IMG/VR virus record: IMGVR_UViG_3300044568_003163
Coordinates: 1-64,000 of that record
Reading direction: 5' to 3' (one strand)
Length of the DNA stretch: 64,000 nucleotides
Shown here: in pieces, positions 1 through 64,000 of the stretch
Position numbering within the stretch: the first letter of the stretch is position 1
Layout of the letters: each line of letters begins with the position of its first letter
The notes under the pieces: generated by a model
Seen by the model: only the letters and a program-made list of their open reading frames with translations
What the model was told of the DNA's origin: nothing
Databases searched by the model: none
Translations under genes and position numbers: made by a program

Positions 1-2976
1 ATAATTGATATTAGAATATTCTGATCTATCTTTTATGATTACTTTAGCTCCTCTAAATAAAGTTTCTGAGAAATTACCATCAGTACCATACTCAAATATT
101 GAATATTTGTAATCTCTAGGAATATCTATTCCATCAATAGTTTCTCGAGTAAAATATGACAAAAAATAATCTTCTTTGATCGATAATAAATTTGCAGTTC
201 CACCGGTTCCACCGGTTAAACCTAAAAAGATTTCACTGCTGCCTAAAGTACCAATCTGTGGGATATTAGGAAAGTACAAATCTTCGTCGAAATAAGAAAA
301 CGAATTTTTCTTTTCGGTAAAACTCATATATGGTGGATATTTCTGTAGGTAATACCATTCATGAGTATAGAATTTAGGATTTCTATTCATCTCATCAAAA
401 GATGGTGAAAAATTACTATACCCGAATGATTGATCGGTATTTAATCGATATCCATTCTCTCTAACGTCGACTGATTCATTATCATATACCCACTTATTAA
501 TAAAAGGAACGACTCTAGAAGACAAAGCAATATCAGACAAAATATTTTCTTTAAGTCTATCATATTCATTCGTAACTAAAATATTCTGATCTAAGAAATC
601 ATCAGATAAACCACTTAGATTAGTAAATCCATTAGCGATAGCGAATGAAGAATTCGGTCCTATTAATGAATCAATATATCCTCTAGAAATATTACCGGTT
701 GGAGCAACTCCAAATCCTATATAACTAAAGGTTGCAGTTGACCCATTAGGTCCTGTCATTCCTAAATACCAATTATATAATGTGTTATATGAGGAATCTG
801 CATTTTTTGCGTAATCAGTACTTAAGAAATCGAAATCAAAATCTCTAATAGGGAAAATCGACAAATAGCCATTACTATTCTTAGATGATTGATATATTGG
901 TATTTGATTAGATGAAGTGAATTCAATATTTTCATTAGTTTCTTGTATACAATAGCTTATGTATTTGTCCCAGTGAAGAAAATCTAAAATTTCACCAAAT
1001 TCGTTATAAACCGGCTCTTCTAAGTATATTGAATAATCACTAATTAAACCAAAACCTTTATTGGTTTTAGTGTAAATTGGATCTGCATCATCATATAATT
1101 CTTGGAAATCCTCAGCATCTATAATAAATCTAGCGTTTGGATTGTCACACCCATTTACAAAATGATATTCGTAGTACTTACCAAAAGTGTCGGTAGATAA
1201 AGATATTGGAGAAGGACGGTACATCTGTTCAATATAATTAACAAAAATATTAGGCTTAGTAAAAGGATATATGTCAGAAGTACTAAAGAAAGAAAATTTA
1301 GATCGATTCCAATTTTCTGAGCTCATACGACTATAAACAATAACCGTATCTCCTCTAGACATAGATTCAAAAGTTACGTGTTCTTTATCATACTCATTTA
1401 TATGATTAATTGCCTTAGATATTGAAGTAGCTATTTGCGAAAAATCGCCGTTGATACTAAACGAATTTCCATTATTTTGACCGGCAATAAGAGAATCATC
1501 GGCAACGATAGTAAAGAAATCTATTACTTGAGATTCAATTGGATTAGTCCAATCAACCTTATTAATTCTAATCTGGTCACCGACAGTAATATCACCAATT
1601 ACGCTAAAAGAAAAATTAGGTCTACCTTTAAATTGAGTAGGTGTTGCATGTATATATTTTAATGGATCTCCAAAACCGCTGAAATTTTTCCAATCGACAG
1701 TTTTATCTTTTATTCTTAGGAATTTTCCATCTGAAATTGAGGTACTACCACTAATAGAATAAGTAGAAGTCCAACCTATCGATGAATTAATTGAATAAAA
1801 ATTGTTCTTTATATCTTTTACGTAAGGAAATCTAGGATTTTGGGTTTCACTCCATGTTATTAATCTACCTTCATATATACCGGTTCCTCCTGCATTTAAC
1901 TTAGGATAAATTTTTATCCCTTTATTGTTAGTTTGTATTTGTGTTTCATCGTTAGCCGAATATCCGATGTTATCGTAGAATGGAGTAGGCAATTGCTCAT
2001 ATTCGAAATTTCTATCATTAAATAATCTACTACCGTCTATTTCGAATTTACCTAATTCGGCTTCAGATACGTACATACCAAAATATCTGCTAAATTTAAA
2101 ATCTTCTTGGTTTAAATCGTCAAATAAAAATTCTAAATTTAAAATATTAGGATGTACTACTCCATGATTTTGAAATCCTAAGGTTAGGAAATCATCGCTT
2201 TCAGTTACAGTCTTATCTACTAAAACATAATCTATATAAATATCCTGAGACATTTTGCAAAACCCTCCGTAATCATATGAAATTCCTTGCCAATACGACA
2301 AATCGTTTTTCTCTATTGACGCATAAATAGAAGATTCTGGAAATAAAGGATCTTGAACATGATTTCTGATATATCTACCAATATTAGTCTTATCTGTTAA
2401 ATCAAAAGTTTTAATTATTTTAGAATTTTTGATATAATTTTTAAAGAAATTAGCTGGATTTTTTACTAAGTCATCTAAATATTTAGAATTATCTAGATTG
2501 ATAGAAAGATTTGCTTGTAACTCAGCATCATAATCGATACTAACAGGTCCTTCTAATTTAAAAATCACAAAATAATCAGGGATATTATCTCTCTCAGCCC
2601 ATAAAGGCGAGAATATAGAAAACTCTTCGCTATATATACGAGAAACTTTAGGTTGCATACCCATACAATATGTAAAATCGTATTGGTCTTTGTATCGATC
2701 TTTAACTTGTAATGACAAGTCCTTTTCGTAGACAGTATATGCAATAGTTTTGGGTAATGGTGTAGATCCTTGATCGTAGAATCTTTTTATGTCATTTGAA
2801 TACGATCCACCAGTTACATTAAATCCTTTATATATCGATTTTGACAATAATGGATCTGCATCAATAGACTCTAAAAACACTTGGTTTTTAGAGTCAGCAA
2901 TGATTTTTATATTTGTAGTTAATTTAGGATTTGTTCTAATTAATCCAAACGAAGTTCTTTTAAGTATTTCTGACAT
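1..2976 (-). CDS. Large putative virion structural (baseplate/tail) protein, truncated at the left window edge (>=992 aa)
   Basis: Not in the ORF track. Manual translation from ATG at 2976 gives MSEILKRTSFGLIRTNPKLTTNIKIIADSK..., and the same frame is open at positions 1-60 (the middle was only spot-checked). Follows the structural genes; contains GMTGPNGSTAT and GFTGGTGGTA motifs. Confidence 0.75.
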   Translation of the reverse strand, partial: MSEILKRTSFGLIRTNPKLTTNIKIIADSKNQVFLESIDADPLLSKSIYKGFNVTGGSYSNDIKRFYDQGSTPLPKTIAYTVYEKDLSLQVKDRYKDQYDFTYCMGMQPKVSRIYSEEFSIFSPLWAERDNIPDYFVIFKLEGPVSIDYDAELQANLSINLDNSKYLDDLVKNPANFFKNYIKNSKIIKTFDLTDKTNIGRYIRNHVQDPLFPESSIYASIEKNDLSYWQGISYDYGGFCKMSQDIYIDYVLVDKTVTESDDFLTLGFQNHGVVHPNILNLEFLFDDLNQEDFKFSRYFGMYVSEAELGKFEIDGSRLFNDRNFEYEQLPTPFYDNIGYSANDETQIQTNNKGIKIYPKLNAGGTGIYEGRLITWSETQNPRFPYVKDIKNNFYSINSSIGWTSTYSISGSTSISDGKFLRIKDKTVDWKNFSGFGDPLKYIHATPTQFKGRPNFSFSVIGDITVGDQIRINKVDWTNPIESQVIDFFTIVADDSLIAGQNNGNSFSINGDFSQIATSISKAINHINEYDKEHVTFESMSRGDTVIVYSRMSSENWNRSKFSFFSTSDIYPFTKPNIFVNYIEQMYRPSPISLSTDTFGKYYEYHFVNGCDNPNARFIIDAEDFQELYDDADPIYTKTNKGFGLISDYSIYLEEPVYNEFGEILDFLHWDKYISYCIQETNENIEFTSSNQIPIYQSSKNSNGYLSIFPIRDFDFDFLSTDYAKNADSSYNTLYNWYLGMTGPNGSTATFSYIGFGVAPTGNISRGYIDSLIGPNSSFAIANGFTNLSGLSDDFLDQNILVTNEYDRLKENILSDIALSSRVVPFINKWVYDNESVDVRENGYRLNTDQSFGYSNFSPSFDEMNRNPKFYTHEWYYLQKYPPYMSFTEKKNSFSYFDEDLYFPNIPQIGTLGSSEIFLGLTGGTGGTANLLSIKEDYFLSYFTRETIDGIDIPRDYKYSIFEYGTDGNFSETLFRGAKVIIKDRSEYSNINY

Positions 2977-3036
2977 ATTAAGTTATTTATTCAATCCATT
3001 CTCGTAATACTCATCCTTCATAGGATATTTGTATTA

Positions 3037-6000
3037 TTATTTAGAAGTAGATGAACCGCTTCTAATAGTCTGGTCTCGTGAAGTTGTTGGTGTTACCACC
3101 TTTATTGTTTTCGTAAGGTCATCTAATGCAGTTTCGAAAGTTCTTGAAGGAATATCCTTAGTGATTACTGATTTAGAGTAATATCTAGCAGTAACTTCAA
3201 CATCAAACGAAAATCTTTCTTTATCTAGAGGATTAGGGTATATATCAATTCCAATAGTTTTAGTATATTCTAAATTTGTTCCACTATTAGAAGTTGGATC
3301 TCCTTTTACATTACCTAAACCTAAGTCACCAACTCCAAAATAATCTGTCATTCGATATTGGAAAGTTATTGGTATAGATATCGAATTAGTATTTCCGAAT
3401 TTAATGTCTTTGTAAGATATTGCATCATCTCCATTAACTCTCATATCAATATGAGAATTTGGATTGATGAATAAATAAGCACCAACTGATTTAGGTCCTA
3501 GTAAAAATTGGTCATTGACATCAAAACCAATTTTACAATTAATCAAGCTTGAAGGATCTTTGTAATATGCGTTTTGTGTATTTGAACCGGTAGAACCCTT
3601 AACGATATTACCTAATATAGAATTTCTTACTAATGAAGGTACCGTTGTACTATTTATAGTTAAAGGAGTAACTCCAGTTGCAATCCAATCTGCGATATCA
3701 GGATGTTTTACGTGTACTTGTATATTATTTATTAATGCAGATTGTACAGCTGCAAGAGAATATGATACTACATCACTTAGACCTGTTCCACCTTTCCATA
3801 TAAAATCAGTAGTTGGATTACCGTTGGCTAATCCAGTTAATGTAGATAAATTAGTAGTCCATTCAAGTTGAGTCGATGTAGAAACTAGATTACCGGATAA
3901 ATCTAATATTTGATATGATGAAGCAGCTCCATCAATAGCACTATATAAAGCTCGAGTTCCATCTACTGAAGTATATCTAGAATTAATAAATTGACCCATT
4001 ACTTGAGTAGATTGATATGGAGTATTTCTAATGAATCCATAATTTAAAACATCATTAGCATCTGGATTTGATAAACCTAAAGGAACATAATCATATCTTC
4101 TTAAGCGATTATAATCTACGTCACTATTACTATATGTTAAGTTTGTAGGTTCTAATGTATTACTTGAATTTACAACCGAGAATCTAGATCCATACATTCT
4201 AGAATACAATTCTAGAAATGATGCAGCTTCGTTAGAAATCTTAATAAAGTAATTTTTAGATATAATAACACCCTTTTTAATTGGTAATGATGCAACCTGA
4301 TCTCTATAATTACCGGCAAATAATCTAACGGTTGAATTCTTCTGAACTGAGTATTCTTGTCCAGCATCATCAACAATAATAACTGATATAGCACCTTTAG
4401 CATTTGCAATAAGACCTCTAAGATTTTGAATTTCTAAATCCATAGAGTTTAATTTATCAAATAGCGTTATAATATTGTTTTCTGGTGTTAAAAACCCTGA
4501 AGCAACGTGAATTGCATCGGTAGTAAAGAATTTTCCATTTTGAGTTAAAGTTTGTTGTGAAACTTTATCCAAATTCATATTAGTTAAATCAGATTTTACC
4601 TGAACTCTAATCTGATCCATTTTAGCTTGCTCAAGAATATCTTTAGTATCTGGTATCGATTCAAATTCGGCTGGAAAATCGATTCTAACTATTTCTGACC
4701 ATTCAGATTCAATAGTAGTTACTGGCCAACCGGCTTCAGATATAGATTTTACTCTAAACTCAATACTTTCTCCAGCTTGAATAGGAAAATCAATTTGATT
4801 GATATTTATTGCATCGGCATTTTCTACATCTTCTACTGCCCAATAAGCTTTTCTTGAAGTAGGATTAATGTCACGTTTTCTTACAGGAGATTTATATTCG
4901 TTCCAGGTTGAAAATGTTCCTCTTCTAACTACACCATTGTTATCTACAAATTGTAATTGTTGTGGTTGATTGGCTGATCCATCTTTCTTAACATATCGAT
5001 ATTGCGTAACAAATTGAATAACTTCTTGAGGTTCTGTTCTATCTGATTTTTGTGCAACTGGCATAGGAAAAAATCCTCTAACTCTATATTTAGGAGCAGT
5101 ATCAATCGATTTTACTGTAGATAGTTTTGTTATATCCTCAACGATAGATGCATGTAAAGAAGAGTTAGTACTTCTATCATCAACTAATTTAGATAATTTA
5201 CTATTGTCAGTATCTTGTAATTTTTGTGACGAATATTTAGTTGTTTGTACTTTAGTTTTAACTTCGGTGATAGATTTATCTAATGCAGTTAATTGAGATT
5301 GGATTCTCAATTTATCTGATTGTAAACTTTTAATTTTTATAGCATTACCACTAGAAGTAATATGATCGTTTATAGGAAGTACTTGAAAATTCCCAGTAGA
5401 AACTAAAGGTGGAGTAGGCTGAACTGCAAAAGTAGAAGGAGGAGTTTTATCCTTAACTGTTGAGTATAAGTATGCACCAAAATCTACAACTTCATTTTGA
5501 TAGAATGTAGATAAAGCCATAGAATTACCAGTTGCCGGATCTATGATTCTTAAACTATTTGTATAAAGACCAACACCAGGAGACCAATTAACTGATTGAA
5601 TTCTAGAATCTGGATCGATAGGTTTCACGAAAATTACACAATATTCGTTGAATCCGATAGACACATTAGCAAATACATCAGATTTATCTTCGCCATAAAA
5701 AGTAAGAACATCCTTACCGATAGTTATGTTATCAAAACCTTCAATTAATTTAACCGCAACAGTTCTCGTAGAAGCATCAACTTGTAATATTTCGAATCTA
5801 GTATTCTGTCTTCCGGAATTAATTACAAGAGAATCACCTATTTTTAAAGATTGAGTTCCTAAATATTTAGATTGATTATCATTGTATGTTAATTTATCTA
5901 ATTGTACTCTAAGTACTCTATTTTGAACGCTAGCTCCATTTATAATTGAAGTTAGTGTATCATCGAATACATTTGTTACTGTATATTTACCAGAATATCT

Positions 6001-6621
6001 TAATGTTCTAGGAGGCATATCTACTACATCTTTATCTAAAAAGAAAGTAATTCCATAATCAATCAAGATTTTAGAGAAATCTGCAAATTTGATATTTGAC
6101 TTAGCCGAAAATCTAGAGTTAAATAATTTAAGCTTTGCTGGAGTATCAAGATTCAATATGTATCTTGCAACTTCGATTTTTTCAGTTTCATATTTTACCT
6201 GTCCGGTAAGATTAAATGAAACATATAGCAAAGGATTTAAGAATGATTCAAAAAACCAATTTTCTTTCTTATTGAAAGTTGTAGGTACTGGCATAGTTTG
6301 AATATCTTCAGCTTCTTTTAATAAAGAAGAAACTAAGATTTTTCTAAATGAACCGTCAGATAATTGAACTGATGTAGATGAATCACCTACTGCAGTTAAA
6401 CTTTTGATATTGTTCTCCATTTGAACCATTTGATTCTTAAGAGCTCCGTATGAAGGAATGTATACTTTTTGTATAGTTCCTGTACTATCCATTACATCTA
6501 CTTCGACAGTATCTGAATTAGAAGAAACTACATCAGATAGCTTCGTAATAATTTGATATCCGTTGTTTTGTAACTTTAAAAGATTGTTTAGAAGTGTTGT
6601 TAATGAGTATTTCGTATCCAT
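3037..6621 (-). CDS. Large structural protein (1194 aa) with central coiled coil and FN3-like segment
   Basis: Long ORF in the tail/baseplate operon; coiled-coil-like stretch at about aa 430-500; FN3-like EFRVKSISEAGWP...SEWSEIVRIDF. Confidence 0.6.
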   Translation of the reverse strand: MDTKYSLTTLLNNLLKLQNNGYQIITKLSDVVSSNSDTVEVDVMDSTGTIQKVYIPSYGALKNQMVQMENNIKSLTAVGDSSTSVQLSDGSFRKILVSSLLKEAEDIQTMPVPTTFNKKENWFFESFLNPLLYVSFNLTGQVKYETEKIEVARYILNLDTPAKLKLFNSRFSAKSNIKFADFSKILIDYGITFFLDKDVVDMPPRTLRYSGKYTVTNVFDDTLTSIINGASVQNRVLRVQLDKLTYNDNQSKYLGTQSLKIGDSLVINSGRQNTRFEILQVDASTRTVAVKLIEGFDNITIGKDVLTFYGEDKSDVFANVSIGFNEYCVIFVKPIDPDSRIQSVNWSPGVGLYTNSLRIIDPATGNSMALSTFYQNEVVDFGAYLYSTVKDKTPPSTFAVQPTPPLVSTGNFQVLPINDHITSSGNAIKIKSLQSDKLRIQSQLTALDKSITEVKTKVQTTKYSSQKLQDTDNSKLSKLVDDRSTNSSLHASIVEDITKLSTVKSIDTAPKYRVRGFFPMPVAQKSDRTEPQEVIQFVTQYRYVKKDGSANQPQQLQFVDNNGVVRRGTFSTWNEYKSPVRKRDINPTSRKAYWAVEDVENADAININQIDFPIQAGESIEFRVKSISEAGWPVTTIESEWSEIVRIDFPAEFESIPDTKDILEQAKMDQIRVQVKSDLTNMNLDKVSQQTLTQNGKFFTTDAIHVASGFLTPENNIITLFDKLNSMDLEIQNLRGLIANAKGAISVIIVDDAGQEYSVQKNSTVRLFAGNYRDQVASLPIKKGVIISKNYFIKISNEAASFLELYSRMYGSRFSVVNSSNTLEPTNLTYSNSDVDYNRLRRYDYVPLGLSNPDANDVLNYGFIRNTPYQSTQVMGQFINSRYTSVDGTRALYSAIDGAASSYQILDLSGNLVSTSTQLEWTTNLSTLTGLANGNPTTDFIWKGGTGLSDVVSYSLAAVQSALINNIQVHVKHPDIADWIATGVTPLTINSTTVPSLVRNSILGNIVKGSTGSNTQNAYYKDPSSLINCKIGFDVNDQFLLGPKSVGAYLFINPNSHIDMRVNGDDAISYKDIKFGNTNSISIPITFQYRMTDYFGVGDLGLGNVKGDPTSNSGTNLEYTKTIGIDIYPNPLDKERFSFDVEVTARYYSKSVITKDIPSRTFETALDDLTKTIKVVTPTTSRDQTIRSGSSTSK

Positions 6622-6623
6622 TT

Positions 6624-8693
6624 TTATCTTATTATGTCTATATTAAATGTGTATCGATTTCCATCAGTACACGTAATTTCTATTATTGGTTTGTTTGTTA
6701 TTTGCATTGATGCATCCATAGAACCTATTATTACTCCGTAAATTCCATTACCTAATCGATTTTTAGCATCGGTTCTAATGTATATAGTCTTACCTGCAAA
6801 ATCGACAGGATCTGCAAAAACTATCTTAAAAGTTTGACCCGTTTTCCAAAATATTGGATAATCTTGGATGTTGATTATTACACTATCTTGAAAAACTTCA
6901 ATTCCATTTACTATATTTGGATGAGATGTATTAAGTTGACGATAATAATTAGAAAACTCTCCTAAAGTTAATACGTTGTTTAAATATGTATCAGTTGGAT
7001 CTATTCCATTTGCATATGTTGTTCGTAAACTTCCTAATGGGTTTATTGTATTTATCGTATTTCTACATTGTGAAAATGTAGAAACTCCTTGAATTCTATT
7101 ACTTAATGTTATTTGATTAGGTACAGTTCTATCTAAAAATACTCCAGCTCCTTGTTTAAGAACGTCTGTATTATATGTTAAATTGACTGACAAATTACCG
7201 GAAAGTAACTTATTGATATTATCTGCATTTACGTTAATCAAATCTAGCAATGTTGTACTAGAAGAAAATGCAAGTTTAGCATTATTAAGACTAGATTCTA
7301 GTGCAGATAATCTTTGAGATAAAGTTGTAAGTTCTTCTTGAGTAAAATAGAAATTTTCTAGATTACGTAATCTATCTTTGATTGTAATGATTTCTAATTC
7401 TGAGTCGATAAACATTGCAGCAGCTTCTTGTAAACGAGTCGATGCATCAATGAATAAATCCATCGAGAAAGTATTGTAATCGTTTATGAGAGTTTCTACT
7501 CCTGCATTTTCTACAGTTGAATCGAATTTAATGTCAATTTTTAAACTATAACTATTACCATTAAGTTTAGTAATCTTATTTGGCTTATATTTATCAAATC
7601 TTTTGATGTAGCTATTACCAACTCCAGAGTTAACATAATCGTCTAAAATTAAAACTCCATATAAGTTAGTAGCCTTTTGACTTGAATTTGAAGCCGAATA
7701 TGAATCATAATAAACCAAAGCTGCGTTAAAAGAAAAATCAGGAGCAGCATCAGTACCGTTAAATTCGTCAATTGTAGATATTGTACCATCGTTAACAATA
7801 GGAGAATAGTTATTAGCGTCAAAATCTAAAATAATACCATCCATACGAGAAAGTAAAACTGGTTTAGATGATCCGGCAGCAGGTAATGCTACGAATCCTG
7901 ACCAATTTGCAGTTGACCCGAAAGTAGAATATGTATTATACGATAAACTTTGATCGTCATCGTAGTATGCTCTTAAATCTAAACCGCTAGGATGAACTGA
8001 TGATATATTTCTACCGGTGATATAAGTTTCACCATTAGTCCAAATTCTATTTGGAGCATAATTGTTATCTTCGTAAGTTTTCCATAAAACCACTGGAGTA
8101 CCTCCATGATTAGTAGGAATATTTATGTAAATTTCAGAATATGCATCACCACCTCTAGAAACGTTATTAACAATATCAATATCACCAATATATCTAACTA
8201 CTTTGTTATAATATTGAGTTGGATCTTCTTCCGTATATCGAAAATTGGTAGTAGATTCGGCAACCGATGCATCACGAAAACGCATTGCATTTAATTGAGT
8301 CATCCACTTCCAAAATATTCTTTCTGCTACGGTATAGGTTTGACTAGGATCGTAAGGTTTAACTATTGTATTAGTACCTTGACGTATTTCCTCTTCAAAA
8401 TTAAGTACATAATTTTGAAAAGACTCGGCTATATTTATGTTATTATCAACTGATAAAGCAGGTACAGAAGAAGTTCCTCCTGTCAATACACCACCAATAC
8501 CTTCCCAAACTACGTAATTTTCGTTGTTGCTTGAAGGAGTAGCTACATCCGGAATATTAAGAAGAGCAAATTTAGAGAAAACAAATCTTGCATCGTCATC
8601 AGTAAAAGTCTTTTGGATATCAGCTACTGCAGACGAAAATGTATAGAATGTCCCTCCAGATATTCTAAGAGGATTAATTAACGGTGTTGCCAT
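6624..8693 (-). CDS. Putative virion structural protein (689 aa) with C-terminal coiled coil
   Basis: Tightly packed in the structural operon; heptad-like region LEIITIKDRLRNLE...LSQRLSALESSLN. Confidence 0.55.
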   Translation of the reverse strand: MATPLINPLRISGGTFYTFSSAVADIQKTFTDDDARFVFSKFALLNIPDVATPSSNNENYVVWEGIGGVLTGGTSSVPALSVDNNINIAESFQNYVLNFEEEIRQGTNTIVKPYDPSQTYTVAERIFWKWMTQLNAMRFRDASVAESTTNFRYTEEDPTQYYNKVVRYIGDIDIVNNVSRGGDAYSEIYINIPTNHGGTPVVLWKTYEDNNYAPNRIWTNGETYITGRNISSVHPSGLDLRAYYDDDQSLSYNTYSTFGSTANWSGFVALPAAGSSKPVLLSRMDGIILDFDANNYSPIVNDGTISTIDEFNGTDAAPDFSFNAALVYYDSYSASNSSQKATNLYGVLILDDYVNSGVGNSYIKRFDKYKPNKITKLNGNSYSLKIDIKFDSTVENAGVETLINDYNTFSMDLFIDASTRLQEAAAMFIDSELEIITIKDRLRNLENFYFTQEELTTLSQRLSALESSLNNAKLAFSSSTTLLDLINVNADNINKLLSGNLSVNLTYNTDVLKQGAGVFLDRTVPNQITLSNRIQGVSTFSQCRNTINTINPLGSLRTTYANGIDPTDTYLNNVLTLGEFSNYYRQLNTSHPNIVNGIEVFQDSVIINIQDYPIFWKTGQTFKIVFADPVDFAGKTIYIRTDAKNRLGNGIYGVIIGSMDASMQITNKPIIEITCTDGNRYTFNIDIIR

Positions 8694-8709
8694 TTAAAAT
8701 TTTGTTTTA

Positions 8710-9282
8710 TTATAGAGTAGTTGCTCCAGTAGCAGAAATCTTATACCAAGTACCAGTTGCTCCAGCACCAGTAGTAGTTCCTACGCAATAAGCAAGAACA
8801 TTTTGAGTAGTATCATAAACTAATGAACCTAATTCTGGATTTTGAATAGTTCTAATGATTGCAGTAGTTTGTCTAGGTAGAATTGCAGCACTAAGATTAC
8901 CTGTTGCAGTACCACCAGTAGCACCAGCAAAATCTATGAAATATGTAGTAGCACCACCACCTAATTGTTTTAAGCTTCTTTTAATTCTACATCCAGAGTT
9001 TGGTCCAAATTCTAAGAATCCATTAGATCCAACTTTTAGATTACCTTGATAAGCAACGATATCTCCAGTCGTAGATGAAATTTCACCAAGAGTAGTTATG
9101 GATCCAGTGTTGATTTTAGGATTAGATCCAAATGTTGCATTGTCAAAATATCCAGTAGATATGTTAACCATTTGAAGTACGGAATTCAATGCATCGCTTA
9201 AAGTAGAGAAATTATCATTGATTGTAATTCTGGTAGCTGCGATTGAATCAGTACCATTGATTGTTGTTAATTGTATTGCCAT
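8710..9282 (-). CDS. Gly/Thr-rich small tail/baseplate-associated protein
   Basis: N-terminal DSIAATRITINDNFSTL resembles fibre-attachment segments; GATG/GTATG motifs; operon context. Confidence 0.5.
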   Translation of the reverse strand: MAIQLTTINGTDSIAATRITINDNFSTLSDALNSVLQMVNISTGYFDNATFGSNPKINTGSITTLGEISSTTGDIVAYQGNLKVGSNGFLEFGPNSGCRIKRSLKQLGGGATTYFIDFAGATGGTATGNLSAAILPRQTTAIIRTIQNPELGSLVYDTTQNVLAYCVGTTTGAGATGTWYKISATGATTL

Positions 9283-9285
9283 TGT

Positions 9286-12200
9286 TTAGACGATTTTTAT
9301 TAGTTCTTGTTTTTTAATTGTTTTCTTATTACCATTAGAATCCTCAATAGTTAAAGATAATGAATAACTACCTCGTAATGTAAACATATATGAGAAATAT
9401 GGATTATTGTAATATATATCCTCAAACGAAGTATCATCATCCTTTTGTAGCAACCAAGTGAAATTAGTTTTACCTACCATCTTAGATGAATCATATGTAA
9501 AGTTAACTGAAGTTAATATTGGTAATTCTTGTTGATATTTTAAAATTCTAATGTCATTCCATGAAGGATTTTTAATAAGTGATCGACCCATCCAAGTACC
9601 TTTTACTCCGGTTCCATATGTAGTATTAATAGTTTGAGGTTCAGTAAATCTTTTAGCAACTCCTTGAATTTTAACTTCAGAAAACGAGCTAGGTCCTGTA
9701 CCACCGGTCCAACCAGCAGCACCATAAACCATATTATAAACAAAATCACCTATTACCGGTAAAGCCTGAGCAGTTGCACCATTTAATTCTTTAACTAATT
9801 TACTTAAAGAAGTAGCACCAATTACGTACTCGTAAGAGGCAGTAGCACCTTCGTTGTATTGTACCGTAAATGTAGCTCCTGTACTTCCTGAAGGAATTTG
9901 ATATATTTCAAAATGAGTAGGAATATCTCCTAAATATCCAAAATATTGAGTATCATAAGAATTAGTTTCACCTATTAAATTATTGTAACCTATTCTATGT
10001 CTACCATATTTATCAAATCCCACTGATGCAGCTTTAACATATGGAATTAATGCATTTGTTGCATCATATTCTTCGTTATAGTAATATATGAAGTCTTTGA
10101 ATAACTTACTAGTAGGAGCAAATGTATTTAACGCATCTACGATCGATATCATATTATCTTTGTCGTTTCCACCAATTGGAAAGTTTACTTTTACTACTTC
10201 TAATTCATCCGATACTAAATTCCAAAGGGTTCCATCATTAACAAAAGTAGTATCTAAAGAAGCTACATATGCTATATCACCAGTTGTACCAGCTATCGTT
10301 GTACTAGTAGGTCCAGTCCATCCAGTAGGTCCTACTTCATAATATTTATTGTTACTTAAGTTTAATGTCGAGTTAGCCCTAGTCATCCATATCGTACCAC
10401 TAGTTGCACCTATTCCAGTTGTACCAGTTATCTTCCATTCAGTTATTCGTGTTCCTGTATTGTCCCACCATAAATGATATGCATCGTCCCAAGTAGGAAT
10501 ATTTCCTATTAGATTAAATCGATAAGGATAACGATCAACTAAAGGATTGTCTATTGGATTAATCATTGTTTGATAGAATTCAATTGAATCTAAAGAATTA
10601 CCTGTAATTTCTGCCATTTCGATAGCTTCATTAGGTTGTAAAGGTAAATCCCAATTAGATGCATATTCATCCCATGTAAGAAATTGATTAGGTGTTGGAA
10701 TTTGCCACTGACTGCCTGAACCTACTTTGTTAGTAGCTTCTATATTTTGAACTTGACGTCTAATATCATCAAATGTATAATCTAATTCTCTTTTTGTGTA
10801 CCATCCTATGAAATCAGCTTCTTTAGCTTCAACTTCTATTTGTTGCATGTTAGATGTATATGCTTGGTTATTAAATAAATCCCATAGCCTAAGCTCTACA
10901 TCATATTTACCAACATAAGGCAAATTTGTTGCAAATTCATTTATTTCATATATAGTCTTTGGTCCAGTATCTAATCGATAAGCCGGTGTTTCATCTTCAG
11001 ATTTACTAATAATCCATTGCATTTCATGGTAACCCATATATCCTATATTTTCCCATGAATATGTAAATTGATGAGGATAATTATTAGAAGGAAATCCAGT
11101 TACTCCAATCGTTATAGGATTAATAATACTCGTCGAACCAGTCCAACCTATTACTTCAAATGAATTGTTAAATTGAGAATATAGAGTAGAGAATGTCGAG
11201 CCTATTGAATCTACTTGATTAAAATTTGCATCTGCATTATCCCATGTAATATCGAAAGTTTTATTTTTTAATATGACCGGAAATCCAATAGGAATATTAG
11301 CATCATCGGAAAGACCACTAACTGGTAAATTCATATCTTCAAAAAATCCTACATACGCAGTATTGTATAAAGACACAGGTGGACCTGCAGCACCATAAGT
11401 TCCAGTTGCACTTGATATTATTGCCGGAATATTTAATTGACTACTAGGATATGTTGAAGGGAATCCAGTTAAAACGCTACATACGAAACTTATTTCAGGT
11501 GCAGTAGCAGAAGTTGCTCCAGGAACAGGACCTCTAGAAACTATTCGAACCCATCCAGGATTATCTAATTCTGGATACGCATATACATTAGCCTGTATAA
11601 ACTCTATATCTTGTTGATTATTATAAACGCTATATGTTGGATTATTTATGGATTTAGCTAATCTAGCGCAAATTTCCTCTTCAGAGATATCGTTTGTACT
11701 TCTTCGTGGATCGTGAAAATAAAAATCATATCCACCAACATATGAATTAGATCCGACAGTATATACTATCTCAGTAGATATTGCCTGATTTGCATTTGTT
11801 ATAATATTTGAGTTTACATGAAATCTCCAAACTAAATAGTTAGAATAACCAGCAGCACTCACATCAGGACCTATTGGTGCTCCTAAAAATTGAAGAGCAC
11901 GTAGGTCTTGAATATAACCTTTTTCGCTAGGATATACCTCATATTTAGGATGAATTCCCATAGAAATCGAATCAATTCGATTTCGAGATATAACATTGTT
12001 AATTTTATATTGTGCAAAGAATATAGCTTCTCCGGTTATATCTACAATTTGAGTATTTATTGGTAAGAAGTATTGTATTAATTTCTTTTTTAGGGCAAAT
12101 ATTTTAGTAAGAACTTCTTCAGGAGTAAATGTATAAACTTCTTCAACTATAGGAAGACCGTCATCATCATATTCCCCAGATTCTACAGTTATATCATAAA

Positions 12201-13107
12201 ACAATCCAAATTTACCAGTTTTTCGATATATTTTACTCGGTAATAAATTAGATATTTGTGGATCCGGTGCGGTAGAAAAAATATCGGTAATATCAGTTTG
12301 TCTGTACTTACCGAAATTAGGTGCAGTTGCATCTACGTTTTTCCAATATTCTTTAAGTCTAACGTTTTGATATCCATAAAATTTAAGAATATTGATTATC
12401 GCTTTATATGAACCTACATAAGGAAATATATTGTGATATTCAAGTAGAAGTTCTTTTCGTTTTCGATTAATCAATCGCCAATCTGTTCCTTCTTCTTTTA
12501 CTTCAGAAGCATCAAATATAATAGAATCAGAAGGAAGTATATCGTTCCCTAAAGACATTAATAAAGATTTTAACCTTTCGTCTTCGGACTCTCCTTCACC
12601 GTATATTTCTATTTCAGCGAATATTAAATTATTTTCGTCTCTAATATACATGATAGAAGAGAATCCATCTTCTCTACTAGGTTGAAATGCAATATTAATT
12701 TGTAAAGCTTTAGAATTAATCACCGACAAAGATTTCATATCATTAGGCAAGATTGTCATTGATGGATCGTAGTCTAGCTTACCCAAATTTTTATTTTGAA
12801 AATGAACAAATTCAGTATCAGTTATATCGTATATAAAAATTTCTGGTACCGGTAACTTAGGATTGAATCCGGCAGTAATACCTTGATTTCTGAGAGTTGA
12901 ACCATAATTACTATAAGGATATCCGTATTGAGGATATCCAGTGGCAGAATCTACTAACTCTTCTAAAATATATAGCTGTTGATTTTCTATCAGTCCCTCC
13001 GATATAGTGTGCATGTCAATTCGACCTGTCCATTTATCTAAGGTTGGATTATAATCGAAATTGCAATATTCTCCCTTTTTATTAAAAAATTTTAAGTGTT
13101 GGTACAT
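9286..13107 (-). CDS. Baseplate wedge protein (gp7/P2 gpI-like) with C-terminal PKD-like domains
   Basis: FPYVGSYKAIINILKFYGY gpI/gp7-like motif; PKD-like ends (YVGKYDVELRLWD; GSYSLSLTIEDSNGN); next to the gp6-like gene. Confidence 0.6.
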   Translation of the reverse strand: MYQHLKFFNKKGEYCNFDYNPTLDKWTGRIDMHTISEGLIENQQLYILEELVDSATGYPQYGYPYSNYGSTLRNQGITAGFNPKLPVPEIFIYDITDTEFVHFQNKNLGKLDYDPSMTILPNDMKSLSVINSKALQINIAFQPSREDGFSSIMYIRDENNLIFAEIEIYGEGESEDERLKSLLMSLGNDILPSDSIIFDASEVKEEGTDWRLINRKRKELLLEYHNIFPYVGSYKAIINILKFYGYQNVRLKEYWKNVDATAPNFGKYRQTDITDIFSTAPDPQISNLLPSKIYRKTGKFGLFYDITVESGEYDDDGLPIVEEVYTFTPEEVLTKIFALKKKLIQYFLPINTQIVDITGEAIFFAQYKINNVISRNRIDSISMGIHPKYEVYPSEKGYIQDLRALQFLGAPIGPDVSAAGYSNYLVWRFHVNSNIITNANQAISTEIVYTVGSNSYVGGYDFYFHDPRRSTNDISEEEICARLAKSINNPTYSVYNNQQDIEFIQANVYAYPELDNPGWVRIVSRGPVPGATSATAPEISFVCSVLTGFPSTYPSSQLNIPAIISSATGTYGAAGPPVSLYNTAYVGFFEDMNLPVSGLSDDANIPIGFPVILKNKTFDITWDNADANFNQVDSIGSTFSTLYSQFNNSFEVIGWTGSTSIINPITIGVTGFPSNNYPHQFTYSWENIGYMGYHEMQWIISKSEDETPAYRLDTGPKTIYEINEFATNLPYVGKYDVELRLWDLFNNQAYTSNMQQIEVEAKEADFIGWYTKRELDYTFDDIRRQVQNIEATNKVGSGSQWQIPTPNQFLTWDEYASNWDLPLQPNEAIEMAEITGNSLDSIEFYQTMINPIDNPLVDRYPYRFNLIGNIPTWDDAYHLWWDNTGTRITEWKITGTTGIGATSGTIWMTRANSTLNLSNNKYYEVGPTGWTGPTSTTIAGTTGDIAYVASLDTTFVNDGTLWNLVSDELEVVKVNFPIGGNDKDNMISIVDALNTFAPTSKLFKDFIYYYNEEYDATNALIPYVKAASVGFDKYGRHRIGYNNLIGETNSYDTQYFGYLGDIPTHFEIYQIPSGSTGATFTVQYNEGATASYEYVIGATSLSKLVKELNGATAQALPVIGDFVYNMVYGAAGWTGGTGPSSFSEVKIQGVAKRFTEPQTINTTYGTGVKGTWMGRSLIKNPSWNDIRILKYQQELPILTSVNFTYDSSKMVGKTNFTWLLQKDDDTSFEDIYYNNPYFSYMFTLRGSYSLSLTIEDSNGNKKTIKKQELIKIV

Positions 13108-13355
13108 TATAGGTTATATCTTCTATCGTTTTTATCGATGGTGTAATTAAAAAAGAATTGAATTTGTTTTACCGAATCAGTTAATTCTATTAATAACGGA
13201 TCAGTCATTTCCAAGAATTTTGCAATTCTAGGATTGCCATATAGAGCCGGAGAAAGAAATCTAGAAAGTAGACCATTTTTTGCATAGTCATATCCATTAC
13301 CTTCTCGATTCTCTGAGTCTTGAACTATTTTATTATATATCGAATCTTTATACAT
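13107..13355 (-). CDS. Small baseplate-associated hypothetical protein
   Basis: Stop/start overlaps with both neighbours (translational coupling). Confidence 0.55.
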   Translation of the reverse strand: MYKDSIYNKIVQDSENREGNGYDYAKNGLLSRFLSPALYGNPRIAKFLEMTDPLLIELTDSVKQIQFFFNYTIDKNDRRYNL

Positions 13356-15118
13356 TACTTAAGCGCAGATTTATTTGAGTTCATCATTCGGATCGGTAAT
13401 GATTCTCTGATAACTTCTTTGACCACTAGATTGACGGATGAATATTGATTATAAGATATACCATCTTCGTAATAATTTCCAAAGCGATCATACCAACCTC
13501 CTCTTATTATAGGTTGTTCGTTTAATCCAATCTTAACGTCACCGAAATCATCTAATCCTAAATTTGGATCGTCTCCAGAATTTAGCATTATTTGATTATC
13601 CGTAACAATGGTAATACCTCTAACTTTATCAATTGATGTAACCTTTTGTATATAATATCCATCTATTATAGCTCTTTCGTTAGCTTCAGATACAAAAGAT
13701 AGATTAACCGAATCTACTCCTTTAATGTTTTCAATCAAAGCAATTATATCAGATTTTGGAATTTTATCTCTTCGTTTCACTTTAAGTAAGTAATCTGTTA
13801 ATTTTGTGAGAATTTCTCCTTTTAATGTATTCTGATCTACCGTATCATATATCCTTAAATAAATATTTGTTACGTATTTAGTAATGATCGGATCTACTAT
13901 TTGTAATTCCGTACCCATAATTTGTCTACCGCTCATATCAATAAATTCTATCAGAGCTTGTTTTTCATCGGAGTCTAAATAAAAATTTTGTAGATTTGTA
14001 GTAAAATAATCAGTGTTGTTTGTTAATCTTTTAGCAATATCAGGTATCAAAAATAAATAGACTACATTATCATCTGCAATATAATCGTCATCAAATGTAT
14101 TGTATGCATCAACATATGCATAATTAAATCTTGATAGATAATTGATGTAGTTGTCAGCATTTGCTAATATAAAAGACCTACTCATCTTAGGTGCAATTAA
14201 TTTTGTCAACTCAGGATTTTCTGAATCAGCACCTAAAATTATAGGTTTTTCAATAGATACATTTAATATCGTATTCAAATCAACCTCTTCTCCGGTATTG
14301 CTATATCCTGGATCGTCAAATTTGAATTGTATGTCTGAAGATTTAGAATATATATTGCCTTCAAATCCATCAGTTTTAACATATTGCACATTTATCACAG
14401 AACCTAAAGCTGGTATAGTTCCAAAATCTTCATTTCCAAAATATATGTCTATTCCGCCAGAAATTCCAGTTTTAACTAAGCATTTTTTATCTCCTTTATT
14501 CATATCATATAATGAATCTATGATATCATAAGCTTCACCATTAACCGTGATATAAATTAAATCATTTTCTATCGTACTTTTAGAAATAACAGTAAAAGAT
14601 TGTAATGCTTTACCGGTACCTGTTAAGGTTTGATTTTCTAATTCTCCTTGTATAATTTTTAACGGAGTTATTTCCGTAGAATTTAATGGAATTCTTAAAT
14701 TACCATTTACATTACCTAATTGAACGAAATATTTTTTATTGTTATTAATACAGGTAATCTTAGTTTTATCTAAAATTAGGATATAACTTGCATTTATAGG
14801 TGCATCAGCACCAGGAGCTATTTTAACGTTTATTGTTCCTTGAGAAGAAATAGATCTAGTAGGATTATGTCCAGTCAATCTAGCCCAACCATATATAGAT
14901 CTTTGTTTCGTTGCTGTGTAAATATTTAACTCTACTAAAGAATCTTCTATATAGTAAAATATCAATTGTCCAAATTCTTGGATTACTGCAATAATTTGAC
15001 CAAATGGCGAAGATTTCGATAACACTGAGCCTGCTTGATTGTATGTATCAATCAACCAATTTCTGATCTTTAATTGTATATCATTAAAGGATATTTTATT
15101 TGTTTCTAAAAATTTCAT
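13355..15118 (-). CDS. Baseplate wedge protein, T4 gp6-like
   Basis: ISFNDIQLKIRNWL N-terminus, YVKTDGFEGN and GADSENPELTKLIAP motifs typical of gp6/baseplate J. Start moved to ATG 15118 (MKFLE) to remove the overlap with the gp25-like gene. Confidence 0.75.
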   Translation of the reverse strand: MKFLETNKISFNDIQLKIRNWLIDTYNQAGSVLSKSSPFGQIIAVIQEFGQLIFYYIEDSLVELNIYTATKQRSIYGWARLTGHNPTRSISSQGTINVKIAPGADAPINASYILILDKTKITCINNNKKYFVQLGNVNGNLRIPLNSTEITPLKIIQGELENQTLTGTGKALQSFTVISKSTIENDLIYITVNGEAYDIIDSLYDMNKGDKKCLVKTGISGGIDIYFGNEDFGTIPALGSVINVQYVKTDGFEGNIYSKSSDIQFKFDDPGYSNTGEEVDLNTILNVSIEKPIILGADSENPELTKLIAPKMSRSFILANADNYINYLSRFNYAYVDAYNTFDDDYIADDNVVYLFLIPDIAKRLTNNTDYFTTNLQNFYLDSDEKQALIEFIDMSGRQIMGTELQIVDPIITKYVTNIYLRIYDTVDQNTLKGEILTKLTDYLLKVKRRDKIPKSDIIALIENIKGVDSVNLSFVSEANERAIIDGYYIQKVTSIDKVRGITIVTDNQIMLNSGDDPNLGLDDFGDVKIGLNEQPIIRGGWYDRFGNYYEDGISYNQYSSVNLVVKEVIRESLPIRMMNSNKSALK

Positions 15119-15131
15119 TGTTTGTTTTTCT

Positions 15132-15503
15132 TTATGGTTCGACTGCGTAACCAGCAACTTTTGTTCCGTCTATTAATATGTCTAAAATTATAGTGTCCCA
15201 TACTTCTCCTTTTAAGAAGTTAACGTCGACATCTAAATTAATGCCTTTAAATGTTTCTTGATCGATATATTTTAAAAACTGAGTCATCGCATCTTGTTTA
15301 ATATGCGAAGATCCTTTTGATGTCGACCAAATATATGCATCTAAAGATAATCCAAAATCAGGATCGCCTAAAACACTCCCTTTAGGAGTAGTCAAAATCA
15401 TTTCTACTTCCTGCAAAAACATTTCCATTCGATTATTAGTTTCAATTTCATCGGCATCATAATAAGGATATGTGTCCATTTTGAAATATAGGTCTATAGC
15501 CAT
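15132..15503 (-). CDS. Baseplate protein, gp25-like
   Basis: MILTTPKGSVLGDPDFGLSLDAYIW is the gp25/GPW signature; 123 aa. Confidence 0.85.
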   Translation of the reverse strand: MAIDLYFKMDTYPYYDADEIETNNRMEMFLQEVEMILTTPKGSVLGDPDFGLSLDAYIWSTSKGSSHIKQDAMTQFLKYIDQETFKGINLDVDVNFLKGEVWDTIILDILIDGTKVAGYAVEP

Positions 15504-15519
15504 ATTAGTAGTTTATTTA

Positions 15520-16266
15520 TTAAGAACCTCCAGAAGTAAAGAAAAAATCCATTCCTTCTTCTTCTTTTACTTCAGTTTCGATTTTTTCGATTTCTTCTTT
15601 ACCTTCGTCTCGAATCAAATCATAATTAATTTTAATTCCACCGGGTAAATTGAAGTCGAAAGTTCCAAGAATACGAGAAAGTTGAACTTTACATTTAGCA
15701 ACTACATATCGGTAGAATATTTCGTCGTTCATCAAATGTTCTAAAGGTATTTTTGCGTAGCACATTGCAACACAATCTCTATTAGGAGTTTCTCCACCAA
15801 TAAATAGTCTATGCGAGTTTCTATTGTAATTAAAACTAATAGTGTGATTAATTATGTGTGATGCAACATCCATCCAATACATATTTAATGTATAGTACAT
15901 TAAGTTTTCAGTACCTTGTCCTAATGATACAGAATCAGAAAGAAACAATCTTTCAATACCAAAATCCGCAGTACCATCAAAAGACATAGATCTAGCAAAA
16001 TCTTCTTTTAATTTTTTAAGTTGCCAAACCGAAAATACACAATCTGGCATAGTAACAGTTCTATCTGTTTTAAATTGAGTTTGTTTAAATAACTCAGTCG
16101 TAATAAAATAATATCTTTCTTCGACTGCATCTTCGTATTTTTTATAAAACCAATCAGCTGAATATTTTATGATTCTATTTATTTCCGGAATAGGAACCGT
16201 AAATGGTAATGCACAAGCAACAGAAAGTTCTTGTTGTACGTTTGCTATGAATTCATCGTTCGTCAC
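15520..16266 (-). CDS. Neck protein, T4 gp13-like
   Basis: C-terminal KVQLSRILGTFDFNLPGGIKINYDLIRDEGKEEIEKIE matches the gp13 LPGG motif. Confidence 0.75.
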   Translation of the reverse strand: MTNDEFIANVQQELSVACALPFTVPIPEINRIIKYSADWFYKKYEDAVEERYYFITTELFKQTQFKTDRTVTMPDCVFSVWQLKKLKEDFARSMSFDGTADFGIERLFLSDSVSLGQGTENLMYYTLNMYWMDVASHIINHTISFNYNRNSHRLFIGGETPNRDCVAMCYAKIPLEHLMNDEIFYRYVVAKCKVQLSRILGTFDFNLPGGIKINYDLIRDEGKEEIEKIETEVKEEEGMDFFFTSGGS

Positions 16267-17627
16267 AGTTGGTTAAATTTTTTTGTAGGTATAATGATTT
16301 GGTCTCCGGCAACAACATAACCAGATTTTAGTGGCTGATATTGTATAACTTTTGTATCTTTCGATACATCAGCAAATAAACCTATTTTTCCTTTTTTGAA
16401 AATACCTTTAGTCATTTTGCCATTTAGTACTCCATTCATTCCATCGAACTCGCAATCTATTAAATTAGTAGTTCGATTAGAGAAAGAATTCATTAAATTG
16501 CAATTCGTAACAATAGAATCTAGATATACGTTTGATTGTATAATTGTTGCATTAACAATTTTACAGTCGTAGAAATCCGATCTATGGAAGATACCATTTT
16601 CAATTTCACAACTGATAAATTCAAGACCTTCTATTTCTTTACATTTAATTTTTGCATCTCTAATCTGTATTACTGAAAGTGTTGAATCGTAGTTAATTTC
16701 GAATTCGTTATTAGAAAATTGGCAATTAGTAAATATTGTAAAAAGACGATCTCGGAGTATATTGTAATAAGATTCAAGTACTTTTTGATCTGAAACTAAA
16801 TCTGCGGTAAATTTAACTTTAGGAAAGTTTTTCTTAAACAGAGCATAGTCTAAATAAGATTGTCTAATCTTTTCTTTTACGGAAATAGCCTTTTCAAAAG
16901 CCTTAAGATTTTCTTTTGTAAATGATTTATTTATTACGCAATCCCATGAAGTAACAATAAATTGATTGATAGTATCTAGAACAAGACCTACTTTAGATTG
17001 ATAACCGGAACCTCCAATATATTGCATTCTCAAAAATCCTTGATTAAGGGTTTCGAAATTAATGCCACAATTTTGAGTAGATGGAATATCATAAACTCTT
17101 GGATCTACGGCTTCTGCCTCTCTCGGTATAAATTTTTGGGTTGGTTCGAATCTTATTATTGATTGCGAATTAAACGAATCCTTCCTAGAAGGAAACGCTT
17201 TATAGACTTTCTCTTCGTCAAACTCTAATATAAATTTAAGTTTGTCAATATTGTCTATTTTTGTAGCAGTTGAAAAAAGAGTTCCTTTAAAAGGTCCTTT
17301 CTCTTCGTCTAAAAATTTTAGATCTACGAAGAAATTGTCGTTTCTTCCAGTAGAACCATTTCGTTCAATCCATTTTAATAAATCGATAGTAATTAATCTA
17401 GCATCTCTACATAACATAAAGCTAGTAGAAAAATGATACACACCATCTTCTGATCTTTTTAATTGGAAATTATACGAAGAAGCTTCATTTGGAGAAATCT
17501 TCGTCTTAAGTAATTTAGACAATTCGGAAACTGCTGATTTAGGCTCTTTAGTAGATTCAAAATCAGCAGTTATGCGAATTAAAGATTTTTCAAATAAAGC
17601 TGTTAAATTGTAGGAGTTGAAATTCAT
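16263..17627 (-). CDS. Hypothetical protein, possibly a degenerate amidoligase-like domain plus C-terminal beta-helix-like repeats
   Basis: GINF..L..GFLRMQYIGG resembles the phage amidoligase LEFRYIGG motif; short C/D-x4 repeats in the C-terminal third. Confidence 0.35.
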   Translation of the reverse strand: MNFNSYNLTALFEKSLIRITADFESTKEPKSAVSELSKLLKTKISPNEASSYNFQLKRSEDGVYHFSTSFMLCRDARLITIDLLKWIERNGSTGRNDNFFVDLKFLDEEKGPFKGTLFSTATKIDNIDKLKFILEFDEEKVYKAFPSRKDSFNSQSIIRFEPTQKFIPREAEAVDPRVYDIPSTQNCGINFETLNQGFLRMQYIGGSGYQSKVGLVLDTINQFIVTSWDCVINKSFTKENLKAFEKAISVKEKIRQSYLDYALFKKNFPKVKFTADLVSDQKVLESYYNILRDRLFTIFTNCQFSNNEFEINYDSTLSVIQIRDAKIKCKEIEGLEFISCEIENGIFHRSDFYDCKIVNATIIQSNVYLDSIVTNCNLMNSFSNRTTNLIDCEFDGMNGVLNGKMTKGIFKKGKIGLFADVSKDTKVIQYQPLKSGYVVAGDQIIIPTKKFNQL

Positions 17628-17660
17628 CTATAGCTTTCTTTTATTATATATTCCAGAAGG

Positions 17661-18824
17661 CTACATAGCAAAATCAACTTTTTTAGATTCTTTATCGATT
17701 CTAGTTATTTTAACGTCAATTTCTTGACCTACTTCTAATTCAATATCTTCTCTTAAATAAGTTTTGTGAAGTAGACCAACTATTTTAGGTTCAATCTCTA
17801 CGAAAGCACCATATCTAACGATCTTTTTAACTCTACCTGTAACTGTTGATGGAACTTTATATCTATCTTCGATATCGTCCCAAGCAGATGGTTGAACTTC
17901 AATAACTTTCTGTGAAAGTACAATTTTATCGTTATCAATAATTTCTTTGATGTAGAATTCAATTGCATCACCTGGTTTAATTTTTTGAGCATCGAAATTA
18001 TCAACATTTTCAGGAAGAATATCGTTTCTACCAATAAGACCAGTTAAGCAACCGTTGAATTCCGCAAATATACCATGACGTGAACATCCAGTTACAAATC
18101 CTTTGTATAAAATACCCATTTGTAACTCTGATATCGTTTGTGGTACTAAAGCCTTTAGATATTCTCTATGAGATACAACAATATAATCTTTCTCTTTTGA
18201 GTAGTTTATAGCAGTAACATAAAGAGATTTACCAATAAGGGCATCAAAATCGATTAATTTGTTCATTCCACCAAGAGAACCTGGCATGAAACATTGAACT
18301 CCGGCGATATTTACAAAATAACCTCCATGGATTAATTCAGTCACAATTCCAAGATAAGCCATTGGTTTTCCTATTGCATCTAATAACTCATCACGTTTCT
18401 TCGAGATAATGTTCTTAGAATAAGAAGCTTGAATGTTATAAACTGAATTAGTGTGGGTTGTACCAACTCGATCAATAATTACTTCAATAGGAAATCCTAC
18501 TTGAATGTATTTAAGGTATTCTGGATTTTCTTTTCTTAGCTCGATCATTGCATCTTCTCTCCAATTGATGTCAATAATTGCATGATCTGCATTAATAGAA
18601 ACTACTGTTCCTTGTACTACTGAACCAGTTTTAGGTTCAACGAAATTAGTAAGAGAACCTTCATAAAGCTCGTATAATTCTTGAGCATAAGGTGCTGAAC
18701 AATAAATTTTAGAAGAATCTCCTGTATGTTTTTTGATTCGTTTATTTATTGTAAGTTTTGTAGGATTTTCAGATTCAAAAGAATCCCAATCAAATTCGCC
18801 ATTTGGCGTTTTTAGTTCTTGCAT
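17661..18824 (-). CDS. rpsA: Ribosomal protein S1 homolog (about four S1 domains)
   Basis: Repeated S1 motifs (GSVVQGTVV, GGYFVNIAGVQCFMPGS, HGIFAEFNGCLTGLI, YGAFVEIEPKIVGLLHKTYL); N-terminal EFDWDSFE resembles the Bacteroidota bS1 leader. Confidence 0.85.
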   Translation of the reverse strand: MQELKTPNGEFDWDSFESENPTKLTINKRIKKHTGDSSKIYCSAPYAQELYELYEGSLTNFVEPKTGSVVQGTVVSINADHAIIDINWREDAMIELRKENPEYLKYIQVGFPIEVIIDRVGTTHTNSVYNIQASYSKNIISKKRDELLDAIGKPMAYLGIVTELIHGGYFVNIAGVQCFMPGSLGGMNKLIDFDALIGKSLYVTAINYSKEKDYIVVSHREYLKALVPQTISELQMGILYKGFVTGCSRHGIFAEFNGCLTGLIGRNDILPENVDNFDAQKIKPGDAIEFYIKEIIDNDKIVLSQKVIEVQPSAWDDIEDRYKVPSTVTGRVKKIVRYGAFVEIEPKIVGLLHKTYLREDIELEVGQEIDVKITRIDKESKKVDFAM

Positions 18825-18883
18825 TTTTTAAATGTTAGAAGGTTAAAGATTATTGTAGTATTTTATTATATATCCAAGGCATC

Positions 18884-19297
18884 TTATGAAATTTTGGCCT
18901 TAGGTGAATCTTCAGTAGATTCTCCGGTGTATTCAGTCGAATTTATTTGACTTGCTATGTCTGAAGCAGTAAGAACTGCAGCTGCTGGAGTAGCAGTAGC
19001 AGTAGTATCTGTGGCTGGAGTCGGAGCAGATGGACCTTCAGCAGCAACAGAATTAGCGTTTACTCCTACTTTGATTCCTTGTGGAATCACGATATCTGCT
19101 GATTTTATATAAGCATCAATTGCATCGGCTACTTGATTAGCAAATACTGTAGCTGCTTGTTCTATTGCAACTGGTTGAGGCTTTTCTACGGGATTTTCGG
19201 AAGCCGCATTATTATCTAAAACTGCGATAAATGTTTTCCATCCATCAGCATAAGCTTTTTGAATTTGTTGATTGAACGTTGGTTTGTCTAATGCCAT
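18884..19297 (-). CDS. Hypothetical protein downstream of the gp5-like gene, Ala/Thr/Pro-rich linker
   Basis: ORF coupled to the gp5-like gene (shared base 19297). Confidence 0.55.
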   Translation of the reverse strand: MALDKPTFNQQIQKAYADGWKTFIAVLDNNAASENPVEKPQPVAIEQAATVFANQVADAIDAYIKSADIVIPQGIKVGVNANSVAAEGPSAPTPATDTTATATPAAAVLTASDIASQINSTEYTGESTEDSPKAKIS

Positions 19298-20166
19298 TAT
19301 AAAGTTTTTACGGATTTTTGTGATAATTCTCCTGGAGTCATTTTTTGATTAGGAGGAGATGTAGGAGAACCTAAGTTACCTGTATGTGTATGCTTATTAA
19401 AGAGTGCCATAAATTTTTCACCTAAAACTAAACTTTGAGCAGCACCAGCACCTAATGATATAGATGATGCATGATTGATCGTAACAGAAGCTCCAGATTT
19501 AATGGTTATAGCTCCACCGGATTCGATATCGGTAGTGGCAGATGTCTTCACTAAAGTTTTACCGGAAGTAGTAACTGTAGTATCTCCGGTTATTGTAACA
19601 TTCAATTTAGCATCGCCAATTATATTGATGTTATTTTTATGATAGATGTTCATTGTACCATCATCTAACATTTCTACGATACTTTTTCGCGAATCCGTAT
19701 GTAAAATGATAGATTTATCCGGTCGTATATTAATTTGACTATTCTTATAATCTAACATCAATCCTTTTTGTTCAGTAAAGTAAACCTTTACAAATCCTTC
19801 GGTTATCGTGTCGTAAAGTAAAGAGTGAGCATTTGTATATGAGCCTTTGATTTCGTCTCGAAGTTGATCTGATATATTCTGTAAGAAAAAATACTCAGGA
19901 TGTCCAGTATTTCCACAATCAAATTTAATAGAAACTAAAGAACCTACTTTAGGTACAGAATAAAAACCACCACCAGTATCTGATCCACCAGTATGATTAT
20001 TTCCTGGATATGCCCACGGTATATCGGCAGTTGGAATTTCATCAAATTTCCCAAAAACTTTAACTTTAATTCGACCCATTTTCTGTGGATCTGCCACATC
20101 CATAACTTCTCCTAACCACGTAGTAGATAGTAAGTCATCAGCGTATGCATTTTGGTCATTTATCAT
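19297..20166 (-). CDS. Baseplate central spike, gp5/VgrG-like (Gp5 OB-fold plus beta-helix repeats)
   Basis: WLGEVMDVADPQKMGRIKVKVFG...IPWAYP...VPKVGSLVSIKFDCGN (Gp5_OB); C-terminal HTHTGNLGSPTSPP. Confidence 0.85.
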   Translation of the reverse strand: MINDQNAYADDLLSTTWLGEVMDVADPQKMGRIKVKVFGKFDEIPTADIPWAYPGNNHTGGSDTGGGFYSVPKVGSLVSIKFDCGNTGHPEYFFLQNISDQLRDEIKGSYTNAHSLLYDTITEGFVKVYFTEQKGLMLDYKNSQINIRPDKSIILHTDSRKSIVEMLDDGTMNIYHKNNINIIGDAKLNVTITGDTTVTTSGKTLVKTSATTDIESGGAITIKSGASVTINHASSISLGAGAAQSLVLGEKFMALFNKHTHTGNLGSPTSPPNQKMTPGELSQKSVKTL

Positions 20167-20199
20167 ATCTTATTATATGAGGTTTAAATTGTTTTGTTT

Positions 20200-21600
20200 T
20201 TATCCGTAAATATTACCTAAACTTGCTCTATCATCTGTATCATTTCGTAAAGATTTACTAGGTCCGGAATTTAATATAGCAGAAGCAGCATTGACTATTG
20301 CCGTTGGATCTCCGGTTAATGCTCCAGCGGCTAAACCTCCAGCAGTAGTAGCAGAAAATCCATATATGTTACCCATTAATAATTTACCAATTGATGAACT
20401 AATAAGTCTTTCTATTTTATCAGCGGCTAAAGAAGCAAAAGGCAATATTGCGTTATATTTTGGATTTAATACTGAAGATAATCCATAAGACATTTTAGTT
20501 GGATCGTCTCCGCTTTGTAATTGTCCAAAGGTCGATGTATTATCTTTACCACTAGCTTGAGACGATGATAGAGATGCATTATCTACTGCAGCACCATCTA
20601 ATAGGTTTATAATTGTATCTTGTATAAATTGATCGTTCGAATAAATGTTGTATAAATTTACTTCTTCTACCGATTTATAATTAAATACTATTTTTTGAGT
20701 AGCTTCTGCATCAGCTGAAGCAGAAGATATTTTAGTAAGATGAACGTTAGATTCGTCAGGTAGCCATTCACAGCTATCAAATTTGAATAAAAATCTATTG
20801 ATATATGGATTTATTGTATTTGCAGATTCGTTACCGTCGGATGGTGAGATTGCATCTTTAATACCTTTAATAGGATCTTTTTTAAATTCCTGAATTTTAT
20901 CTTTTATTTGACTTGTTGGTGATTTTTTAGAATCATTACCATACGGATCCTTACCTAAAAGTGTTTCATTTTGTTTTTGTTGTTCTGCATTAATATCAGG
21001 AATACCTGCCATCCTAGAAAGATCTAATAATCCACTAGGAGAAGGTTTTCCTTCTCTATTGATAGTTCTAAGTTCATATACGTAAATATAAACAGTAAAA
21101 GTTCGTAAATTATAAGGAACAATTTCTCTACGATATTGATAATCAAAACACGATTTTCTATAAAGGTCCATCAACGCCGACATTCTTAAGTCAATAGATT
21201 CTAAACAATCGATTGATATTTTTCTATCTTCTGGAAGTTTAGATATAAACTCCTCTTCATGAAATCCTCTTTTCCATGCATCAGCTAACCCATCGATTGA
21301 TTGAAAGAACCACGGAGTTGTTTTATTTATTAATTCTAAATGAGATACAAATTTCTTAAGATATTTAGCTCTCGCTAAATCTCCAATATTATTGAGATAA
21401 TTTAACGCGGTATTAGGCATTTCATCATTATAACATAATAATTTACCTTCTGGTTGATTAAAAAAGAAAAGTAATTTAAACCCAAGATATGTTGGATCTT
21501 GATAAAGCAAATATGGGTTCGTTGCAAAATGAAGATTAGTCTTTTTAAATTTATTAAGACCAGGATCTGTATATTTTGAACTTTTTAACGATAATGGCAT
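20200..21600 (-). CDS. Putative tail-tube initiator/baseplate protein
   Basis: QDPTYLGFKLLF and ISIDCLESIDLRM motifs; lies between hub and spike genes. Confidence 0.45.
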   Translation of the reverse strand: MPLSLKSSKYTDPGLNKFKKTNLHFATNPYLLYQDPTYLGFKLLFFFNQPEGKLLCYNDEMPNTALNYLNNIGDLARAKYLKKFVSHLELINKTTPWFFQSIDGLADAWKRGFHEEEFISKLPEDRKISIDCLESIDLRMSALMDLYRKSCFDYQYRREIVPYNLRTFTVYIYVYELRTINREGKPSPSGLLDLSRMAGIPDINAEQQKQNETLLGKDPYGNDSKKSPTSQIKDKIQEFKKDPIKGIKDAISPSDGNESANTINPYINRFLFKFDSCEWLPDESNVHLTKISSASADAEATQKIVFNYKSVEEVNLYNIYSNDQFIQDTIINLLDGAAVDNASLSSSQASGKDNTSTFGQLQSGDDPTKMSYGLSSVLNPKYNAILPFASLAADKIERLISSSIGKLLMGNIYGFSATTAGGLAAGALTGDPTAIVNAASAILNSGPSKSLRNDTDDRASLGNIYG

Positions 21601-23162
21601 TAGTAGTTTTTATTTTTAGAAGGGATATTCCATTCTCTTCTTATTAAATTCAATTTCATCTTCACTGGTCCAGGTGATGAATAAGTATATTTTATAGTGT
21701 TGATAACGTAATATCCACTAATATGTTCGTTCTTAATCTGATCTCTAGGATCCGTGCCAGATTTTTCTTTTGTAGTAGGGTCGGCATCTCCTGAACCACT
21801 TTCACTACTTCTTCCTCCAGTAGCATCTGCACTAGGATCAGGTGCTTTATCATATCCACCATCTTCTCCTAAAGCAGTATCTCGATCTTTCATTTTTTCC
21901 ATTCTAGTAGGATCCTTAGCAGAACCTTCATATATCAAAATAGGAATTCTCATATATCGATACAAATAGAAATTCATACCAGCTAATTCAACATCGATAC
22001 TAGTTTTATTAATTTCTTGTAGATTTTGGAAATTAAGTAAACCAGAAAATATATAGCTAGGATGTACGTTATCTGCCGATTGCTTTCCTAACCACTTATA
22101 TTTTACTTGGGATTTATAAGAATCATCACCCTTACGTCCTTTAGGTAGTATTGATTCTGTTTCTGATCCAGGAGTAGTTAAAGGATCTACAAACGTACTA
22201 ATATATTCTGGTTTACCGGCACTGTCAATATCTAAGTATTGAGAATATCTCTTATATCCATTTTTAATCCAAACAGCAGCACTATTATTATTTGGTGCCC
22301 AATTTTCAATAAATACATTAGTTCCTGTTCTATCAGCTCTATTTGTTAGTACTAATGTACCTTTAATAGAATCCTTTACGTCTTGTTGATTATATCCACC
22401 ACTGGCAGGAGATGCCATACTTATATTAACGGTCTCAGTTTTATCTTCTAAATCAAATTGCTTATTGACATTAACTAAACATAAATAATAATATGGGTCA
22501 ATATACCAAGTAAAAAATGAATCATCATCTTTATAAACATTACATAAAGTGTCTTTTACGAAATGTTCGTATGTATCAAATGCACATATACGAGTCATTG
22601 AATCATCGGTTGAAGTTTCATTAGATGCAAAACCTAATTTAACGTCTTCGCATACCGTTTGTAATTGATCGAATGAATTAGCGCTAGGAAATGATTTGCA
22701 TCTTTCTGCTAAAAATCCTGGTATTTTCATTATACCTCTAAAAGAATATGATTGAGTTGCAGGACTACCGGAAATATCCATTATATCAAAATCTATTCTT
22801 ATAGGTTTTTGATTATCTTCATCTGGTGGTTTTAAATATAAAGATATAACATCTCCATCAGTAGGAGCATCTAAAGATAATTTACCTTCACTGTCATTAA
22901 TTGCTAAGTCAAGAGTAGGTATATGGCTAGTCAAATCTAACGCCATATTAGTTATTTGGTCTTGATCGAATCGTGAAGAATTTACCATAATCAAAGGCAT
23001 ATAAGCACCCCATCTCGAAGTATTCTTCGTATTTACTGCTGGATCGATGGTTTCGGCAGCTTCGTCTCTGGCTTCTTTTGATTCTGTGTCTTGTTGAGTA
23101 ATCAGATCGACTTTAATCTTTGGATCTATTATTGATACAATACTTCTTGATATAGTACTCAT
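21600..23162 (-). CDS. Baseplate hub protein, gp27/gpD-like
   Basis: SFFTWYIDPYYYLCLVNVN and C-terminal SGYYVINTIKYTYS...MKLNLIRREW; position upstream of the gp5-like gene. Confidence 0.6.
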   Translation of the reverse strand: MSTISRSIVSIIDPKIKVDLITQQDTESKEARDEAAETIDPAVNTKNTSRWGAYMPLIMVNSSRFDQDQITNMALDLTSHIPTLDLAINDSEGKLSLDAPTDGDVISLYLKPPDEDNQKPIRIDFDIMDISGSPATQSYSFRGIMKIPGFLAERCKSFPSANSFDQLQTVCEDVKLGFASNETSTDDSMTRICAFDTYEHFVKDTLCNVYKDDDSFFTWYIDPYYYLCLVNVNKQFDLEDKTETVNISMASPASGGYNQQDVKDSIKGTLVLTNRADRTGTNVFIENWAPNNNSAAVWIKNGYKRYSQYLDIDSAGKPEYISTFVDPLTTPGSETESILPKGRKGDDSYKSQVKYKWLGKQSADNVHPSYIFSGLLNFQNLQEINKTSIDVELAGMNFYLYRYMRIPILIYEGSAKDPTRMEKMKDRDTALGEDGGYDKAPDPSADATGGRSSESGSGDADPTTKEKSGTDPRDQIKNEHISGYYVINTIKYTYSSPGPVKMKLNLIRREWNIPSKNKNY

Positions 23163-23719
23163 TAATTAGTTGTTTGAGTGAATTTTCCAGTTGATGACAT
23201 CGAAGGAGCAAATAAGATATTCTCTCCGTCTGTTTTATATGGTACTTCTCCATTTCTAAGGAGATTTGTTGGTTTTATTTCGGTTGCTCCATTAACTCTT
23301 TTATTTGCTATTTTTTGCAATTGAGCTATTCTAGCAATATCTTTCTGGCTAGCCTTAGTTGGATCTAAAAATAAAGCTTTTGTATCTATTATTGCCTGTG
23401 TTTGCGTTAGTTTTTCTTGTCGATAAAATTTAAGACCAGAAGCTAAAGTAGGAATTACTATAAAATCATATAATTCCATAGAAAATGGATTAGATATTTG
23501 ATTAAATTTTAAAATCATATCCACATAATCAATCGAATTATATGAATCATAAGAAATTAAATCCGGTCTACATATATGTCGATCTTCAATTAACATAACC
23601 TTAGCAATCTGTAAATTAGGATCAGAATAAGATATTTTAAAATTGTTCTCAAGAAAATCCATCACCATGATTCCCTCTCGTTTCATTTCAGATTTTAAGT
23701 CAAATAAGTGAATTTGCAT
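23162..23719 (-). CDS. Baseplate wedge protein, gp53/LysM-like
   Basis: RPDLISYDSYNSIDYVDMILKFNQISNPF is the gp53/LysM-type motif. Confidence 0.8.
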   Translation of the reverse strand: MQIHLFDLKSEMKREGIMVMDFLENNFKISYSDPNLQIAKVMLIEDRHICRPDLISYDSYNSIDYVDMILKFNQISNPFSMELYDFIVIPTLASGLKFYRQEKLTQTQAIIDTKALFLDPTKASQKDIARIAQLQKIANKRVNGATEIKPTNLLRNGEVPYKTDGENILFAPSMSSTGKFTQTTN

Positions 23720-23722
23720 TTG

Positions 23723-25426
23723 TTATCTTATTGTTTTTGCTGATTGGGTAACCTGTTCTGGTGTGTGATTAGGGAATCTAGAAGTAACAAAATCATGAGG
23801 TATTTGACTAAAATCTTGAGTTTTGAGCGAATCTGCTTTAGATTGACCTCTAGGCGTTACACCACCATTCTGTCCGCCATTTCTTCTATTACCTGCATAT
23901 TTAGTTTCTTGTGAAGGAGAAGTCAAATAAGTTCTACCGTTTCTAGAAAACATACCTAATATTTCAGTTCTATCTCTAGGTCTTGCTGGTGCTAATTTAC
24001 ATGTTACTCTTACCTTTGAAGGAAAATCGTCAAAACCTAAAGCTCCATATACCTCTACGTCAGTTTCAGTCAATACTAAGTTACCAATAGATATTATTGG
24101 ATTTGCTGGGTTTCCTACCATTAGGTGCCATTCTCCAGTAGATTCTCCGGAAAGTAAAGCATTAAGTGCTTGTACACCAGGTCTACCCATTTTATCTAAA
24201 GCTCCACCTGCTATCTGAGACATTAAATTACCTCCCATAGTTTTTGCAGCATTCTTAATTCCTTCCCATGATAAACCTTTACCTCCAGAAAGACCGTTAA
24301 GTTTTCCAGAAATACCAGAAACTAGAGAATCAAAATATCCACTATAATCACCAGCTGCTAATTTATCCGGATCACCAATAGGCTTCATTTGACGAGGATT
24401 TCCTCCATAATACCTAACATCACCTCCCCAGAAAGTACCTCTATTCATCGTACATATCATTATATTTGATAGTAAATCTAACATAGCAACTCTAGGATTT
24501 ACTCCATCGATACTTCTAAGTTCATATTCAAATACGACTGTCATATCTTGCTTAAATTCTAGCCCAGTATCTCTAATTTGCATAGTTTTGATAACATCGA
24601 TAGGACCAAATACTACATTTTCATTTTCGTATGGATTGAAACTATTAGTTGCAGGATTATTTGTTCGAGCAGCAGTTGATGCAGCGGTATCTGTAATAGA
24701 CATTAAAGATTTAATCAATCCACCACCTGGAAGTCCTTCCATTGCACCGGCCTCATTACCGTATCCAGGCTGAGATTCTTTAGTTTGTAATTCTGCAGTT
24801 AATTGCTTAAAATTTAATTTATGATTCCATTTAAGACCTACACTTTCCCATTTATTAGTATCTCCATCTACCCACGTAATTAAACGTGCTATATCCGGAT
24901 TCATATTCTTTTCTTTTGAAAATAAATCATCTTCAGGAGGCAGTTTAAATCTTCTAAGAGTTACCATATAATTATTAGGAACTCTACCATAATTTCTACA
25001 CCAAAGGAAATCTTCCCATGCATATTCAACCGCATTAGATTTTCCTTCTCTACTCCAAGCTATAATATTCGAAGACGTAGGATTAGTTCGTAATTTTTGT
25101 AATGCTTCATCCTTAATACGGTTTGGTGAGTCTAAATAATCTTCTGGAGCGATAGCTACGGAATTCTGTTGATTAACAAAGAAAATCGAGTATCTGTTAA
25201 AAATAGCAGGCTTTCCTTTTTTATCGTAAGTTAGGTATTTTTTACCTGTACCTTTACCGTCTTTACCCTTTATTTCTACACTAGATGGACCAGGAAAATC
25301 TTGGTCTTCAGTAGTGTAATATGTACCAATTCTCATTCCAGTGTTTGGCGGTTTTGGTGGTTCGTTTTCTGGACCGATAGCATTATTGGTATTGCCTGAC
25401 AGAATTGACGGTATGGGTGCAGCCAT
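23723..25426 (-). CDS. Tail-tube-fold baseplate protein (gp48/gp54-like)
   Basis: FEYELRSIDGVNPRVAMLDLLSN and LMVGNPANPIISIGNLVLTETDVEV...DDFPSKVRVTCKL resemble tube-fold proteins; preceded by a GATATATA motif. Confidence 0.55.
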   Translation of the reverse strand: MAAPIPSILSGNTNNAIGPENEPPKPPNTGMRIGTYYTTEDQDFPGPSSVEIKGKDGKGTGKKYLTYDKKGKPAIFNRYSIFFVNQQNSVAIAPEDYLDSPNRIKDEALQKLRTNPTSSNIIAWSREGKSNAVEYAWEDFLWCRNYGRVPNNYMVTLRRFKLPPEDDLFSKEKNMNPDIARLITWVDGDTNKWESVGLKWNHKLNFKQLTAELQTKESQPGYGNEAGAMEGLPGGGLIKSLMSITDTAASTAARTNNPATNSFNPYENENVVFGPIDVIKTMQIRDTGLEFKQDMTVVFEYELRSIDGVNPRVAMLDLLSNIMICTMNRGTFWGGDVRYYGGNPRQMKPIGDPDKLAAGDYSGYFDSLVSGISGKLNGLSGGKGLSWEGIKNAAKTMGGNLMSQIAGGALDKMGRPGVQALNALLSGESTGEWHLMVGNPANPIISIGNLVLTETDVEVYGALGFDDFPSKVRVTCKLAPARPRDRTEILGMFSRNGRTYLTSPSQETKYAGNRRNGGQNGGVTPRGQSKADSLKTQDFSQIPHDFVTSRFPNHTPEQVTQSAKTIR

Positions 25427-25453
25427 GGTATAAAAGACTATTTTATTATATAT

Positions 25454-26005
25454 CTACCCTATATTCTCGATGAATTTTTTAGCTTCATCCGAGGTTGCGA
25501 ATAAGTCAGAAAATGCTCGTTCGATTCTAATCGAATATTCTGCAGTAGAGTTTAATTTTAAAGGTCCATCATAAGGAGTTCTGAGAACTATTTTACGAAT
25601 TGCCCTTAATTTTTGAAGTAAGAGATATTCACCTATTCGATTAAATAATTCCATCATCTCATTTTTTGTTTTCACAACTAAATTTGATTCGATGCAAAAT
25701 CGATATTTAGAAGATTCCCCTAACCAATTCTCCATTTCAGTAATGGTCTTAATTTCTTTTGGTATTTGTATCGGTTTTGGTTTTCCTTTATAATTAGTAA
25801 GGAAAGATTTCCCTATAAAATTAGATTTAAGGAAATGAATATTATCATAGAATTTGATAATTCGTATAGAATATACTGGGATGTTTTCTTCGAAGTAAAC
25901 TTCTTCAATAATTCCTTTTATAGGAATCATTACTTCTGGGTCGTAAGTTGAAGTTAATAATGCATGGCAAATACTTCTTTTATCAAGGATTTGGGTTTTT
26001 ATCAT
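25454..26005 (-). CDS. Hypothetical protein
   Basis: ORF track; start moved to ATG 26005 (MIKTQ). Confidence 0.6.
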   Translation of the reverse strand: MIKTQILDKRSICHALLTSTYDPEVMIPIKGIIEEVYFEENIPVYSIRIIKFYDNIHFLKSNFIGKSFLTNYKGKPKPIQIPKEIKTITEMENWLGESSKYRFCIESNLVVKTKNEMMELFNRIGEYLLLQKLRAIRKIVLRTPYDGPLKLNSTAEYSIRIERAFSDLFATSDEAKKFIENIG

Positions 26006-26378
26006 ATTCGATTTGTGTTGCGGAATCAAATTCCGATAAGAGCAATTCGTCTTCTATATTTGTATCTATCAACAGATGATAGTATACTGGAACGTAACAC
26101 CCTACAAAAAATCCTTTTAATCGATCGATGAATTCTGCGTCTATACTTTCACTAAGCATATAAACAAAATCTGTTTTTCTACACAATCTAAATTTGTTTA
26201 GTTTTTTAACTATTTGAAAATTCACTATATCATCAGACGGCGGTATTTTAGAAGAATCATTGTTGGTCAGTTTTTGGTGTATTTCATAAAAATTAATTAC
26301 ATCGGAATTTTTCTTCCTTACAAAACTGCGCTCAAATGAATCTCTACCACATTTAACAATAAAAACATTTTTAGACAT
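25983..26378 (-). CDS. Hypothetical protein
   Basis: ORF track; start moved to ATG 26378 (MSKNV). Confidence 0.6.
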   Translation of the reverse strand: MSKNVFIVKCGRDSFERSFVRKKNSDVINFYEIHQKLTNNDSSKIPPSDDIVNFQIVKKLNKFRLCRKTDFVYMLSESIDAEFIDRLKGFFVGCYVPVYYHLLIDTNIEDELLLSEFDSATQIEYDKNPNP

Positions 26379-26721
26379 TATTGGCATTTTCTATTAAGAC
26401 CTTTTTTAGAACTTTTAGATTTTTAATCTCTGAATTTAGCTCTTTGATTCTATCATCTATTTCTTCTACTTTAGGTTGATATTTTTCTCCCCAATCAACA
26501 TAAAAATCAATTTGCTCAGCATCAAAATCCGAACCCAATTCCAACCCTAAATCGTTTGAAATATCTTGAAGCAAATCAATGATATCATCGAATGAATTAG
26601 GATTAGTTTCGTTGTCGGTCTTATAAACTTTAAGCTCTTCAGTTTTTTCTTGATTAGATCGAGTATCTGTTACGGTTCGGATTACTCCGTTTGACGAATT
26701 AATTAACTCAATTTTTATCAT
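26371..26721 (-). CDS. Hypothetical acidic protein with C-terminal coiled coil
   Basis: ORF track; tight packing. Confidence 0.6.
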   Translation of the reverse strand: MIKIELINSSNGVIRTVTDTRSNQEKTEELKVYKTDNETNPNSFDDIIDLLQDISNDLGLELGSDFDAEQIDFYVDWGEKYQPKVEEIDDRIKELNSEIKNLKVLKKVLIENANNV

Positions 26722-26732
26722 GGAATTTACAT

Positions 26733-27062
26733 TTAAGCTTTTTGAGCCTTTTTAATTTCGGCTAATTTGAGTGGTTTTTCAGATGAGCCCCAAACTTTTA
26801 TAGTTTTAACCCAATCTTCTATATACTCATCAATTTCTTCTGAAGTCTTACCGTCAGCTTTCATTGCTTGTATAATTTTAGTTTGTTTATCTTCATAATA
26901 AGCTTCTTCAGATTCAGCAACCGCTGATGCCATAGCATTATTAAGTTTTGCTCCTCTTTCAATAACACCAGACTTATATTCAGCGTATTTGGCAGGATCA
27001 GTTTTCTTTAACATTTTCTCATATGCTCTTCTTTGAGCACGTGATTGTGACATACCTTTCAT
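26733..27062 (-). CDS. Hypothetical charged helical protein
   Basis: ORF track; ATGA overlap with the upstream gene. Confidence 0.6.
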   Translation of the reverse strand: MKGMSQSRAQRRAYEKMLKKTDPAKYAEYKSGVIERGAKLNNAMASAVAESEEAYYEDKQTKIIQAMKADGKTSEEIDEYIEDWVKTIKVWGSSEKPLKLAEIKKAQKA

Positions 27063-27265
27063 TTTTTGTCGGGTTTAGCGTTAGTTTTCTTTGTTGTTAT
27101 TTTATATATCAGTGGTGGAAGTTCCTCTCCGTCAGTCTCACATAATTTGTAATACTTAATCATCGAAGTTAAACTGTTTCGGAATTCTTCCAATTCTAAA
27201 AGTGAATCGAATTCTATTTGAAAATTTTTGTCGGCATAGGGATTATCGACTAGTCGGCTTTTCAT
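27059..27265 (-). CDS. Hypothetical protein
   Basis: ORF track; fills the gap between coupled genes. Confidence 0.5.
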   Translation of the reverse strand: MKSRLVDNPYADKNFQIEFDSLLELEEFRNSLTSMIKYYKLCETDGEELPPLIYKITTKKTNAKPDKK

Positions 27266-27827
27266 TTTTTATGTCATCTTTTTCGACCTCTTCTTCAAAA
27301 TACGAAGAGATTTTTTCCTTAATTGAAGTTTTGACTGCTTCAGTTATGGATTCTATGTTTATTTTTTCGGTAGAAGACTTTATGATTTCATCGATGACTT
27401 CTTCTCTATCAAACATCAGATCTAATAATTCAAGTACTTTCTTTGTTGGTATTTCAAAATCGAAATCTACTAAAAGGGTGACTGTTTCTTTTTTCTTTTG
27501 TTTGTCGAGTATGATTTTTATAGGGTTCTGTTCTACTACCTGTGCAATATGTTGTGCTGGCTGAGGTTCGTTTCCTAAAAGTTTTTCCATTTCTATGAAA
27601 TGGTCTACGGTTTTTGGAGATTCGATCTCGGGTTGTTGACTGTTTTTATAATTGAAAGTTTCTTCGTCAATTTCCTTCAATAGATTTTGAATGTCCGAAG
27701 TAGGCACGACTCTTCCACTTTCAAAATATGTATTATTACTTTCGTCTTCTGCTAAATAAGTTTCAACTCTTCCTAAACGTGAAGTTGAAATCCATTCATA
27801 TCTTTTTTTAACTTCTCCTGGTTCCAT
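27243..27827 (-). CDS. Hypothetical protein
   Basis: ORF track, 194 aa. Confidence 0.6.
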   Translation of the reverse strand: MEPGEVKKRYEWISTSRLGRVETYLAEDESNNTYFESGRVVPTSDIQNLLKEIDEETFNYKNSQQPEIESPKTVDHFIEMEKLLGNEPQPAQHIAQVVEQNPIKIILDKQKKKETVTLLVDFDFEIPTKKVLELLDLMFDREEVIDEIIKSSTEKINIESITEAVKTSIKEKISSYFEEEVEKDDIKNEKPTSR

Positions 27828-27894
27828 AAAATTAGTTCTATTTAATTTTTATTTTATGAACTAAATATAAAACTGTTTCTATCATAAATTCTGA

Positions 27895-30854
<2,960 letters not shown>

Positions 30855-30855
<1 letters not shown>

Positions 30856-31400
30856 TATATAATGCTATTAATTTGTAGATCTACTCTAGGGTTATATTTA
30901 GTAATGTTGCTCTCAACATATTTTTCATCAACATAGCATGGATCCATATAAGAATTAAGTCTAACTGTTATAGTACTATTAATATTTCTTGAGTAATTAT
31001 TGAATAAAGTATTTAATAGGTTTTCATATCTAATCACTTCGCTATCTCGAAATTCCTTTCGAAAAGAATCGTATTGTATACTTTTTACGAAATATCGATT
31101 TTCACTAATGTTGTAGAACTTGTAATTATTGATAAAACCGATATTTTGATTTTCTAATTCGAGGTTTTCGATAATAGGGAAATCTCCAGCCGAACATAGA
31201 TATTTAGGCGAATTTAAAATACTAGCAAAAAAAGATGTAAAACTTTCTATTGTATTGAAATTTCTATATCGATGACCTTTCTTACCAACATCCCTAATTA
31301 AAAAACGAACTTTAATACTTTTGATTTTAATTCCTCGTTTTTGTAGATCTACGACAAAGTCGTTATTTCTTTTGATTAATAATCCGTCCACGTAGTACAC
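30855..31400 (-). CDS. Hypothetical protein (GTG start)
   Basis: ORF track; preceded by a GATATATA motif and a terminator; coupled to fibre I. Confidence 0.6.
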
Positions 31401-31420
31401 TTTATTTTATATATCCTACA

Positions 31421-31443
31421 AAAAAAGCTTCCAAGCGGAAGCT
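31421..31443 (-). terminator. Intrinsic terminator after ndk
   Basis: AGCTTCC-gctt-GGAAGCT stem followed by a T-run on the minus strand. Confidence 0.75.
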
Positions 31444-31470
31444 AATGAATATCTAAAACGATAGATTATT

Positions 31471-31899
31471 TTATTGAATTCTTTTAGTTTTGTCTATTAA
31501 TTCAGGAAAAAAGAAGGACACTTCAGTAAGTGCATTTTCATCTGAATCAGAACCATGTATTGCATTCGAGGCTATAGACGAGCCATACATACTACGGATA
31601 GTTCCTGGATTAGCTAATTTAGGGTCAGTATCACCTATCAAAGTTCTAAAATCTTCGATTGCATTTGTTTTTTGTAGTGCAATTGCAACAATCGGTCCAG
31701 AAGTCATGAATTTTATTAGGTCATCGTAGAAATCCTTAGATTTATGAACTGAATAAAATTCCGCAGCTTTATCAGGAGTCAGCATAGTAACTTTCATTCC
31801 TACGGTTTTGAAACCTTCAAAGCTAATTCGTTGTATTAATTGATCTGCCGATGCAAATACATCCGGCTTAATCATGGTCAATGTGTATGTTCCTATCAT
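31471..31899 (-). CDS. ndk: Nucleoside-diphosphate kinase
   Basis: TLTMIKPD, FMTSGPIVAI, PGTIRSMYG, NAIHGSDS (catalytic His). Confidence 0.97.
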   Translation of the reverse strand: MIGTYTLTMIKPDVFASADQLIQRISFEGFKTVGMKVTMLTPDKAAEFYSVHKSKDFYDDLIKFMTSGPIVAIALQKTNAIEDFRTLIGDTDPKLANPGTIRSMYGSSIASNAIHGSDSDENALTEVSFFFPELIDKTKRIQ

Positions 31900-31902
31900 G
31901 AA

Positions 31903-32394
31903 TTATTTATCTTCGGAAAGATAAATCTTGCTGTACCAATCGAGTTTTAATTTTTCAATGTTACCATATTTGATTCCACATTCGTCAAAGATGTGAAGAT
32001 GTCCTTGTTCTCGGTAATCTTCTATCCAATAAACATATTTGAATCCCGAATTAACTAAGATTTTTGTACACATCTTACATGGAGAAAGAGTTAAGAGGAT
32101 GATGTAATTCTTTGGATCGAATTCTCGGAACTTAGCAATCATATTAACTTCGGCATGAATGAATCCGCTTTCACCTGGAATTAGGGAATCCTCTTCAGTT
32201 CCTGTTACTTCATTTATTGGTGCACCTTTGTAGGAGCCATTATAGCCAAAAGAAGCTATTTTTGTAAAGTTTTTGTGCAATGCCATACATGCAACTTTTT
32301 TAGTTGATGCATTAGATAATGTAGCTATTTGCTGAATCATACCAGCAAAGGTATCAATTTTAAAGTCTATTCTTTCTTGTGTCATTATTTCCAA
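31903..32394 (-). CDS. dCMP deaminase
   Basis: FGYNG, IHAEVNMI, TLSPCKMCTKIL zinc-deaminase motifs. Confidence 0.9.
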   Translation of the reverse strand: MEIMTQERIDFKIDTFAGMIQQIATLSNASTKKVACMALHKNFTKIASFGYNGSYKGAPINEVTGTEEDSLIPGESGFIHAEVNMIAKFREFDPKNYIILLTLSPCKMCTKILVNSGFKYVYWIEDYREQGHLHIFDECGIKYGNIEKLKLDWYSKIYLSEDK

Positions 32395-32978
32395 TCTGAA
32401 TTTACGAGTCGAGTCTTAATACTAATTCCTTTTATTTCTTTGCCTAAAGCATCGGCAATCTTAATGTTTTCTCTATCATCGTCATAGAAAATAAAATCTC
32501 TAAAACCTATTTTAATAAGTTCCATAAAAGCTTGTTTCTTTCTATCGGCAATTGAACCATCAAATCCATTGTTAGGATCAGAAACTGCAAAGATATATTT
32601 CGGATTGACGTCTACTCCATGATGAGATAGGAATTGATAAATTAAATCTTTGTCGTCTCTAGCAGTAATGATACCTACACGCCTTCCTCTTTGCATTGTT
32701 TTCTTAAGTACATTGAAAACTCGTTCTATTAACTTACCGGCTTTTAAGATTTCTAAATTTTTAAAATCGGAAAAATCCATTTCATGATGAGCGTGCTTTT
32801 CAAATTCATTGAATTCTGCAGGTGACAAGGTAAAAGTTTCACCGGTTTGACTATCATTAACTTTGATTTGTGAATTGGTAATTACCAATGTATCATCAAC
32901 GTCAAATATAGTAATCGCTTCGAATTTTTCTTTACGAGTCGGATCTACAAAATCCTGATATTTTAAAAATTTATTCAT
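32385..32978 (-). CDS. HAD-superfamily hydrolase
   Basis: TIFDVDDTLV (motif I), IITAR (motif II), FYDDDRENI (motif IV). Confidence 0.75.
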   Translation of the reverse strand: MNKFLKYQDFVDPTRKEKFEAITIFDVDDTLVITNSQIKVNDSQTGETFTLSPAEFNEFEKHAHHEMDFSDFKNLEILKAGKLIERVFNVLKKTMQRGRRVGIITARDDKDLIYQFLSHHGVDVNPKYIFAVSDPNNGFDGSIADRKKQAFMELIKIGFRDFIFYDDDRENIKIADALGKEIKGISIKTRLVNSDWK

Positions 32979-32997
32979 AAGTGTTCATTTAGTTATA

Positions 32998-33058
32998 AGA
33001 CAAATATAACAAAAAAGCTCAACATAATGAAATATTGAGCTTAAAAGTTATTAACAAT
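32998..33058 (-). promoter_or_regulatory. Early promoter cassette 1 (TGTTAATAA box, hairpin, TATATTTG -7 box)
   Basis: Minus strand: TGTTAATAA (33056-33048), 39 nt including the AAGCTCAATAT/ATGTTGAGCTT stem, then TATATTTG (33008-33001), matching the Bacteroidota TAnnTTTG consensus. Confidence 0.75.
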
Positions 33059-33065
33059 TTATTAT

Positions 33066-33599
33066 TTAGTAATCGTTTTCGAAATCAGCTTCGGTCATGT
33101 TGTCATTAACCCATTTTTCTAATTTCTTAGCATCTTTAGTAAGACAAGCAACATGTTGGAAAGATGAATATTCATCACCTTCTTCCCATACTGCAACATC
33201 CACGTTTATATCTTTAATGTTGTAGATATAACCTGATAAATTAGAACCACCAAAAGGAGCTTCTCCACCAATACCTTTAAGTTCTTTAATGTTAAGATCC
33301 TTTTCTTCTACTCTGTGAGCTAATCCATAATATAAAGCTACTACGAATCGATAATCATCGTCTTCTGACATTGCATAAGTAACCGAATTGATATTTCCTT
33401 TCAATTGTTTAGCGATAGTTTCGAAGTTAGTTTTCATCTTAGCCAGCATATCATCATCTACCTCACCAGTTTCTTGTTGCATTTTAATCTGTGATGCTAA
33501 AGTAGTCTTAGTTTCAAAAGGGAATCCTGTATTATAATCGTATTTTTCGTTAATAAAATTCTCATTAACGAATTCTTGAAATGTTTGTAAATTTTTCAT
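33066..33599 (-). CDS. Putative internal head protein with capsid-targeting N-terminus
   Basis: MKNLQTFQEFVNENFINE resembles T4 CTS MKTYQEFIAE. Confidence 0.65.
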   Translation of the reverse strand: MKNLQTFQEFVNENFINEKYDYNTGFPFETKTTLASQIKMQQETGEVDDDMLAKMKTNFETIAKQLKGNINSVTYAMSEDDDYRFVVALYYGLAHRVEEKDLNIKELKGIGGEAPFGGSNLSGYIYNIKDINVDVAVWEEGDEYSSFQHVACLTKDAKKLEKWVNDNMTEADFENDY

Positions 33600-33611
33600 T
33601 TGTTTATTTGT

Positions 33612-34115
33612 TTAATATCTGTCGTCTTCTTCCCATTCATCATCGCTTCCATAATCATCGTCATCATCATATTCTTCTTCTTGGTACCATGATTGGTTAG
33701 GGTCGTTGTCAGGTTGTTCTGTAAAATCGTGACGATCTGCGTTAAAACGTCTTGGATCTTCTACTAAAGCAGGAAAAAGCACTTTACCACCTTTTACTCT
33801 AGTTTTTGCATGACCAAAAGCTAAATCAATACCTACGTTTCTTAATTCTTTACCAGGTTTTTTATCAGATTCGGTATAACCATTCATTTGGGCTAATAAC
33901 TCATAATAGTCTTTACCTCCAAATACTCCGTAACCTTCGTAACTATTTTCTTCGTATCTAGTACCTTTATCATCAAACATGTAAACGGTAATAGTATTTT
34001 GTCTTTCTGAACCAATTTGTCTTCCAGAATCTTGGGTCATCCATGAAAATTGACCTTCATTTAAAGGTTTAGAATTTTCATTAACAAACTCGCTGAAGGT
34101 TTTTAAATTTTTCAT
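33612..34115 (-). CDS. Putative internal head protein with capsid-targeting N-terminus, acidic tail
   Basis: MKNLKTFSEFVNENSKPLNE then GQFSWMTQD domain. Confidence 0.65.
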   Translation of the reverse strand: MKNLKTFSEFVNENSKPLNEGQFSWMTQDSGRQIGSERQNTITVYMFDDKGTRYEENSYEGYGVFGGKDYYELLAQMNGYTESDKKPGKELRNVGIDLAFGHAKTRVKGGKVLFPALVEDPRRFNADRHDFTEQPDNDPNQSWYQEEEYDDDDDYGSDDEWEEDDRY

Positions 34116-34116
34116 A

Positions 34117-34509
34117 TTATTTACCTAATCCTGAAGTTATTTTACCAACTGCAGCACCCCAATCGTCACCTTTAACGTCTTTAGAAATACCAGCAATTAC
34201 TTTGTCAGCAATTTTTTGATCGTATTTATCTCCGTGAGCTTTTTTCAAAAGCGTTTCTGCGTATTCTTTAAAGTCTTTTTCGTTTTTAATGTCAGCTTCA
34301 TTTACTTTACCTTCATTAACTATCGAAATACTTTTTATGTAATCGAAAAATTCCGCAGATTGCTCTTCATTTAATTCGATAGGTGAAGTAACACCAAATT
34401 GTTTAAGTTTGTTTTCGTATAGTTCATTGAACTTATGTGCTTGGTCTTCTTTAGTTTTTGCAACTTTTTGAAGTTTCTGCTCATTAACGAATTCTGAAAA
34501 TTTTTGCAT
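34117..34509 (-). CDS. Putative internal head protein
   Basis: MQKFSEFVNE N-terminus and internal IVNE/KVNE sites. Confidence 0.6.
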   Translation of the reverse strand: MQKFSEFVNEQKLQKVAKTKEDQAHKFNELYENKLKQFGVTSPIELNEEQSAEFFDYIKSISIVNEGKVNEADIKNEKDFKEYAETLLKKAHGDKYDQKIADKVIAGISKDVKGDDWGAAVGKITSGLGK

Positions 34510-34528
34510 TGTTTTATGTTTGTTTATT

Positions 34529-35071
34529 TTATCCGAAATATTCGTTTTCGAAGTATAACAACTCGAAGTTGTTTTCTGGGTTTATTAATTGTAGTGCATT
34601 TAAGAATCCTGCATACTCAGCAGTAGAAGATGTATTTTGCTTAACATAGTCTTGTAAGAATACGAAAGTAGCCATATCATTTAATCCAAAAATAGTTTTA
34701 GAATTTTCAGAATATGATTGAAGTAAACCATATTCCATGTCGTAAGCTTTTACGATGATGTCAGCCAAATTGTCGAAATTCATATCAGTCGTAACTGTAG
34801 GAATTGTAGGTTTAACATCCCAATCGGTCATATATTTTTGTAGACCTTGAGCATGAATTAGTTCATCTGTAGCTTCATTGTCAAAGAAAACAGCAGCTTT
34901 CTTATATTCCATGTTGTGGCACCAGTTAGCAGCACTACGATAGAAATAATGAGCAGTATATTCATCACCTATTCGTTGATTGATAAGTTTAACAACTTCA
35001 CTCCTAAGAGTATTAGGCTTTTTAACGATAGTTGGATCTACCGATTTAATTGATTCGTTTATGATATTCAT
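34529..35071 (-). CDS. Ferritin-like protein
   Basis: LINQRIGDEYTAHYFY, FFDNEATDELIHA (ExxH), AYDMEY, DMATFVFLQDYV four-helix ferritin pattern. Confidence 0.85.
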   Translation of the reverse strand: MNIINESIKSVDPTIVKKPNTLRSEVVKLINQRIGDEYTAHYFYRSAANWCHNMEYKKAAVFFDNEATDELIHAQGLQKYMTDWDVKPTIPTVTTDMNFDNLADIIVKAYDMEYGLLQSYSENSKTIFGLNDMATFVFLQDYVKQNTSSTAEYAGFLNALQLINPENNFELLYFENEYFG

Positions 35072-35104
35072 ATAATAGTTTTAGTTCTTTTATATATCCA
35101 ACAA

Positions 35105-35665
35105 TTACATGTTGGCGTCTAGAACTTTTTTGAATGATTTAGCATCAGTAACTTCTTCTCCGTGCAATTCAATAGTTTCTCTATCCAAATTGATGTAGAT
35201 TTCTGAACCTTGATATTTCATATCTAAGATAATAGTGCTGTAGTTTTTTCCAATAGCTGTACCACCACTAATTCTTTTGCCTGCCTTTTCTGCCCATGTA
35301 GCAGCCTTTTTAACTAATGCAGTTGCATAGGAACCTTTACGTTTAGCAAATTCCATGATATTAGAAGGTACAGATGCAGCTTCATTAATTACAGATTCTT
35401 CTACTTTAAAAGTTTTGTTTCCTACTTTAACGGTTTTACCTATCAGATCATCAACACCATAAGGTTTTCCTAATTTGTCTTCGAAAGTTTGATCGTCTGA
35501 CCAATCATCAGGAGTTTGTAAAAGTTTTGCAATCACATCGGCTTTAGAAGACGATTCAGTTCTACCCCAGTTGTCGATAACCTCAGAGTAATAAACTATT
35601 TCGATTGCTCCTTCATTAACTGAAGATTCGTTAATGAATTCGTTGAATGTTTGTAAGTTTTTCAT
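35105..35665 (-). CDS. Putative internal head protein, two domains separated by an xNE site
   Basis: MKNLQTFNEFINESSVNE N-terminus; internal VEESVINE. Confidence 0.65.
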   Translation of the reverse strand: MKNLQTFNEFINESSVNEGAIEIVYYSEVIDNWGRTESSSKADVIAKLLQTPDDWSDDQTFEDKLGKPYGVDDLIGKTVKVGNKTFKVEESVINEAASVPSNIMEFAKRKGSYATALVKKAATWAEKAGKRISGGTAIGKNYSTIILDMKYQGSEIYINLDRETIELHGEEVTDAKSFKKVLDANM

Positions 35666-36054
35666 TATTGATCGATGAATTCTCCATTTAGGAATCTAAG
35701 TAGAATTTTATCAGTGGGTTGTACATTTAAGTTTCCGTTGATAAAAATCTCATAAGAATCATCAGCATATTTGCCGATGCCATAAAGCTCATTGGCTTTA
35801 GAGAATTTTTTATTTATATATTCATATGAGAACTTAATAATTCGCTGAGTTCTGACGTTATAAAATCCTAGAGTTCGGATATGTTCTCGGATTTCATTTT
35901 CATCGGCATTAAGAACCGATTGTGGACTAGGCCATTTGTCAAAAAATGAGTAAATTACCTTTCTAACATTTTTGTTGCCTGTTTGATTTAACATAATGCA
36001 ACCAATAAGCATTTTCCAGGGATCGTGTTGAAATTCTTGTTGAATAATTGCCAT
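35665..36054 (-). CDS. MBD4-like HhH-GPD DNA glycosylase
   Basis: DPWKMLIGCIMLNQT, LGFYNVR, HhH LYGIGKYADDSYEIF, and PTDK Asp at the MBD4 catalytic position. Confidence 0.85.
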   Translation of the reverse strand: MAIIQQEFQHDPWKMLIGCIMLNQTGNKNVRKVIYSFFDKWPSPQSVLNADENEIREHIRTLGFYNVRTQRIIKFSYEYINKKFSKANELYGIGKYADDSYEIFINGNLNVQPTDKILLRFLNGEFIDQ

Positions 36055-36061
36055 ATCTATT

Positions 36062-36700
36062 TTATGCTGATTTTTTTAATTTGATTTTCTTTTCAGGTAC
36101 CGGATTAGGTACATATTGAGAAACTGCTGAATTTACAAACTCCGAAGTCCACCATTCAGGTTGATTATTTAATTTGTTCCAGGAGACATTCATGTACGTC
36201 GTCTTGAACGCATAGTATTTTTTATAAGATATTACAGCATCACTAGATTGATAACAGATTGGCATCGCAGTGGCAAAAGGAGTAAGGCCTTTTGATATAA
36301 TGTTTGGTGGATTTAATTTCATCCAATCAATAATTAATTTAACCGAGTGTGGATTGTTTTTCCATCGATTAAGAAATTCTTGACAAAGTTCTTCTGTGCA
36401 TTCAATTAGCCAATTGAAATTTTCTTTAGATTCTCGAGTCCATATAGTGCATGGATGATTAACGTGACTGATTGCATATGGATGATCTGTGCCATCTGGA
36501 TGCTTTCTAGGCCAGCCTTTAAATATTTTACTAACTGCATCTTGATTTTCTGCAATTTCTTTCTTTTTGGAAATTCCTAACGTATGATAGTATGCAGCTG
36601 CTAACATTTGTGTGTGTTCGATTATCATTTTTGAAATGTGTTTATCGCAATGCATCTGTGCCGCAATTCTAGGATTTTCATCCAATACAAATATGTTCAT
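36062..36700 (-). CDS. Pyrimidine-dimer DNA glycosylase family protein
   Basis: MNIFVLD...HCDKHISKMIIEHTQML...HVNHPCTIWTRES...NFNWL. Start moved to ATG 36700, just downstream of a promoter cassette. Confidence 0.8.
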   Translation of the reverse strand: MNIFVLDENPRIAAQMHCDKHISKMIIEHTQMLAAAYYHTLGISKKKEIAENQDAVSKIFKGWPRKHPDGTDHPYAISHVNHPCTIWTRESKENFNWLIECTEELCQEFLNRWKNNPHSVKLIIDWMKLNPPNIISKGLTPFATAMPICYQSSDAVISYKKYYAFKTTYMNVSWNKLNNQPEWWTSEFVNSAVSQYVPNPVPEKKIKLKKSA

Positions 36701-36719
36701 TGTAGTTAATTTATTTAAA

Positions 36720-36777
36720 GTAAAAATAATCAAATTAATTGACAAGAAAAAATAAAGTGAGTAGAAGTTATTAACAA
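36720..36777 (-). promoter_or_regulatory. Early promoter cassette 2
   Basis: TGTTAATAA (36776-36768), 39 nt, TTGAT-TATTTTTAC. Confidence 0.65.
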
Positions 36778-36800
36778 AAAAGGAACTCAATAGAGTTCCT
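36776..36800 (-). terminator. Intrinsic terminator
   Basis: AGGAACTC-tatt-GAGTTCCT plus TTTTT running into cassette 2. Confidence 0.8.
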
Positions 36801-36829
36801 TAATGTGTGCTTCGATTTGTGTTTGTTAT

Positions 36830-37198
36830 TTAGCTATTTAGCTGTTGGTATTCTCCGGTTGTATCATTTACTTTAGCCAATGAATCAGCATAAAATTTTT
36901 GATATAATTTATCGAATCTTCTATCTATCTCAGATTTGAGATTGTCGATATTATTTTCTGTCGCTAAAGTATATTCTTCGATTCGTCTTCCTCGTTCATC
37001 GATATTAGATATTAAGCTTTCTTCAACTTCATCAATTTTACGTTGAGTGTCGTCGTGTAAGTGGTGCAAATCTAAAATTTGCTTTTCGTGAGTTATGTCG
37101 TTTTTTTGTGCCTTACGTATTCCTCTAACCATCCATATTTGCAGAATGACCAAAAGAGTTGCTAGTACGCTCAACACCGATATTAAAATTGGTTCCAT
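36830..37198 (-). CDS. Membrane-anchored coiled-coil protein
   Basis: N-terminal hydrophobic helix (ILISVLSVLATLLVILQIWMV) followed by heptad-rich sequence. Confidence 0.65.
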   Translation of the reverse strand: MEPILISVLSVLATLLVILQIWMVRGIRKAQKNDITHEKQILDLHHLHDDTQRKIDEVEESLISNIDERGRRIEEYTLATENNIDNLKSEIDRRFDKLYQKFYADSLAKVNDTTGEYQQLNS

Positions 37199-37233
37199 GT
37201 GTTTGTGTTTTATTTTTAAATCGAAGCACCAAT

Positions 37234-38379
37234 TTATTTTTTATTCATTTCAAAATCGATCATTTGTTTGATGGTTTCGTGTAATGATATTGTAATTCCT
37301 TTCCATTCTGGATAATCAGTTTTAAATTTAGTCAAATCTGAAATATACCAAATATGGTCACCAATTCGATTGTCTTCTAGAACTGTGAAGTCGTTCCAAT
37401 CTTTATGTTCTGGATTTATTTCTCTTAAGATAGAATTTGCCGAATCGATTGCTTCTAGAATCGAAGTTGAATTTTCTCTACCACCACCTGCATTATAGAC
37501 TGCACCAGGTATAGGGTTGTTATGATATTCTAAGAACATACTTACTAAGTCATCGGAATGGATATTATCTCTAACTTGTTTTCCTTTATAACCAAAGATG
37601 TTGTAATGTTTGTTGTTGACAATACACTTAATCAAATAAGCAAGAAATCCATGAAGTTCTGCACCTTGATGATTTGGTCCGGTTAAACAACCACCTCGAA
37701 ATACAACCGTATTCATACCAAAATATCTGCCATATTCTTGAACCATAATATCAGCAGCTACTTTAGAAGCACCAAAGATTGAATGTTTTGTATGGTCAAT
37801 CGACATAGTTTCGTCTACTTCTATTTGACGAGCAGATAGATTCGAAAGAGCTTCATAACGAGTTTCTTGTTCAACGATGTTTAATCGATTAGGAGTATCA
37901 CCATAAACTTTATTAGTTGATGTGAATATGAATGTAGCAGTTGGACAATATAAACGAGTAAGTTCTAACAGGTTCATTGTACCTATTGCATTTACTGAGA
38001 AGTCAGTCAAAGGTTCTTTTGCTGCCCAATCATGTGAAGGTTGTGCTGCAGTATGTACGATCATTTGAATATCATAAACTTCATGAGATTTGCCGAATAT
38101 TGTAAGTTCGCTATCTTCTAAAGTAAGGCCTTTGAAAATTGTTTCTAATGTTGCATAATCTCGAATATCGATAGACAATGGATTAAAGTTTGTTCCATAA
38201 TCTAATTTCATTTTATTTTCTGATTCTTTCGTAGAAGCATCTTCACCAAAGAAATAAGCTCGCATATCATTATCGATACCAACAACATAATAACCTTCAT
38301 TAATAAGACGTTTAACAGTTTGAGAACCTATCAAACCTGAAGATCCTGTAACAATTGCAGTTTTAACTTTATTTTGCAT
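37234..38379 (-). CDS. NAD-dependent NDP-sugar epimerase/dehydratase (CDP-tyvelose 2-epimerase-like extended SDR)
   Basis: VTGSSGLIG, HTAAQPSHD, FTSTNKVYGD, SIFGASKVAAD (catalytic Tyr position is Phe), FRGGCLTGPNHQGAELHGFL, GYKGKQVRDNIH, RIGDHIWYISD. Confidence 0.85.
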   Translation of the reverse strand: MQNKVKTAIVTGSSGLIGSQTVKRLINEGYYVVGIDNDMRAYFFGEDASTKESENKMKLDYGTNFNPLSIDIRDYATLETIFKGLTLEDSELTIFGKSHEVYDIQMIVHTAAQPSHDWAAKEPLTDFSVNAIGTMNLLELTRLYCPTATFIFTSTNKVYGDTPNRLNIVEQETRYEALSNLSARQIEVDETMSIDHTKHSIFGASKVAADIMVQEYGRYFGMNTVVFRGGCLTGPNHQGAELHGFLAYLIKCIVNNKHYNIFGYKGKQVRDNIHSDDLVSMFLEYHNNPIPGAVYNAGGGRENSTSILEAIDSANSILREINPEHKDWNDFTVLEDNRIGDHIWYISDLTKFKTDYPEWKGITISLHETIKQMIDFEMNKK

Positions 38380-38941
38380 TTTTTATAATTGAGTTTTTAA
38401 TTAAGAGTTTTTCGATTTCTACTATTGATTGTTCAATAGATTTTACAGATGAATCAATTTCGATAAATCGATTTTTCCATTTACCAGAATCCGAATGATT
38501 TTTGTAATAGTCATAATACCAATCGAACGAATCTTTTTGTTTAATAAAGTCGTTTTGAGAATAGATGATTCGATCTTTTGGTTTTCGTTCTACGTATTTT
38601 TCGTATGTAGTTGAAAGATAAATTATGGCAAAATTATTATCAAGGAGTAAATCACTTAATGAATCATCTTCTTTGATTAGAGATTTTCTTTCAAAGAATT
38701 TTGAGTAAACTAATTCAGAAAGAAAAGAACGATCTAAGATGAAAGTTTCTTCAGGAAATGCAGAGTACATCATATTAGCCATCACATGAATTCCGTGATA
38801 GAATTCATGTAAGTTTTCAATACATTCAGGCATTTTGTCTTTTACTGACATTTGACGGAATCCGTATTTTTTAGAAAGTATTTCTGCAATCGAAGATTTT
38901 CCTGTTCGAGAAAGTCCTTCAAGTATAATTAGTTTTGCCAT
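38369..38941 (-). CDS. dNMP (thymidylate-kinase-like) kinase
   Basis: IILEGLSRTGKSS P-loop and ILDRSFLSELVYS motif. Confidence 0.8.
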   Translation of the reverse strand: MAKLIILEGLSRTGKSSIAEILSKKYGFRQMSVKDKMPECIENLHEFYHGIHVMANMMYSAFPEETFILDRSFLSELVYSKFFERKSLIKEDDSLSDLLLDNNFAIIYLSTTYEKYVERKPKDRIIYSQNDFIKQKDSFDWYYDYYKNHSDSGKWKNRFIEIDSSVKSIEQSIVEIEKLLIKNSIIKNAK

Positions 38942-38963
38942 AATTGTTATATGATGAAATCGA

Positions 38964-40253
38964 TTATTTGGTTAAGCAAGTGCGAATATCATTTACAATT
39001 CTATCACATGCAGACTCATATGATTCGTGGTCATATCCTACTTTGTGACATAATTCTCGCATTTGAGTTTCGCCGATAGTGCCAATCGTATGTAATGCAG
39101 TTCTTAATTGATATGCAACATCTTTTACGTCGGGTTTGTGAGTATTAACAGAATCAATTTTCGTGAAGTAAGGATATTCAGCATGACCAGCTTTTATCAT
39201 TTTGTGCAGGTAGTTATTTACTCGAGGAAATACTAAAATGTTTTTTGCCATCATAGCTTCGCAATGAGTTACACCACCATGAACTTCAGTAACAAATAAA
39301 TTACAAGCAATATGGGTTTTGTTGATAAACCTTAAATAATCTTCTCGAGTAAATTTTTCGTTATTTGGCATTACTTCGACGTGACCTTTTGATAAATCAT
39401 TAATCAATTGTAATTGTTCATCAGTTACTTTACGAGTAGGATTTAACATTACAGCTCTGAAAGGTTTGTCGGTGATAGTAGATAAAATTCCAATTGCTTC
39501 GGCAAATGAATCGTAATTAGTGTAACGATTTGCAGTATCTGAAATTCGATTACCAAAGTAAATTGTAGGAATTTCAAATTTTTCATCGTTATGGTATTTT
39601 GCAATTTCTGCATAATGAGCACCTACACCCCATACTGACTGAGGAGCAAGTATTTCTCGAGTTTTAAATAGAATATCATAAGCTTCCATTGCTTCTACTC
39701 TACCAGCTTCACATTGAAATGCAGCAATATCAGATGCAATAAAAGATTCCATTTGTCTTTCGTAATAACGAATTTTCTGCGGAACTTTATTTGCAATAGG
39801 AGAATCTAAGAAATAATTTGTAGAAATGATTTTCACTTCTTTGTTTCCAATAGTTTCAAATGCAACTCGCCAATTTTTTGTTAATGTGTTTTCGTCATTA
39901 ATCATTACATCGACATGAGGAAATCTTACAAGATTTGTTTGATGGTAATCGAAGTTGAAATTGTAACGAGAGGTCACAGGAGAAATAGGAATAATGTCTT
40001 CGTAAATTTGAATTGATGAATGATATTTCTCATCAAATAATTCGTAAATGTCGATCACATCATCGCAATGACCTGCAGGTGGTAATTTTACAATGAAATG
40101 GAATTCGTTAGGATTTTGTTCTAATATGGTTGAAATTATACCAACCGCAATATTAGTACATGCATCGTTTCTTAATAACCATTGAGGATAACCATTTCGA
40201 TTAGTGAAATTAGAAACTTGAATTGCATAAAAGATTGTTGTTTTTTTATTCAT
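38964..40253 (-). CDS. GT-B fold glycosyltransferase (GT4 / T4 alpha-gt-like)
   Basis: IYFGNRIS, REDYLRFI, TEVHGGVTHCEAM (GT4-like E...E motif). Start moved to ATG 40253. Confidence 0.65.
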   Translation of the reverse strand: MNKKTTIFYAIQVSNFTNRNGYPQWLLRNDACTNIAVGIISTILEQNPNEFHFIVKLPPAGHCDDVIDIYELFDEKYHSSIQIYEDIIPISPVTSRYNFNFDYHQTNLVRFPHVDVMINDENTLTKNWRVAFETIGNKEVKIISTNYFLDSPIANKVPQKIRYYERQMESFIASDIAAFQCEAGRVEAMEAYDILFKTREILAPQSVWGVGAHYAEIAKYHNDEKFEIPTIYFGNRISDTANRYTNYDSFAEAIGILSTITDKPFRAVMLNPTRKVTDEQLQLINDLSKGHVEVMPNNEKFTREDYLRFINKTHIACNLFVTEVHGGVTHCEAMMAKNILVFPRVNNYLHKMIKAGHAEYPYFTKIDSVNTHKPDVKDVAYQLRTALHTIGTIGETQMRELCHKVGYDHESYESACDRIVNDIRTCLTK

Positions 40254-40257
40254 TAAA

Positions 40258-40983
40258 TTACATTTTAGAATAGTTAATAGTAGAGTGTGGTAGGTTTTGT
40301 ATGTAATCAAAATCCTTTTTGAAAACGTGAGCAGAAACTACAGACGAAGAAAATTTACCTGGTTCAACTTCTAGTTTTTCTGCTAATTCGCAAGTAAATC
40401 GACCCCATAAGTACATATCAAGCTTAAGGACTTGTGCCATATTTTGAGATCGCATATGAACATGAACATTTAGCTTTTCATCTCGGATAAAGAAAGTAGC
40501 AGAATCGGTACATGGAAATTCTAAAGATTCGTTTTTATCTAAAAGATTAAGGTCATCTTTATCGAGAATCATAATGACTGCTCTTCGAGTATCAGGTTTA
40601 TCTCGCAATTCCTTTTCGATTGTAGGTAATTGTGATAAAATACGAGGACCATAGAAGGTATTGAAGTTTTCTGGAAGTTGGTCAGACTTTGGCTTTTCCA
40701 TAAACTTAGTGACGTTTGGATATTTGTCGATAATTTCGGTTGAGTCTGTGCAACCGTTCATCATCCAACGATAAAAGGTATCAGCATAATCATAGTCTAA
40801 TTTACCAATCAACTCGTTCGTAAATTGATAACTGGTTAAATCGAGTACATCATAACTCAATCCTGTAATTTCATGTACTTCACCAATGCGAGAAGTAGTT
40901 TGAAATTCAGGATTGTCTATAATATGCTGAGAAGTTTGTAAGAAAGCTTCTTCAAAAGTTTCAAATGTAGAATATTTGTGCAT
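40258..40983 (-). CDS. Thymidylate-synthase-fold enzyme with dCMP-type specificity residue (dCMP hydroxymethylase-like)
   Basis: YGPRI, PDTRRAVI, FPCT (catalytic Cys), HMRSQNMAQVLKLD with Asp at the E. coli TS Asn177-equivalent position, SAHVF. Confidence 0.8.
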   Translation of the reverse strand: MHKYSTFETFEEAFLQTSQHIIDNPEFQTTSRIGEVHEITGLSYDVLDLTSYQFTNELIGKLDYDYADTFYRWMMNGCTDSTEIIDKYPNVTKFMEKPKSDQLPENFNTFYGPRILSQLPTIEKELRDKPDTRRAVIMILDKDDLNLLDKNESLEFPCTDSATFFIRDEKLNVHVHMRSQNMAQVLKLDMYLWGRFTCELAEKLEVEPGKFSSSVVSAHVFKKDFDYIQNLPHSTINYSKM

Positions 40984-41015
40984 AAAAAATAGTTTTAAAT
41001 CTTATGCAAAATTTG

Positions 41016-41369
41016 CTATTTTGTATCAAGTAATTTTACTTTAGCAACACAAAGTTTTTCTTTGATTTTATCAGTTTTGATTTTACCAAATCTAGAGAAG
41101 ACCATTCGGGTCATATTAGGATTGATTCTATCCTTAATGATATTATCTAGTTCCTCACCTTTAATATTTGAATAAGTTCTCAATTCAAATCGATCTTCTT
41201 CAATGTGAGTTAACATAATTGAACCGTTCATAAAGAAAAGCCTTTTTGCAGTTTCGAAATCTTGCTTCAAAATGAAGTCGTTCATAAACTCGTTTTTCAT
41301 AGTCTTATTTAGTGTTAAGACTACCAATGATTCGTTAATGAACTCATCGTATTTTTTAAATGTGCTCAT
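41016..41369 (-). CDS. Putative internal head protein
   Basis: MSTFKKYDEFINES N-terminus. Confidence 0.55.
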   Translation of the reverse strand: MSTFKKYDEFINESLVVLTLNKTMKNEFMNDFILKQDFETAKRLFFMNGSIMLTHIEEDRFELRTYSNIKGEELDNIIKDRINPNMTRMVFSRFGKIKTDKIKEKLCVAKVKLLDTK

Positions 41370-41854
41370 TACTTATTTAATTTTACCTCTATGATATTTT
41401 TAGGTCCTTTAGAAATAGTGGCCTTAGGGAATTCATGTTTAATATATTTAGAATAGAGATTAAGTCTAGCTATGTTTGTAGTTTCTCCTTTCTTTTTTGC
41501 TGGTGTAAATACGAGAATATCTACTTCGGGATGTGTACTTAAGTCTTTCTTAATTACATCTACGACGGTTGCCATTACTTTAAATAGTTCTCCCTTATTT
41601 GTTACAATATCATCTCTTTCAATGTCTGGATCTTCATCATCCGGAACATAGAATCTCACAGATAAAACGTTGTTTGCACCTTCATAATCGTCTATGTCGT
41701 CGTATTGTAGTTCTACCGTATATGGATAGCTTGGTGTTTCAAATCCATATATTCTTGCATTGCCATAATCACCATAAAAATCAGGATGATATGCCTTTGA
41801 ACTGGAATCTCCTATTTCGTTTAAGAATTCGTCGTATGATGGTAAATTTTTCAC
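41369..41854 (-). CDS. Putative internal head protein (GTG start)
   Basis: MKNLPSYDEFLNE N-terminus; TNKGELFKVMATVVDVI domain. Confidence 0.6.
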   Translation of the reverse strand: MKNLPSYDEFLNEIGDSSSKAYHPDFYGDYGNARIYGFETPSYPYTVELQYDDIDDYEGANNVLSVRFYVPDDEDPDIERDDIVTNKGELFKVMATVVDVIKKDLSTHPEVDILVFTPAKKKGETTNIARLNLYSKYIKHEFPKATISKGPKNIIEVKLNK

Positions 41855-42216
41855 TAGTCTTGTTTTGGTTTTTCGCCTTTACCTTTTAACCAATCGGCAA
41901 CATCAGAATCCGTAGTTTCGTATCCTTTAGTTTTTCTAATGAAAGCATTTAAACGAGCATAACCCCATGCAGTATATGCTGCAGGACCTCTACCAATTTT
42001 TTGAATGTTAGGATTAACAGCACCCCAATTAGTTTCAGCTGCACCATAACCTCTTTTAAAGAGCATAGTTAATGCATCTTCGATTTGAGCAGGAGATCCA
42101 CCAATAGCTTTTTTAGTTTTTGGATCGTTTGCAAGTTCCTTTATTCTATCATCTACTTTGCTATCTTCATTTAATGCAAAATCGACGAATTCGTCGTAAG
42201 TTATTAGATTTTTCAC
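41854..42216 (-). CDS. Putative internal head protein (GTG start)
   Basis: MKNLITYDEFVDFALNE N-terminus; RGYGAA...AWGYARLNAFI motif. Confidence 0.6.
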   Translation of the reverse strand: MKNLITYDEFVDFALNEDSKVDDRIKELANDPKTKKAIGGSPAQIEDALTMLFKRGYGAAETNWGAVNPNIQKIGRGPAAYTAWGYARLNAFIRKTKGYETTDSDVADWLKGKGEKPKQD

Positions 42217-42224
42217 TTATTGAA

Positions 42225-43034
42225 TTATTTTGGTGTCCAAATCTTTTGAACTTTTTTATTTATATATTCAATGAGTTCGCTGAAATTAGGATCTAACGCC
42301 TGAGAGTCGAATGATTCTTTATTTGTAGAAAACGAAATCTTACCGTAAACTTCTCGAGTATCTAAATATTGAGATATTCCAGCTTTTCGCAAAGAATCTG
42401 AAAATATAACATACTCATATCTACCAGAATTATCGTCATATATAATATTAGGTAAAACTTCGTTCTTAACAAAGTATGTACAATGTACTACTGGAACTTG
42501 GATTAGTCCTTTATATTTTTGATATAATAATGTAGAGTACATATCATCATTTTCGAAATATCCATTGGTATCTATTGATGAATGGAAATTTGAGTACATA
42601 GAGTTAGAATCTACTGAATGCAATAAAGGTGCTACTACTGGTAAATTAGTGGCCATTAGAGAATTGATAGTATGAGGTTTGATTATATTATCACAATCTG
42701 CGATAAAATAATCTGCCTTTTCGCTCATGGCAAATTGAATAGAGTCTTGTCTAATTGCTCCTAATATTTTAAATCGATGAGTATTCCAATCGTGATTTTC
42801 TACTAACTTTAGGCTTTCATCTATCGATGAATCATCAAATACCATTTTCCATTTCCATTTCCACTTATTGTACCAATCAAATAAAACATTAGCAGTATCG
42901 TCGTTATTGTCGTTTGTTCGAATATAAAATACCGAGTCCCATCCAAGAGCAGTCTGAGCTAACATACTATCTAAATACAATGGTAGTATATGGGCTTTTG
43001 ATTTTGCGATAATAGGAATTACTAATCTACTCAT
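42225..43034 (-). CDS. GT-A glycosyltransferase resembling the N-terminal domain of procollagen galactosyltransferase COLGALT1
   Basis: IIAKSKAHILPLYL, IRTNDNNDDTANVLFDW, IRQDSI, ADYFIADCDNII (DxD), LPVVAPLL, YSNFH, GYF, VPVVHCTYFV occur in the same order as recalled COLGALT1 motifs. Confidence 0.75.
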   Translation of the reverse strand: MSRLVIPIIAKSKAHILPLYLDSMLAQTALGWDSVFYIRTNDNNDDTANVLFDWYNKWKWKWKMVFDDSSIDESLKLVENHDWNTHRFKILGAIRQDSIQFAMSEKADYFIADCDNIIKPHTINSLMATNLPVVAPLLHSVDSNSMYSNFHSSIDTNGYFENDDMYSTLLYQKYKGLIQVPVVHCTYFVKNEVLPNIIYDDNSGRYEYVIFSDSLRKAGISQYLDTREVYGKISFSTNKESFDSQALDPNFSELIEYINKKVQKIWTPK

Positions 43035-43450
43035 ATATGTTCTAGAATTTCAAGGTGAGCTTTAATCATTCTAGGTCTAGCCATTTCAAACGGCATAAAA
43101 CCAGCCCAATCAACTTCTGCAGCTTGTAATTGAGACTTAGGTATGATTTCGGATTGTAAACCTATTTGGTCTAATGATTTAATAGGTACAATATAATAAG
43201 TTAACTTCTTCCAGGGTTTTCCTGTTTTAGTTTTGATATAAAATAGCTCCATTTCTGGACCAATCAAATTTCGAGGAACATCAATACCAATTTCCTCTTT
43301 AGTTTCTCTGATTGCTGCTTCTATATTAGTTTCACCGGCATCAACATGACCTTTAGGGATCGAATAGGTTCCATACCATCTTCCATTAGTTGGATGAACT
43401 AATAAAATTTGGTCTTTATAGATTATTGCTAATCCTGACGAATGTTCCAT
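43031..43450 (-). CDS. Nudix hydrolase
   Basis: GHVDAGETNIEAAIRETKEEIG Nudix box. Confidence 0.92.
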   Translation of the reverse strand: MEHSSGLAIIYKDQILLVHPTNGRWYGTYSIPKGHVDAGETNIEAAIRETKEEIGIDVPRNLIGPEMELFYIKTKTGKPWKKLTYYIVPIKSLDQIGLQSEIIPKSQLQAAEVDWAGFMPFEMARPRMIKAHLEILEHI

Positions 43451-45366
43451 TATTGTTTGATTAAATTTACGATGTCACCATAAGTAACAATTTTAACTCC
43501 TAGCTTTTTAGCTTTTGCAGTTTTAGAAGTAGCAGAATCGATATCGTCAGTAATTAGATATGTTGAATCGGCAGATAAAGAAGTTTGAACATAACCATGA
43601 GGAGCAATTAATTTAACGAATTCCTCTTTAGTTTTAAATCCAAATTCTTTAGGAGAACCAGTCATTTCGAATTTAATTGAATTAGCATCGATTACTGTTT
43701 TAACTTCAGTTTCTATTATATATCCGTTAGCTTTTATCAGGTCGATTAAACGAATTACGGATTGATATTCAGGAGATGATTGATTATAGAAAGGTGCATA
43801 TGCCTCTCTAGATTTTCCTGAGAAATCTGGAGTTCCACCATCGAATAGTTTAGCAATTTGTTCGGATGTAGAGAATCCTACATTTTTAAAAGCTAATGAA
43901 GCAATGATTCGAGGCATTGTAATTGCTTTACGTTTTTCAAATGATTGTAAAATAATTTCTAATGCTCGACCTTTCTTAAAGTAACCTGACTTAATAAGAT
44001 TAGCTTCGTTGAATTTTGTTTTGTCGAATAAATCAAACATGGTTTTAATACCTGCATTATAGAGATTTTCAATAGTAGCACCACCAACATTATCTAATTC
44101 GAATGTACCAATTCCTACTGATAATCGACTAATCAATTGTTCTTTACAATTTGGATTTGTACAAAGTAAATGAACACCATCAATTTCAATTTTACATTCT
44201 AGAGTAGAACATTGAGCAGGTATGTGATCGTTAATGTCTTTAACAAATACTGGAGTGATTACGTGTCTTACGATAGGTATAATATCACCTGATTTTACGA
44301 TTACAACCTTAGCACCAGGAAATAATCCTTTGGTTTGAATATTTCCAAGATTATGTAATGCAACTCTAGAAACAGTAGTTCCATCTAAATCGATAGGTTC
44401 AAGTATACCAACTGGTTTGAATTCACCGGATTGTCCTAAGTTCCATTCGATTCTATTGATATATGTTACTGCTTCGGTTGGTGGAAATTTGATAGCCATT
44501 GCCCATTTAGGGTGATGGTCAGTTTCACCAATTTTGTTTCTTAATTCATGAGGAAATTTAATTACAAAACCATCAAGTCCATATTCACAATCATGAATTC
44601 GGTAATAATGAAACATATTGAAAATAGTTTCGAATTGAGAAGGAAAGAATGTATGAACAAAATCTGGAATAAGAAATCCATTACGTTTAAGTATTTCGAA
44701 TTGTTTAGTCCCATGTTCATAAGCATTATTTTCGTGGATTCGATATTCAAAAGCAATAAAATCAAAATCATTGATTACGCTTAAGTCTTTAATTTCATCT
44801 CGACCTAAGATACCGGCAACAAAGTTACGAGGATTTTTGTAATCCATCGAATATTTTTCGTTGAATAATTTGGTTTTGATAATTACTTCACCACGAATTT
44901 CGATTAAACCTGGAATGTTGATTTCGTTAGGAACGATATGCATTATTTTAGAAGTAATATCAGTTCCATGAGTTCCATTACCTCGAGTAGATGCAGTAAT
45001 TAGCTTACCGTTTTTGTAAGTTAAGTTACATGAAGAACCATCAAATTTAGGTTCAGCTTCTAATTGTAAAGTTTTTTGTAATAATGTACCAGCTGAATTT
45101 GTAGATTTTTCGATCCAATCGTTGAATTTTTGAATCGGTAAAGATTTATCTTCTAAATCGTTTACTTGTGTTTTTTGTAAAGATAACATTGGAGATAGGT
45201 GCTGATTTTCTTTTGAAGTATCATCAGATCCTACTATGTTGATTACGTTTGAACCTTCAGCTCTTAGTAAATCTTCTAATCTATCGAATGCGGTATCGGT
45301 CATTAAAGGATTACCATCGTAGTAAGCTTTCTTAGCGTCTAAATAAAGTTTTTCGTTTGTGTTCAT
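43450..45366 (-). CDS. ligA: NAD+-dependent DNA ligase
   Basis: YYDGNPLMTDTAFD, HLSPMLSL, EPKFDG (adenylated Lys), STRGNG, EIRGE, DGFVIK, WAMAIKFP, KSGDIIP, Cys4 Zn finger, C-terminal BRCT. Confidence 0.97.
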   Translation of the reverse strand: MNTNEKLYLDAKKAYYDGNPLMTDTAFDRLEDLLRAEGSNVINIVGSDDTSKENQHLSPMLSLQKTQVNDLEDKSLPIQKFNDWIEKSTNSAGTLLQKTLQLEAEPKFDGSSCNLTYKNGKLITASTRGNGTHGTDITSKIMHIVPNEINIPGLIEIRGEVIIKTKLFNEKYSMDYKNPRNFVAGILGRDEIKDLSVINDFDFIAFEYRIHENNAYEHGTKQFEILKRNGFLIPDFVHTFFPSQFETIFNMFHYYRIHDCEYGLDGFVIKFPHELRNKIGETDHHPKWAMAIKFPPTEAVTYINRIEWNLGQSGEFKPVGILEPIDLDGTTVSRVALHNLGNIQTKGLFPGAKVVIVKSGDIIPIVRHVITPVFVKDINDHIPAQCSTLECKIEIDGVHLLCTNPNCKEQLISRLSVGIGTFELDNVGGATIENLYNAGIKTMFDLFDKTKFNEANLIKSGYFKKGRALEIILQSFEKRKAITMPRIIASLAFKNVGFSTSEQIAKLFDGGTPDFSGKSREAYAPFYNQSSPEYQSVIRLIDLIKANGYIIETEVKTVIDANSIKFEMTGSPKEFGFKTKEEFVKLIAPHGYVQTSLSADSTYLITDDIDSATSKTAKAKKLGVKIVTYGDIVNLIKQ

Positions 45367-45384
45367 ATCGTTTTTAATTATAGA

Positions 45385-45451
45385 GTAAATTTAATCAATT
45401 TTTCCGATACTAGGAAATGTTTTGACAATTATTTACAAAACTTGTTAACAA
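45385..45451 (-). promoter_or_regulatory. Early promoter cassette 3
   Basis: TGTTAACAA (45450-45442), 48 nt, with TTTC-N20-TAAATTTAC. Confidence 0.7.
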
Positions 45452-45895
45452 TTACTCGTTTCTTGCTATGTCTCTTGACACATCTCTAGATTTAATTGTT
45501 TCTCGTTTATCATATTCTTTTTTACCTTTAGCTAGAAAGATTTCCATTTTGAAAAGTCCTCTTTCATTTTGAAATATTTTATAAGGTACAATTGAGTGGC
45601 CTTTGATGAGGTCCTTTTGTAGCTTTTTAAGTTCTTGTTTTCGCAGCAACAATTTGCGGTTGCAATCCGGTTCGTGACTATTAGGCGAATTCTTTGCAAC
45701 TGGAATATGAAGGCCTCTGACGTAAAGCTCATCATTCTCAAAAATACAATAAGTATCAGTAAGTCCAGCTAATCCTAGTCGAATAGATTTTACTTCACTG
45801 CCTTTTAATTGTATACCTGCAATTTCTGACCTCAATAAGTGATAATCAAATTTAGCTTTTCGATTGATGACGTTTACGTCTTTGACTTTTTTCAT
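45452..45895 (-). CDS. smpB: SsrA-binding protein SmpB
   Basis: NRKAKFDYHLL, AGIQLKGSEVKSIR, ELYVRGLHI, RKLLLRKQE, LAKGKKEYDKRETIK. Confidence 0.97.
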   Translation of the reverse strand: MKKVKDVNVINRKAKFDYHLLRSEIAGIQLKGSEVKSIRLGLAGLTDTYCIFENDELYVRGLHIPVAKNSPNSHEPDCNRKLLLRKQELKKLQKDLIKGHSIVPYKIFQNERGLFKMEIFLAKGKKEYDKRETIKSRDVSRDIARNE

Positions 45896-46368
45896 TATTT
45901 TAAAAATTTTCTAATTGATGAATTTAATCTCTCTAGATGTTCTTCATTTTGCAAACCAGCAAATTTCGTAACATTATCAGATATAAAAGGAATACAAATC
46001 TTTTTATTAAATACTTCTGCACCTATCCATTCAAGAATAGTGTCTAATTGAGTTATTCCTAAAATATTACCAAATGAGGTATTTGATGTACCTATTAGCA
46101 ATATGTTGGTTCCTTTAAGTGTTGATGGATATCCGGAATTATCTATCAATTGCTTAAACATATAAGGAAATGATCCGTTCCATTCAGGAACTATCATAAT
46201 GATATGTGTGAAATCTTTCATGTTAGGAATATCATCAGTAGCATTTGCTAAAGTAATAATACTTGTCGCACCTTTAAATATTTCGTATTGTATGAAAGAC
46301 TCACAACCTAAGGACAGCTTATAATTTAAGCCGTCCTTTGATGATTGTGTGAGTATGAGTATTTTCAT
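45895..46368 (-). CDS. NADPH-dependent FMN reductase (flavodoxin-like)
   Basis: IVPEWNGSFPYMFKQLID motif; TSNTSFGNILGITQL. Confidence 0.8.
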   Translation of the reverse strand: MKILILTQSSKDGLNYKLSLGCESFIQYEIFKGATSIITLANATDDIPNMKDFTHIIMIVPEWNGSFPYMFKQLIDNSGYPSTLKGTNILLIGTSNTSFGNILGITQLDTILEWIGAEVFNKKICIPFISDNVTKFAGLQNEEHLERLNSSIRKFLK

Positions 46369-47378
46369 TATTTTTTATCAGCACCACCGATGTTCATCAT
46401 AACGGATTGTCCACTACCCATCATATAAGTAGGTAAGGCACCATCCCATTTTTGAATCCATTCTAATTGAATAATCTTAGGATTAGTCGAGATAGAGTTA
46501 CCTTTGATTTGTAACGCTTTAGCTTCACCTTCAGCTTTTTCGATTGCAATGTTTTTATCGATTTGAGCTTGTTTTAAGGCTTCATCTTTTTGACGAGTAA
46601 TTTGTACCATTGTAAGTACTTTTTGCTCTTCTAATTTCTTTTGATTAATGGAAGCTTCATATTGTTTGTTGTAGAATACCTCTCTAATTTGAGCAACATC
46701 AACAATTATACGATTAGCCGCTAATTCTTTTTGTAGAGCTGCTTGCATTTTCGCTTGAATTTCTGCTCTTTTATCAGAGTAACAATCAATTGGTGTATAT
46801 CGAGAAACCGTTAATGGCATAATAGATTTGATAGCCGGTCTAATGATATTTTCTTCAATCCAATGATATTTACCGGTAGCATCATCTGTACCAGAAGAAA
46901 TATTTGAATAAATCCAAGAAGCTTCTTTAGGATCGATATGCCAGTTAATAGAAACATCGAATCCCATTTTGATACCATCAGAGGTTGGAGCCCAAATAGC
47001 ATCATCAGCCTGTTTAGCACCTTCTCCTTCAGTACCTGATAATGTATATACCCAAACAGTTTTGTCCATCAATTGAACTTGATTATAAGGAGCTACTAAG
47101 TGCCAACCAGTAGTTAGCTCATCTGGATCTACTCCAGCAGGTGTAACTACAACTCCTACTTCTTGTGCATCAATTTTGTATAATGTCATAGACAATAATA
47201 CTGAAACTGCGAAAACGATTGTACTAATTAATAGTGTAAGTTTTCCTGCAGGAAATTGCATGACTTCGTCATAATTTTTAGGATCAGCCTCATGTTTGGC
47301 GTTGATTCTAGATTGGATCGTTCCAATAATTCCATAAATAAGTCCTAATGCGGACGCAATAATTAAAAATGTTAACAT
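46368..47378 (-). CDS. SPFH/band-7 membrane protein
   Basis: Two N-terminal TM helices, KIDAQEVGVVV...GWHLVAPY, C-terminal AEGEAKA...IQKWDGALP. Confidence 0.9.
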   Translation of the reverse strand: MLTFLIIASALGLIYGIIGTIQSRINAKHEADPKNYDEVMQFPAGKLTLLISTIVFAVSVLLSMTLYKIDAQEVGVVVTPAGVDPDELTTGWHLVAPYNQVQLMDKTVWVYTLSGTEGEGAKQADDAIWAPTSDGIKMGFDVSINWHIDPKEASWIYSNISSGTDDATGKYHWIEENIIRPAIKSIMPLTVSRYTPIDCYSDKRAEIQAKMQAALQKELAANRIIVDVAQIREVFYNKQYEASINQKKLEEQKVLTMVQITRQKDEALKQAQIDKNIAIEKAEGEAKALQIKGNSISTNPKIIQLEWIQKWDGALPTYMMGSGQSVMMNIGGADKK

Positions 47379-47401
47379 AGTTTTTGTTTAAAGTGTTTGT
47401 A

Positions 47402-47851
47402 TTAATATTCAGATTTTAATTGTTCTCTTATTCTAGCCTCGTACTTTTGTTGGTCTTCGACGGCTTTCGCAACTTTTTGATTGCATGCTTCAATAAATGC
47501 CGGATCTAACAGAGCTTCTAGCTTTCTATCAGTGGTTTCCATTACCATTACTGCATAATCTAAAGCAGATTTTAAATCGTAAAAGGTTTGTAATCCTTGA
47601 GGTTCAACATGATTTCCTGCTCTTACTGTAAATTTGTCAGTTTTCCCTGGTCGTTCGATTTGATAAAATATCACATAGAATTTAGACAATTCTGCTTTGT
47701 GGTGAATTTTACCGTAACGAATAAATGTAACATATTTATTATCACACGAATCCATTTGAGTTTCGATCCTCCATTCAGGTGGTAATTCTGGTTTTAAAAT
47801 TTCAGCTCTCCAAATAGGTGCTAAATTTGAAATTTCTTTTTCTGTTTTCAT
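47402..47851 (-). CDS. Hypothetical protein
   Basis: ORF track. Confidence 0.6.
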   Translation of the reverse strand: MKTEKEISNLAPIWRAEILKPELPPEWRIETQMDSCDNKYVTFIRYGKIHHKAELSKFYVIFYQIERPGKTDKFTVRAGNHVEPQGLQTFYDLKSALDYAVMVMETTDRKLEALLDPAFIEACNQKVAKAVEDQQKYEARIREQLKSEY

Positions 47852-47860
47852 TTTGTTTGT

Positions 47861-48349
47861 TTAAAAGTTATGGTCTGTTAATCGAACGTCAAAATCTGTA
47901 AAATTTGCAAAGTCCTTTTCATCGGCTTCTAATCTTCGTTCTACTGTATCAGCATCACTTCGTAATGCTAATCTATCTTTTCGGATATCAAGTGCAATAT
48001 CGATGTAAATGATGAACGAATTTTTTCGATCAGCTGCATGTAATTTACTAATTCCGGAAGGCGTCATGATAAACACGTCATCAGTTAAGTGGAATTGTGA
48101 ATTTGAAGTTCCATAATTCCAACCATTAAATGAAACATGTTCATAGAAGAACTTTTGTTCAATCATCGTTTGGAACTCATTATCTTCTAAGAAGTAATAA
48201 TCTCTGCCATCAACTTCACCATCTCTTGGAGGTCGAGTTGTATAAGAAACTCCATAACGATAACCTCTGCCTTCTAGGATTTTTCGCAAATGGTCTTTGC
48301 CGGATGCGGCTTTACCGCAAAGTATAATTCTGGATTTTGTACCTGTCAT
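47861..48349 (-). CDS. gmk: Guanylate kinase-like protein
   Basis: GKAASGKD, SYTTRPPRDGEVDGRDYYF, YGTS motifs. Confidence 0.88.
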   Translation of the reverse strand: MTGTKSRIILCGKAASGKDHLRKILEGRGYRYGVSYTTRPPRDGEVDGRDYYFLEDNEFQTMIEQKFFYEHVSFNGWNYGTSNSQFHLTDDVFIMTPSGISKLHAADRKNSFIIYIDIALDIRKDRLALRSDADTVERRLEADEKDFANFTDFDVRLTDHNF

Positions 48350-48606
48350 AATAGGTTATTTAATTTTTGTATGTTTTCCTTTAGAGTTTCTCTCGTTCCT
48401 AAATCAAATGCATGCATTTCATCGGTCGACGAACTTTCTAGATGAAGACCTAATTGAAAAGGACTCATCAAATAAAATTCACGTTTTTCTTTAGGAATAG
48501 ATTGGAGATTGATACGGTCTTTGATGCATTGTTCAATTAGATGAAGTTCTTCTAATTGTTCTTCGATGAGCTTTTTAATTGCTTCGGATAGTGAACCGTT
48601 TTTCAT
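48346..48606 (-). CDS. Hypothetical protein
   Basis: ORF track; ATGA overlap. Confidence 0.55.
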   Translation of the reverse strand: MKNGSLSEAIKKLIEEQLEELHLIEQCIKDRINLQSIPKEKREFYLMSPFQLGLHLESSSTDEMHAFDLGTRETLKENIQKLNNLL

Positions 48607-48645
48607 ATTGTGTTTTATATTATATGCTGATTTCTAATTTTGTAT

Positions 48646-48927
48646 TTATAAAGATACTGGCATATTGTACATCATCATGCAATAGAATTTTAATGCATGA
48701 ATATTAGTACCATCGGCATTCGCAATAGCACCTTTTAAATCGTTGTTTACGACGGATTGTACGAAAGAACCACCAGCATAACCTATTTCATGGCGAGTAC
48801 AAATAATAGATGTACCTATATTTACAATGTGTTGTTTATCTTCGTTGCTTAAATTTGCAAAGTTAAGAATGTAATTGTTGGCATATTTATCGAAGTATGC
48901 TTGAACTTGTTTTTTGATGTTTTCCAT
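48646..48927 (-). CDS. Hypothetical protein
   Basis: ORF track; GGSFVQSVVNNDLKGAIANAD motif. Confidence 0.6.
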   Translation of the reverse strand: MENIKKQVQAYFDKYANNYILNFANLSNEDKQHIVNIGTSIICTRHEIGYAGGSFVQSVVNNDLKGAIANADGTNIHALKFYCMMMYNMPVSL

Positions 48928-48929
48928 GA

Positions 48930-49454
48930 TTAAAATATTCTTGAGTTTTCGTTAATATAAGCAGTTGGGTCGTAAGATACAAATTGAATTCTAGCAATAT
49001 CTTTACAGTGGTTATCTCGAATACCACCAGTATCATGTGAGAATGCTTCGGCTATTTCCATTTCGATTTGTTTGTAGGTTTCAGGAGTTGCTTTTGATTT
49101 GATTACAACTTTTAAACCTTTACCTGAAGGAGTAATAAATGTTGCATGAACATAGTTTAACTTTTCGGCTTTAGCCTTTAATGTGATTACATCTTCGACA
49201 TTATCGATATCTAAACAAATTACACCATTGTATTCTTCTAATCCAGCAATTGAACGGTAGTTGAATTGACCGGTTGGCGTAAATACTGGCAGTTTGTCCT
49301 TTTTATGAGATTTTGAAGGATTTTCGTCTTGACGAATTTCTTCGATAATAGATTTGTACTTGTCACTACGAATTTCTTCGATGATAGTAGATAATGTAGA
49401 GACTTCCACCGGTTTGGTGTTTTTGACTGACTTGAAACGTGTGATTTTTAACAT
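48930..49454 (-). CDS. BT4734/VirE N-terminal-like (AEP primase-polymerase-related) domain protein
   Basis: KDKLPVFTPTGQF, YNGVICLDID, FITPSGKGLKVVI, CKDIARIQFVSYDP. Confidence 0.8.
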   Translation of the reverse strand: MLKITRFKSVKNTKPVEVSTLSTIIEEIRSDKYKSIIEEIRQDENPSKSHKKDKLPVFTPTGQFNYRSIAGLEEYNGVICLDIDNVEDVITLKAKAEKLNYVHATFITPSGKGLKVVIKSKATPETYKQIEMEIAEAFSHDTGGIRDNHCKDIARIQFVSYDPTAYINENSRIF

Positions 49455-49475
49455 AAGTTTGTTTTAATTAGATAA

Positions 49476-49543
49476 GTAAAACTAATCAATTTAGGTGACA
49501 TATGGAAATGTTTATTGATTTATTTTTTGAAAGTTATTAACAA
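49476..49543 (-). promoter_or_regulatory. Early promoter cassette 4
   Basis: TGTTAATAA (49542-49534), 49 nt, with TTTC-N20-TAGTTTTAC. Confidence 0.7.
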
Positions 49544-49544
49544 T

Positions 49545-49844
49545 TTAGTAATTAATCCAAGTTGTTAATTTTGTAGTACCATCTTTCCAAGGCCAGGATT
49601 CCATAGCGGCAACCTCATCGCCATTACAGTATTTATGAATCCATAACCATTGTTCCCAATAATCGTCATCACCTAACACTGAATAGAAACCAAAACATAA
49701 CCATTCGATTTTTAACGAAGGCACAGATTCGCATCTAGGAGTATTGAACTTGTCTTTCCATCTTAATGATTGTTTTCGTACAATAGGAAGCCATGCAAAT
49801 TCGTAGTTCCAATAAAATTGAGATGTTCTTTTTGGTGATTTCAT
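49545..49844 (-). CDS. Hypothetical Trp-rich protein
   Basis: ORF track. Confidence 0.6.
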   Translation of the reverse strand: MKSPKRTSQFYWNYEFAWLPIVRKQSLRWKDKFNTPRCESVPSLKIEWLCFGFYSVLGDDDYWEQWLWIHKYCNGDEVAAMESWPWKDGTTKLTTWINY

Positions 49845-50062
49845 TATCTTTCAAGTATTACAAATGAACCAAAATAACCATCAAAAACCTGCAATAGATT
49901 TTCATAATCTCCTGACATCATTTCGTTTATAATTTTTTCTTTGTCTAATCCTAGTTGCTTAGCGAAATTAGAAGCATAACCCATTAGAGCAAATGCATTT
50001 CCATCAGGTCCAGTTAAGTCAATAACAATAGGTCCAGTTTTTTCTTTTTTCTCTCGTATCAT
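49844..50062 (-). CDS. Conserved small hypothetical protein
   Basis: IDLTGPDGNAFALMG motif, familiar from phage small proteins. Confidence 0.65.
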   Translation of the reverse strand: MIREKKEKTGPIVIDLTGPDGNAFALMGYASNFAKQLGLDKEKIINEMMSGDYENLLQVFDGYFGSFVILER

Positions 50063-50064
50063 AA

Positions 50065-50271
50065 TTAATTAAAAATGTAATTGTATAACATAGGTCCGTA
50101 AATAATTGCAGATGATATGAATCCGCAAAATGAAATAAATACTGAAGCGACCATAACTAAATCGTCATTCACTCGATCATTAGTTTTCCTAAACCAGAAT
50201 CCAGGATCGTTGTGATATAGTTGATAGCCAATGTTTCCAATCATAAAAATAATCCAAGGTAAGTGTATCAT
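50065..50271 (-). CDS. Small membrane protein
   Basis: Two hydrophobic segments. Confidence 0.5.
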   Translation of the reverse strand: MIHLPWIIFMIGNIGYQLYHNDPGFWFRKTNDRVNDDLVMVASVFISFCGFISSAIIYGPMLYNYIFN

Positions 50272-50273
50272 AA

Positions 50274-50537
50274 TTAAGCTTTATAAAAGTTAAGTTCGTA
50301 GTTTCCTGAATCCATTCGGTACAAAATGACAGTTAAACATTTTTTAGCAAGATTACCAGTTCGCTTTACTATTAGGTCCAAATGATAAAATACGGTTTGT
50401 CCATATGCTACATGTTCGGTCCATATGTTTTCCGGAAATTTGATTTCGTAATGATTTTCATCAATGATAGATTGATATGCATTTTGCAATGCTTCATTTT
50501 GAGTAGCGAAATAAGTAGTTGGTTGGTATTTTGACAT
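50274..50537 (-). CDS. Hypothetical early protein
   Basis: First gene after promoter cassette 5. Confidence 0.6.
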   Translation of the reverse strand: MSKYQPTTYFATQNEALQNAYQSIIDENHYEIKFPENIWTEHVAYGQTVFYHLDLIVKRTGNLAKKCLTVILYRMDSGNYELNFYKA

Positions 50538-50560
50538 AATGAATTAGTTTAATTTGATAT

Positions 50561-50617
50561 ACAAATATAACAAAAAAACTCGATATTAAAAAATATCGAG
50601 TTAAAAGTTATTAACAA
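50561..50617 (-). promoter_or_regulatory. Early promoter cassette 5, with embedded hairpin that probably terminates the tmRNA transcript
   Basis: TGTTAATAA (50616-50608), 38 nt with AACTCGATATT/AATATCGAGTT stem plus T-run, TATATTTG (50569-50562). Confidence 0.75.
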
Positions 50618-50629
50618 AATAACCAGTAG

Positions 50630-51004
50630 TGGACCTAGTGGGAATCGAACCCACGTCTTGGAAAGATGTACAATGTATTCATTCACAGGCTTAGCAATAT
50701 TTTCTAACTTTGCAAAATATAAGGTTGGGTTAACACAGTTCCTTACCTTCAACTAACTGAGTGATATTATACTCCTGACACTAAGGAGTAATCGCTGTCG
50801 AATTTCTGTTCCTGAGTAATCGAGACTCGATTGCTTATGCAGCCATTAAGACTTCACCAGCACCAACGAATGCCATAGCATCTTCGAAGGTCATTGTTGA
50901 CTTGTTGTCATTTAAAAAGTTACATAGGTGATTTAAGAGTTTCCGATGCTAACTCTGCCTGCATATCAAAGAACTGGTCTACCAATCAAAGCCTGGTTAG
51001 GCCC
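50630..51004 (-). ncRNA. ssrA: tmRNA, 375 nt; tag (A)DNKSTMTFEDAMAFVGAGEVLMAA
   Basis: Acceptor GGGCCTA/TAGGTCC-A with G3:U70, T-arm GTGGG-TTCGATT-CCCAC, tag ORF 50909-50835 after TTTTTAAAT ending in Ala-Ala-stop; smpB lies 5 kb away. Confidence 0.93.
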
Positions 51005-51044
51005 ATTAGAACTTCGAGTCTAAATCAATAGACTCGAAATTAAA

Positions 51045-51242
51045 TTAATTAGCTGGTGTAGCAGCTGGAGTAGTTGTAGGAGTTACAACTTTTAATGAAT
51101 CAACTTTAGTTGAATCTACTTTTACTGAATCAACTTGAACTGCAGTTGAATCTGTTGAAGTTTCTGTTGTAGCAGTTGTTTGTTTACAAGATACTACTGT
51201 TAATGCAGCAATGATTGCTAGGCTTAAAATTACTTTTTTCAT
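51045..51242 (-). CDS. Small lipoprotein (SPase II signal), Thr/Ser/Asp-rich
   Basis: MKKVILSLAIIAALTVVS-C lipobox; repeated DST/DSV/DSL. Confidence 0.8.
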   Translation of the reverse strand: MKKVILSLAIIAALTVVSCKQTTATTETSTDSTAVQVDSVKVDSTKVDSLKVVTPTTTPAATPAN

Positions 51243-51300
51243 TTCGATTTGTTTTTATATTTATTTAAGTTCTGTCAACATCCATGACAGTTTGGATTAA

Positions 51301-51585
51301 TTATTCAGTGATTACTGGTTGGTATTCAAAGGTATCTAAATTCAGGTTGAATTCGCCGTATTTTGCAAATAAGACAGATCTAAATTCCTCTTCGTCTAAA
51401 CGAATTTGCTCGATTTGCTGAGACATTTCTGTAATTTTTTGAATTAGCTCAGTTTTTTCTCCTTCAATTTTATTTACTTCTTCGCTCATACTTTCAATAA
51501 GTTCGAACATTTCTGAATATCTTTTAATAAAGGATTTTAATTTTTCTATCTCGCTAGGAGCAAGTCTTTTTACTTCTTCTGACAT
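51301..51585 (-). CDS. Coiled-coil hypothetical protein
   Basis: Heptad pattern; FAKYGEFNLNLDTFEY tail. Confidence 0.6.
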   Translation of the reverse strand: MSEEVKRLAPSEIEKLKSFIKRYSEMFELIESMSEEVNKIEGEKTELIQKITEMSQQIEQIRLDEEEFRSVLFAKYGEFNLNLDTFEYQPVITE

Positions 51586-51815
51586 TATGATTTTTCTATT
51601 TTTTCGAAAGGATATACCTTACTAATTGTTTTATTGAATTCAGCACCTACAGAATCTGACGTTGAAAATTTCACATAATCATCTTCAGTTACTCCATCAT
51701 AACGATACATTGCATCGCCTTTAAAAATTACATAAAGTGATTGTGATTTAAAATCATAACTTGAAGATTCGATTGTAGATGAATCATAAGTAACATTTTC
51801 GGTAGTTTTTCTCAT
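51585..51815 (-). CDS. KTSC domain protein
   Basis: DSSTIESSSYD...LYVIFKGDAMYRYDGV...SDSVGAEFNKTI. Confidence 0.88.
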   Translation of the reverse strand: MRKTTENVTYDSSTIESSSYDFKSQSLYVIFKGDAMYRYDGVTEDDYVKFSTSDSVGAEFNKTISKVYPFEKIEKS

Positions 51816-51830
51816 GTTTATTATATGTTA

Positions 51831-52097
51831 TTAGTTAGTTCTAGAATCAAATTTAAACTTAATTCCATTTGAAATTCCAAAAGATTTTCGATTTCCTAAA
51901 TGGTGAAGTTTTTGTGCAGTTTCTTGGTCAACAATTTCTATTTGCGAGTATTCGTTTTTCCCTGAAATTATTGTGTGACAGGCTACAGCCTTTGTATCTG
52001 AACATTTAACACAGGTAGTAGTAAAAGGTAGAATTTCTACTCGCTTAGGATGGATTTGTTCGCCACATCCTTTGCAATATTTCGTAGTTTCGCTCAT
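51831..52097 (-). CDS. TraR/DksA C4-type zinc-finger protein
   Basis: CKGCGEQIHPKRVEILPFTTTCVKC. Confidence 0.8.
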   Translation of the reverse strand: MSETTKYCKGCGEQIHPKRVEILPFTTTCVKCSDTKAVACHTIISGKNEYSQIEIVDQETAQKLHHLGNRKSFGISNGIKFKFDSRTN

Positions 52098-52100
52098 AGT

Positions 52101-52223
52101 TTATTTATTTTCAGTTTCGAATTGATTAGCCGTTTCACTGAAACTAGGTGAGTAATTAGCCATTGATGCATAAGAATTACGAGATTCTTGTTGTTCTTTT
52201 AATTCGATTTGAATAGAGTCCAT
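52101..52223 (-). CDS. Unlisted 40-aa ORF (MDSIQIELKEQQESRNSYASMANYSPSFSETANQFETENK)
   Basis: Manual translation; fills the gap between promoter cassette 6 and the zinc-finger gene. Confidence 0.5.
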   Translation of the reverse strand: MDSIQIELKEQQESRNSYASMANYSPSFSETANQFETENK

Positions 52224-52247
52224 AATGTGATTGTTTAATTTTGATAA

Positions 52248-52304
52248 GTAAAACTAATCAATTTCTACAACATAGAGAAATTTTTCATCATAAAGTTATT
52301 AACA
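52248..52304 (-). promoter_or_regulatory. Early promoter cassette 6
   Basis: TGTTAATAA (52304-52296), 39 nt, with TTTC-N20-TAGTTTTAC. Confidence 0.7.
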
Positions 52305-52326
52305 TATTATACATACTTTTGGGTAT

Positions 52327-52334
52327 GATATATA
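52327..52334 (+). promoter_or_regulatory. GATATATA putative late-promoter motif for fibre II
   Basis: Same octamer occurs on the minus strand upstream of other genes (18874, 25454, 27110, 31415, 35098); here it follows the gene onto the plus strand. Confidence 0.6.
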
Positions 52335-52372
52335 TTATAAGCAACACCTAGGGCTTAAAACAAATACTACTC

Positions 52373-55354
52373 ATGCCAACAGCAAATTACCCTAATAATC
52401 AAGATTATCGTTTAAATAAGACTCGTCCTCTTACATGGAAAGAAATGGACGATATGTTCAGAAAACCAAATATTTGGATTGGAGATTTTAGTTACGTTCA
52501 AGGAATGGTCGTGATGTGGGATGATTCAGTTCCACCAGTTAATAATGGAGATGATGGAACTTTATCTTTTTGGTTATGTGATTCCGATCACGTATCTTCC
52601 AATACTAATACTCCAGGAATATTAAATAGTCCATGGAGAAGAATAGGTGGATTAAGTGTTCCAGGACCTACAGGAGAATCGGGTGGTCCTATAGGACCTA
52701 CTGGAATGACCGGTGCTACTGGTAGAACTGGAATGACAGGTGCAACAGGTTCTACTGGAATGACTGGTGCGGTTGGACAAACTGGTGCTACTGGACAAAC
52801 TGGAATGACTGGTGCTGTTGGACCTACCGGAGTTGGTTTACCCGGATCTAAAGGTGATACTGGAAATATTGGTGCTACAGGAATGACTGGGTTAGTAGGA
52901 CCAACTGGAGCAGGAGTAACTGGTGCTACTGGACAAACTGGACAAACTGGACCTACCGGTTTCAACGGACAAACTGGTCCTACAGGAATGACTGGTGCAG
53001 GAGAAACCGGTGCTACAGGAATGACAGGAATGACAGGTGCTACTGGAATGACAGGACCTATAGGACCTACTGGTGCAAATGGAATCCCGATGGGTAAACC
53101 ATCTGATGCATTAGATATGTATTACGATGATGATCCGTCTTCACAAGGTTGTAATCCTGGTGATCCGCTCAAACTATCGTTTGATGTAGTACGAACTGGA
53201 GTTACTTCACTTGCATATGTAGTAGATAATTCCGGTATTTCGACTGCAGGAGGTACAAAAATATTAATACAAAAAGAAGGAAATTATTTTATATCGGTAA
53301 ATGTTAATATAAAAATTCTAACTCCGGTCGACGGTAGAGCCGAAGTTTCTTTAAATTTATATTATGATGATACCTCTGGAAGCTATACTAAATTCGACGG
53401 ATTTCAAGGAAATGTTATATTAGATGCAGAAGGTTTAACTCCAACTGGAACATTAAAAGATTCTATTATGATTCAAGGAATTTTTAATGTAGATGCTAGT
53501 TGGATTTCTTCAAACAGAAAAATATATGCCGTATTAGAAAATGCTGCAGCAGGAATTTCTCTTTCATCCATCGTCGTATCACCTATTTCTACTTCATTAT
53601 CTATCATCTCGTTAGAAGGTGGAATTGGTGCTACTGGAGCAGGAGTTGCTGGACAAACTGGTGCTACTGGTATGACTGGATTAGTTGGACCAACTGGAGC
53701 AGGTCAAACTGGTGCTACTGGACAAACTGGTGCTACCGGAGAAACTGGAATGACAGGTGCTACTGGAATGACTGGTCCTACTGGTGCTGGACAAACTGGT
53801 GCTACCGGAATGACTGGTCCTACTGGTCTAGGGTACGATCTTACTTCTTCAATATCTGCTACTGCTGGATTAGGGGTAAAAGTTTTTACCGTAAATAAAG
53901 ATGCATCTCTTTCTGCATTTTCCATTGGAAACCGAGTAAGAGTAAGTTCATCTTTCGTAATTTGGATGGAGGGAGAGATAACATCATATGCAGGAAATAC
54001 CTTAATTGTGAATGTTGATAAAGTAGTTGGTAGTGGTGCTTCTGCGAGTAGTTGGGATATCGACATTGCTGGACTTCCTGGACCTACTGGAATGACTGGA
54101 ATGACTGGTGCTACTGGAAGAACTGGTAGTACAGGAATGACTGGTGCTACTGGAAGAACTGGTAGTACAGGAATGACTGGAGCTCAAGGTCCTATCGGAC
54201 CAGCAGGACCATTTGGTGCTACTGGTATGACTGGATTAGTTGGACCAACTGGATCAGGCACTACATTTATTCATGAAACTGCTACTTTCGTAGATCCTAA
54301 CGGTAGCAACAGTACTGGTGCAGTAGGAGATAAACAAAAACCATTTTTGACGATAGAAGAAGCAATAGGTCAAGCTCGTTCACGAGCAAACGAACAAGGC
54401 GGACCATTTACTATCATCGTATATCCGGGTATTTATGAGGAAAACAAGCAATGGAATTTTGAAAACGACGAAGGAACTATTAAATTTATCGGTCAAGTTT
54501 ATATAGAATTTGATAACCCAAACCCGGTAGATTATTTTATCAAAATGAGTAATTCGTATATTAATTTCGTTGGAGATGACCGAGGGACGAATAATTTCCA
54601 AATTGGCGGTACTTGTAATACTGGAACATATTTAACCATATCTAGTAAATTCGGTACTAATGTGTATTTATTCGATGTTCGAAATACTAAACTTAAACTA
54701 TCAAATATTACAATAGATACAGGATTTTTAGGAAAATTTGGAGTAGATTGGAAATACCCCGGTGGTGGTAGTAAAGTAGATATTGATAATTGTAGAATGA
54801 GATCTATTATACATCCTAATATCGAGGTTTCTGCCGACGGCGCAGTTGATGGTCTTTCTAGATTACCAGATATATTAATTAGAGATTCAATTCTAGCATC
54901 GGCTTTTGGACCTAATATTGGATATTATGCATTTACTAATGGTTTAGAATCTGAAGCTACTTTATTGATTGATAATAGCACAATCTATCAAGATCCTACC
55001 TATGGAGGTTTAGGTAAATTAACACCTGGATTTCCAACTCCAGTAGGAGGAAAATTACCTCACGTAGACAGTTTCATATATTCAACGATGAATCTGGATA
55101 ACCAATTAAGGTTGATATTTTCTGGGACGAAATTCCATATGAACAAATGGTCTCCACCAGCAGAAGGAAGTGGTGGACCTGAAGCTTGCGTACATTTTGA
55201 TAATTCTGGAAATGATTTCAAACATGACACGATGTCAACTTACACTAATACTCGAAATTTTTTAGGAGCCAGCATCTGGACTCATGTAGTTGACCATATA
55301 ACGGAGTTAAAAGGTAGTACGAAATCTCCAATTGAATATATGAACATACTTTAA
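52373..55354 (+). CDS. Collagen-like fibre protein II (G-X-T repeats, C1q-like domain, C-terminal parallel beta-helix)
   Basis: N-terminus paralogous to fibre I ([26 protein letters not shown]); collagen runs; [11 protein letters not shown]...[10 protein letters not shown]...[10 protein letters not shown] beta-helix cap motif. Confidence 0.85.
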
Positions 55355-55824
55355 CCTCTTCGTTTATTATTTCTCTTAATTAAATGGGCATACGACCAAA
55401 TACCTTCATTGGTAAAATTAGTTGGTGCCCATTTGTTCATATCTAATGAAATCCACTCTTCGGTGCCGTCTTTGTTATTTGCAATATACATATGGATTTC
55501 GTCAACTAAAGACTCGAATTGTTTAAATAGAGAGGTGCCACCTAAAACATAAATTGGTCCTTCTGTGTGCAAGTGTAAATCATCCGTATCATGAATTACG
55601 TTTACATTCATTCGCTTCCATTTTCTATTTCTGGTAATCACCCACGTATTACCACCTTTCCATTTAGTAATATCATAGGTTTTTCTTCCAATCAAACATA
55701 CCTCTTTCTTGAGTAAATCTCTAATCAAACATTCATGATGCCAAATCCTTAATCCAAGGTCTGGTACAGTATTTGATTGGTTATCTACTATTGCAACAAA
55801 TATGATTTTTTGATTGTGTAGCAT
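55351..55824 (-). CDS. Divergent dihydrofolate reductase-like protein
   Basis: [27 protein letters not shown]...DEIHM; the N-terminal IG..N.LPW motif is absent. Confidence 0.65.
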
Positions 55825-56120
55825 TATTTAATCCATTCTAAATATCCAAAACGTAAAGCCATTGCCGGTGAAAGTGAAGAATTTTCTTGCATAGCTTTTA
55901 GAGCAAAAATAACAACTTCTACTTCTAATTCGTTTCCTATAGCTTCAGTTAACATTGTGCTAATCCACTTCATTTCGTCGTCAAGATCTTCTTCGTAATT
56001 GAATACTGAAAATCCTTCTTCTCTTAACTCATCTTCATCTAACGCATAAATATTGGTAGCCCAAATTAGCTCTCCGTTAGAAGGAGCTTCAAATCTTGCA
56101 GGTATTCTTTTATCGTTCAT
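55824..56120 (-). CDS. Hypothetical acidic protein
   Basis: ORF track. Confidence 0.6.
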   Translation of the reverse strand: MNDKRIPARFEAPSNGELIWATNIYALDEDELREEGFSVFNYEEDLDDEMKWISTMLTEAIGNELEVEVVIFALKAMQENSSLSPAMALRFGYLEWIK

Positions 56121-56496
56121 CGTAGTGTCTTTTGAATTGTTGAATTAAGAATGGATTAGCCCATTCTTTAAAATCTGGTTTTGTTTCAATTGCAGTAATT
56201 TCTGATAATGAATTTTCATCACCTACTAAAACTAGAGTTTGCCTCATTGAGGTTCCATCTTCCATTATTTTAATAGCCTTATTTGCATCATCCCATCCTC
56301 GTTGAAAGACTCCATCTAACGTACCAATAGCCTTATTAGGTTCATACATTAAATTAGTTAGAGTAGCATTCAAAGTATCAGAGACTGCCTGTTGTCGCAT
56401 TTTGTCGACCTCTTCTTGCGGTACAACATAATCGGTTTTCTCATACCAATAGATTATACCTACTGCTCCTTCTTGGATTTCGTATAATGGATTCAT
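56110..56496 (-). CDS. Hypothetical protein
   Basis: ORF track. Confidence 0.6.
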   Translation of the reverse strand: MNPLYEIQEGAVGIIYWYEKTDYVVPQEEVDKMRQQAVSDTLNATLTNLMYEPNKAIGTLDGVFQRGWDDANKAIKIMEDGTSMRQTLVLVGDENSLSEITAIETKPDFKEWANPFLIQQFKRHYDER

Positions 56497-56503
56497 GAGT
56501 GTT

Positions 56504-57463
56504 CTATGATAGTATCAATTCAAAAGTTTCAACATAATCTGAAGGTTTTACACCTTCGTTCATGTAAGAAATAATTGATTTTTCTTTAAGTTTAGCTTCG
56601 ACCATAATCCAAGCACCAGTACCCCAATCGGTAATTTCTTCGTAAATCCAATCGGCATGAGCCCTTGCCATTTTTTCAGGTTGTTCGTGATTTATCGTAG
56701 ATGAAAAGTGAAAACCTGCTGGTATATTACCCCATGTTGATGCAGCAAGTTTAGCGGCTTCTTCATGAGTTAAATTACCACTACAAAATTTATGGTGATG
56801 TGAATCGAAAGTAATTGGAATTTTGATATCGGCATAGAGTAAGTCGTACAAATCTTTAACCGAATATTGAGAAGCTTTGTCGTCGTTTTCAATAACCAAA
56901 CGAGCTTTAGTAGTAGGATGTAGCTTTTTGAAGTTTTCAATAAATCGTTTAGCACATTCTTCTTTACCGCCTTGTGTAGTATTTAAGTGAATGTTGATTT
57001 GATTCCAATGAGAAGGTTCAAGACCCATAGCATCGAAAATTTGAGAGTGCTGATCTAATTCCTTGATGGTTTTCTTAACTACAAATTTACTTTGTGAGCC
57101 AAGAACATTGAAAGGTCCTGGATGGAATTCTAGACGTTGGCCATATCGAGTAGCTAATGTACCAGCTAATTGAAGATTCTTTTCGATCATTGACCAATCT
57201 GGTAAATCTTGCAATTCATATTCGGACATCCATGGAAACATATTAGAAGAGATACGAAAGAACTTTATTCCTTTACGTTCATTCCATTGTATGATTTTTA
57301 CAAGGTCTTTAACATTTTGCAGGGCTAAAGATGAGACTACTGCATTTGTTTCTCGTTGAGCTTCGAAAGTTTTCTTAATCATACTTCGATTAGTAAAAAT
57401 TCCTTCGCTTTCTTGTAATTCTAGGTTGATGCAGCAATAGCCGATTCTTTCGTGTATATTCAT
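56504..57463 (-). CDS. uvsE: UV-damage endonuclease (UvsE/UVDE)
   Basis: RIGYCCIN, FFRISSNMFP, FHPGPFNVLGS, INIH, RLVIENDD, ITFDSHHH, HFS, AHADW, MVEAKLKE. Confidence 0.93.
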   Translation of the reverse strand: MNIHERIGYCCINLELQESEGIFTNRSMIKKTFEAQRETNAVVSSLALQNVKDLVKIIQWNERKGIKFFRISSNMFPWMSEYELQDLPDWSMIEKNLQLAGTLATRYGQRLEFHPGPFNVLGSQSKFVVKKTIKELDQHSQIFDAMGLEPSHWNQINIHLNTTQGGKEECAKRFIENFKKLHPTTKARLVIENDDKASQYSVKDLYDLLYADIKIPITFDSHHHKFCSGNLTHEEAAKLAASTWGNIPAGFHFSSTINHEQPEKMARAHADWIYEEITDWGTGAWIMVEAKLKEKSIISYMNEGVKPSDYVETFELILS

Positions 57464-57479
57464 AGTATATTTTTATAAG

Positions 57480-57536
57480 ACAAATATAACAAAAAACCTC
57501 GATAAAAGAAAATATCGAGGTGAAAGTTGTTAACAA
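57480..57536 (-). promoter_or_regulatory. Early promoter cassette 7 with embedded terminator hairpin
   Basis: TGTTAACAA (57535-57527), 38 nt with ACCTCGATA/TATCGAGGT stem plus T-run, TATATTTG (57488-57481). Confidence 0.75.
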
Positions 57537-58619
57537 TTATTTAGAACCAAATCCGATAGTTTTTCTATCGACTTGCATTTCTGAATAAACCTCTTCTTGA
57601 TTATATACTTCTGATACGGTCATTGGTTTATCGATTGTAGTGTTTTTACCTAAATGGTCAGATAACTTTTGAGCAGCTTTTTGGTCTAGCTTTTTAAATT
57701 CATGTTTTAAGATTAGACGACCTTTACGCAATAGAGCTTCATCGATAGTAGTAATGTCACTGTTGAACGTACAGATAATTTGAGTACCTAAGAAGTCTGA
57801 TATAATTCCATCTGATAGATTTAGCAGTTTATCTACAGTTGCACCACCTTGTTTACGAGATTTAATAGCTTCTTCTGCATCTTCGATAATCAAAACTGAA
57901 TTTGGGAAATCTGCCATTAGTGGTAAAAATCCAGGATCAGTTAATGAATTGATTAGTTGATTAGGTAGATAAATCATCGTTCTCGTTTCAGCTAACAAGG
58001 AAATCAGATATCGAATGTACATAGATTTTCCTGTTCCAGGGAGTCCATGTAAAAGAGCAATTCCTTTTTTGTTTTCTCGAGAAAGAGATTCCATTAAGTA
58101 ATCATGTTTAGTAGCCCATTCTTCACCATAATTCATTTCGATATCTAATTCGGGAATGTTGATGTCAAACGATCTTAAATCTAAGCCACCATCATCTTGA
58201 ATCACCATATACACTTTAGTTTTATCTACTTTGTATACTTGCATTTTCATTATATCTTTAATGAATTTTTGTGCAAGTTCTGCTTTATCAAGCGACCAGT
58301 AAAATTCAACTTCTAAGGTATATTCTTTCTTAGTTTCTAAATTGTATTTCACGTAAACAACTAAGTCCTTATCGCCGGTCTTTAATTTACCTCTAACATT
58401 TTTAGGAGCCATTAACTCTTTTTTGTTTTTGAATTTGTAATTGGCTGAAAAAACTTCAAAGTTTTCGTTGAACCATTTATCCCATTTACGTTTTGGGATT
58501 ACGATTCCATTTTCACTCCATTCGCTAGGACAAACATCATTATGCATCCACCAAAAGATGTCTTGATGATTGTAAGCTTGCGTAGTTTCTAGAGTTTTAA
58601 TGTGTTCAGATGGATTCAT
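57537..58619 (-). CDS. AAA+ ATPase
   Basis: LLHGLPGTGKS (Walker A), LIIEDAE (Walker B), LLNLSDG, IDEALLRKGRL (Arg finger). Start set at ATG 58619. Confidence 0.9.
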   Translation of the reverse strand: MNPSEHIKTLETTQAYNHQDIFWWMHNDVCPSEWSENGIVIPKRKWDKWFNENFEVFSANYKFKNKKELMAPKNVRGKLKTGDKDLVVYVKYNLETKKEYTLEVEFYWSLDKAELAQKFIKDIMKMQVYKVDKTKVYMVIQDDGGLDLRSFDINIPELDIEMNYGEEWATKHDYLMESLSRENKKGIALLHGLPGTGKSMYIRYLISLLAETRTMIYLPNQLINSLTDPGFLPLMADFPNSVLIIEDAEEAIKSRKQGGATVDKLLNLSDGIISDFLGTQIICTFNSDITTIDEALLRKGRLILKHEFKKLDQKAAQKLSDHLGKNTTIDKPMTVSEVYNQEEVYSEMQVDRKTIGFGSK

Positions 58620-58642
58620 ATTTTCTTTTCTTTTTATATGCA

Positions 58643-58666
58643 ACAAAAGAGGGCAAAAGCCCTCTT
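58643..58666 (-). terminator. Intrinsic terminator
   Basis: AAGAGGGC-tttt-GCCCTCTT followed by TTGTT. Confidence 0.7.
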
Positions 58667-58687
58667 AATTGTATGGTTGTTAAAAAC

Positions 58688-59032
58688 TTATTTTGATAGG
58701 TCTCGTGTAGCTTTACCTAATTCCATATCGTTAGGAATTGAATTAACAAAATGATTAAACGAAACATGATATGGATCGATGTTATATTTTTCTTCGATAG
58801 CTTGGCTTCGTAGTAGTTCATGAGTAAATTCAGTAGAATCTCCGAATTCAACAATTACATGAAATTGGTCTTCCCATCCTGAATGGAAAATTGCTATACT
58901 AATAGGTTCGCCTTCTACCCATCCGATTTTAGCAAATCCAGTCTTTGTAGTAAATTCTGCTGGTTTATCATTTGGCAATAAGAATCTTTTACCTATAATT
59001 CTTTGCATTAATCTGTCGTCTATTTGTCTCAT
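58688..59032 (-). CDS. Hypothetical protein
   Basis: ORF track. Confidence 0.6.
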   Translation of the reverse strand: MRQIDDRLMQRIIGKRFLLPNDKPAEFTTKTGFAKIGWVEGEPISIAIFHSGWEDQFHVIVEFGDSTEFTHELLRSQAIEEKYNIDPYHVSFNHFVNSIPNDMELGKATRDLSK

Positions 59033-59033
59033 A

Positions 59034-59810
59034 TTAAGAATCTTTTTTCATACTTGATAATTTTGAATAAATTCTTTGTGCAATCATTTTTGTATCAGAA
59101 GGCATTTCTGCTTTCTCATATATCCATCTTAAATATTCCTGATCTTCGGCAAATATAGCTTGAACTGTTTTGCCTGAATGTTTACCAAAAGTCAAAGTAA
59201 CTTCACCAGCTTCATTCTTTGCAAACTTACCAGAAAGGTCGAGTTTTTTGTCTAGTCCAGTAGTTTCATTATGAAGGTGGTCGAATTCAGTTTCATCAAA
59301 CCACATTTCCATTTGTTTGAAAAATATGCCAGCAGTTGCAGTTACATCAGCTTCTGCACTATGTGCATTTTGCAAATCAATTCCTAAGAAACGATTAACT
59401 GCGCCTTTAAGGTTACGGGTTTCATATTGAGTCCAGATTCTATATGAATCTAAAATTCTGCGCTTTCTATAATCAAAAAGCTTTTTAGCTCTCAAAAATT
59501 CCTCGAATATTAAAGGAATATCATAATGCAAAATGTTATAGCCACCTAAATCAGAATCACCTAAAAATTCTAAAATCGAATCGGCAATATCTGCAAATGT
59601 AGGAGAGTCCTTAACATCTTCGTTTGTAATTCCATGAACAGCCGAAACTTCTTCTGAAATATTAATGGTTGGATTTACTAAAGAATAGAATTTGTCAGTA
59701 GTTCCATCTGGATTGTACTTAATAATACAAATCTCGACGATTCGATCTTTTGTTGTGCTCAATCCTGTGGTTTCCACATCAAAGAACGATATTGGCTTTT
59801 GTAATGTCAT
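59034..59810 (-). CDS. DEDDh 3'-5' exonuclease (DnaQ-like) with C-terminal FGKH domain
   Basis: FFDVETTG, GYNILHYD, AHSAEADV; LTFGKHSGK...YLRWI. Confidence 0.9.
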   Translation of the reverse strand: MTLQKPISFFDVETTGLSTTKDRIVEICIIKYNPDGTTDKFYSLVNPTINISEEVSAVHGITNEDVKDSPTFADIADSILEFLGDSDLGGYNILHYDIPLIFEEFLRAKKLFDYRKRRILDSYRIWTQYETRNLKGAVNRFLGIDLQNAHSAEADVTATAGIFFKQMEMWFDETEFDHLHNETTGLDKKLDLSGKFAKNEAGEVTLTFGKHSGKTVQAIFAEDQEYLRWIYEKAEMPSDTKMIAQRIYSKLSSMKKDS

Positions 59811-59812
59811 AG

Positions 59813-60019
59813 TTATATTTCTCCTTTAATTATTTTCCATCTTATATTTCTTTGCTCTTCTTCAGTAGCAAACTCTAGCAATTCTAGTGTATTATCTGAC
59901 CATTCATCTTCAAATGTATAAACATCTGGATCGATCATCCACGAAATAAACGTTTCAAAATCTTGCTTTGCCTTTTCTCGAATATTTTCTTCGTTTAAAA
60001 CTCTAATAGTTATCGGCAT
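59813..60019 (-). CDS. Hypothetical protein
   Basis: ORF track. Confidence 0.5.
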   Translation of the reverse strand: MPITIRVLNEENIREKAKQDFETFISWMIDPDVYTFEDEWSDNTLELLEFATEEEQRNIRWKIIKGEI

Positions 60020-60020
60020 C

Positions 60021-60665
60021 TTATTTTGCTTTATGGTGGTCTAATATTGTCATTGGCTCGTTTCTTTCATTTAGGATTTGCATAATCTCTTCGATATGAT
60101 ATGGCCTAAATTCAGGAGAACCACATATACCTACATCCATTCGTTTACCACCTCCGAAACGATTATCTCCTTTAAGGTGTTGATGTCCATGTAACATATA
60201 AGCACCATAGTGCATTTTGTTCCAACTAATAATTGGATAGTGACATAAAGTAAAGTTAGAAACTTCAGATGCAGCATTTGTGATTTTTAATTCTTCATAA
60301 TGCGCAACATGAGAAAATAACTTTCGATACTCACCACCTAATTTATCTCGTTGGATATGATGATCGTGATTTCCTAAAATAAGAACAATGTTATGACAGT
60401 TAATTTTCTTACGAAGTTCTTTAACTTCAGCTTCACCACCAAAAGACCAATCACCTAAATGAATCAACCAATCTTTAGCACCTACATTATCGTTGATGTT
60501 TTTAATCATTGCCTCATTCATTTCTGTAGTAGTATCAAAGTCTCTAACGCTATCAATAGGAACATTACCATCGAAATCTCGCCAGTTAGTTTCACCTCTA
60601 ACAATATTAGAATGTGAGAAGTGAGTATCTGCAGTTATCCAGATATTTTTAGCCGTTAGTTTCAT
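60021..60665 (-). CDS. Calcineurin-like metallophosphoesterase
   Basis: ADTHF, HLGDW, GNHD, LCHYP, LHGHQH, DVG motifs. Confidence 0.92.
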   Translation of the reverse strand: MKLTAKNIWITADTHFSHSNIVRGETNWRDFDGNVPIDSVRDFDTTTEMNEAMIKNINDNVGAKDWLIHLGDWSFGGEAEVKELRKKINCHNIVLILGNHDHHIQRDKLGGEYRKLFSHVAHYEELKITNAASEVSNFTLCHYPIISWNKMHYGAYMLHGHQHLKGDNRFGGGKRMDVGICGSPEFRPYHIEEIMQILNERNEPMTILDHHKAK

Positions 60666-61248
60666 TTAAGTATTTTAGTATTTGTTCTTTGATTCCTAAT
60701 TGTTTTATGCCTTCGGTAGATTTTGGTGTGAGTACAAAATTCGATAAACCCCAAACTCTGGTAAAATTAACAGACCACCTCATAACTTCGATTGCCATAT
60801 CTAAATCATCAACAGCTACCCAATGAGTTACTTCAGGATGGTCTTTCAAGTATTGCATAATTTCTAAAGAACGTTCTTGCTCGTATTGTTGATGACGATC
60901 CCATTCAAATCCTTCAGGCTTTTCACAACCTATAAATGAAGGTGTAAATGCAATAGGTGCTTTTGAAATTCCTTGTGCCAAGTAATATGAACTCAATTCT
61001 TCTAGATTTGCATGTTTCTTCCAATCTGAAGAAACTACAATTTCAGCACCGGTTTCAGCTAATATTTGATTTAATACCTTTACCGCTTTTTTATCAAAAT
61101 CGTCAAAACGATATTCAATAGGAGCAGTCTTATACATTCGATCCCATTCAGGATTTGACTTAAGGTATTTTTTCATTTTATTAGCTCTGCCACCCCAATT
61201 GTTGGAAAGACAAATTACACCGTCGTTATCTAAAAATATTACTTTCAT
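60649..61248 (-). CDS. HAD-domain phosphatase (RNA-repair-type HAD) I
   Basis: MKVIFLDNDGV, IVVSSDWK, WVAVDDLD. Start set at ATG 61248. Confidence 0.8.
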   Translation of the reverse strand: MKVIFLDNDGVICLSNNWGGRANKMKKYLKSNPEWDRMYKTAPIEYRFDDFDKKAVKVLNQILAETGAEIVVSSDWKKHANLEELSSYYLAQGISKAPIAFTPSFIGCEKPEGFEWDRHQQYEQERSLEIMQYLKDHPEVTHWVAVDDLDMAIEVMRWSVNFTRVWGLSNFVLTPKSTEGIKQLGIKEQILKYLNETNG

Positions 61249-61273
61249 AATAGTTATATGCAATTATTTCTAT

Positions 61274-61603
61274 TTAGTATAAATCCTCTGAATAGAGGGT
61301 AGTTTTTAATTCTTTGGTTTGTTTAGCTGCAAAAGCGATTTCTCCACCTTCTTTTCGATTAACAAATCTATTTTTACTCGTTAGGAATCCTTGTTCATTT
61401 TCTCCAATACCATCTTCGGCATGAGTAACGGCTCGTAATCCAGTCAAACAACCGATAGTCCAAATGCATTGTCCATGTCGATGTCCAGTTACAACAATTC
61501 CTCGGTCACAATTTATAGGCAGAACTTGAGGGATGTCTTTCTTTAATGGAATTTCCTTACACCAAATTGCTGCACATAAAATGTATTCTGGATTATCGTA
61601 CAT
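61274..61603 (-). CDS. Conserved hypothetical protein (Cys/His motifs)
   Basis: ILCAAIW, GHRHGQC, QGFLTSKNRFVNR. Confidence 0.6.
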   Translation of the reverse strand: MYDNPEYILCAAIWCKEIPLKKDIPQVLPINCDRGIVVTGHRHGQCIWTIGCLTGLRAVTHAEDGIGENEQGFLTSKNRFVNRKEGGEIAFAAKQTKELKTTLYSEDLY

Positions 61604-61779
61604 TAGACCTTTACTATTTTTTCAACAATAGTTGCTCTTATTGGATAGCAACAAATTCGATCACCTTCTTTATTATAGAAGACATATGCTCCATTGTCGA
61701 TAACCATTCGTTGGGCTTCAACCGATTCAGTATACATACTGTTATTTCCGGGTAAAATTCTTAAGCGATAAACTTCCAT
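61603..61779 (-). CDS. Unlisted 58-aa ORF (MEVYRLRILPGNNSMYTESVEAQ...IVEKIVKV)
   Basis: Manual translation; TAATG overlap with the next gene. Confidence 0.6.
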   Translation of the reverse strand: MEVYRLRILPGNNSMYTESVEAQRMVIDNGAYVFYNKEGDRICCYPIRATIVEKIVKV

Positions 61780-61780
61780 A

Positions 61781-62269
61781 TTATTTTCTGTTTAAAATTC
61801 TAATTGCTTTGTTTGTGCATTCATTTGTTAGGCCATAACCTATGTCGATACAATCTGGATGATTGATGTTATTTGAACAACAAACAAAATTACCTAATTG
61901 ACTATCTAACATATCTTCGTCATCATCTAAAATAACATAATTGGTGATTTGATAATATTGGTCTAAGATTGCTTGGATCTCATCACCTCGTTGTAACTTT
62001 TCACGGAATTCCTCATCTTTTACGTTTCTCCAAAGATCTGGTGTAACTCCGATAAGTTCACCAGCTAATCCTCTCTTTTCCCACATTGCTTGCATTTTAG
62101 CAAGTCCAGCATGTCTCCATGAAGAACTCATTACAATCTTAGCTCCAGTTTCATCTACAATTCGTTTTAGATTGTCCATGAAATGTTGATGGAATATTTG
62201 ACCAAACTCATCGTGACCTTGTCCTATCACGTTAAGCACTCCGTCGATATCAAGAAATATTACTTTCAT
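61781..62269 (-). CDS. HAD-domain phosphatase (RNA-repair-type HAD) II
   Basis: MKVIFLDIDGVLN, IVMSSSWR, RGDEIQ, YVILDDDED. Confidence 0.82.
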   Translation of the reverse strand: MKVIFLDIDGVLNVIGQGHDEFGQIFHQHFMDNLKRIVDETGAKIVMSSSWRHAGLAKMQAMWEKRGLAGELIGVTPDLWRNVKDEEFREKLQRGDEIQAILDQYYQITNYVILDDDEDMLDSQLGNFVCCSNNINHPDCIDIGYGLTNECTNKAIRILNRK

Positions 62270-62535
62270 AACTTAAAGTATTTGCCTACTTTATCTAGCA
62301 TTACCATATCTCGATTATCTTTAAAGGGCAGATCATCAATATCTTCGTATAAGTTTTGAACAAATACGTCTGCTTTATTTTTTGCAATGTAATTATTAAG
62401 TTCCTTACGTTTTAAAGCAATTACAATTTCTTTAAGTTCGTCGACAGATAAGCCATCCAAATCACCAGATCCATCACTATAAACTTTGATTTCTCGAGCA
62501 AGTGTAATAATAAAATTTGGTGATGATTTAACCAT
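62266..62535 (-). CDS. Hypothetical protein
   Basis: ORF track; ATGA overlap. Confidence 0.55.
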   Translation of the reverse strand: MVKSSPNFIITLAREIKVYSDGSGDLDGLSVDELKEIVIALKRKELNNYIAKNKADVFVQNLYEDIDDLPFKDNRDMVMLDKVGKYFKL

Positions 62536-62707
62536 TTGATTTGTTCATTACGATTCCTAATTTATTCATATCAGCAAGATTTCCTTTAACATACTTTTTA
62601 TTCCATTCTCCGTATGATAGGTTATAATTAATTTCCACCCAAAGATTAAAACCGCCAAACCATCTGCGAGTCCAAAAGTATTTTCCTGTTAGTCTTTTTT
62701 CGTTCAT
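62528..62707 (-). CDS. Unlisted 59-aa ORF (MNEKRLTGKYFWTRRWFGGFNLWVEI...)
   Basis: Manual translation; ATGA overlap with the upstream gene. Confidence 0.55.
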   Translation of the reverse strand: MNEKRLTGKYFWTRRWFGGFNLWVEINYNLSYGEWNKKYVKGNLADMNKLGIVMNKSNG

Positions 62708-63000
62708 ATTAATTGGCCGTTTTCAATTTCTTCGGATCTCTTCAATAAACTAACTTCCTTTCTAATTTCACGTCTCCACCATTCCTTTGTAAGCTTAGGA
62801 TTATGAATGTCCTTATAAATAGTAAATGCTACTTTAGGTTTTGCAATTTCTATTTCTTCACCCCATAAAATCCATTTCTTACGTTTAGTAATTTCCATAC
62901 CATCGTAAAACTCGGTATATTCATAACTGTCGCATTCATTAGCTTCGCATTGAACGGCATATTGAAATTTTCTACCGTCGATTTCTATTTCTTTTAACAT
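62704..63000 (-). CDS. Hypothetical protein
   Basis: ORF track. Confidence 0.6.
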   Translation of the reverse strand: MLKEIEIDGRKFQYAVQCEANECDSYEYTEFYDGMEITKRKKWILWGEEIEIAKPKVAFTIYKDIHNPKLTKEWWRREIRKEVSLLKRSEEIENGQLI

Positions 63001-63191
63001 TATTCATTAGATATTAAGGCACCTAGCCAAGTTAATTCAAGTCCAACAACAAGTATTCTTCCACCGATAGAGTCAAATAACCACCAATGCATAGGATTAA
63101 AGTCCATAGCAACGAAAGAACCTACTACATAACATGATATATGCAATAGAATATAAAGCGCGAGTTTAAATAGATTTCTCTTCATTATCAA
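63000..63191 (-). CDS. Small membrane protein
   Basis: Two hydrophobic segments. Confidence 0.5.
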   Translation of the reverse strand: MIMKRNLFKLALYILLHISCYVVGSFVAMDFNPMHWWLFDSIGGRILVVGLELTWLGALISNE

Positions 63192-63411
63192 GTATTTGAT
63201 TTTGGGTAGTATTAACTGATGCCGGAAATAACATTCGAGTAAGTAACATCATTAAGAACATATCGTTATACGATACGAAAGGTCCATCAAAAATTCTTGG
63301 TACAGTAAGATTCCAAAGAATCATGGTTGGAAATGCAAATACGGCAATTACAATAGCAGCAAGAATAAAATACTGAAAAGTTGCACTTATTCCGAGTAAG
63401 ATTGTCTTCAT
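63166..63411 (-). CDS. Small membrane protein
   Basis: Hydrophobic; first gene after promoter cassette 8. Confidence 0.55.
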   Translation of the reverse strand: MKTILLGISATFQYFILAAIVIAVFAFPTMILWNLTVPRIFDGPFVSYNDMFLMMLLTRMLFPASVNTTQNQILDNEEKSI

Positions 63412-63443
63412 AATAAATAGTTTATTGTTATATGTTTGAAAGA

Positions 63444-63501
63444 GTAAATATAATCAACATTATCTAAAAATGAAAACTTTAGAGCATTTAGTTATTAACA
63501 A
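63444..63501 (-). promoter_or_regulatory. Early promoter cassette 8
   Basis: TGTTAATAA (63500-63492), 39 nt, with TTTC-N19-TATATTTAC. Confidence 0.7.
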
Positions 63502-63506
63502 ATACA

Positions 63507-63535
63507 ACAAAAGCTCAATCTTACGATTAAGCTTT
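63507..63535 (-). terminator. Intrinsic terminator after the tRNA cluster
   Basis: AAAGCTTAATCG/GATTGAGCTTT imperfect stem plus T-rich tail. Confidence 0.6.
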
Positions 63536-63592
63536 ATCGAAGGTATATTAGGCCATACCAATAACCAGGACCTTTTCCCTAGGGAAATGTCG

Positions 63593-63675
63593 TGACCAAA
63601 GAGGGACTCGAACCCTCACGCTCAAAGAGCACCAGCTTCTTAGACTGGCGTGTCTACCAATTCCACCACTCGGCC
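63593..63675 (-). tRNA. tRNA-Leu(AAG), type II, no encoded CCA
   Basis: GGCCGAG/TTTGGTC-A acceptor, Leu-type D arm GTGGAATTGGTAGACAC, CCAGT-CTAAGAA-GCTGG anticodon arm, GCTC-TTT-GAGC variable arm, GAGGG-TTCGAGT-CCCTC T arm. Confidence 0.85.
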
Positions 63676-63679
63676 GTAA

Positions 63680-63800
63680 TGAGCAATCCTATGGAATTAC
63701 TGCAGTTTATCCAAAGGTCGTATATAGCTTGCAGACTAAGATTCTGCTGGATTTTCACCTTCATAAAGCTGGATATCAACGACCCTTATCGCGATTCTCA
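63680..63800 (-). ncRNA. Candidate structured RNA between the two tRNAs
   Basis: Nested complementary segments: TGAGAATC/GATTGCTCA, AAGGGTCGT/ACGACCTTT, AGCT/AGCT, GCAGA/TCTGC. Confidence 0.35.
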
Positions 63801-63803
63801 TTG

Positions 63804-63877
63804 TACCCGAGATGGGACTCGAACCCACACTGTACAGGGTTTAAGTCTGATGCCTCTTCCAATTGGGCTACCCGGGC
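63804..63877 (-). tRNA. tRNA-Leu(TAA) with short variable loop and imperfect anticodon stem
   Basis: GCCCGGG/CTCGGGT-A acceptor, TCAGA-CTTAAAC-CCTGT anticodon arm, 5-nt variable loop, GTGGG-TTCGAGT-CCCAT T arm. Confidence 0.75.
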
Positions 63878-63880
63878 AAA

Positions 63881-64000
63881 TTAAAGAAGTAAGAAAATGA
63901 ACTCCTTAACAGCTGAACGTTCAATAACTTTAAGAATCATTTTGCTTGTATCTCTAGGATTTGCAACTCCTATAAATTCACAAAATGCTTTTTGTTTATT
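63881..64000 (-). CDS. 3' end of a gene truncated by the right window edge (...NKQKAFCEFIGVANPRDTSKMILKVIERSAVKEFIFLLL*)
   Basis: Open frame from 64000 to TAA at 63883-63881. Confidence 0.55.
   Translation of the reverse strand, partial: NKQKAFCEFIGVANPRDTSKMILKVIERSAVKEFIFLLL

Follow-up and report, generated by a model that had tools for sequence, protein, structure and literature searches.

The 64-kb window analyzed here forms the start of a 294-kb IMG/VR genome belonging to an uncultured T4-type jumbo phage, and it raises the question of why a series of otherwise unrelated proteins should begin with much the same residues. The nine ORFs whose N-termini were quoted in a preliminary description are all present on the minus strand at the starts given there, two of them with a GTG start (Table 1). 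That description took 32385-42216 as one block, but the tagged genes form one cluster at 33.0-35.7 kb and another at 41.0-42.2 kb, with untagged genes of nucleotide and sugar metabolism in between. We think it likely that the shared N-terminus is a portable capsid-targeting and cleavage leader of the T4 internal-protein type, with some of its cargo made as small polyproteins.

Table 1. Tagged genes and neighboring features of the window.
Feature	Position	Strand	Leader HMM E	Details
HAD-type phosphatase, 197 aa	32385..32978	-	0.0075	Pfam DUF2608/HAD, PHROG 415
Intergenic cassette	32979..33060	-		TTGTTAATAACTT, then hairpin with T-run, then TTGTTATATTTGT
Tagged protein, 177 aa	33066..33599	-	3.6e-7	Leader aa 1-13 (nt 33561-33599), VNE end; second site FINE, ends aa 18
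Tagged protein, 167 aa	33612..34115	-	3.3e-7	Leader aa 1-13; second site LNE ends aa 20; conserved body from G21; acidic C-terminal tail
Tagged protein, 130 aa	34117..34509	-	1.8e-4	Short leader aa 1-10, VNE end; four more [VILMF]NE sites beyond leader
Ferritin-like protein, 180 aa	34529..35071	-		Pfam Ferritin E 1.5e-20; N-terminus M-N-I-I-N-E
Late-like motif GATATATAA	35090-35098			27 nt upstream of ferritin ATG
Tagged two-module protein, 186 aa	35105..35665	-	1.1e-6	Leader aa 1-13, VNE again at 18; module 1 aa 19-~92; VINE joint aa 92-95 (nt 35381-35392); module 2 aa 96-186
Tagged protein, 117 aa	41016..41369	-	6.9e-6	Leader aa 1-13, INE end
Tagged protein, 161 aa, GTG start	41369..41854	-	8e-8	Leader aa 1-13, LNE end; weak DUF6934 match, below cut-off
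Tagged protein, 120 aa, GTG start	41854..42216	-	1.2e-3	Variant leader with 4-residue insertion; LNE end at aa 17
Late-like motif AATATATAA	42260-42268			52 nt upstream of the 41854..42216 start

The leader and the proteins that carry it

The leader consensus, M-K-N-[LI]-x-T-[FY]-x-E-F-[VIL]-N-E, spans 13 residues; individual leaders are 10-17 aa long, end in [VIL]-N-E, and in many cases are followed by a second site 4-9 residues downstream. A 13-position HMM, with seeds picked by regex, matched 50 of about 442 called genes at E<=0.01 when run over the whole genome, and divergent leaders on at least 10 further genes bring the total to about 60; the original estimate of a family of 7-9 was thus about six-fold too low. 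When the full set of 4,005 candidate N-termini was shuffled five times, nothing matched at this threshold, and chance is therefore excluded as the origin of the family. The seven canonical leaders in the window score between E 8e-8 and 1e-3, and an HMM built from six window seeds alone found 42 genes, 35 of which lie outside the window. Among 48 matches on full-length proteins, 46 ended within the first 20 residues, which is the placement of the short N-terminal leader of a T4-type capsid-targeting signal (CTS); the other two are explained by start-codon assignment.

Behind the leader the proteins have little in common, as had been proposed: after removal of 16 residues, 44 of the 50 tagged bodies were singletons by all-vs-all BLASTP (1e-3). 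The two weaker leaders in the window are instructive. The HAD protein is detected by the HMM and has a leader-derived N-terminus, but it ends in FVDP and lacks the NE cut motif; its close orthologues have the same FVDP form, those at 54-58% identity have a canonical leader with an NE end, and others are leaderless. The ferritin-like protein is missed by the HMM and has only IINE at residues 3-6. Its orthologues in three related genomes (L136-L138; 54% identity) have a fuller leader, ending ITINE|A and aligned on the IINE of the window protein, and the N-terminus of the latter looks like a truncated leader of which the cut motif alone was kept. Given the singleton bodies and the histories of these two families, the leader is portable between unrelated bodies and is gained or lost on one and the same body.

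Conserved leader residues are not tied to particular codons: the asparagine is encoded by AAT 22 times and AAC 19 times, the phenylalanine by a mixture of TTT and TTC, and nine codons are in use at the aliphatic position. Because synonymous codons vary freely where the residue is conserved, the leader is under protein-level selection.

Most of the tagged proteins scanned resemble no known family. A Pfam scan of 29 tagged proteins left 26 without any family over the cut-off, and the few recognizable bodies are enzymes (HAD phosphatase, ferritin-like and nucleotidyltransferase-like), which lends no support to the suggestion that the proteins are anti-defence or takeover effectors. No Pfam or PHROG family was found for the 117-aa protein or for the 177-aa protein, the latter also being without a usable match in an ESM Atlas search. 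The structure search that had been proposed for the mature domains was likewise negative, as two folded models of tagged proteins had no match among solved structures, and two bodies searched for in GenBank phages had no homologue.

Head genes, cut sites and module joints

The head genes are of T4 type. The major capsid protein matches Pfam Gp23 (PF07068) at E 2.4e-36, over the cut-off, and the prohead protease matches Peptidase_S77 (PF03420) at E 4e-14, with 49.9 bits where the cut-off is 27. In an alignment with the T4 gp21 structure 5jbl (E 7.8e-6), the GELDHP and ISSRA segments of the protease domain, which we take to be the catalytic His and Ser motifs of gp21, fall on the corresponding segments of 5jbl. 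Protease and scaffold form a single fused protein of 637 aa, and the gene order is portal, protease-scaffold fusion, a tagged 206-aa gene and major capsid protein. At the position where the T4 cleavage site aligns, the major capsid protein has LYE rather than an xNE motif, a point against our reading; this position is LNE only in distant relatives.

With 10 [VILMF]NE sites the protease-scaffold protein is the richest in the proteome, the next richest having three. The site at about residue 164, just past the protease domain, occurs in almost all full-length relatives among those listed; those near 375 and 421 are found again in relatives of as little as about 46% identity, and those near 560 and 600 recur more widely. 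Tagged proteins also proved to contain the second and internal xNE sites that had been noticed in the window, with 38 beyond residue 14 against 8.9 +/- 2.8 in shuffles, an enrichment of about four-fold. The fragments predicted from these sites are domain-sized, at about 60-150 aa. From these sequences, [VIL]NE is likely to be the cut site of the phage's own gp21-family protease.

Homologue alignments place such sites exactly at module boundaries. The 167-aa protein has 909 homologues. In an alignment of homologues (A1), conservation begins precisely at [LIV]NE|GQFSW, and the leaders ahead of it vary in length and sequence; in the AFDB cluster relatives of this protein, residue 2 corresponds to residue 21 of the query, where the alignment starts. 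The model of this protein had no PDB fold match. Module 2 of the 186-aa protein (roughly 90 aa, and 80-96% identical in many phages) always directly follows [VIL][NSDT]E|AA (alignment A2), whether nothing but a bare leader accompanies it or other modules precede or follow it, and module 1 is an untagged stand-alone 77-aa ORF in L136-L138. A model of the 186-aa protein reached pLDDT 83-91 for module 2 only and had no fold match. In a 337-aa tagged protein, a nucleotidyltransferase-like domain starts about 11 residues past a site at residue 150. Modules that are joined at protease motifs and are also found apart are what is seen in viral polyproteins, and the xNE sites at these boundaries fit the earlier idea of mini-polyproteins; some of the cargo may thus be made as small polyproteins.

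Targeting, packaging, cleavage, retention in the head and injection are inferred from sequence features, as are the tasks of the cargo and any anti-defence role. By virtue of the leader, a protein would be taken up into the scaffolding core as the prohead assembles, and there the scaffold-fused T4-type (S77) protease would cut after the Glu of [VIL]-N-E. One kind of cut would then remove the leader, chop the scaffold and part the domain-sized modules of multi-module cargo. The mature pieces would remain in the head with the DNA, and their delivery to the host at infection is probable.

The leader might instead be a propeptide or prohead-core signal only, most of its carriers being expendable core that is chopped and expelled before DNA packaging and never injected. 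The T4 core components gp22, gp67 and gp68 meet this fate. Here the leader is found on the gene at the gp22 position (245136) and on six genes adjoining the portal (250804-255766), many tagged proteins have several internal sites, and no protein has more xNE sites than the scaffold itself. Nevertheless, we regard this as unlikely: the predicted fragments are not short peptides, module 2 is highly conserved and confidently modeled as a folded unit, enzymes are found among the bodies, and outside the head module tagged genes form at least eight clusters scattered far from the head genes.

Known systems and relatives

The internal proteins of T4 are routed to the core by a CTS of 10-20 residues, and proteases of the gp21 family cut after the Glu of a short x-x-E motif (PMC5694885, PMC3012670). 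The leader of T4 IPII and IPIII resembles the one described here in being short, N-terminal and of the pattern M-K-(x)-T-[YF]-x-E-F-[IVL]-x-E (PMC3012670, PMC5694885). An HMM built from this phage only ranked T4 ipIII first and ipII second of 2,963 candidate N-termini, as expected for a T4-like tag; both scored E 0.019, and the next match E 0.45. For a 13-residue profile an E of 0.019 is modest, and common descent of the T4 and phage leaders is therefore not proven. One leader of this phage (167837) ends TYEEFIAEA, close to the TYQEFIAEA of T4.

Both phages have a leader ending in hydrophobic-x-Glu, unrelated small bodies behind it, a gp23-type capsid and an S77 protease. They differ in that about 50-60 carriers are present here, whereas the same profile finds two in T4 (ipII and ipIII); P2 of the leader is almost always Asn here and Ala in T4; many leaders here have a second site 4-9 residues on, and many carriers are multi-module with internal joints; and here the protease is fused to the scaffold and recognizable enzymes are among the carriers. 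A cargo of about 60 species, ordinary-looking enzymes among them, would far exceed the load T4 carries by the CTS route, and this counts against our reading.

The phiKZ-like giants (phiKZ, 201phi2-1 and SPN3US) also have giant heads with dozens of protein species inside, many of their head proteins being cut after the Glu of x-x-E by a gp21-related protease, commonly at multiple sites (PMC5694885). Their propeptides, however, are mostly over 100 residues, have no common sequence and end in A/S/G-x-E, whereas the leaders here are 10-20 aa, conserved and [VIL]NE-ended; the head genes are also of T4/Lak rather than phiKZ type. The tagged proteins are thus not ejection proteins of the phiKZ type.

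By capsid protein, the cultured phages closest to this one (32-34% identity) are PTm1 and pT24, two jumbo phages of Tenacibaculum. Their protease-scaffold fusion genes recall the one here, and in PTm1 a gene annotated as prohead core scaffolding protein and protease lies just upstream of the capsid gene; profile and DNA-pattern scans of PTm1 and pT24 revealed no leader enrichment.

Among uncultured phages the leader is widespread. The clade comprises 548 capsid-protein relatives in IMG/VR, with genomes of up to 642 kb, and leaders occur in the head-module flanks of most IMG/VR relatives with >=60% capsid-protein identity. A strict DNA pattern of the leader gave 9-20 matches per related genome versus 0-1 in controls, all on one strand in four of five related genomes. 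About 20 matches to the leader pattern were found in LR756500.1, and in LR756502.1 (the 642-kb phage) 14 of 20 sampled matches coincided with the start of an ORF or came immediately behind an in-frame ATG.

LR756502.1 also suggests where the leader may have come from. Its protease-scaffold contains 11 tandem 14-residue repeats, each ending Y-S-E-Y-[IL]-A-E, nearly the T4 CTS core, and the scaffold of the window phage has periodic 14-residue units of the form [YF]-x-x-x-[VL]-x-E. We offer only tentatively the possibility that the leader is a detached copy of the repeat unit found in the scaffold, cargo mimicking one repeat, co-assembling with the core and being freed by the cuts that dismantle it. 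The leader HMM had no match when run on the phage's own scaffold repeats, a point against the T4-type reading of the leader. We know of no receptor for the T4 CTS in the core.

Upstream motifs and remaining alternatives

The motif [GA]ATATATA[AC] has 40 copies on the coding strand against three on the other, and is found upstream of the portal, protease-scaffold and fibre genes; its label "late" is based only on the genes downstream of it. Using a crude operon assignment, units headed by this motif contain 26 of 50 tagged versus 57 of 376 untagged genes (Fisher p 3e-8). About half of the tagged genes belong to units headed by an abundant host-type ("early") cassette or by no recognized motif. 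One promoter-terminator cassette, at 32979..33060, closes the gene run from the ferritin gene to 33066 and opens the HAD gene; about 35 of the kind are present in the genome.

Because about half of the tagged genes are not behind the late-like motif, the HAD family retains a leader without a cut site, and the tie between leader and capsid rests on sequence, the leader could direct proteins to another destination or fate, for example to a compartment built by the phage, to a chaperone or to timed breakdown by some other protease. This seems to us quite improbable, as the leader is most like that of T4 IPII and IPIII, shares its end motif with the protease-scaffold protein and has no long hydrophobic stretch (judged by eye).

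Least credible of all is that the shared N-terminus is an expression element (acting in translation initiation or at the mRNA level) or a recombination hotspot with an incidental xNE end: host-type cassettes lack Shine-Dalgarno sequences, A-rich codons 2 and 3 (MKN) are common, C-ending codons are commoner in the leader than in the genome, and T4-like genomes shuffle gene starts at promoter-stem-loop elements, but amino acids are kept while synonymous codons vary, exchanges are of the F/Y and V/I/L kind, upstream DNA is not conserved from one tagged gene to another, the NE-ending motif also marks the scaffold and the joints between modules, well away from start codons, and the leader is kept across phages of 35-94% capsid-protein identity and a GC content of 24% versus 33% (two genomes measured).

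The head cargo of giant phages is known for a few cultured models, in which it was found protein by protein using mass spectrometry. If the capsid-targeting leader proposed here acts as its T4 counterpart does, sequence would be enough to list what a large uncultured clade packages, and in this phage the cargo would amount to about 60 proteins, or roughly 10% of coding capacity. As this cargo is almost all of unknown function and includes highly conserved small modules, it would form a focused list of candidate early host-takeover or counter-defence proteins. Should the leader mimic a scaffold repeat, an abundant clade of aquatic huge phages would have an "injectome" of about 20-60 proteins that can be read from sequence and is made in part as polyproteins. 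The leader described here also points to a way in which the T4 CTS might act, one that is open to test. The pair of leader and protease site may also be a second, divergent tool for packaging foreign proteins in phage heads.

The leader and its bodies

The nine ORFs whose N-termini had been quoted in the preliminary description were all found where they had been placed, two of them starting with GTG. A regular expression for the core of the leader, a shared N-terminus of about 13 residues (M-K-N-[LI]-x-T-[FY]-x-E-F-[VIL]-N-E), located 34 sites in a six-frame translation of the whole record (G000), all on the coding strand, with 33 of them coinciding with a start codon or immediately following one. 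Scanning the genome with an HMM of the leader had been suggested as a check; a 13-position model derived from these 34 sites matched 50 genes at a cut-off of E<=0.01. Inspection of "untagged" proteins in which [VILMF]NE occurs early revealed at least 10 further divergent leaders, and the tagged family is therefore estimated at about 60 members, close to a seventh of all genes. Such a family is not explained by chance, because shuffling all 4,005 candidate N-termini five times gave no match, an HMM built from the six window seeds alone recovered 35 genes beyond the window, and 46 of 48 matches to full-length proteins finished inside the first 20 residues.

Selection acts on the protein sequence of the leader and not on its DNA. 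Synonymous codons vary freely at conserved positions: Asn is AAT 22 times and AAC 19 times, TTT and TTC are mixed at both Phe positions, and V, I, and L at the aliphatic position are encoded by nine different codons; no conserved upstream DNA was seen among the tagged genes. That the rest of each protein is unrelated was borne out by an all-vs-all BLASTP with 16 residues removed, in which 44 of the 50 were singletons; the tagged proteins are between 67 and 470 aa long. What they share is therefore a portable leader, defined at the level of protein and joined to unrelated bodies. A separate observation concerns codon usage: across the leaders of all tagged genes in G000, the C-ending codons TTC, TAC, and AAC are far commoner than genome-wide, and the Phe preceding the aliphatic residue is TTC 27 times and TTT 17 times, the genome TTC share being 0.31.

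A HAD phosphatase and a ferritin-like protein had been listed as weaker members. Their kinship to the family stands, because orthologues of both carry fuller leaders, but the first is without a cut site and the second has little beyond one. The window form of the HAD protein, common to more than 90 close orthologues, keeps the first ten leader residues and ends in FVDP, without NE; orthologues of 54-58% identity have a canonical leader ending in NE immediately before the catalytic DVDDT motif, and others have no leader and start a few residues ahead of DVDDT. The ferritin-like protein begins M-N-I-I-N-E, and its orthologues (54% identity) have a fuller 16-residue leader ending in ITINE, aligned on the window IINE. 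The leader has been both gained and lost on one and the same body, the HAD phosphatase being the clearest case.

Putative cleavage sites, modules, and cargo

The xNE ending of the leader is a probable protease cut site. Proteases of the gp21 family recognize a short x-x-E motif and cleave behind its Glu, usually at several sites in each substrate (PMC5694885). The prohead protease of G000 is of the T4 type (Peptidase_S77, E 4e-14, above cut-off), and its domain aligned with the T4 gp21 structure 5jbl (E 7.8e-6), the GELDHP and ISSRA motifs included. It occupies residues 1 to ~164 of the protease-scaffold, a protein of 637 aa whose remainder is long and repetitive and lies at the scaffold-gene position. 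The ten [VILMF]NE sites of this protein are the maximum in the proteome, the runner-up having three; nearly every full-length relative listed has the site at about residue 164, just behind the protease domain, those near 375 and 421 recur to ~46% identity, and those near 560 and 600 recur more widely. The major capsid protein, also of the T4 type (Pfam Gp23, E 2.4e-36), has the N-terminus x-[LF]-[IL]-N-E in every relative examined, and at the position aligned with the T4 maturation region it carries L-Y-E, distant relatives having L-N-E.

Second or internal sites had been noticed in several tagged proteins, and they are in clear excess: 38 lie beyond residue 14, versus 8.9 +/- 2.8 in shuffled sequences. 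Untagged proteins have 147 sites versus 97 +/- 10 shuffled, an excess due partly to the scaffold and to divergent leaders. In nine leaders the first site is followed 4-9 residues later by a second, and the longer tagged proteins, if cut at their sites, would yield predicted pieces of ~60-150 aa.

The idea that some members are mini-polyproteins gained support from xNE at module boundaries in two homologue alignments and from the occurrence of one module as a stand-alone ORF. Protein 33612-34115 has 909 homologues; in an alignment of homologues, leaders vary in length and sequence, being canonical, an unrelated 20 residues, or 70-100 residues long (the last kind itself starting with the tag), and the conserved body starts exactly at [LIV]NE/GQFSW; relatives from cells in AlphaFold DB align from their residue 2 onward, opposite query residue 21, the first after LNE. 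Protein 35105-35665 has 242 homologues, and in the second alignment its C-terminal module of ~90 residues, 80-96% identical across many phages, always starts directly after [VIL][NSDT]E/AA. This module is found alone behind a bare leader (in proteins of 104-109 aa), behind other modules, or before more modules after another xNE, and three related contigs encode the N-terminal module (aa 19-92) on its own, as an untagged ORF of 77 aa.

Pfam left 26 of the 29 tagged proteins scanned without a family above cut-off, and PHROG also gave almost nothing. Recognizable bodies are the ferritin-like protein, the HAD phosphatase, and a nucleotidyltransferase-like (cytidylyltransferase-like) segment, PPAT-like by comparison with the PDB (E 0.004), in a C-terminal module that begins ~11 residues past the residue-150 site of a 337-aa protein. 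AlphaFold models of 33612-34115 and 35105-35665 had a pLDDT of 72 and 61, respectively (83-91 in the C-terminal module of the latter); the suggested Foldseek comparison of both with the PDB gave no match (E > 0.1), AlphaFold DB clusters held uncharacterized relatives only, and an ESM Atlas search gave no usable match. A complex prediction for the protease-scaffold with a 117-aa tagged protein scored 0.00, which counts neither for nor against. On the suggested anti-defence role these results likewise have no bearing in either direction.

Genome and expression context

The IMG/VR record, of which the window is the first 64 kb, is linear, 294,034 bp with a GC content of 0.33 and a CheckV completeness estimate of 91%; by a crude gene call, 425 of its 442 genes lie on the - strand. 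The coding strand has 40 copies of the motif [GA]ATATATA[AC] and the other strand 3; 24 copies lie 12-61 nt before a start, and the motif precedes the portal, the protease-scaffold, the collagen-like fibre operon, and many tagged-gene clusters, positions that make it a candidate late promoter. When genes were crudely assigned to operons, units headed by it included 26 of the 50 tagged versus 57 of the 376 untagged genes (Fisher p 3e-8), which would fit co-expression of tagged genes with head genes; for the other half of the tagged set, the unit is headed by an early-type cassette or by no recognized motif. Another intergenic motif, CATATAA[TC] (40 on the coding strand versus 2 on the other), precedes a different set of genes. 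We rejected TATAAATA as a T4-style late promoter because several of its occurrences belong to the early-type cassette, and [GA]ATATATA[AC] is the better candidate.

About 35 copies of an intergenic cassette are found on the coding strand of G000, each consisting of TTGTTAATAACTT, a T-run hairpin, and then TTGTTATATTTGT(C/A)T(T/A)ATAA; they lie ~75-85 nt before starts and end ~20-25 nt upstream of the start codon. The last box, containing TTGTTATATTTGT, fits the Bacteroidota -7 consensus. The cassette resembles a terminator joined to a host-type promoter, an arrangement comparable in concept to the promoter-early-stem-loop elements of T4. The promoter boxes, together with the absence of Shine-Dalgarno sequences, point to a host in the Bacteroidota, probably Flavobacteriia.

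Positions of features in the window, elsewhere in G000, and in two other phages
Feature	Position	Strand	Remark
Portal, protease-scaffold, tagged 206-aa gene, capsid protein		-	head genes, in this order
[GA]ATATATA[AC]	42260-42268		ahead of tagged 42216-41854-41369
[GA]ATATATA[AC]	35090-35098		ahead of ferritin, 34509, 34115, 33599
[GA]ATATATA[AC]	before 31400, 25426, 18824, 17627		further window copies
Cassette	32979-33060	coding	
Cassettes	upstream of 36700, 45366, 49454, 50537, 57463, 63411	coding	
Collagen-like protein	27895-30855		986 aa, with long runs of G-x-T/G-P-T repeats; probable fibre; lies in the unit behind the late-like motif found before 31400
HAD phosphatase	32385-32978	-	
Acidic tail	33612-33680		D/E/Y-rich C-terminus of a 167-aa protein; composition conserved in homologues; low model confidence
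Ferritin-like protein	34529-35071	-	
ORF with listed TTG start	36062-36790		start overlaps cassette at ~36773; true start probably ATG at 36700 (212 aa); no Pfam family
Genes between and beside tagged clusters	37234-43450		NAD-dependent sugar epimerase/dehydratase, thymidylate-kinase-like, thymidylate-synthase-like (possibly pyrimidine hydroxymethylase), NUDIX hydrolase, unknown proteins of 448 and 269 aa; all these together may be a DNA base-modification module
Two tRNA-Leu genes	63592-63877	coding	anticodons AAG, TAA
Intergenic sequences	64-71 kb (G000)		resemble further tRNA genes
Divergent leaders (examples)	110610, 111008, 112090, 166685, 167610, 173799, 181513, 239516		
T4 gene 61.1 (NC_000866)	ORF start 19130	-	54-aa hypothetical protein
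LR756502.1 protease-scaffold	L140:3806-5905		699 aa

Relatives and the likeness to T4

Capsid-protein relatives in IMG/VR number 548, and in most of those with at least 60% identity the flanks of the head module carry the leader. The nearest GenBank record by capsid protein is LR756500.1, an uncultured 462-kb phage (56% identity), followed by Lak megaphages (36%), other huge uncultured phages of 636-735 kb (33-35%), and the Tenacibaculum jumbo phages pT24 and PTm1 (32-34%). No GenBank phage matched the region by megablast or two tagged bodies by tblastn, and lysyl-tRNA ligase, a near-core gene of the published "moraphage" lineage, is absent from G000. A strict DNA pattern for the leader matched G000 33 times on the coding strand and never on the opposite one; four related genomes had 16, 20, 14, and 11 matches, each one-stranded, a fifth had 9 on both strands, and controls had 0-1. 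About 20 proteins of LR756500.1 (24% GC) have a variant leader with N, L, or Y at P2, the residue before Glu. Of 20 pattern matches sampled in LR756502.1, a 642-kb phage whose capsid protein is 35% identical, 14 coincide with the start of an ORF or immediately follow an in-frame ATG. No leader enrichment was detected in PTm1 by HMM and DNA pattern, nor in pT24 and Lak-A2 by the DNA pattern.

The capsid-targeting sequence (CTS) of T4 has been described as the sole conserved part of otherwise diverse internal proteins and as enough to package foreign proteins (PMC3012670, PMC5694885). Applied to 2,963 candidate N-termini of T4, the leader HMM placed ipIII and ipII on top (E 0.019 each), the next being at E 0.45, and the leader at 167837 in G000 ends TYEEFIAEA, one position off the TYQEFIAEA of T4. 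Common descent of the leader and the T4 CTS is likely but not proven, these E-values being modest for a 13-residue profile. T4 gene 61.1 also has a CTS-like N-terminus (M-K-T-F-K-E-F-I-K-E), with a low profile score (E 3.4).

The leader may mimic one repeat of the scaffold and so co-assemble with the core. This proposal comes from the protease-scaffold of LR756502.1, which is encoded immediately ahead of the capsid gene and contains, in tandem, 11 repeats of 14 residues with Y-S-E-Y-[IL]-A-E at their ends, close to the T4 CTS core, and from 14-residue periodic [YF]-x-x-x-[VL]-x-E units at residues 267-406 of the G000 scaffold. It is a lead rather than a result, because an HMM of the LR756502.1 repeats, which also ranked ipIII and ipII top in T4, did so at E 0.13 and retrieved none of the G000 leaders, and the leader HMM did not match its own scaffold in G000, lenient thresholds included.

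Literature searches gave no paper in which huge, jumbo, or megaphages are connected with a capsid-targeting sequence. Judged from sequence, the best explanation, and one that we hold to be quite probable, is that the leader serves T4-type capsid targeting and cleavage in a greatly expanded form, and that part of its cargo would be small polyproteins. The principle of such a leader is that of T4; what would be new here by comparison is its scale, the uniform xNE joints, the polyprotein architecture, the fusion of protease and scaffold, and its spread in an abundant clade of uncultured huge phages.

What the first reader, a model, noticed from the sequence alone, without database searches (positions are those of the whole stretch)
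32998..63501. Eight-copy early-promoter cassette with a helically phased TGTTAAYAA (DnaA-box-like) upstream element
Seen: at 33.0, 36.7, 45.4, 49.5, 50.6, 52.3, 57.5 and 63.5 kb a TGTTAA(T/C)AA box precedes a TAnnTTT(G/A) -7 box. The gaps are 39, 39, 48, 49, 38, 39, 38 and 39 nt, two classes differing by one helical turn, with TTTC/TTTT about 19-20 nt before the -7 box. Established: TAnnTTTG and TTTG are Bacteroidota primary-sigma elements, and TTATTAACA is one mismatch from the relaxed DnaA box TTWTNCACA. Inference: a phase-dependent activator site contacting RNAP. It could bind host DnaA (coupling phage early transcription to, or titrating, the replication initiator) or a dimeric factor recognising the TGTTAACA palindrome.
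Basis: partly seen in the sequence, partly recalled or inferred. Interest (0 to 1): 0.68.

Follow-up and report, generated by a model that had tools for sequence, protein, structure and literature searches.

The report
Phage promoters carrying DnaA-type boxes
A 294-kb freshwater phage drives its non-structural genes from about 37 near-identical promoters whose upstream box and spacing match those of its hosts' own dnaN and gyrB promoters, and the phage encodes a stand-alone copy of the DNA-binding domain of the replication initiator DnaA.

Summary
The eight window copies belong to 37 cassettes in a 294,034-bp jumbo phage, all on the minus strand. Each has the form TTGTTAAYAACTT, spacer, ATTTYC (-33), TTGnTTAnnTTT(G/A) (-7), conserved leader, ATG. 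Box-to-TA gaps are 38/39 (27 copies) or 48/49 (10), with nothing between. Fifteen copies embed a terminator-like hairpin.

- **Relatives:** related lake phages keep the box and the 39-nt gap while the interior of the cassette differs.
- **Hosts:** Flavobacteriales carry the same box, in the same orientation, 38-40 nt before the -7 box of dnaN and 48-50 nt before that of gyrB. Other lineages have canonical DnaA boxes (TGTGAATAA, TGTGGAAAA) at exactly those positions.
- **Other targets and controls:** one sampled genome has three in-phase boxes before nrdBA. The rRNA promoters checked lack the box at this spacing.
- **Phage protein:** the phage encodes a 97-aa protein consisting only of DnaA domain IV (Pfam Bac_DnaA_C, E 4e-18), as do relatives G001 and G004.

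Best reading (about 0.6): the box is a Flavobacteriales-type DnaA box at a helix-phased, class-I-like position. It would be read by host DnaA and/or the phage's mini-DnaA. Binding, activation and start sites remain untested.

The parts
32979..33058 (-). Cassette 1. Box at 33048-33056, -7 box at 33001-33008, gap 39. Embedded hairpin plus T-run. Precedes the ORF at 32385-32978.
   Evidence: Core-promoter PWM score 37.7. Hairpin -12.9 kcal/mol, z = -8.8.
36701..36778 (-). Cassette 2. Box at 36768-36776, -7 box (TATTTTTA) at 36721-36728, gap 39. No strong hairpin. Precedes the ORF that starts at 36700.
   Evidence: PWM score 32.1. Folding energy -2.3 kcal/mol.
45367..45452 (-). Cassette 3. C-variant box TGTTAACAA at 45442-45450, -7 box at 45386-45393, gap 48 (long class). 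Precedes the NAD-dependent DNA ligase gene at 43450-45366.
   Evidence: Ligase assigned by PHROG 3869, E 5.6e-133. PWM score 46.7.
49455..49544 (-). Cassette 4. Box at 49534-49542, -7 box at 49477-49484, gap 49 (long class, with an A-rich 10-nt insert after CTTT). Precedes the ORF at 48930-49454.
   Evidence: PWM score 48.9.
50538..50618 (-). Cassette 5. Box at 50608-50616, -7 box at 50562-50569, gap 38. Embedded hairpin plus T-run. It lies 11 nt after the end of a phage tmRNA gene and precedes the ORF at 50274-50537.
   Evidence: Hairpin -12.1 kcal/mol, z = -7.9. tmRNA at 50627-51004. PWM score 50.6.
52224..52306 (-). Cassette 6. Box at 52296-52304, -7 box at 52249-52256, gap 39. Precedes the small ORF at 52101-52223.
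   Evidence: PWM score 40.4.
57464..57537 (-). Cassette 7. C-variant box at 57527-57535, -7 box at 57481-57488, gap 38. Embedded hairpin plus T-run. Precedes the endonuclease-like gene at 56504-57463.
   Evidence: PHROG 8420, E 2.3e-46. Hairpin -13.0 kcal/mol, z = -9.7. PWM score 48.9.
63412..63502 (-). Cassette 8. Box at 63492-63500, -7 box at 63445-63452, gap 39. It is the weakest core match. It follows two tRNA-Leu genes and precedes the ORF at 63166-63411.
   Evidence: PWM score 20.7.

Best explanation
The eight copies are members of a 37-copy family of promoters read by the host's primary-sigma RNA polymerase (Bacteroidota -33/-7 type). They head the non-structural genes, some tRNAs and the phage's own sigma-factor gene in a 294-kb lake phage.

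The upstream box TGTTAAYAA(C) is a Flavobacteriales-type DnaA box. It is placed about 43 or 53 bp upstream of the -7 element, counted from box centre to TA, which is roughly -55 or -65. That is the same orientation and the same helical face as in the hosts' own dnaN promoters (short spacing) and gyrB promoters (long spacing).

A protein with a DnaA domain IV fold binds the box. The candidates are host DnaA and/or the phage's 97-aa domain-IV-only protein at G000:C1:104285-104578, which lies outside the window. From that position the bound protein changes how well RNA polymerase starts at the cassette.

My preferred version, which is inference: host DnaA helps the first round. The phage mini-DnaA cannot bind ATP or oligomerise, so it then acts as a constitutive reader of the same boxes. 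The roughly 37 boxes per phage genome would also draw DnaA away from the host.

In 15 of the 37 copies the spacer also holds a hairpin plus T-run. That structure would stop read-through from the gene upstream, making a compact terminator-promoter unit.

Shown: the anatomy, the copy number, the spacing classes, the conservation in related phages, the host promoter parallels, and the domain identity of the phage protein. Inferred: binding, direction of the effect, timing and titration.
For: **Cassette family**
- There are 44 core promoters, all on the minus strand. 37 of them have the box at gap 38/39 or 48/49 and none at 40-47.
- The 13-mer TGTTAAYAACTTT occurs 26 times on the reverse strand and 0 times on the forward strand.

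**Related phages**
- G001 has 26 boxes forward and 1 reverse; G005 has 15 and 0.
- Among IMG/VR hits, gap 39 accounts for 63 of 127. These hits have different -33 regions, so the box and its spacing are the conserved parts.

**Hosts**
- The genome scan shows spacing peaks at 38 (17 hits) and 49 (34 hits) over a background of about 4. The genes downstream are gyrB, dnaN, parE-like and dnaX.
- In an evenly drawn sample, TGT[GT]NA[AT]AA lies at gap 48-50 in 23 of 31 forward hits before gyrB (50 genomes). It lies at gap 38-40 in 14 of 21 before dnaN (30 genomes). Reversed controls gave 3 and 6 hits in total.
- Canonical boxes sit at the same spot: TGTGGAAAA at gap 49 (L294, L297, L316) and TGTGAATAA at gap 39 (L330, L331, L337).
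- The same genomes (G025, G056) use a TGTG box at dnaN and a TGTT box at gyrB with a single DnaA.
- The Kordia nrdBA promoter has three in-phase boxes, two of the TGTT type and one of the TGTG type.
- dnaA promoters carry TTGTTCACA or TTTTTCACA over the -7 box.
- Host rRNA promoters lack the box at this spacing.

**Phage reader**
- Pfam Bac_DnaA_C, 63.8 bits against a cut-off of 31.5, E 4e-18.
- phmmer hits to solved DnaA structures 8btg, 2hcb, 1l8q and 3pvp.
- 34% identity to residues 408-494 of a host DnaA, E 9e-15.
- G001 and G004 encode one as well, behind a box at gap 60.

**Established background**
- Domain IV alone gives sequence-specific binding, and the consensus box is TTWTNCACA (PMC5835720).
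- No phage RNA polymerase was found, and the phage sigma gene sits behind a box cassette.
Against: - The box departs from TTWTNCACA at position 6 (C to A). In E. coli this lies in the part of the box (CACA) that the relaxed consensus holds fixed. All 37 phage copies have this departure and none is canonical, which would also fit a different protein whose best site is TGTTAATAAC.
- GTTAATAAC is a 9-bp palindrome.
- I could not locate a host oriC to see whether TGTT-type boxes occur there. The three-box search did not beat its control.
- The link between mini-DnaA and the box is loose. G071 has a mini-DnaA (51% identical) but only 3 exact boxes. G002 and G003 have a cluster of 6 boxes and no Bac_DnaA_C hit.
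- The mini-DnaA gene's own promoter in this phage lacks the forward box.
- There is no transcript start data. The only RNA run is held as contigs.
- A site at -55 or -65 could repress as well as activate.
Confidence: 0.6

Rival explanations
1. The box is the site of an unidentified host transcription factor, not DnaA. For example, a dimeric helix-turn-helix protein could read the palindrome GTTA-A-TAAC and control replication and nucleoid genes, and the phage has copied that site.
For: The box is strictly TGTTAAYAAC in all 37 phage copies and in many host sites, with conserved flanks (T before, C and TT after) beyond a 9-mer DnaA box. It is a palindrome. It misses the DnaA consensus at a position the consensus holds fixed. 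Some host sites precede genes with no link to replication, such as a TonB-dependent receptor and YtxH.
Against: At orthologous promoter positions the box is replaced by non-palindromic variants and by canonical DnaA boxes, all in one orientation. Those variants would be 3-4 mismatches from a palindromic consensus but only 0-1 from the relaxed DnaA box. The gene set (dnaN, gyrB, nrd, dnaX, parE, HU) fits DnaA regulons known elsewhere (from memory). The phage carries a DnaA-fold reader.
Confidence: 0.17
2. The box has no reader of its own. It is a conserved end of a mobile promoter-terminator cassette (PeSL-like), kept uniform by duplication and recombination between copies. The two spacing classes would simply be two cassette lineages.
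For: The long class shares a conserved A-rich insert (TTGAAAATAA-like) right after CTTT, which suggests common descent. Copies are very alike over about 90 nt. 15 of 37 are composite terminator/promoter units like the PeSLs of T4-type phages (PMC2839356, PMC4122927). De Bruijn contigs of metagenomes break and pile up at the cassettes.
Against: Distant phages keep the box and the 39-nt gap while the interior of the cassette has diverged. The same box at the same gaps is found in chromosomal promoters of many host genera, which phage cassette homogenisation cannot explain. No intermediate gaps occur among 37 copies.
Confidence: 0.08
3. The box is an UP-element-like contact for the alpha subunit of Bacteroidota RNA polymerase. 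It would boost strong promoters in general, with no separate factor.
For: It lies in the -50 to -65 region, where UP elements and alpha-CTD contacts lie in E. coli (from memory). The phage promoters are probably strong.
Against: It is absent at this spacing from the tandem rRNA promoters of two host genomes. It contains invariant G and C positions. Two spacings a full helical turn apart are not expected for a fixed UP element. It is 2-5 fold under-represented in host genomes and mostly limited to a few specific promoters.
Confidence: 0.05
4. The box works at the RNA level. As UGUUAAUAAC it would mark the 3' end of the upstream message, just after the stop codon and before the hairpin, and would serve in termination, processing or ribosome release rather than in initiation.
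For: The box usually starts 2-3 nt after the stop codon of the upstream gene or after a tRNA or tmRNA 3' end, and it carries two in-frame TAA codons. In 15 copies a terminator-like hairpin follows.
Against: The distance that is fixed is the one to the -7 box, not to the stop codon or to the hairpin. 22 copies have no strong hairpin. In host gyrB and HU promoters the neighbouring gene can be divergent, so the box is not in a transcript there. One HU site is inverted yet at the same distance.
Confidence: 0.04

Closest known systems
DnaA as a transcription factor at chromosomal promoters (dnaA autoregulation and nrdAB in E. coli; dnaA-dnaN in B. subtilis; the Caulobacter DnaA regulon). Recalled from memory; box consensus and domain IV role from PMC5835720.
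   Same: A 9-bp DnaA-type box lies upstream of or over promoters of replication genes. The host set found here (dnaN, gyrB, nrdBA, dnaX, and dnaA itself) overlaps the classical targets.
   Different: Here the commonest box has A where the consensus has C at position 6. The boxes sit at fixed, helix-phased distances (29/39/49/60 nt) from the -7 element. The same design is repeated about 37 times in a phage genome.
Stimulation of phage lambda pR by host DnaA (from memory)
   Same: A phage promoter is tuned by the host replication initiator through DnaA boxes.
   Different: Lambda has one promoter with boxes downstream of it and no phage-encoded DnaA-like protein. Here there is a genome-wide family of promoters with one upstream box each, plus a phage domain-IV protein.
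PeSL (promoter-early stem-loop) cassettes of T4-type phages (PMC2839356, PMC4122927)
   Same: Small, repeated, composite terminator/early-promoter units lie between genes of the non-structural part of a large phage genome. 15 of 37 copies here have the stem-loop.
   Different: In PeSLs the stem-loop precedes a sigma-70 promoter, and no factor-binding box is part of the definition. Here the hairpin lies inside the promoter, around the -33 element, and an upstream box is the most conserved part. A role in gene shuffling was not tested here, and the phage shows no T4-like structural genes.
Class I activator-dependent promoters (CRP at -61.5/-71.5; Fis at rRNA and tRNA promoters), from memory
   Same: A single upstream site works from positions that differ by whole helical turns. 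That is the pattern seen here in the phage (38/39 against 48/49) and in hosts (29, 39, 49-50, 60).
   Different: Contact with the alpha C-terminal domain is only an analogy.
T4 MotA/AsiA middle promoters (from memory)
   Same: A phage-encoded DNA-binding protein reads a box repeated at many phage promoters that keep the host -10-type element.
   Different: The MotA box replaces the -35 element at -30 and needs sigma appropriation by AsiA. Here the -33 element is kept, the box is at about -55/-65, and the host has the same box.
datA-type DnaA titration loci (PMC5835720)
   Same: Many DnaA boxes on one replicating DNA could lower free DnaA.
   Different: datA is a cluster of boxes at one locus. 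Here the boxes are single, spread over 230 kb, and each is tied to a promoter.

Membership tests
Bacteroidota primary-sigma promoter (-33 TTTG / -7 TAnnTTTG) | TAnnTTTG-type -7 element | tested here: met
   All 37 cassettes have TAnnTTT(G/A). The commonest forms are TATATTTG and TAGTTTTA.
Bacteroidota primary-sigma promoter (-33 TTTG / -7 TAnnTTTG) | TTTG about 19-21 nt upstream of the -7 element | tested here: inconclusive
   A conserved ATTT(T/C)(C/T) lies 20 nt upstream. It reads TTTC or TTTT, not TTTG.
Bacteroidota primary-sigma promoter (-33 TTTG / -7 TAnnTTTG) | Transcripts start a few nt after the -7 element | not testable with these tools
   The only RNA run is kept as contigs and shows no ends.
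DnaA box | Match to TTWTNCACA | tested here: not met
   The reverse complement of the box is TT(A/G)TTAACA, with A instead of C at position 6 in all 37 copies. It is therefore filed as DnaA-box-like, not as a consensus box.
DnaA box | Interchangeable with consensus boxes at the same place in orthologous promoters | tested here: met
   In gyrB promoters at gap 49: TGTTAATAA in many genomes, TGTGGAAAA in L294, L297 and L316. In dnaN promoters at gap 39: TGTTAATAA or TGTTGAAAA against TGTGAATAA in L330, L331 and L337.
DnaA box | Found at genes known to be under DnaA control, and at oriC | tested here: inconclusive
   Met for dnaN, nrdBA and gyrB. oriC of the hosts could not be located.
DnaA box | Bound by DnaA | not testable with these tools
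   No binding data are available. Gel shift, DAP-seq or ChIP is needed.
DnaA domain IV (Pfam Bac_DnaA_C) protein: the phage 97-aa protein | Profile match above the curated cut-off | tested here: met
   63.8 bits against a cut-off of 31.5, E 4e-18. The PHROG 'DnaA-like replication initiation protein' match is weak, E 3e-4.
DnaA domain IV (Pfam Bac_DnaA_C) protein: the phage 97-aa protein | Basic-loop arginine and recognition helix (DHTTV-type) present | tested here: met
   The alignments to 8btg, 2hcb, 3pvp and host DnaA keep the Arg (R35) and give NHATVIHA against DHTTVIHA or DHATVLHA.
Full-length DnaA initiator | AAA+ domain III and domain I present | tested here: not met
   The ORF is 97 aa and aligns only to residues 408-494 of a 500-aa host DnaA. 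It is not an initiator of the DnaA type.
PeSL cassette | Composite terminator stem-loop plus early promoter, repeated in the genome | tested here: met
   15 of 37 copies have a 9-13 bp stem (-11.9 to -16.5 kcal/mol, z at or below -4). Fourteen of the 15 stems are followed by a T-run.
PeSL cassette | Sits at indel or replacement boundaries between related phage genomes | not tested
   No whole-genome comparison of close relatives was made.
Class I activator site | Functional positions differ by whole helical turns | tested here: met
   Phage gaps are 38/39 and 48/49 only. Host gaps peak at 29, 38-40, 48-50 and 60. G001's mini-DnaA promoter has gap 60.
Class I activator site | Activation through contact with RNA polymerase | not testable with these tools
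   Reporter and in vitro transcription assays are needed.
UP element | A/T-rich tract at strong promoters such as rRNA promoters | tested here: not met
   The box has invariant G and C positions. It is absent at this spacing from rRNA promoters of G006 and G008.

The most novel reading that the evidence does not exclude
The phage lineage has captured the DNA-binding domain of DnaA and uses it as a dedicated transcription factor. About 37 phage promoters are built as copies of host DnaA-dependent promoters (dnaN-type and gyrB-type spacing). The domain-IV-only protein, free of ATP control, would switch them on or off. At the same time it would occupy host DnaA boxes and so blind oriC and the host replication regulon. 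This would be one small protein coupling phage gene timing to shut-off of host replication. A corollary is that Flavobacteriales DnaA, which has DHATV where other bacteria have DHTTV, has a shifted box preference (TGTT rather than TGTG).
Probability: 0.3. Interest if true: 0.85.

Novelty: new variant of a known kind. Interest (0 to 1): 0.72.

Why it matters
Little is known about how phages of Bacteroidota time their genes, or about promoter-proximal regulators in this phylum. This finding would give three testable things.

1. A defined, highly repeated phage promoter with a separable upstream box. It could be useful as a genetic part in Flavobacteriia.
2. A predicted DnaA regulon in Flavobacteriales, with boxes at fixed helical phase and an unusual box variant. 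That links a natural change in the DnaA recognition helix to a possible shift in specificity.
3. A phage-encoded stand-alone DnaA domain IV. It is a compact candidate both for a transcription switch and for an inhibitor of host replication initiation.

If binding is confirmed, this would be a clear case of a virus copying the control logic of its host's replication genes across its whole early programme.

Tried and rejected
- Near-identity search of 8 kb against deposited phage genomes found no match.
- Full-text searches for the box strings returned only unrelated hits such as genome-editing tags. I found no described motif.
- The RNA evidence does not help. One metatranscriptome run holds 6% of the words, but as contigs only, so it shows no starts or ends and no proof of transcription. 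The depth spikes at the cassettes come from the repeats.
- Locating host oriC failed. There is no DnaA-box cluster next to dnaA in three genomes. A list of TTWTYCACA sites in one genome showed no cluster and was truncated. A three-box pattern gave as many control hits as real ones, although one real hit was the nrdBA promoter.
- A covariation test between the DnaA recognition helix and the box type gave no signal. DHATV is nearly universal in the order, and both box types occur with it.
- The single-sequence AlphaFold model of the 97-aa protein had mean pLDDT 49.6, which is too poor to use. No fold search was made.
- Pfam and PHROG scans of the large structural ORFs gave almost nothing, so the phage could not be placed by its structural genes.
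- No phage RNA polymerase was found. The beta-subunit domain search came back empty. The T7-type family search also came back empty, but its controls did not ring, so that result says nothing.
- I considered IHF-, Fur-, NrdR-, parS- and AdcR-like sites from memory. None matches the box, and none was tested formally.
The read-laying run kept to 6,000 letters.
- The large protein search was not used, because the family scans settled the identity of the 97-aa protein.

Full report
**1. The observation.** TGTTAAYAA occurs 11 times in the window, against 4.1 expected. Eight of these are on the minus strand at the places named. Each is followed by TAnnTTT(G/A) at 39, 39, 48, 49, 38, 39, 38 and 39 nt. 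The joint pattern has 9 matches against 0.19 expected, and no shuffle out of 100 reaches that number. All eight lie between minus-strand ORFs and end 14-33 nt before an ATG.

**2. Scale and anatomy.**
- The window is the first 64 kb of a 294,034-bp IMG/VR virus record. CheckV puts it at 91% complete. GC is about 32%, and 421 of 429 crudely called genes are on the minus strand.
- The 13-mer TGTTAAYAACTTT occurs 26 times on the reverse strand and never on the forward strand.
- A weight matrix of the core (-33 region to leader) finds 44 promoters, all on the minus strand. 37 of them have the exact box at gap 38 (6), 39 (21), 48 (1) or 49 (9), and none in between.
- The consensus runs: taAaT-TGTTAAYAAC-TTt, spacer, ATTT(t/c)c, TgTC, TTGnT-TAnnTTT(G/A), tcTTATAAaTTAAAac, then ATG.
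- The long class carries an A-rich 10-nt insert just after CTTT.
- Fifteen copies, three of them in the window, have a 9-13 bp stem of -11.9 to -16.5 kcal/mol (z at or below -4). The stem wraps the -33 element, and in 14 of the 15 a T-run follows and leads into the -7 region. These are compact terminator-promoter units.
- No cassette lies in 1-33 kb, the block with tail-fibre-like and other large ORFs.
- Cassettes precede a DNA ligase gene, an endonuclease gene, many small ORFs, tRNAs and the phage's sigma-factor gene.
- A second motif, [C/T]ATATAA[T/C/A], lies 8-45 nt before 81 start codons, including genes of the structural block.
- No phage RNA polymerase was found.
- So the cassette looks like the host-polymerase (early/middle) class and the second motif like the late class. 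This timing is inferred.

**3. Related phages.**
- The phage is found in lake-water metagenomes.
- A pattern scan of IMG/VR gave 127 matches, 63 of them at gap 39.
- Large relatives carry many boxes on one strand: G001 has 26 against 1, and G005 has 15 against 0.
- In those phages the box, the CTTT and the 39-nt gap are kept, while the -33 region reads GATTTTTTTATTCC. This points to the box and its distance as the selected features.

**4. The hosts have the same element.**
- A scan of one genome per prokaryotic species, using box, 31-52 nt, then TTATATTTG, gave a spacing histogram with sharp peaks at 38 (17) and 49 (34).
- The hits are chromosomal promoters of Flavobacteriia. They include gyrB in more than 30 genomes (gap 49-50), dnaN in Chryseobacterium (38) and Aquimarina (40), a parE-like gene (38) and dnaX (49).
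- That scan forced the box, so I drew even samples of Flavobacteriales by protein instead. In 50 gyrB upstream regions, the 9-mer family TGT[GT]NA[AT]AA pointing towards the promoter gave 31 hits across gaps 15-89. 23 of these fell at 48-50.
- In 30 dnaN regions it gave 21 hits, 14 of them at 38-40, with smaller groups at 29 and 60. The reversed control gave 3 and 6 hits with no peak, and the inverted orientation gave 4 and 6.
- At exactly these positions some lineages have consensus DnaA boxes: TGTGGAAAA at gap 49 before gyrB, and TGTGAATAA at gap 39 before dnaN. Others have TGTTGAAAA, TGTTGATAA, TGTTAAAAA or TGTTAATAA.
- Two genomes (G025, G056) use a TGTG box at dnaN and a TGTT box at gyrB.
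- The nrdBA promoter of a Kordia genome has two TGTT boxes and one TGTG box in phase.
- The dnaA promoters carry TTGTTCACA or TTTTTCACA over the -7 element, as expected for autoregulation.
- In two complete genomes the exact 10-mer is rare (10 and 14 copies, 2-5 fold below its reversed control) and mostly intergenic. It lies before gyrB, HU (two boxes, one inverted at the same distance) and an RNR subunit, and also before a TonB-dependent receptor and YtxH.
- rRNA promoters lack it at this spacing.

**5. The phage has its own reader.**
- A family search of the phage genome found a Bac_DnaA_C domain (63.8 bits, E 4e-18) in a 97-aa ORF at G000:C1:104285-104578 on the minus strand.
- It matches solved DnaA proteins only over their domain IV. 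It is 34% identical to residues 408-494 of a host DnaA.
- It keeps the basic-loop arginine. Its recognition helix reads NHATVIHA.
- Flavobacteriales DnaA reads DHATV (43 of 47 sampled), where B. subtilis, Aquifex and M. tuberculosis read DHTTV.
- Relatives G001 and G004 encode a 103-aa homologue (40% identity), there behind a TGTTAATAAC box at gap 60.
- In this phage the gene is served by one of the seven box-less core promoters. These tend to carry inverted TTTAACA repeats 11 nt apart.
- The association is not strict. G071 has a homologue (51% identity) but few exact boxes. G002 and G003 have six boxes in one 8-kb stretch and no Bac_DnaA_C hit.
- Domain IV alone is known to give sequence-specific binding to DnaA boxes (PMC5835720).

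**6. Explanation.**
- The most economical reading is that the box is a DnaA-type box of the kind used in Flavobacteriales. The phage cassette would copy the layout of host DnaA-controlled promoters, with the short class like dnaN and the long class like gyrB.
- Whole-turn steps (29, 39, 49-50, 60) and a single orientation point to a protein bound on one face of the helix that touches the transcription machinery. This is how class I activators work, although repression is not excluded.
- I put about 0.6 on a DnaA-fold reader. About 0.17 goes to a different host factor, and the remainder to the minor rivals.

**7. Main arguments against.**
- The invariant A at box position 6.
- The palindromic look of GTTAATAAC.
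- My failure to find a host oriC for comparison.

**8. Comparison with known systems.**
- DnaA-regulated promoters and DnaA stimulation of lambda pR are the nearest mechanisms.
- PeSL cassettes of T4-type phages are the nearest genomic form (PMC2839356, PMC4122927).
- T4 MotA is the nearest case of a phage-encoded reader of a repeated promoter box.
- None of these combines a host-shared box at phased upstream positions, about 37 copies, and a phage-encoded stand-alone DnaA domain IV. I therefore rate this as a new variant of a known kind.

**9. Limits.**
- Everything about binding, direction of the effect, start sites, timing and titration is inference.
- Gene calls are crude (longest ATG ORFs).
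- Host genomes are anonymous samples of the order.
- Orthologous promoters are not independent events. The independent lines are the two promoters (dnaN and gyrB), the nrd, dnaX, parE and HU sites, the several box variants, and the phages.

Noticed in passing
window 50627-51004 (-): A phage-encoded tmRNA gene (Rfam RF00023, 68 bits). ARAGORN did not call it. A metatranscriptome contig covers 50635-51065 with 4 differences. The gene ends 11 nt before the box of cassette 5.
   Followed up: partly
window 63592-63877 (-), continuing to about 73 kb of G000: Two tRNA-Leu genes open a tRNA array. Cassettes at G000:70868 and 73502 sit directly between tRNA genes, so the cassette also serves tRNAs.
   Followed up: partly
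whole record; in the window at e.g. 17650, 20179, 25452, 51827, 58640: A second promoter-like motif, [C/T]ATATAA[T/C/A], lies 8-45 nt before 81 called start codons, including structural genes. It resembles T4-type late promoters and may be read with the phage sigma factor.
   Followed up: partly
G000:C1:201.5-202.2 kb (-), outside the window: A 208-aa phage sigma factor (Sigma70_r2 and r4) whose gene lies behind box cassette 202288. A weaker r2-like match lies at 251.9 kb.
   Followed up: partly
window 52373-55354 (+): A collagen-like tail-fibre gene is one of only eight plus-strand genes and has higher GC (0.39). Metagenome contigs show many repeat-length variants at 52.7-53.0 kb.
   Followed up: no
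window 17661-18824 (-): A protein in the structural block ends in an S1 RNA-binding domain (E 1.7e-26). The other large ORFs of 3-25 kb have no Pfam or PHROG match.
   Followed up: no
G000:104611, 121310, 236211, 86682 (outside the window): Box-less core promoters carry AAACTTTAACA, then 4 nt, then TTTAACA. These are inverted half-box-like repeats 11 nt apart, just upstream of the -33 element. One of these promoters drives the mini-DnaA gene.
   Followed up: partly
G000:187342 and 266528 (outside the window): A box plus hairpin is followed by the late-type ATATAA motif instead of a -7 box.
   Followed up: no
host loci L249/L255 and the 33 gyrB promoters: Many Flavobacteriaceae gyrB promoters also have a consensus DnaA box (TTTTTCACA or TTTTCCACA) 5-6 nt upstream of the TGTTAATAAC box, in the opposite orientation. 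They often also have a GC-rich hairpin plus T-run around the -33 region, as in the phage cassettes.
   Followed up: partly
host DnaA genes, loci L357-L406: Flavobacteriales DnaA reads DHATV (43 of 47) or DHSTV (4 of 47) in the recognition helix, where the solved DnaA proteins read DHTTV. This may relate to the TGTT-type boxes.
   Followed up: partly
viral loci L023, L025, L042, L053, L080, L101, L109, L114; and L013, L047, L068, L076, L078: Other, smaller phage contigs carry single TGTTAATAAC boxes at gap 37 or 48 before a -7 box. The box is therefore used by more than one phage lineage.
   Followed up: no

What the first reader, a model, noticed from the sequence alone, without database searches (positions are those of the whole stretch)
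37234..40983. Candidate new DNA hypermodification pathway: TS homolog + GT-B glycosyltransferase + dNMP kinase + NDP-sugar epimerase
Seen: four contiguous co-oriented genes. Established: T-even phages modify dCMP with a TS-fold enzyme, phosphorylate it with a dedicated kinase and glycosylate the base in DNA, and arabinosylating phages add their own sugar-synthesis genes. Here the sugar enzyme resembles the CDP-tyvelose 2-epimerase subfamily (SIFGASK with Phe at the SDR catalytic Tyr position), not UDP-Glc/Gal epimerases. Inference: the genome carries a C5-substituted cytosine bearing an unusual, non-glucose sugar to evade restriction and CRISPR nucleases. dCMP deaminase, NDK, Nudix and the MBD4-like enzyme nearby fit nucleotide-pool remodelling.
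Basis: partly seen in the sequence, partly recalled or inferred. Interest (0 to 1): 0.85.

Follow-up and report, generated by a model that had tools for sequence, protein, structure and literature searches.

The report
Sugar-coated 5-hydroxycytosine DNA cassette in jumbo phage
A giant phage known only from metagenomes carries a tight four-gene cassette that most likely swaps its DNA cytosines for 5-hydroxycytosine and attaches a still-unknown sugar; this kind of anti-restriction chemistry was described in 2025-26, but here it uses a new sugar-transferase family and an odd sugar-tailoring enzyme.

Summary
Four co-oriented, almost abutting minus-strand genes lie at 37234-40983: a thymidylate-synthase (TS) homolog, a GT-B glycosyltransferase, a Tmk-like kinase, and a CDP-tyvelose-2-epimerase-like SDR with FxxxK in place of YxxxK.

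The interpretation needs updating. The TS homolog is not a T4-type dCMP hydroxymethylase. It is 49% identical to RB69 gp48, a verified flavin-dependent 5-hydroxy-dCMP synthase, against 25% to T4 gp42. It carries the published diagnostic D169N signature together with L143E and N177D.

The order TS, GT, Tmk-like kinase matches the characterised glycosyl-5-hydroxycytosine clusters of RB69, DLP3 and RL38J1. The kinase is a profile-level homolog of RB69 gp45.

Three things are new:
- The host lineage is a 294-kb Bacteroidota-type jumbo myovirus known only from metagenomes.
- The GT belongs to a small GT-B family with no Pfam or PHROG model. It has about 160 clusters among 1.8 billion representatives, and wherever neighbours could be read it sits beside nucleotide- or DNA-modification genes.
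- The SDR has phenylalanine at the catalytic tyrosine position in all 120 nearest homologs. This points to a sugar other than arabinose, galactose or glucose, but its identity is unresolved.

Verdict: a new variant of a known kind, of moderate interest. Nothing here is biochemically shown.

The parts
40258..40983 (-). TS-superfamily enzyme, predicted flavin-dependent 5-hydroxy-dCMP synthase (dCMP to 5hodCMP)
   Evidence: It hits Pfam Thymidylat_synt. The best solved structures are 9iqu/9iqc/9ir2 at E 1.4e-72, while T4 dCMP hydroxymethylase 1b49 scores only 8.6e-7. It is 49% identical to RB69 gp48 and 25% to T4 gp42. By alignment it has E143, C146, N169 and D177 in E. coli ThyA numbering. D169N is the published diagnostic residue for this activity.
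38964..40253 (-). GT-B fold glycosyltransferase of an unnamed family, predicted first sugar transferase acting on 5-hydroxycytosine in DNA
   Evidence: It has no Pfam, PHROG or NCBIfam hit. The AF2 model has pLDDT 89. Foldseek matches BshA, GlgM, sucrose-phosphate synthase, OtsA and PglA at E about 1e-12. The family has only 162 clusters at E<=1e-3 among 1.84 billion representatives. Neighbours of its relatives are TS homologs, Tmk-like kinases, UDG, dUTPase, dCMP deaminase and U32 proteins.
38369..38941 (-). Compact Tmk-like P-loop nucleotide kinase, a homolog of RB69 gp45 and DLP3 gp78; inferred 5hodCMP kinase
   Evidence: It hits phrog_761 at E 1.2e-16. hhalign against RB69 gp45, PhT2 gp005 and Bp7 gp146 gives probability 98%, E 2.4e-13. 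The control against E. coli Tmk gives 63%, E 7e-5. It has a P-loop GLSRTGKS and an ILDRS motif.
37234..38379 (-). Extended SDR of the CDP-tyvelose 2-epimerase type with FxxxK in place of YxxxK; predicted NDP-sugar tailoring enzyme
   Evidence: The best PDB hits are 1orr and 9rl0 at E about 1e-28, with F aligned to the catalytic Y. The motifs GxxGxxG and STNKVYG and the catalytic Lys are intact. All 120 nearest homologs have HS[ILV]FGASK and STNKVYG.
36830..37198 (-). 122-aa protein with an N-terminal hydrophobic helix, last gene before the terminator; role unknown
   Evidence: ORF. It has a weak phrog_1625 hit. tblastn at E<=1e-5 found no homolog in the related loci.
36780..36801 (-). Terminator-like hairpin (9-bp stem followed by a T-run) that probably ends the transcription unit
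41016..41369 (-). Conserved 117-aa protein immediately upstream of the TS homolog; function unknown
   Evidence: It is present upstream of the TS homolog in L002, L003, L012, L015 and L017 at 48-62% identity. The AF2 model has pLDDT 74, and no fold match has E<0.09.
35665..36054 (-). MBD4-like HhH-GPD DNA glycosylase, a conserved neighbour; inferred repair of deaminated modified cytosine opposite G
   Evidence: It matches the MBD4 glycosylase domain (PDB 3iho and others) at E 1e-26, with GKYADDSY aligned to GKYGNDSY. It is conserved downstream of the cassette in L003, L012, L015, L016 and L017.
36062..36790 (-). phrog_624 protein, a conserved neighbour of unknown role
   Evidence: It hits phrog_624 at E 1.9e-49 and Pyr_excise weakly at E 0.0018. 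It is syntenic in six loci. No PDB sequence match was found.
42225..43034 (-). GT-A glycosyltransferase (PF13704-like, collagen galactosyltransferase-like); either a second DNA sugar transferase or a glycosylase of the phage's collagen-like fibres
   Evidence: It matches the N-terminal domain of procollagen galactosyltransferase 1 in the PDB at E 1.7e-19. Its Atlas neighbours are PF13704. Its ortholog sits between the GT and the kinase in L018.
31471..32394 (-). NDK (31471-31899) and dCMP deaminase (31903-32394); plausible pool enzymes (5hodCDP to 5hodCTP; dCMP to dUMP)
   Evidence: Pfam NDK E 1.9e-45 and dCMP_cyt_deam_1 E 1.5e-13. The deaminase is syntenic in relatives.
45895..46368 (-). FMN-reductase/flavodoxin-like protein; a lead only, as a possible supplier of reduced flavin to the hydroxylase
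   Evidence: Pfam FMN_red E 4.6e-6. The PDB match 3u7r is only E 0.013. It is syntenic in relatives.

Best explanation
The cassette is a glycosyl-5-hydroxycytosine DNA hypermodification module. The proposed steps are:

1. The TS homolog uses its catalytic cysteine, a flavin and O2 to hydroxylate dCMP at C5, giving 5-hydroxy-dCMP. This is inferred from homology and active-site signature.
2. The Tmk-like kinase, then NDK, raise it to the triphosphate (inferred).
3. The phage polymerase incorporates it in place of dC (inferred).
4. After replication, the GT-B enzyme transfers a sugar from an NDP-sugar onto the 5-hydroxyl in DNA. This is inferred from gene order and family-wide neighbourhood.
5. 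The TyvE-like SDR converts a host NDP-hexose into the non-host donor sugar. This is the weakest step.

The MBD4-like glycosylase next door probably removes deaminated modified cytosines paired with G. The expected pay-off is resistance to restriction and CRISPR nucleases, as shown for the RB69 and DLP3 systems.
For: TS typing:
- 49% identity to the experimentally verified RB69 gp48, against 25% to T4 gp42.
- Best PDB match 9iqu/9iqc at E 1e-72.
- E143, C146, N169 and D177 by alignment. Lee et al. 2026 showed that every D169N homolog they tested makes 5hodC.

Architecture:
- The order TS, GT, Tmk-like kinase is the same as PhT2 gp003-004-005, RB69 gp48-47/46-45, and DLP3 gp80-79-78 and RL38J1 gp216-215-214.
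- Spacers are 4 nt, 22 nt and an 11-nt overlap.

Kinase: hhalign probability 98%, E 2.4e-13 to the gp45 group, against 63% to E. coli Tmk.

GT:
- Confident GT-B model, with the same PDB neighbours (BshA 3mbo, sucrose-phosphate synthase) that are reported for the RB69 and DLP3 DNA arabinosyltransferases.
- Every relative at >=44% identity whose locus holds a TS homolog has the N169 type.
- Distant relatives sit beside T4-type TS homologs, UDG, dUTPase, dCMP deaminase and Tmk-like kinases.

SDR: NAD-binding and TyvE motifs are intact, and it is under strong conservation.
Against: - There is no biochemistry and no cultured isolate. tblastn of the GT against 50,697 phage genomes found nothing.
- The GT shows no sequence similarity to the known first arabinosyltransferases, so its acceptor is inferred only from context.
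- The SDR lacks the canonical catalytic Tyr. Lineages L016 and L019/L020 keep TS, GT and kinase without it, so it may be dispensable, or it may serve another glycan. Its 61%-identical homolog in huge phage LR745206 lies in a deoxysugar/GT11 cluster with no TS homolog nearby.
- No clear dCTPase is present in the window. The Nudix gene is not syntenic in relatives.
- In T4-like phages the gp1-type dNMP kinase, not the Tmk-like protein, was shown to phosphorylate 5hodCMP, so the Tmk-like kinase's true role is open.
Confidence: 0.65

Rival explanations
1. This is a T4-type system. The TS homolog is a folate-dependent dCMP hydroxymethylase, and the GT glycosylates 5-hydroxymethylcytosine.
For: Many database records annotate close homologs as 'dCMP hydroxymethylase'. 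L143E and N177D are shared with T4 gp42. Distant members of the same GT family do sit beside T4-type TS homologs, in L023 and L027.
Against: N169 replaces the D169 that T4 gp42 and the L023 and L027 homologs retain. Identity is 25% to T4 gp42 against 49% to the verified hydroxylase RB69 gp48. The PDB E-value is 1e-72 for the RB69-like structure against 9e-7 for T4.
Confidence: 0.07
2. The GT-B enzyme and the SDR glycosylate something other than DNA, such as virion proteins (for example the collagen-like fibres) or a host surface glycan. On this view they lie next to the nucleotide genes only by genome packing.
For: The top viral structural neighbours are generic phage GTs. The phage encodes two collagen-repeat proteins and a collagen-galactosyltransferase-like GT-A 1.2 kb upstream. 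The SDR's homolog in LR745206 lies in a polysaccharide-type sugar cluster.
Against: The GT is wedged between the TS homolog and the kinase with spacers of 4 nt and 22 nt. That placement persists from 100% down to 44% GT identity. GT relatives at about 26% identity, or detectable only by profile, still neighbour TS homologs, Tmk-like kinases, UDG, dUTPase and dCMP deaminase. The gene order is identical to three characterised DNA-glycosylating systems.
Confidence: 0.15
3. The base is 5-hydroxycytosine and the GT acts on DNA, but the SDR is a non-catalytic or unrelated passenger. The GT simply uses an abundant host NDP-sugar such as UDP-glucose, so the sugar is ordinary.
For: The catalytic Tyr of the SDR triad is Phe. 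L016 and L019/L020 have TS, GT and kinase without this SDR. No nucleotidyltransferase is present in the cassette.
Against: The SDR overlaps the kinase gene by 11 nt. It is retained next to the kinase in six loci. Its 120 nearest homologs are >=71% identical, with NAD-binding, STNKVYG and Lys motifs intact, which argues for selection on an enzymatic function. Own knowledge, not tested here: some active extended SDRs of the CapE type naturally lack the Tyr.
Confidence: 0.2

Closest known systems
Glycosyl-5-hydroxycytosine systems of Escherichia phage RB69 (gp48, gp46:47, gp45), Acinetobacter phage DLP3 (gp80, gp79, gp78) and Rhizobium phage RL38J1 (gp216, gp215, gp214); Lee et al., NAR 2026, PMC13326640
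   Same: The TS homolog has the D169N, N177D and L143E signature and is 49% identical to RB69 gp48. The gene order TS, GT-B transferase, compact Tmk-like kinase is the same. The kinase is homologous at profile level. The GT has the same fold class and the same PDB neighbours (BshA, sucrose-phosphate synthase).
   Different: The GT belongs to a different sequence family: 429 aa against about 300-315 aa, with no detectable similarity. There are no arabinose-5-P isomerase, kinase/uridylyltransferase or phosphatase genes, and no UDP-galactopyranose mutase. Instead there is a TyvE-like SDR with FxxxK. The host lineage is a 294-kb Bacteroidota-type jumbo myovirus, not Straboviridae or Pootjesviridae. 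An MBD4-like glycosylase is a conserved neighbour.
T4 glucosyl-5-hydroxymethylcytosine pathway (gp42 dCMP hydroxymethylase, gp1 dNMP kinase, alpha- and beta-glucosyltransferases)
   Same: The logic is the same: a TS-fold enzyme modifies dCMP, kinases raise it to the triphosphate, and glycosylation follows replication. In both genomes the TS-fold gene lies next to a GT gene.
   Different: T4 gp42 keeps D169 and is only 25% identical. The T4 GTs are unrelated in sequence. T4 uses host UDP-glucose and has no sugar-tailoring enzyme. The predicted linkage here is an ether to C5-OH, not to a hydroxymethyl group.
CDP-tyvelose 2-epimerase (RfbE/TyvE; PDB 1orr, 9rl0)
   Same: It is the best solved-structure match (E about 1e-28). 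The STNKVYG motif and the GKQVRD block are shared (the latter), as are the extended-SDR NAD-binding motifs.
   Different: The catalytic Tyr of YxxxK is Phe in the phage enzyme and in all 120 nearest homologs. There is an extra insertion after the second Rossmann strand (DNDMRAYFFGE...). The nucleotide carrier and the reaction are unknown.

Membership tests
[quoted passage not shown] | TS fold and the catalytic Cys (E. coli C146) | tested here: met
   Pfam PF00303 E 2.6e-10. C146 is aligned in EFPCT.
[quoted passage not shown] | Asn at the position of E. coli ThyA D169 (the published diagnostic), together with N177D and L143E/D | tested here: met
   The window has E143, N169 and D177, like RB69 gp48. 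T4 gp42 has D143, D169 and D177. The criterion comes from PMC13326640.
[quoted passage not shown] | Closer to verified hydroxylases than to hydroxymethylases | tested here: met
   49% identity, E 8e-86 to RB69 gp48. 25% identity, E 4e-12 to T4 gp42. PDB 9iqu 1e-72 against 1b49 9e-7.
[quoted passage not shown] | Flavin binding and O2-dependent formation of 5hodCMP | not testable with these tools
   This needs expression followed by LC-MS and UV-Vis, as in PMC13326640.
T4-type dCMP hydroxymethylase | Asp retained at the ThyA D169 position; close similarity to gp42 | tested here: not met
   N169 is present and identity is only 25%.
RB69/DLP3/RL38J1-type glycosyl-5hoC gene cluster | The triad TS homolog, glycosyltransferase, Tmk-like nucleotide kinase, adjacent and in that order | tested here: met
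   Window order and spacers. References: PhT2, RB69, Table 1 of PMC13326640.
RB69/DLP3/RL38J1-type glycosyl-5hoC gene cluster | Kinase homologous to RB69 gp45 / DLP3 gp78 | tested here: met
   hhalign probability 98%, E 2.4e-13 over 142 columns. Control against E. coli Tmk: probability 63%.
RB69/DLP3/RL38J1-type glycosyl-5hoC gene cluster | First GT homologous in sequence to the arabinosyltransferase-1 family (RB69 gp46:47, PhT2 gp004) | tested here: not met
   hhalign probability 0.3% against PhT2 gp004 and Bp7 gp144. Only the GT-B fold class is shared.
RB69/DLP3/RL38J1-type glycosyl-5hoC gene cluster | Dedicated dCTP-clearing enzyme (dCTPase) | tested here: inconclusive
   Only a generic Nudix gene (43031-43450) was found in the window, and it is not syntenic in relatives. 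The other 230 kb of the genome were not examined.
RB69/DLP3/RL38J1-type glycosyl-5hoC gene cluster | Glycosylated 5hoC actually present in virion DNA | not testable with these tools
   There is no isolate, so nucleoside LC-MS/MS is needed.
GT-B fold, GT4-like glycosyltransferases | Two Rossmann-like domains that superpose on solved GT-B enzymes | tested here: met
   AF2 pLDDT 89, pTM 0.89. Foldseek E 1e-12 to 1e-10 and TM up to 0.75 to BshA, GlgM, PglA and OtsA.
GT-B fold, GT4-like glycosyltransferases | The EX7E motif and a Pfam Glycos_transf_1 match | tested here: inconclusive
   No Pfam hit. The invariant pair E323 and E332 gives an E-x8-E spacing rather than E-x7-E.
CDP-tyvelose 2-epimerase-like extended SDR | The GxxGxxG NAD motif and the STNKVYG Ser/Thr motif, with TyvE as the closest solved structures | tested here: met
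CDP-tyvelose 2-epimerase-like extended SDR | The catalytic YxxxK | tested here: not met
   FGASK in the window, in LR745206, in L002 and L003, and in all 120 nearest homologs. It therefore cannot be filed as a bona fide TyvE.
MBD4-type HhH-GPD mismatch glycosylase (neighbour gene 35665-36054) | Full-length similarity to the MBD4 glycosylase domain, including the Asp in the GKYxxDSY motif | tested here: met
   PDB 3iho E 9.7e-27 over residues 3-119, with D aligned. That this Asp is the catalytic residue is from my own knowledge.

The most novel reading that the evidence does not exclude
This jumbo-phage lineage decorates 5-hydroxycytosine with a sugar not yet seen on DNA. The sugar would be made by a Tyr-less TyvE-like SDR that uses a non-canonical catalytic mechanism, and installed by a previously unrecognised family of DNA glycosyltransferases. 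That family serves both 5-hydroxy- and 5-hydroxymethyl-cytosine systems across many uncultured phages.
Probability: 0.35. Interest if true: 0.7.

Novelty: new variant of a known kind. Interest (0 to 1): 0.55.

Why it matters
Glycosylated 5-hydroxycytosine was recognised only in 2025-26, and only in Straboviridae and Pootjesviridae isolates. This locus extends that chemistry to large uncultured phages whose nearest cultured relatives infect mostly Bacteroidota.

It also supplies a candidate new DNA-glycosyltransferase family that current profile libraries miss. That gives a usable marker for finding hypermodified phage genomes in metagenomes.

It points to further sugar diversity as well. Relatives add GDP-mannose dehydratase, GT11, GT2 and UDP-glucose dehydrogenase genes.

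The naturally Tyr-less SDR is a small enzymological puzzle. Such modifications matter in practice because they block restriction enzymes, CRISPR nucleases and some sequencing chemistries.

Tried and rejected
- Megablast of the 6-kb region, and tblastn of the GT, against 50,697 phage genomes found no match. No cultured relative carries this GT.
- A profile search of the GT family against PDB sequences gave nothing at E<=10. Only structure comparison revealed the fold.
- Profile comparison of the GT with the PhT2 and Bp7 arabinosyltransferase-1 proteins showed no similarity.
- The isoelectric point was tried as a proxy for DNA binding and is uninformative. The window GT has pI 6.0, T4 beta-GT has 9.05, but the PhT2 and Bp7 homologs of arabinosyltransferase 1 have 4.7-4.8.
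- The HAD phosphatase at 32385-32978 shows no relation to the RB69 gp51 sugar phosphatase.
- The conserved 117-aa upstream protein gave an AF2 model with pLDDT 74 but no significant fold match.
- The phrog_624 neighbour has no PDB sequence match.
- The FMN-reductase-like gene has only weak support and is kept as a lead, not as a part of the pathway.
- Literature searches for a TyvE-like enzyme in phage DNA modification found nothing. The supplements of PMC13326640 are not held, so I could not check whether one of their nine IMG/VR TS homologs comes from this lineage.
- The promoter scan was not above the shuffled expectation.
- None of the four genes has an internal stop.

Full report
**What is there**

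Between 37234 and 40983 the minus strand carries four ORFs in a row:
- a 241-aa thymidylate-synthase (TS) homolog at 40258-40983;
- a 429-aa protein at 38964-40253;
- a 190-aa P-loop kinase at 38369-38941;
- a 381-aa extended SDR at 37234-38379.

The mechanical ORF for the second gene starts at a TTG at 40310. All 33 aligned homologs begin at the ATG at 40253.

The genes are packed tightly. There are 4 nt between the TS stop and the next ATG, 22 nt before the kinase, and an 11-nt overlap between kinase and SDR. The only terminator-like hairpin downstream of the four genes lies at 36801-36780, after one more small gene.

The window is part of IMGVR_UViG_3300044568_003163, a 294,034-bp viral contig with about 32% G+C. 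A large structural protein finds its best cultured relatives in jumbo myoviruses of Tenacibaculum, Chryseobacterium, Flavobacterium and Sphingomonas, and in the huge uncultured phages of the LR7565xx series. No sequenced isolate has DNA or GT similarity to the cassette.

**The TS homolog is a 5-hydroxy-dCMP synthase type, not a T4-type hydroxymethylase**

tblastn places it about 51% identical to the 'gp42-like' proteins of Acinetobacter, Dhakavirus and related Straboviridae. In the PDB the best matches are 9iqu, 9iqc and 9ir2 (E 1.4e-72). T4 dCMP hydroxymethylase (1b49) scores only 8.6e-7.

Lee et al. (NAR 2026, PMC13326640) showed that RB69 gp48 and DLP3 gp80 make 5-hydroxy-dCMP using a flavin and O2. 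They also showed that Asn at the position of E. coli ThyA D169 is diagnostic: every D169N homolog they tested made 5-hydroxy-dC.

I aligned E. coli ThyA, T4 gp42, RB69 gp48, PhT2 gp003 and Bp7 gp145 with the window protein.
- The window protein has E143, C146, N169 and D177, identical in pattern to RB69 gp48.
- T4 gp42 has D143, C146, D169 and D177.
- Pairwise identity is 49% to RB69 gp48 (E 8e-86) and 25% to T4 gp42.

The predicted base is therefore 5-hydroxycytosine.

**The gene order is that of the known glycosyl-5-hydroxycytosine clusters**

In PhT2 the order is TS homolog (gp003), glycosyltransferase (gp004), 'thymidylate kinase' (gp005). In RB69 it is gp48, gp47/46, gp45. Table 1 of PMC13326640 gives DLP3 gp80-79-78 and RL38J1 gp216-215-214.

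The window kinase is weakly similar to PhT2 gp005, Bp7 gp146 and RB69 gp45 in pairwise BLAST (E 5e-8, 1e-6 and 2e-5). A nine-sequence profile of the window kinase and its orthologs matches those three sequences as a group at hhalign probability 98%, E 2.4e-13 over 142 columns. The same profile against E. coli Tmk reaches only 63%, E 7e-5. The kinase is thus a member of the gp45-type 'nucleotide kinase' group.

The exact role of that group is not established in the literature. In RB69 the separate gp1-type dNMP kinase was the enzyme shown to phosphorylate 5hodCMP. Assigning 5hodCMP phosphorylation to the window kinase is my inference.

**The second gene is a GT-B glycosyltransferase of a distinct, small family**

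It has no Pfam, PHROG or NCBIfam hit and no PDB sequence hit even as a profile. An AlphaFold2 model built from 34 homologs is confident (pLDDT 89, pTM 0.89). It matches retaining GT-B/GT4 enzymes at Foldseek E 1e-12 to 1e-10: BshA, GlgM, sucrose-phosphate synthase, OtsA, PglA and MshA. Those are the same neighbours reported for the RB69 and DLP3 DNA arabinosyltransferases.

It is nevertheless not detectably similar in sequence to PhT2 gp004 or Bp7 gp144, and it is about 115-130 residues longer.

An exhaustive profile search of 1.84 billion representative proteins found only 162 clusters at E<=1e-3. This is a narrow family, not a fringe of the huge GT4 superfamily.

**Context across the family supports a DNA-base acceptor**

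Window-like relatives:
- Six loci keep the order TS, GT, kinase, F-type SDR at 49-72% GT identity: L002, L003, L012, L015, L017 and L018. Some have insertions between GT and kinase.
- L016 and L019/L020 (44-52% GT identity) keep TS, GT and kinase without the SDR. Their TS homologs are only 30-33% identical to the window's but still have E143, N169 and D177.
- L014 has the SDR, the GT and the kinase, with no TS homolog in the part of the contig that could be read.

Remote GT relatives:
- L023 (26% GT identity): dUTPase_2, UDP-glucose dehydrogenase, a Tyr-containing SDR, a Tmk-like kinase, a cytidylyltransferase-like protein, a UDG-family protein, the GT, and a TS homolog of the T4 type with D143, D169 and D177.
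- L027: the GT, an SDR, and a TS homolog 54% identical to T4 gp42.
- L026 and the P0257 contig: a UDG-family gene beside the GT.
- L025: a Tmk-like kinase, the GT, a nucleoside deoxyribosyltransferase, a U32 protein and a dCMP deaminase.
- L024: no informative neighbours.

The family therefore travels with C5-cytosine-modifying enzymes of both flavours. The window's branch goes with the hydroxylase flavour. This is guilt by association, not proof. Still, it is hard to reconcile with a role in capsid, fibre or LPS glycosylation.

**The SDR**

The best solved structures are CDP-tyvelose 2-epimerases 1orr and 9rl0 (E about 1e-28). The query's HSIFGASK aligns to HSPYGCSK, which puts Phe at the catalytic Tyr.

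The NAD motif (TGSSGLIGS), the TyvE-type STNKVYG motif and the Lys are intact. All 120 nearest database homologs (71-100% identity) have HS[I/L/V]FGASK and STNKVYG, so the Phe is a fixed trait and not an error.

A 61%-identical copy in the 635-kb phage LR745206 also has Phe. There it sits among a PseB-like dehydratase, a formyltransferase, a sugar C-methyltransferase, an RmlD-like reductase and a GT11, with no TS homolog within 10 kb.

Some relatives of the window cassette add further sugar genes:
- L003 and L015 carry a second, Tyr-containing TyvE-like SDR.
- L003 carries a GT11.
- L015 carries a GDP-mannose 4,6-dehydratase and a GT2.

I conclude that the SDR is a sugar-nucleotide enzyme under strong selection and that the cassette family is 'glycodiverse'. 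The reaction, the nucleotide carrier and hence the sugar cannot be called from sequence. Lineages without the SDR show that it is not obligatory for the GT.

**Neighbours**

- The 129-aa HhH-GPD protein at 35665-36054 is a close match to the MBD4 glycosylase domain (E 1e-27 to 1e-26), with the Asp of GKYxxDSY conserved. It and the phrog_624 protein at 36062-36790 are syntenic with the cassette in five or six loci. MBD4 removes deaminated (modified) cytosines opposite G; that is my own knowledge. A repair role for deaminated 5-hydroxycytosine is a reasonable inference.
- The 269-aa protein at 42225-43034 is a GT-A related to the N-terminal domain of procollagen galactosyltransferase 1 (E 1.7e-19). 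Its ortholog lies inside the cassette in L018. The phage also has two collagen-repeat proteins, so its target is ambiguous.
- NDK and dCMP deaminase fit nucleotide-pool remodelling.
- The Nudix gene is not syntenic in relatives.
- An FMN-reductase-like gene at 45895-46368 is a tempting supplier of reduced flavin, but its support is weak.

**Mechanism, with status of each step**

1. dCMP to 5hodCMP by the TS homolog. Strong inference from homology and signature.
2. Phosphorylation by the Tmk-like kinase and NDK. Inferred.
3. Incorporation by the phage polymerase. Inferred by analogy.
4. Post-replicative transfer of a sugar to the 5-OH by the GT-B enzyme. Inferred from order and family context. 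On-DNA glycosylation was shown for DLP3, not here.
5. Donor sugar supplied by the SDR from a host NDP-hexose. Weakest step.

**Novelty and score**

The kind of system is known. I found no paper that describes it in this lineage, with this GT family, or with a TyvE-like SDR.

I rate it a new variant of a known kind, with interest 0.55. It does offer a new DNA-GT family marker, a probable new DNA sugar and a Tyr-less SDR worth testing.

Noticed in passing
L019:6129-7187 and L025:4814-5896: Peptidase_U32-family genes sit beside the TS homolog (L019) or beside the GT, a dCMP deaminase and a deoxyribosyltransferase with no TS homolog detected in the 7-kb contig (L025). RB69 also has a U32 protein (gp50) in its cluster. 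From my own knowledge, U32 proteins include O2-independent hydroxylases that make 5-hydroxy-pyrimidines in RNA, so they might offer an anaerobic route to 5-hydroxycytosine.
   Followed up: partly
L003:9287-11266; L015:9287-10333 and 12145-15241: Relatives insert extra sugar genes into the cassette: a second, Tyr-containing TyvE-like SDR, a GT11 (fucosyltransferase family), a GDP-mannose 4,6-dehydratase (Pfam E 1.8e-124) and a GT2. This suggests di- or oligosaccharide decorations that differ between lineages.
   Followed up: partly
L023:5282-6004, L026:96-647, and the contig of P0257: A UDG-superfamily gene lies next to, or one small gene upstream of, distant members of the GT family in three independent contigs. 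In L023 a T4-type (D169) TS homolog follows the GT, and UDP-glucose dehydrogenase and dUTPase_2 genes lie upstream.
   Followed up: partly
window 27895-30855 (-), 52373-55354 (+), 42225-43034 (-): There are two roughly 990-aa proteins with collagen triple-helix repeats, plus a GT-A related to procollagen galactosyltransferase 1. The phage may glycosylate its own collagen-like fibres.
   Followed up: partly
window 45452-45895 (-): The phage encodes an SmpB (Pfam E 4.7e-43). ARAGORN found no tmRNA gene in the window.
   Followed up: partly
window 63592-63675 and 63803-63877 (-): Two tRNA-Leu genes (anticodons AAG and TAA) lie at the window edge.
   Followed up: no
window 60021-62269 (-): Two HAD_SAK_2 domain proteins (the 'Swiss Army Knife' RNA-repair HAD domain) lie next to a calcineurin-like phosphoesterase. 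An RNase T/ExoX-like exonuclease is at 59034-59810.
   Followed up: no
window 55351-55824 (-), 34529-35071 (-), 46368-47378 (-), 47861-48349 (-): The window also holds DHFR-like, ferritin-like, SPFH/Band-7 and guanylate-kinase genes, the auxiliary metabolism typical of very large phages. The DHFR-like gene is notable because the predicted hydroxylase uses flavin rather than folate.
   Followed up: no
L001 (LR745206.1 426856-447950): The 635-kb uncultured phage carries an elaborate deoxysugar cluster: a PseB-like dehydratase, a polysaccharide deacetylase, a formyltransferase, a sugar C-methyltransferase, an RmlD-like reductase, the F-type SDR, a GT11 and a methyltransferase. No TS homolog lies within 10 kb.
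   Followed up: partly

Follow-up and report, generated by a model that had tools for sequence, protein, structure and literature searches.

Enzymes that hydroxylate C5 of dCMP on a thymidylate synthase (TS) fold have recently been described in phages. The gp48 protein of RB69 and gp80 of DLP3 convert dCMP to 5-hydroxy-dCMP (5hodCMP), as reported by Lee et al. (NAR 2026, PMC13326640); FMN co-purifies with these enzymes and 18O2 labelling showed that the oxygen of the product comes from O2 (PMC13326640). The same authors proposed Asn at ThyA position 169 as diagnostic for 5hodCMP synthases, and nine out of nine diverse D169N homologues made 5hodC, including IMG/VR sequences and those of Shewanella phage Thanatos and Rhizobium phage RL38J1 (PMC13326640). 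Synthase, glycosyltransferase (GT) and kinase genes follow one another in DLP3 (gp80-79-78), RB69 (gp48-46:47-45) and RL38J1 (gp216-215-214) (PMC13326640). For the enzyme of Escherichia coli phage HY126, a crystal structure with flavin and an in vitro reconstitution are attributed to He et al. (Nat Chem Biol 2026) where that work is cited in PMC13326640. The hydroxylase chemistry was already published in 2025–2026, and the gene described below is a new member of this family that brings no new chemistry; what is possibly new is its setting, a marine Bacteroidota-type jumbo-phage lineage whose sugar genes are not those of the arabinose route and which encodes a candidate reductase.

The stretch analysed here (the window, 64,000 nt) corresponds to the initial 64 kb of a metagenome-derived viral record of 294 kb with 33 % GC. 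At 40258..40983 on the minus strand it carries a gene for a protein of 241 aa with an ATG start, which we annotate as a candidate dCMP 5-hydroxylase (5hodCMP synthase, AfhB-type, TS fold). Megablast of the 10 kb around this gene against the phage collection returned no match. At the protein level, PF00303 (Thymidylat_synt) matched the C-terminal half only (E = 2.6e-10) and phrog_160, ‘thymidylate synthase’, covered the full length (E = 1.4e-34). The nearest solved structures by sequence were those of AfhB from HY126 (9iqu/9iqc/9ir2, E = 1.4e-72), with far weaker matches to MilA (5e-10) and T4 gp42 (9e-7); in the Foldseek library, 9iqc and 9iqu bear the titles ‘phage HY126 dCMP hydroxylase-AfhB with substrate dCMP’ and ‘Monooxygenase dependent on riboflavin with dCMP and FAD’. 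When the window protein was modelled with AlphaFold2 (pLDDT 92.5), the model superposed on 9iqc/9iqu with TM of 0.91/0.94, an rmsd of 1.2 Å and 49 % identity, and AfhB has the same fold, length and RSQN...V...D block. Identity was 48 % to RB69 gp48, 51 % to the Bp7 protein and 47 % to the DLP1 orthologue of DLP3 gp80. We consider it very likely that the gene specifies a flavin-dependent dCMP 5-hydroxylase of the AfhB family, acting within a putative DNA-glycosylation module.

Residue equivalences were obtained from an alignment with E. coli ThyA, T4 gp42 and phage homologues, as well as from a larger, ThyA-numbered MAFFT alignment. The catalytic ‘PC’ cysteine is retained (C158, equivalent to ThyA C146), as are the phosphate-binding Arg pair (R133/R134, equivalent to R126/R127) and R178/S179 (R166/S167), and C158, R133, R134, R178 and S179 are all invariant in the hydroxylase clade. 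The motif R178-S179-Q180-N181-M182-A183-Q184-V185-L186-K187-L188-D189 aligns with ThyA R166-S167-C168-D169...G173...N177, placing Q180 at C168, N181 at D169, V185 at G173 and D189 at N177, the cytosine-specificity site. A preliminary description of this DNA had read D169 as replaced by Asn, G173 by Val and N177 by Asp, with the PC cysteine and the RR pair kept, and the alignment to E. coli ThyA reproduces that reading exactly. Further changes, beyond those it listed, were found at ThyA E58 (Phe), W80 (Val) and L143 (Glu, E155), and H147 is Thr. The changes at 58, 80 and 143 co-vary with Asn169 and non-Gly173 across the hydroxylase clade; positions 58, 80, 169 and 173 we take to have a role in folate contact. 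Q168, N169, V/I/L173, D177, E143 and C146 were present in 120 of the 120 nearest database homologues (65–100 % identity), and such a shared signature argues for a selected pattern, neither chance nor decay. At all 18 positions checked, moreover, the signature is identical to that of RB69 gp48 and of the DLP1 orthologue. ThyA positions 58, 80, 169 and 173 are all listed as lying within 6 Å of the C5 of dUMP (Lee et al., PMC13326640).

Pfam and NCBIfam name the protein a thymidylate synthase, and JGI names its homologues likewise, from which one might suppose an ordinary or back-up enzyme of that kind. Its NCBIfam scores of 20–50 bits are, however, far under every equivalog cutoff (108–405), Asp stands in place of Asn177, and the ThyA-type residues at 58, 80, 169 and 173 are missing. 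A canonical ThyA of 425 aa is also encoded elsewhere in the genome, outside the window (G000:C1:189737-191014), which carries three insertions of roughly 54, 24 and 64 residues and keeps E58, W80, L143, H147, D169, G173 and N177 together with all catalytic residues. A thymidylate synthase function for the window protein is as such extremely improbable. The preliminary description had also named the DHFR-like gene at 55351-55824 as a potential partner of the TS homologue, a proposal that we discard, since the canonical ThyA accounts for DHFR without any link to the hydroxylase, and since the hydroxylase no longer has residues that the preliminary description and Lee et al. connect with folate contact. 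ThyA and DHFR, together with the MazG pyrophosphatase encoded in the 294-kb genome and a peripheral dCMP deaminase for general pyrimidine pool management (31903..32394, minus strand; PF00383, E = 1.5e-13), account for the routine making of dTMP and handling of dCTP.

When 1.84 billion representative proteins were searched exhaustively with the hydroxylase, 2374 matches resulted, and the signature was scored in the best 150 of these, where it proved bimodal. In 89 hydroxylase-type rows, position 58 is not Glu but mostly Phe, position 80 holds a small residue, and Glu143, Asn169 (Ser, Cys or Asp in a few), V/T/I/L173 and Asp177 complete the pattern. A further 49 rows resemble T4 gp42, with Glu at 58 (Asp in one), usually an aromatic residue at 80, Asp at 143 (Glu in one), Asp169, Gly173 and Asp177. 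All 49 hydroxymethylase-type relatives thus keep Asp169 and Gly173, and the conservation of both residues in hydroxymethylases, as it had previously been asserted, is borne out. A phylogeny against gp42 had likewise been called for; in the maximum-likelihood tree that we built, a single branch (SH-aLRT 100, length 0.63) separates the hydroxylase-signature group from the hydroxymethylase types, and the window protein falls in a 99 %-supported subclade of 16 rows with RB69 gp48, Bp7 and DLP1. Within the hydroxylase clade, the replacements at 58, 80, 169 and 173 thus occur in concert.

These data bear directly on whether the protein could instead be a folate-dependent dCMP hydroxymethylase like T4 gp42. 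The two have in common, along with MilA, the TS fold, the catalytic Cys, Asp177 and an acidic residue at 143, and many GenBank phage records label homologues ‘dCMP hydroxymethylase’ or ‘deoxycytidylate 5-hydroxymethyltransferase’. T4 gp42 and MilA (a CMP hydroxymethylase), however, use CH2-THF and keep E58, D169 and G173, which are replaced by F, N and V in the window protein. Moreover, E/D58, D169 and G173 are kept in every one of the 49 hydroxymethylase-type rows, compared with F58, V80, N169 and V173 here; the fully supported branch lies between the window protein and that group, identity to gp42 is only 20 %, and homologues with the signature of the window protein make 5hodC rather than 5hmdC (PMC13326640). 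We therefore regard a hydroxymethylase as very unlikely.

Non-Glu58, a non-aromatic residue at 80, Glu143, Asn169, non-Gly173 and Asp177 cleanly split the two chemistries in 138 representative sequences, and since hydroxylase genes carry the wrong label of thymidylate synthase or dCMP hydroxymethylase in annotations, these co-varying positions could be used to re-annotate them. A minority of the clade has Ser, Cys or Asp at 169 whilst keeping Phe58 and non-Gly173 (P0263, P0264, P0280, P0283, P0292, P0296, P0305-P0307, P0317, P0356 and P0383), so that the rule leading from signature to function is incompletely mapped; Asn169 alone may miss part of the clade, or those members may differ in activity. 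Natural fusions of hydroxylase-type TS domains were also observed, to a histidine phosphatase in four representatives and to MazG in one (P0242, P0244, P0245, P0250 and P0309). The cluster of Tenacibaculum phage PTm1 contains a guanylyltransferase-like gene and, directly upstream of the hydroxylase, a histidine phosphatase gene of its own; the latter arrangement, together with the fusions, suggests a functional link with the processing of sugar-phosphates or dCTP.

That the enzyme would perform non-standard chemistry at C5, for example folate-independent hydroxylation with flavin and O2, had been put forward in the preliminary description, and the close homology to characterised enzymes lends this support. 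Fold, active-site signature, clade membership and gene neighbourhood are established by the present analysis, whereas from these relatives we infer flavin use, the identity of the product, its glycosylation and the biological role of the module, which may be pictured as follows. In a TS-fold enzyme with a remodelled folate site, Cys158 would attack C6 of dCMP, with Asp189 selecting cytosine, by analogy with the characterised homologues, and the activated C5 would take an O2-derived oxygen via reduced flavin. The TMPK-like kinase described below and host kinases would then carry 5-hydroxy-dCMP to the triphosphate, which the phage polymerase would incorporate. On the DNA, the 5-hydroxyl would be glycosylated by the GT-B enzyme, and probably by a GT-A-like enzyme also, using a host NDP-sugar tailored by an SDR, and the resulting DNA would be resistant to host nucleases.

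Downstream of the hydroxylase, and on the same strand, the gene order is GT-B, kinase and sugar SDR, so that the synthase-GT-kinase succession of DLP3, RB69 and RL38J1 recurs here. The first of these genes (38964..40253, minus strand) specifies a GT-B fold glycosyltransferase of 429 aa which, by fold and position, is the candidate first DNA glycosyltransferase on 5-hydroxycytosine; the ORF called by the program runs to 40310 from a TTG, but the ATG at 40253 is the likely start. No Pfam, PHROG or NCBIfam match was found for this protein, and none of its more than 160 homologues has a Pfam domain. Its AF2 model (pLDDT 91.2, pTM 0.91) retrieved with Foldseek the retaining GT4-type enzymes MshA (3c4q) and BshA (3mbo/6n1x), sucrose-phosphate synthase and glycogen synthase (E-values of 1e-13 to 1e-10), and comparable templates are given for DLP3 gp79 and RB69 gp46:47 (Lee et al., PMC13326640). 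An E323-x8-E332 block is invariant, and the position of the gene matches that of GT1 in the DLP3, RB69 and RL38J1 clusters. Neither BLASTP nor hhalign detected homology to DLP1_077 or PAU gp183. Lacking sequence or profile similarity to known GT1 proteins, the GT-B protein is best regarded as a positional and fold analogue rather than a demonstrated orthologue, and glycosylation of 5-hydroxycytosine is predicted from its position and fold, as no GT1 homology is detectable.

The second gene (38369..38941, minus strand) encodes a TMPK-like nucleotide kinase (phrog_761, E = 1.2e-16; weak PF02223) with homology to DLP1_076 (E = 2e-10) and RB69 gp45 (E = 2e-5), the kinases of the corresponding clusters. 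As no T4 gp1-type dNMP kinase was found in the 294-kb genome, the cluster kinase is the best candidate for phosphorylation of 5hodCMP. Hence the window hydroxylase resembles RB69 gp48 and DLP3 gp80 in its subclade and in its adjacent kinase family, and differs from these systems in that the neighbouring GT has no detectable sequence homology and the phage has no gp1-type kinase. The kinase also bears on a further possibility, that of an enzyme within the hydroxylase clade acting on another substrate or yielding another product (CMP, dUMP or some other flavin-mediated C5 modification). In its favour are the size and diversity of the clade, some variation at 169, sugar genes in the window cluster that differ from those of every characterised case, and MilA, which illustrates that ribo/deoxy preference can shift within the TS fold. 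We nevertheless hold such a departure to be unlikely, because the window protein sits in a tight subclade with RB69 gp48, with every signature position in common, and the adjoining kinase is homologous to kinases of verified dCMP pathways.

The third gene (37234..38379, minus strand) specifies an NAD-dependent SDR of the NDP-sugar epimerase/dehydratase type (PF01370, E = 3e-35), predicted to tailor the sugar donor. CDP-tyvelose 2-epimerase (1orr, E = 4e-29) is its best solved relative; it scores under every NCBIfam equivalog cutoff, and it holds the orthologous position in relatives. Upstream of the hydroxylase, a candidate second glycosyltransferase (42225..43034, minus strand; GT-A/GT2_4-like) had no direct family match in Pfam, PHROG or NCBIfam and was recognised through an orthologue in the relative L014, to which it is 62 % identical (E = 1e-122) and which carries PF13704 (Glyco_tranf_2_4). 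Between the ligase gene and this GT-A-like gene lies a NUDIX hydrolase gene (43031..43450, minus strand; PF00293, E = 5e-14), which L014 and L020 share but some relatives lack, and whose product is possibly a nucleotide or NDP-sugar pyrophosphatase.

HY126 is a member of the Straboviridae with an arabinofuranose pathway (AfhE/AfhF), whereas the window belongs to a jumbo phage of 294 kb whose set of sugar genes is built around an SDR. An arabinose pathway was considered for the latter and is ruled out, as neither a SIS isomerase nor a sugar nucleotidyltransferase was found in the 294-kb genome; the sugar probably comes from an NDP-hexose of the host after modification by the SDR. The signature and the synthase-GT-kinase triad of the window phage are also those of RL38J1 (gp216) and other Pootjesviridae, which have hexosylated 5hoC, and by analogy with RL38J1 a hexose-type rather than an arabinose-type decoration is plausible. 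The enzyme of Atu_ph04, a relative of the RL38J1 group, is only 31–32 % identical to the window hydroxylase and belongs to a different subclade. Amongst close relatives of the window phage the downstream sugar genes vary, and include a hexapeptide acyltransferase, a PIG-L deacetylase, a GT2 and extra SDRs. The hydroxylase module therefore pairs with differing sugar-tailoring genes, and the DNA of such phages is probably hypermodified, with consequences for sequencing, restriction and studies of defence systems.

Further downstream, at 35665..36054 on the minus strand, a gene for a 129-aa HhH-GPD DNA glycosylase of the MBD4 type was identified (PDB MBD4 glycosylase domains 3iho/4dk9, E of about 1e-26), in which the Asp aligned to the GND of MBD4 is kept. 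MBD4 is a G:T/G:U mismatch glycosylase, and the phage protein might serve in the repair of deaminated modified cytosines. Relatives likewise have a 129-aa HhH-GPD gene downstream of this cluster, an observation of association only.

A stand-alone FMN reductase was also proposed beforehand as a partner of the TS homologue. The gene is real: at 45895..46368 (minus strand) it specifies an FMN_red-family flavodoxin-fold protein, a putative NAD(P)H:flavin reductase (PF03358, 26.7 bits, cutoff 24), whose PEWNGSFP...K..ID motif aligns with FMN reductase 3u7r and whose Atlas look-alikes are Bacteroidota NADPH-dependent FMN reductases. Its position is conserved in the lineage: each relative inspected has it 2–5 kb upstream of the hydroxylase, within a block that reads DHFR ... 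guanylate kinase, unknown, FMN_red, SmpB, ligase ... hydroxylase, GT, SDR, kinase. The order is still kept in a Tara Oceans scaffold whose FMN_red is only 41 % identical, and many of the 78 FMN_red homologues lie on contigs whose lengths match those of contigs with hydroxylase or GT homologues. As all of this synteny falls within one lineage, however, it does not amount to independent evidence of coupling. The gene is absent from six hydroxylase-type phages (RB69, Bp7, DLP1, Atu_ph04, PAU and PTm1) and from LR756500, a huge phage with a hydroxymethylase-type copy; no homologue occurred among 50,697 phage records, and no hydroxylase-reductase fusion was seen, the natural fusions being those to histidine phosphatase and MazG. 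An obligatory partnership is thus out, and the part of the earlier proposal that stands is a lineage-specific gene near the hydroxylase, at best an optional helper and candidate partner. A dedicated reductase would make chemical sense, given that a flavin monooxygenase needs reduced flavin.

More speculatively, the hydroxylase and its own NAD(P)H:FMN reductase might form a self-contained two-component monooxygenase, with the non-homologous GT-B and the tyvelose-epimerase-like SDR installing a sugar unlike the described arabinose, galactose and glucose forms, and the MBD4-like glycosylase policing deaminated modified cytosines; we offer this combination tentatively and hold it to be rather doubtful.

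A second FMN_red/flavodoxin-like gene, of 247 aa, lies outside the window (G000:C1:112778-113521; PF03358, 30 bits). A 149-aa ORF adjoining the FMN_red gene gave no informative match. Here, as in relatives too, the FMN_red gene adjoins one for an SmpB homologue, a tmRNA-binding protein (45452-45895, minus strand; PF01668, E = 5e-43); no tmRNA gene was found in the 64-kb window.

With regard to lineage, a 1194-aa virion protein connects the phage with Sphingomonas phage PAU, with jumbo phages of Tenacibaculum, Chryseobacterium and Flavobacterium, and with huge phages from metagenomes. Hydroxylase-type copies are present in PAU and PTm1. In the tree the window hydroxylase is nearer to the Straboviridae enzymes than to that of PAU, which suggests that the module has moved between phage lineages. 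The PAU locus itself (gp182-gp187, L009) comprises a hydroxylase-type TS homologue, two unknown genes and then 4,6-dehydratase, 3,5-epimerase and thymidylyltransferase genes of the dTDP-rhamnose type, which hints at a 6-deoxyhexose on 5-hydroxycytosine in a cultured phage.

Elsewhere in the window we noted two large tail-fibre genes with collagen-like repeats, at 27895-30855 (minus strand) and 52373-55354 (plus strand). The latter is the sole large plus-strand gene of the window and coincides with a GC-richer patch (0.39 vs about 0.32). Two tRNA-Leu genes, with anticodons AAG and TAA, lie at 63592-63877 on the minus strand.
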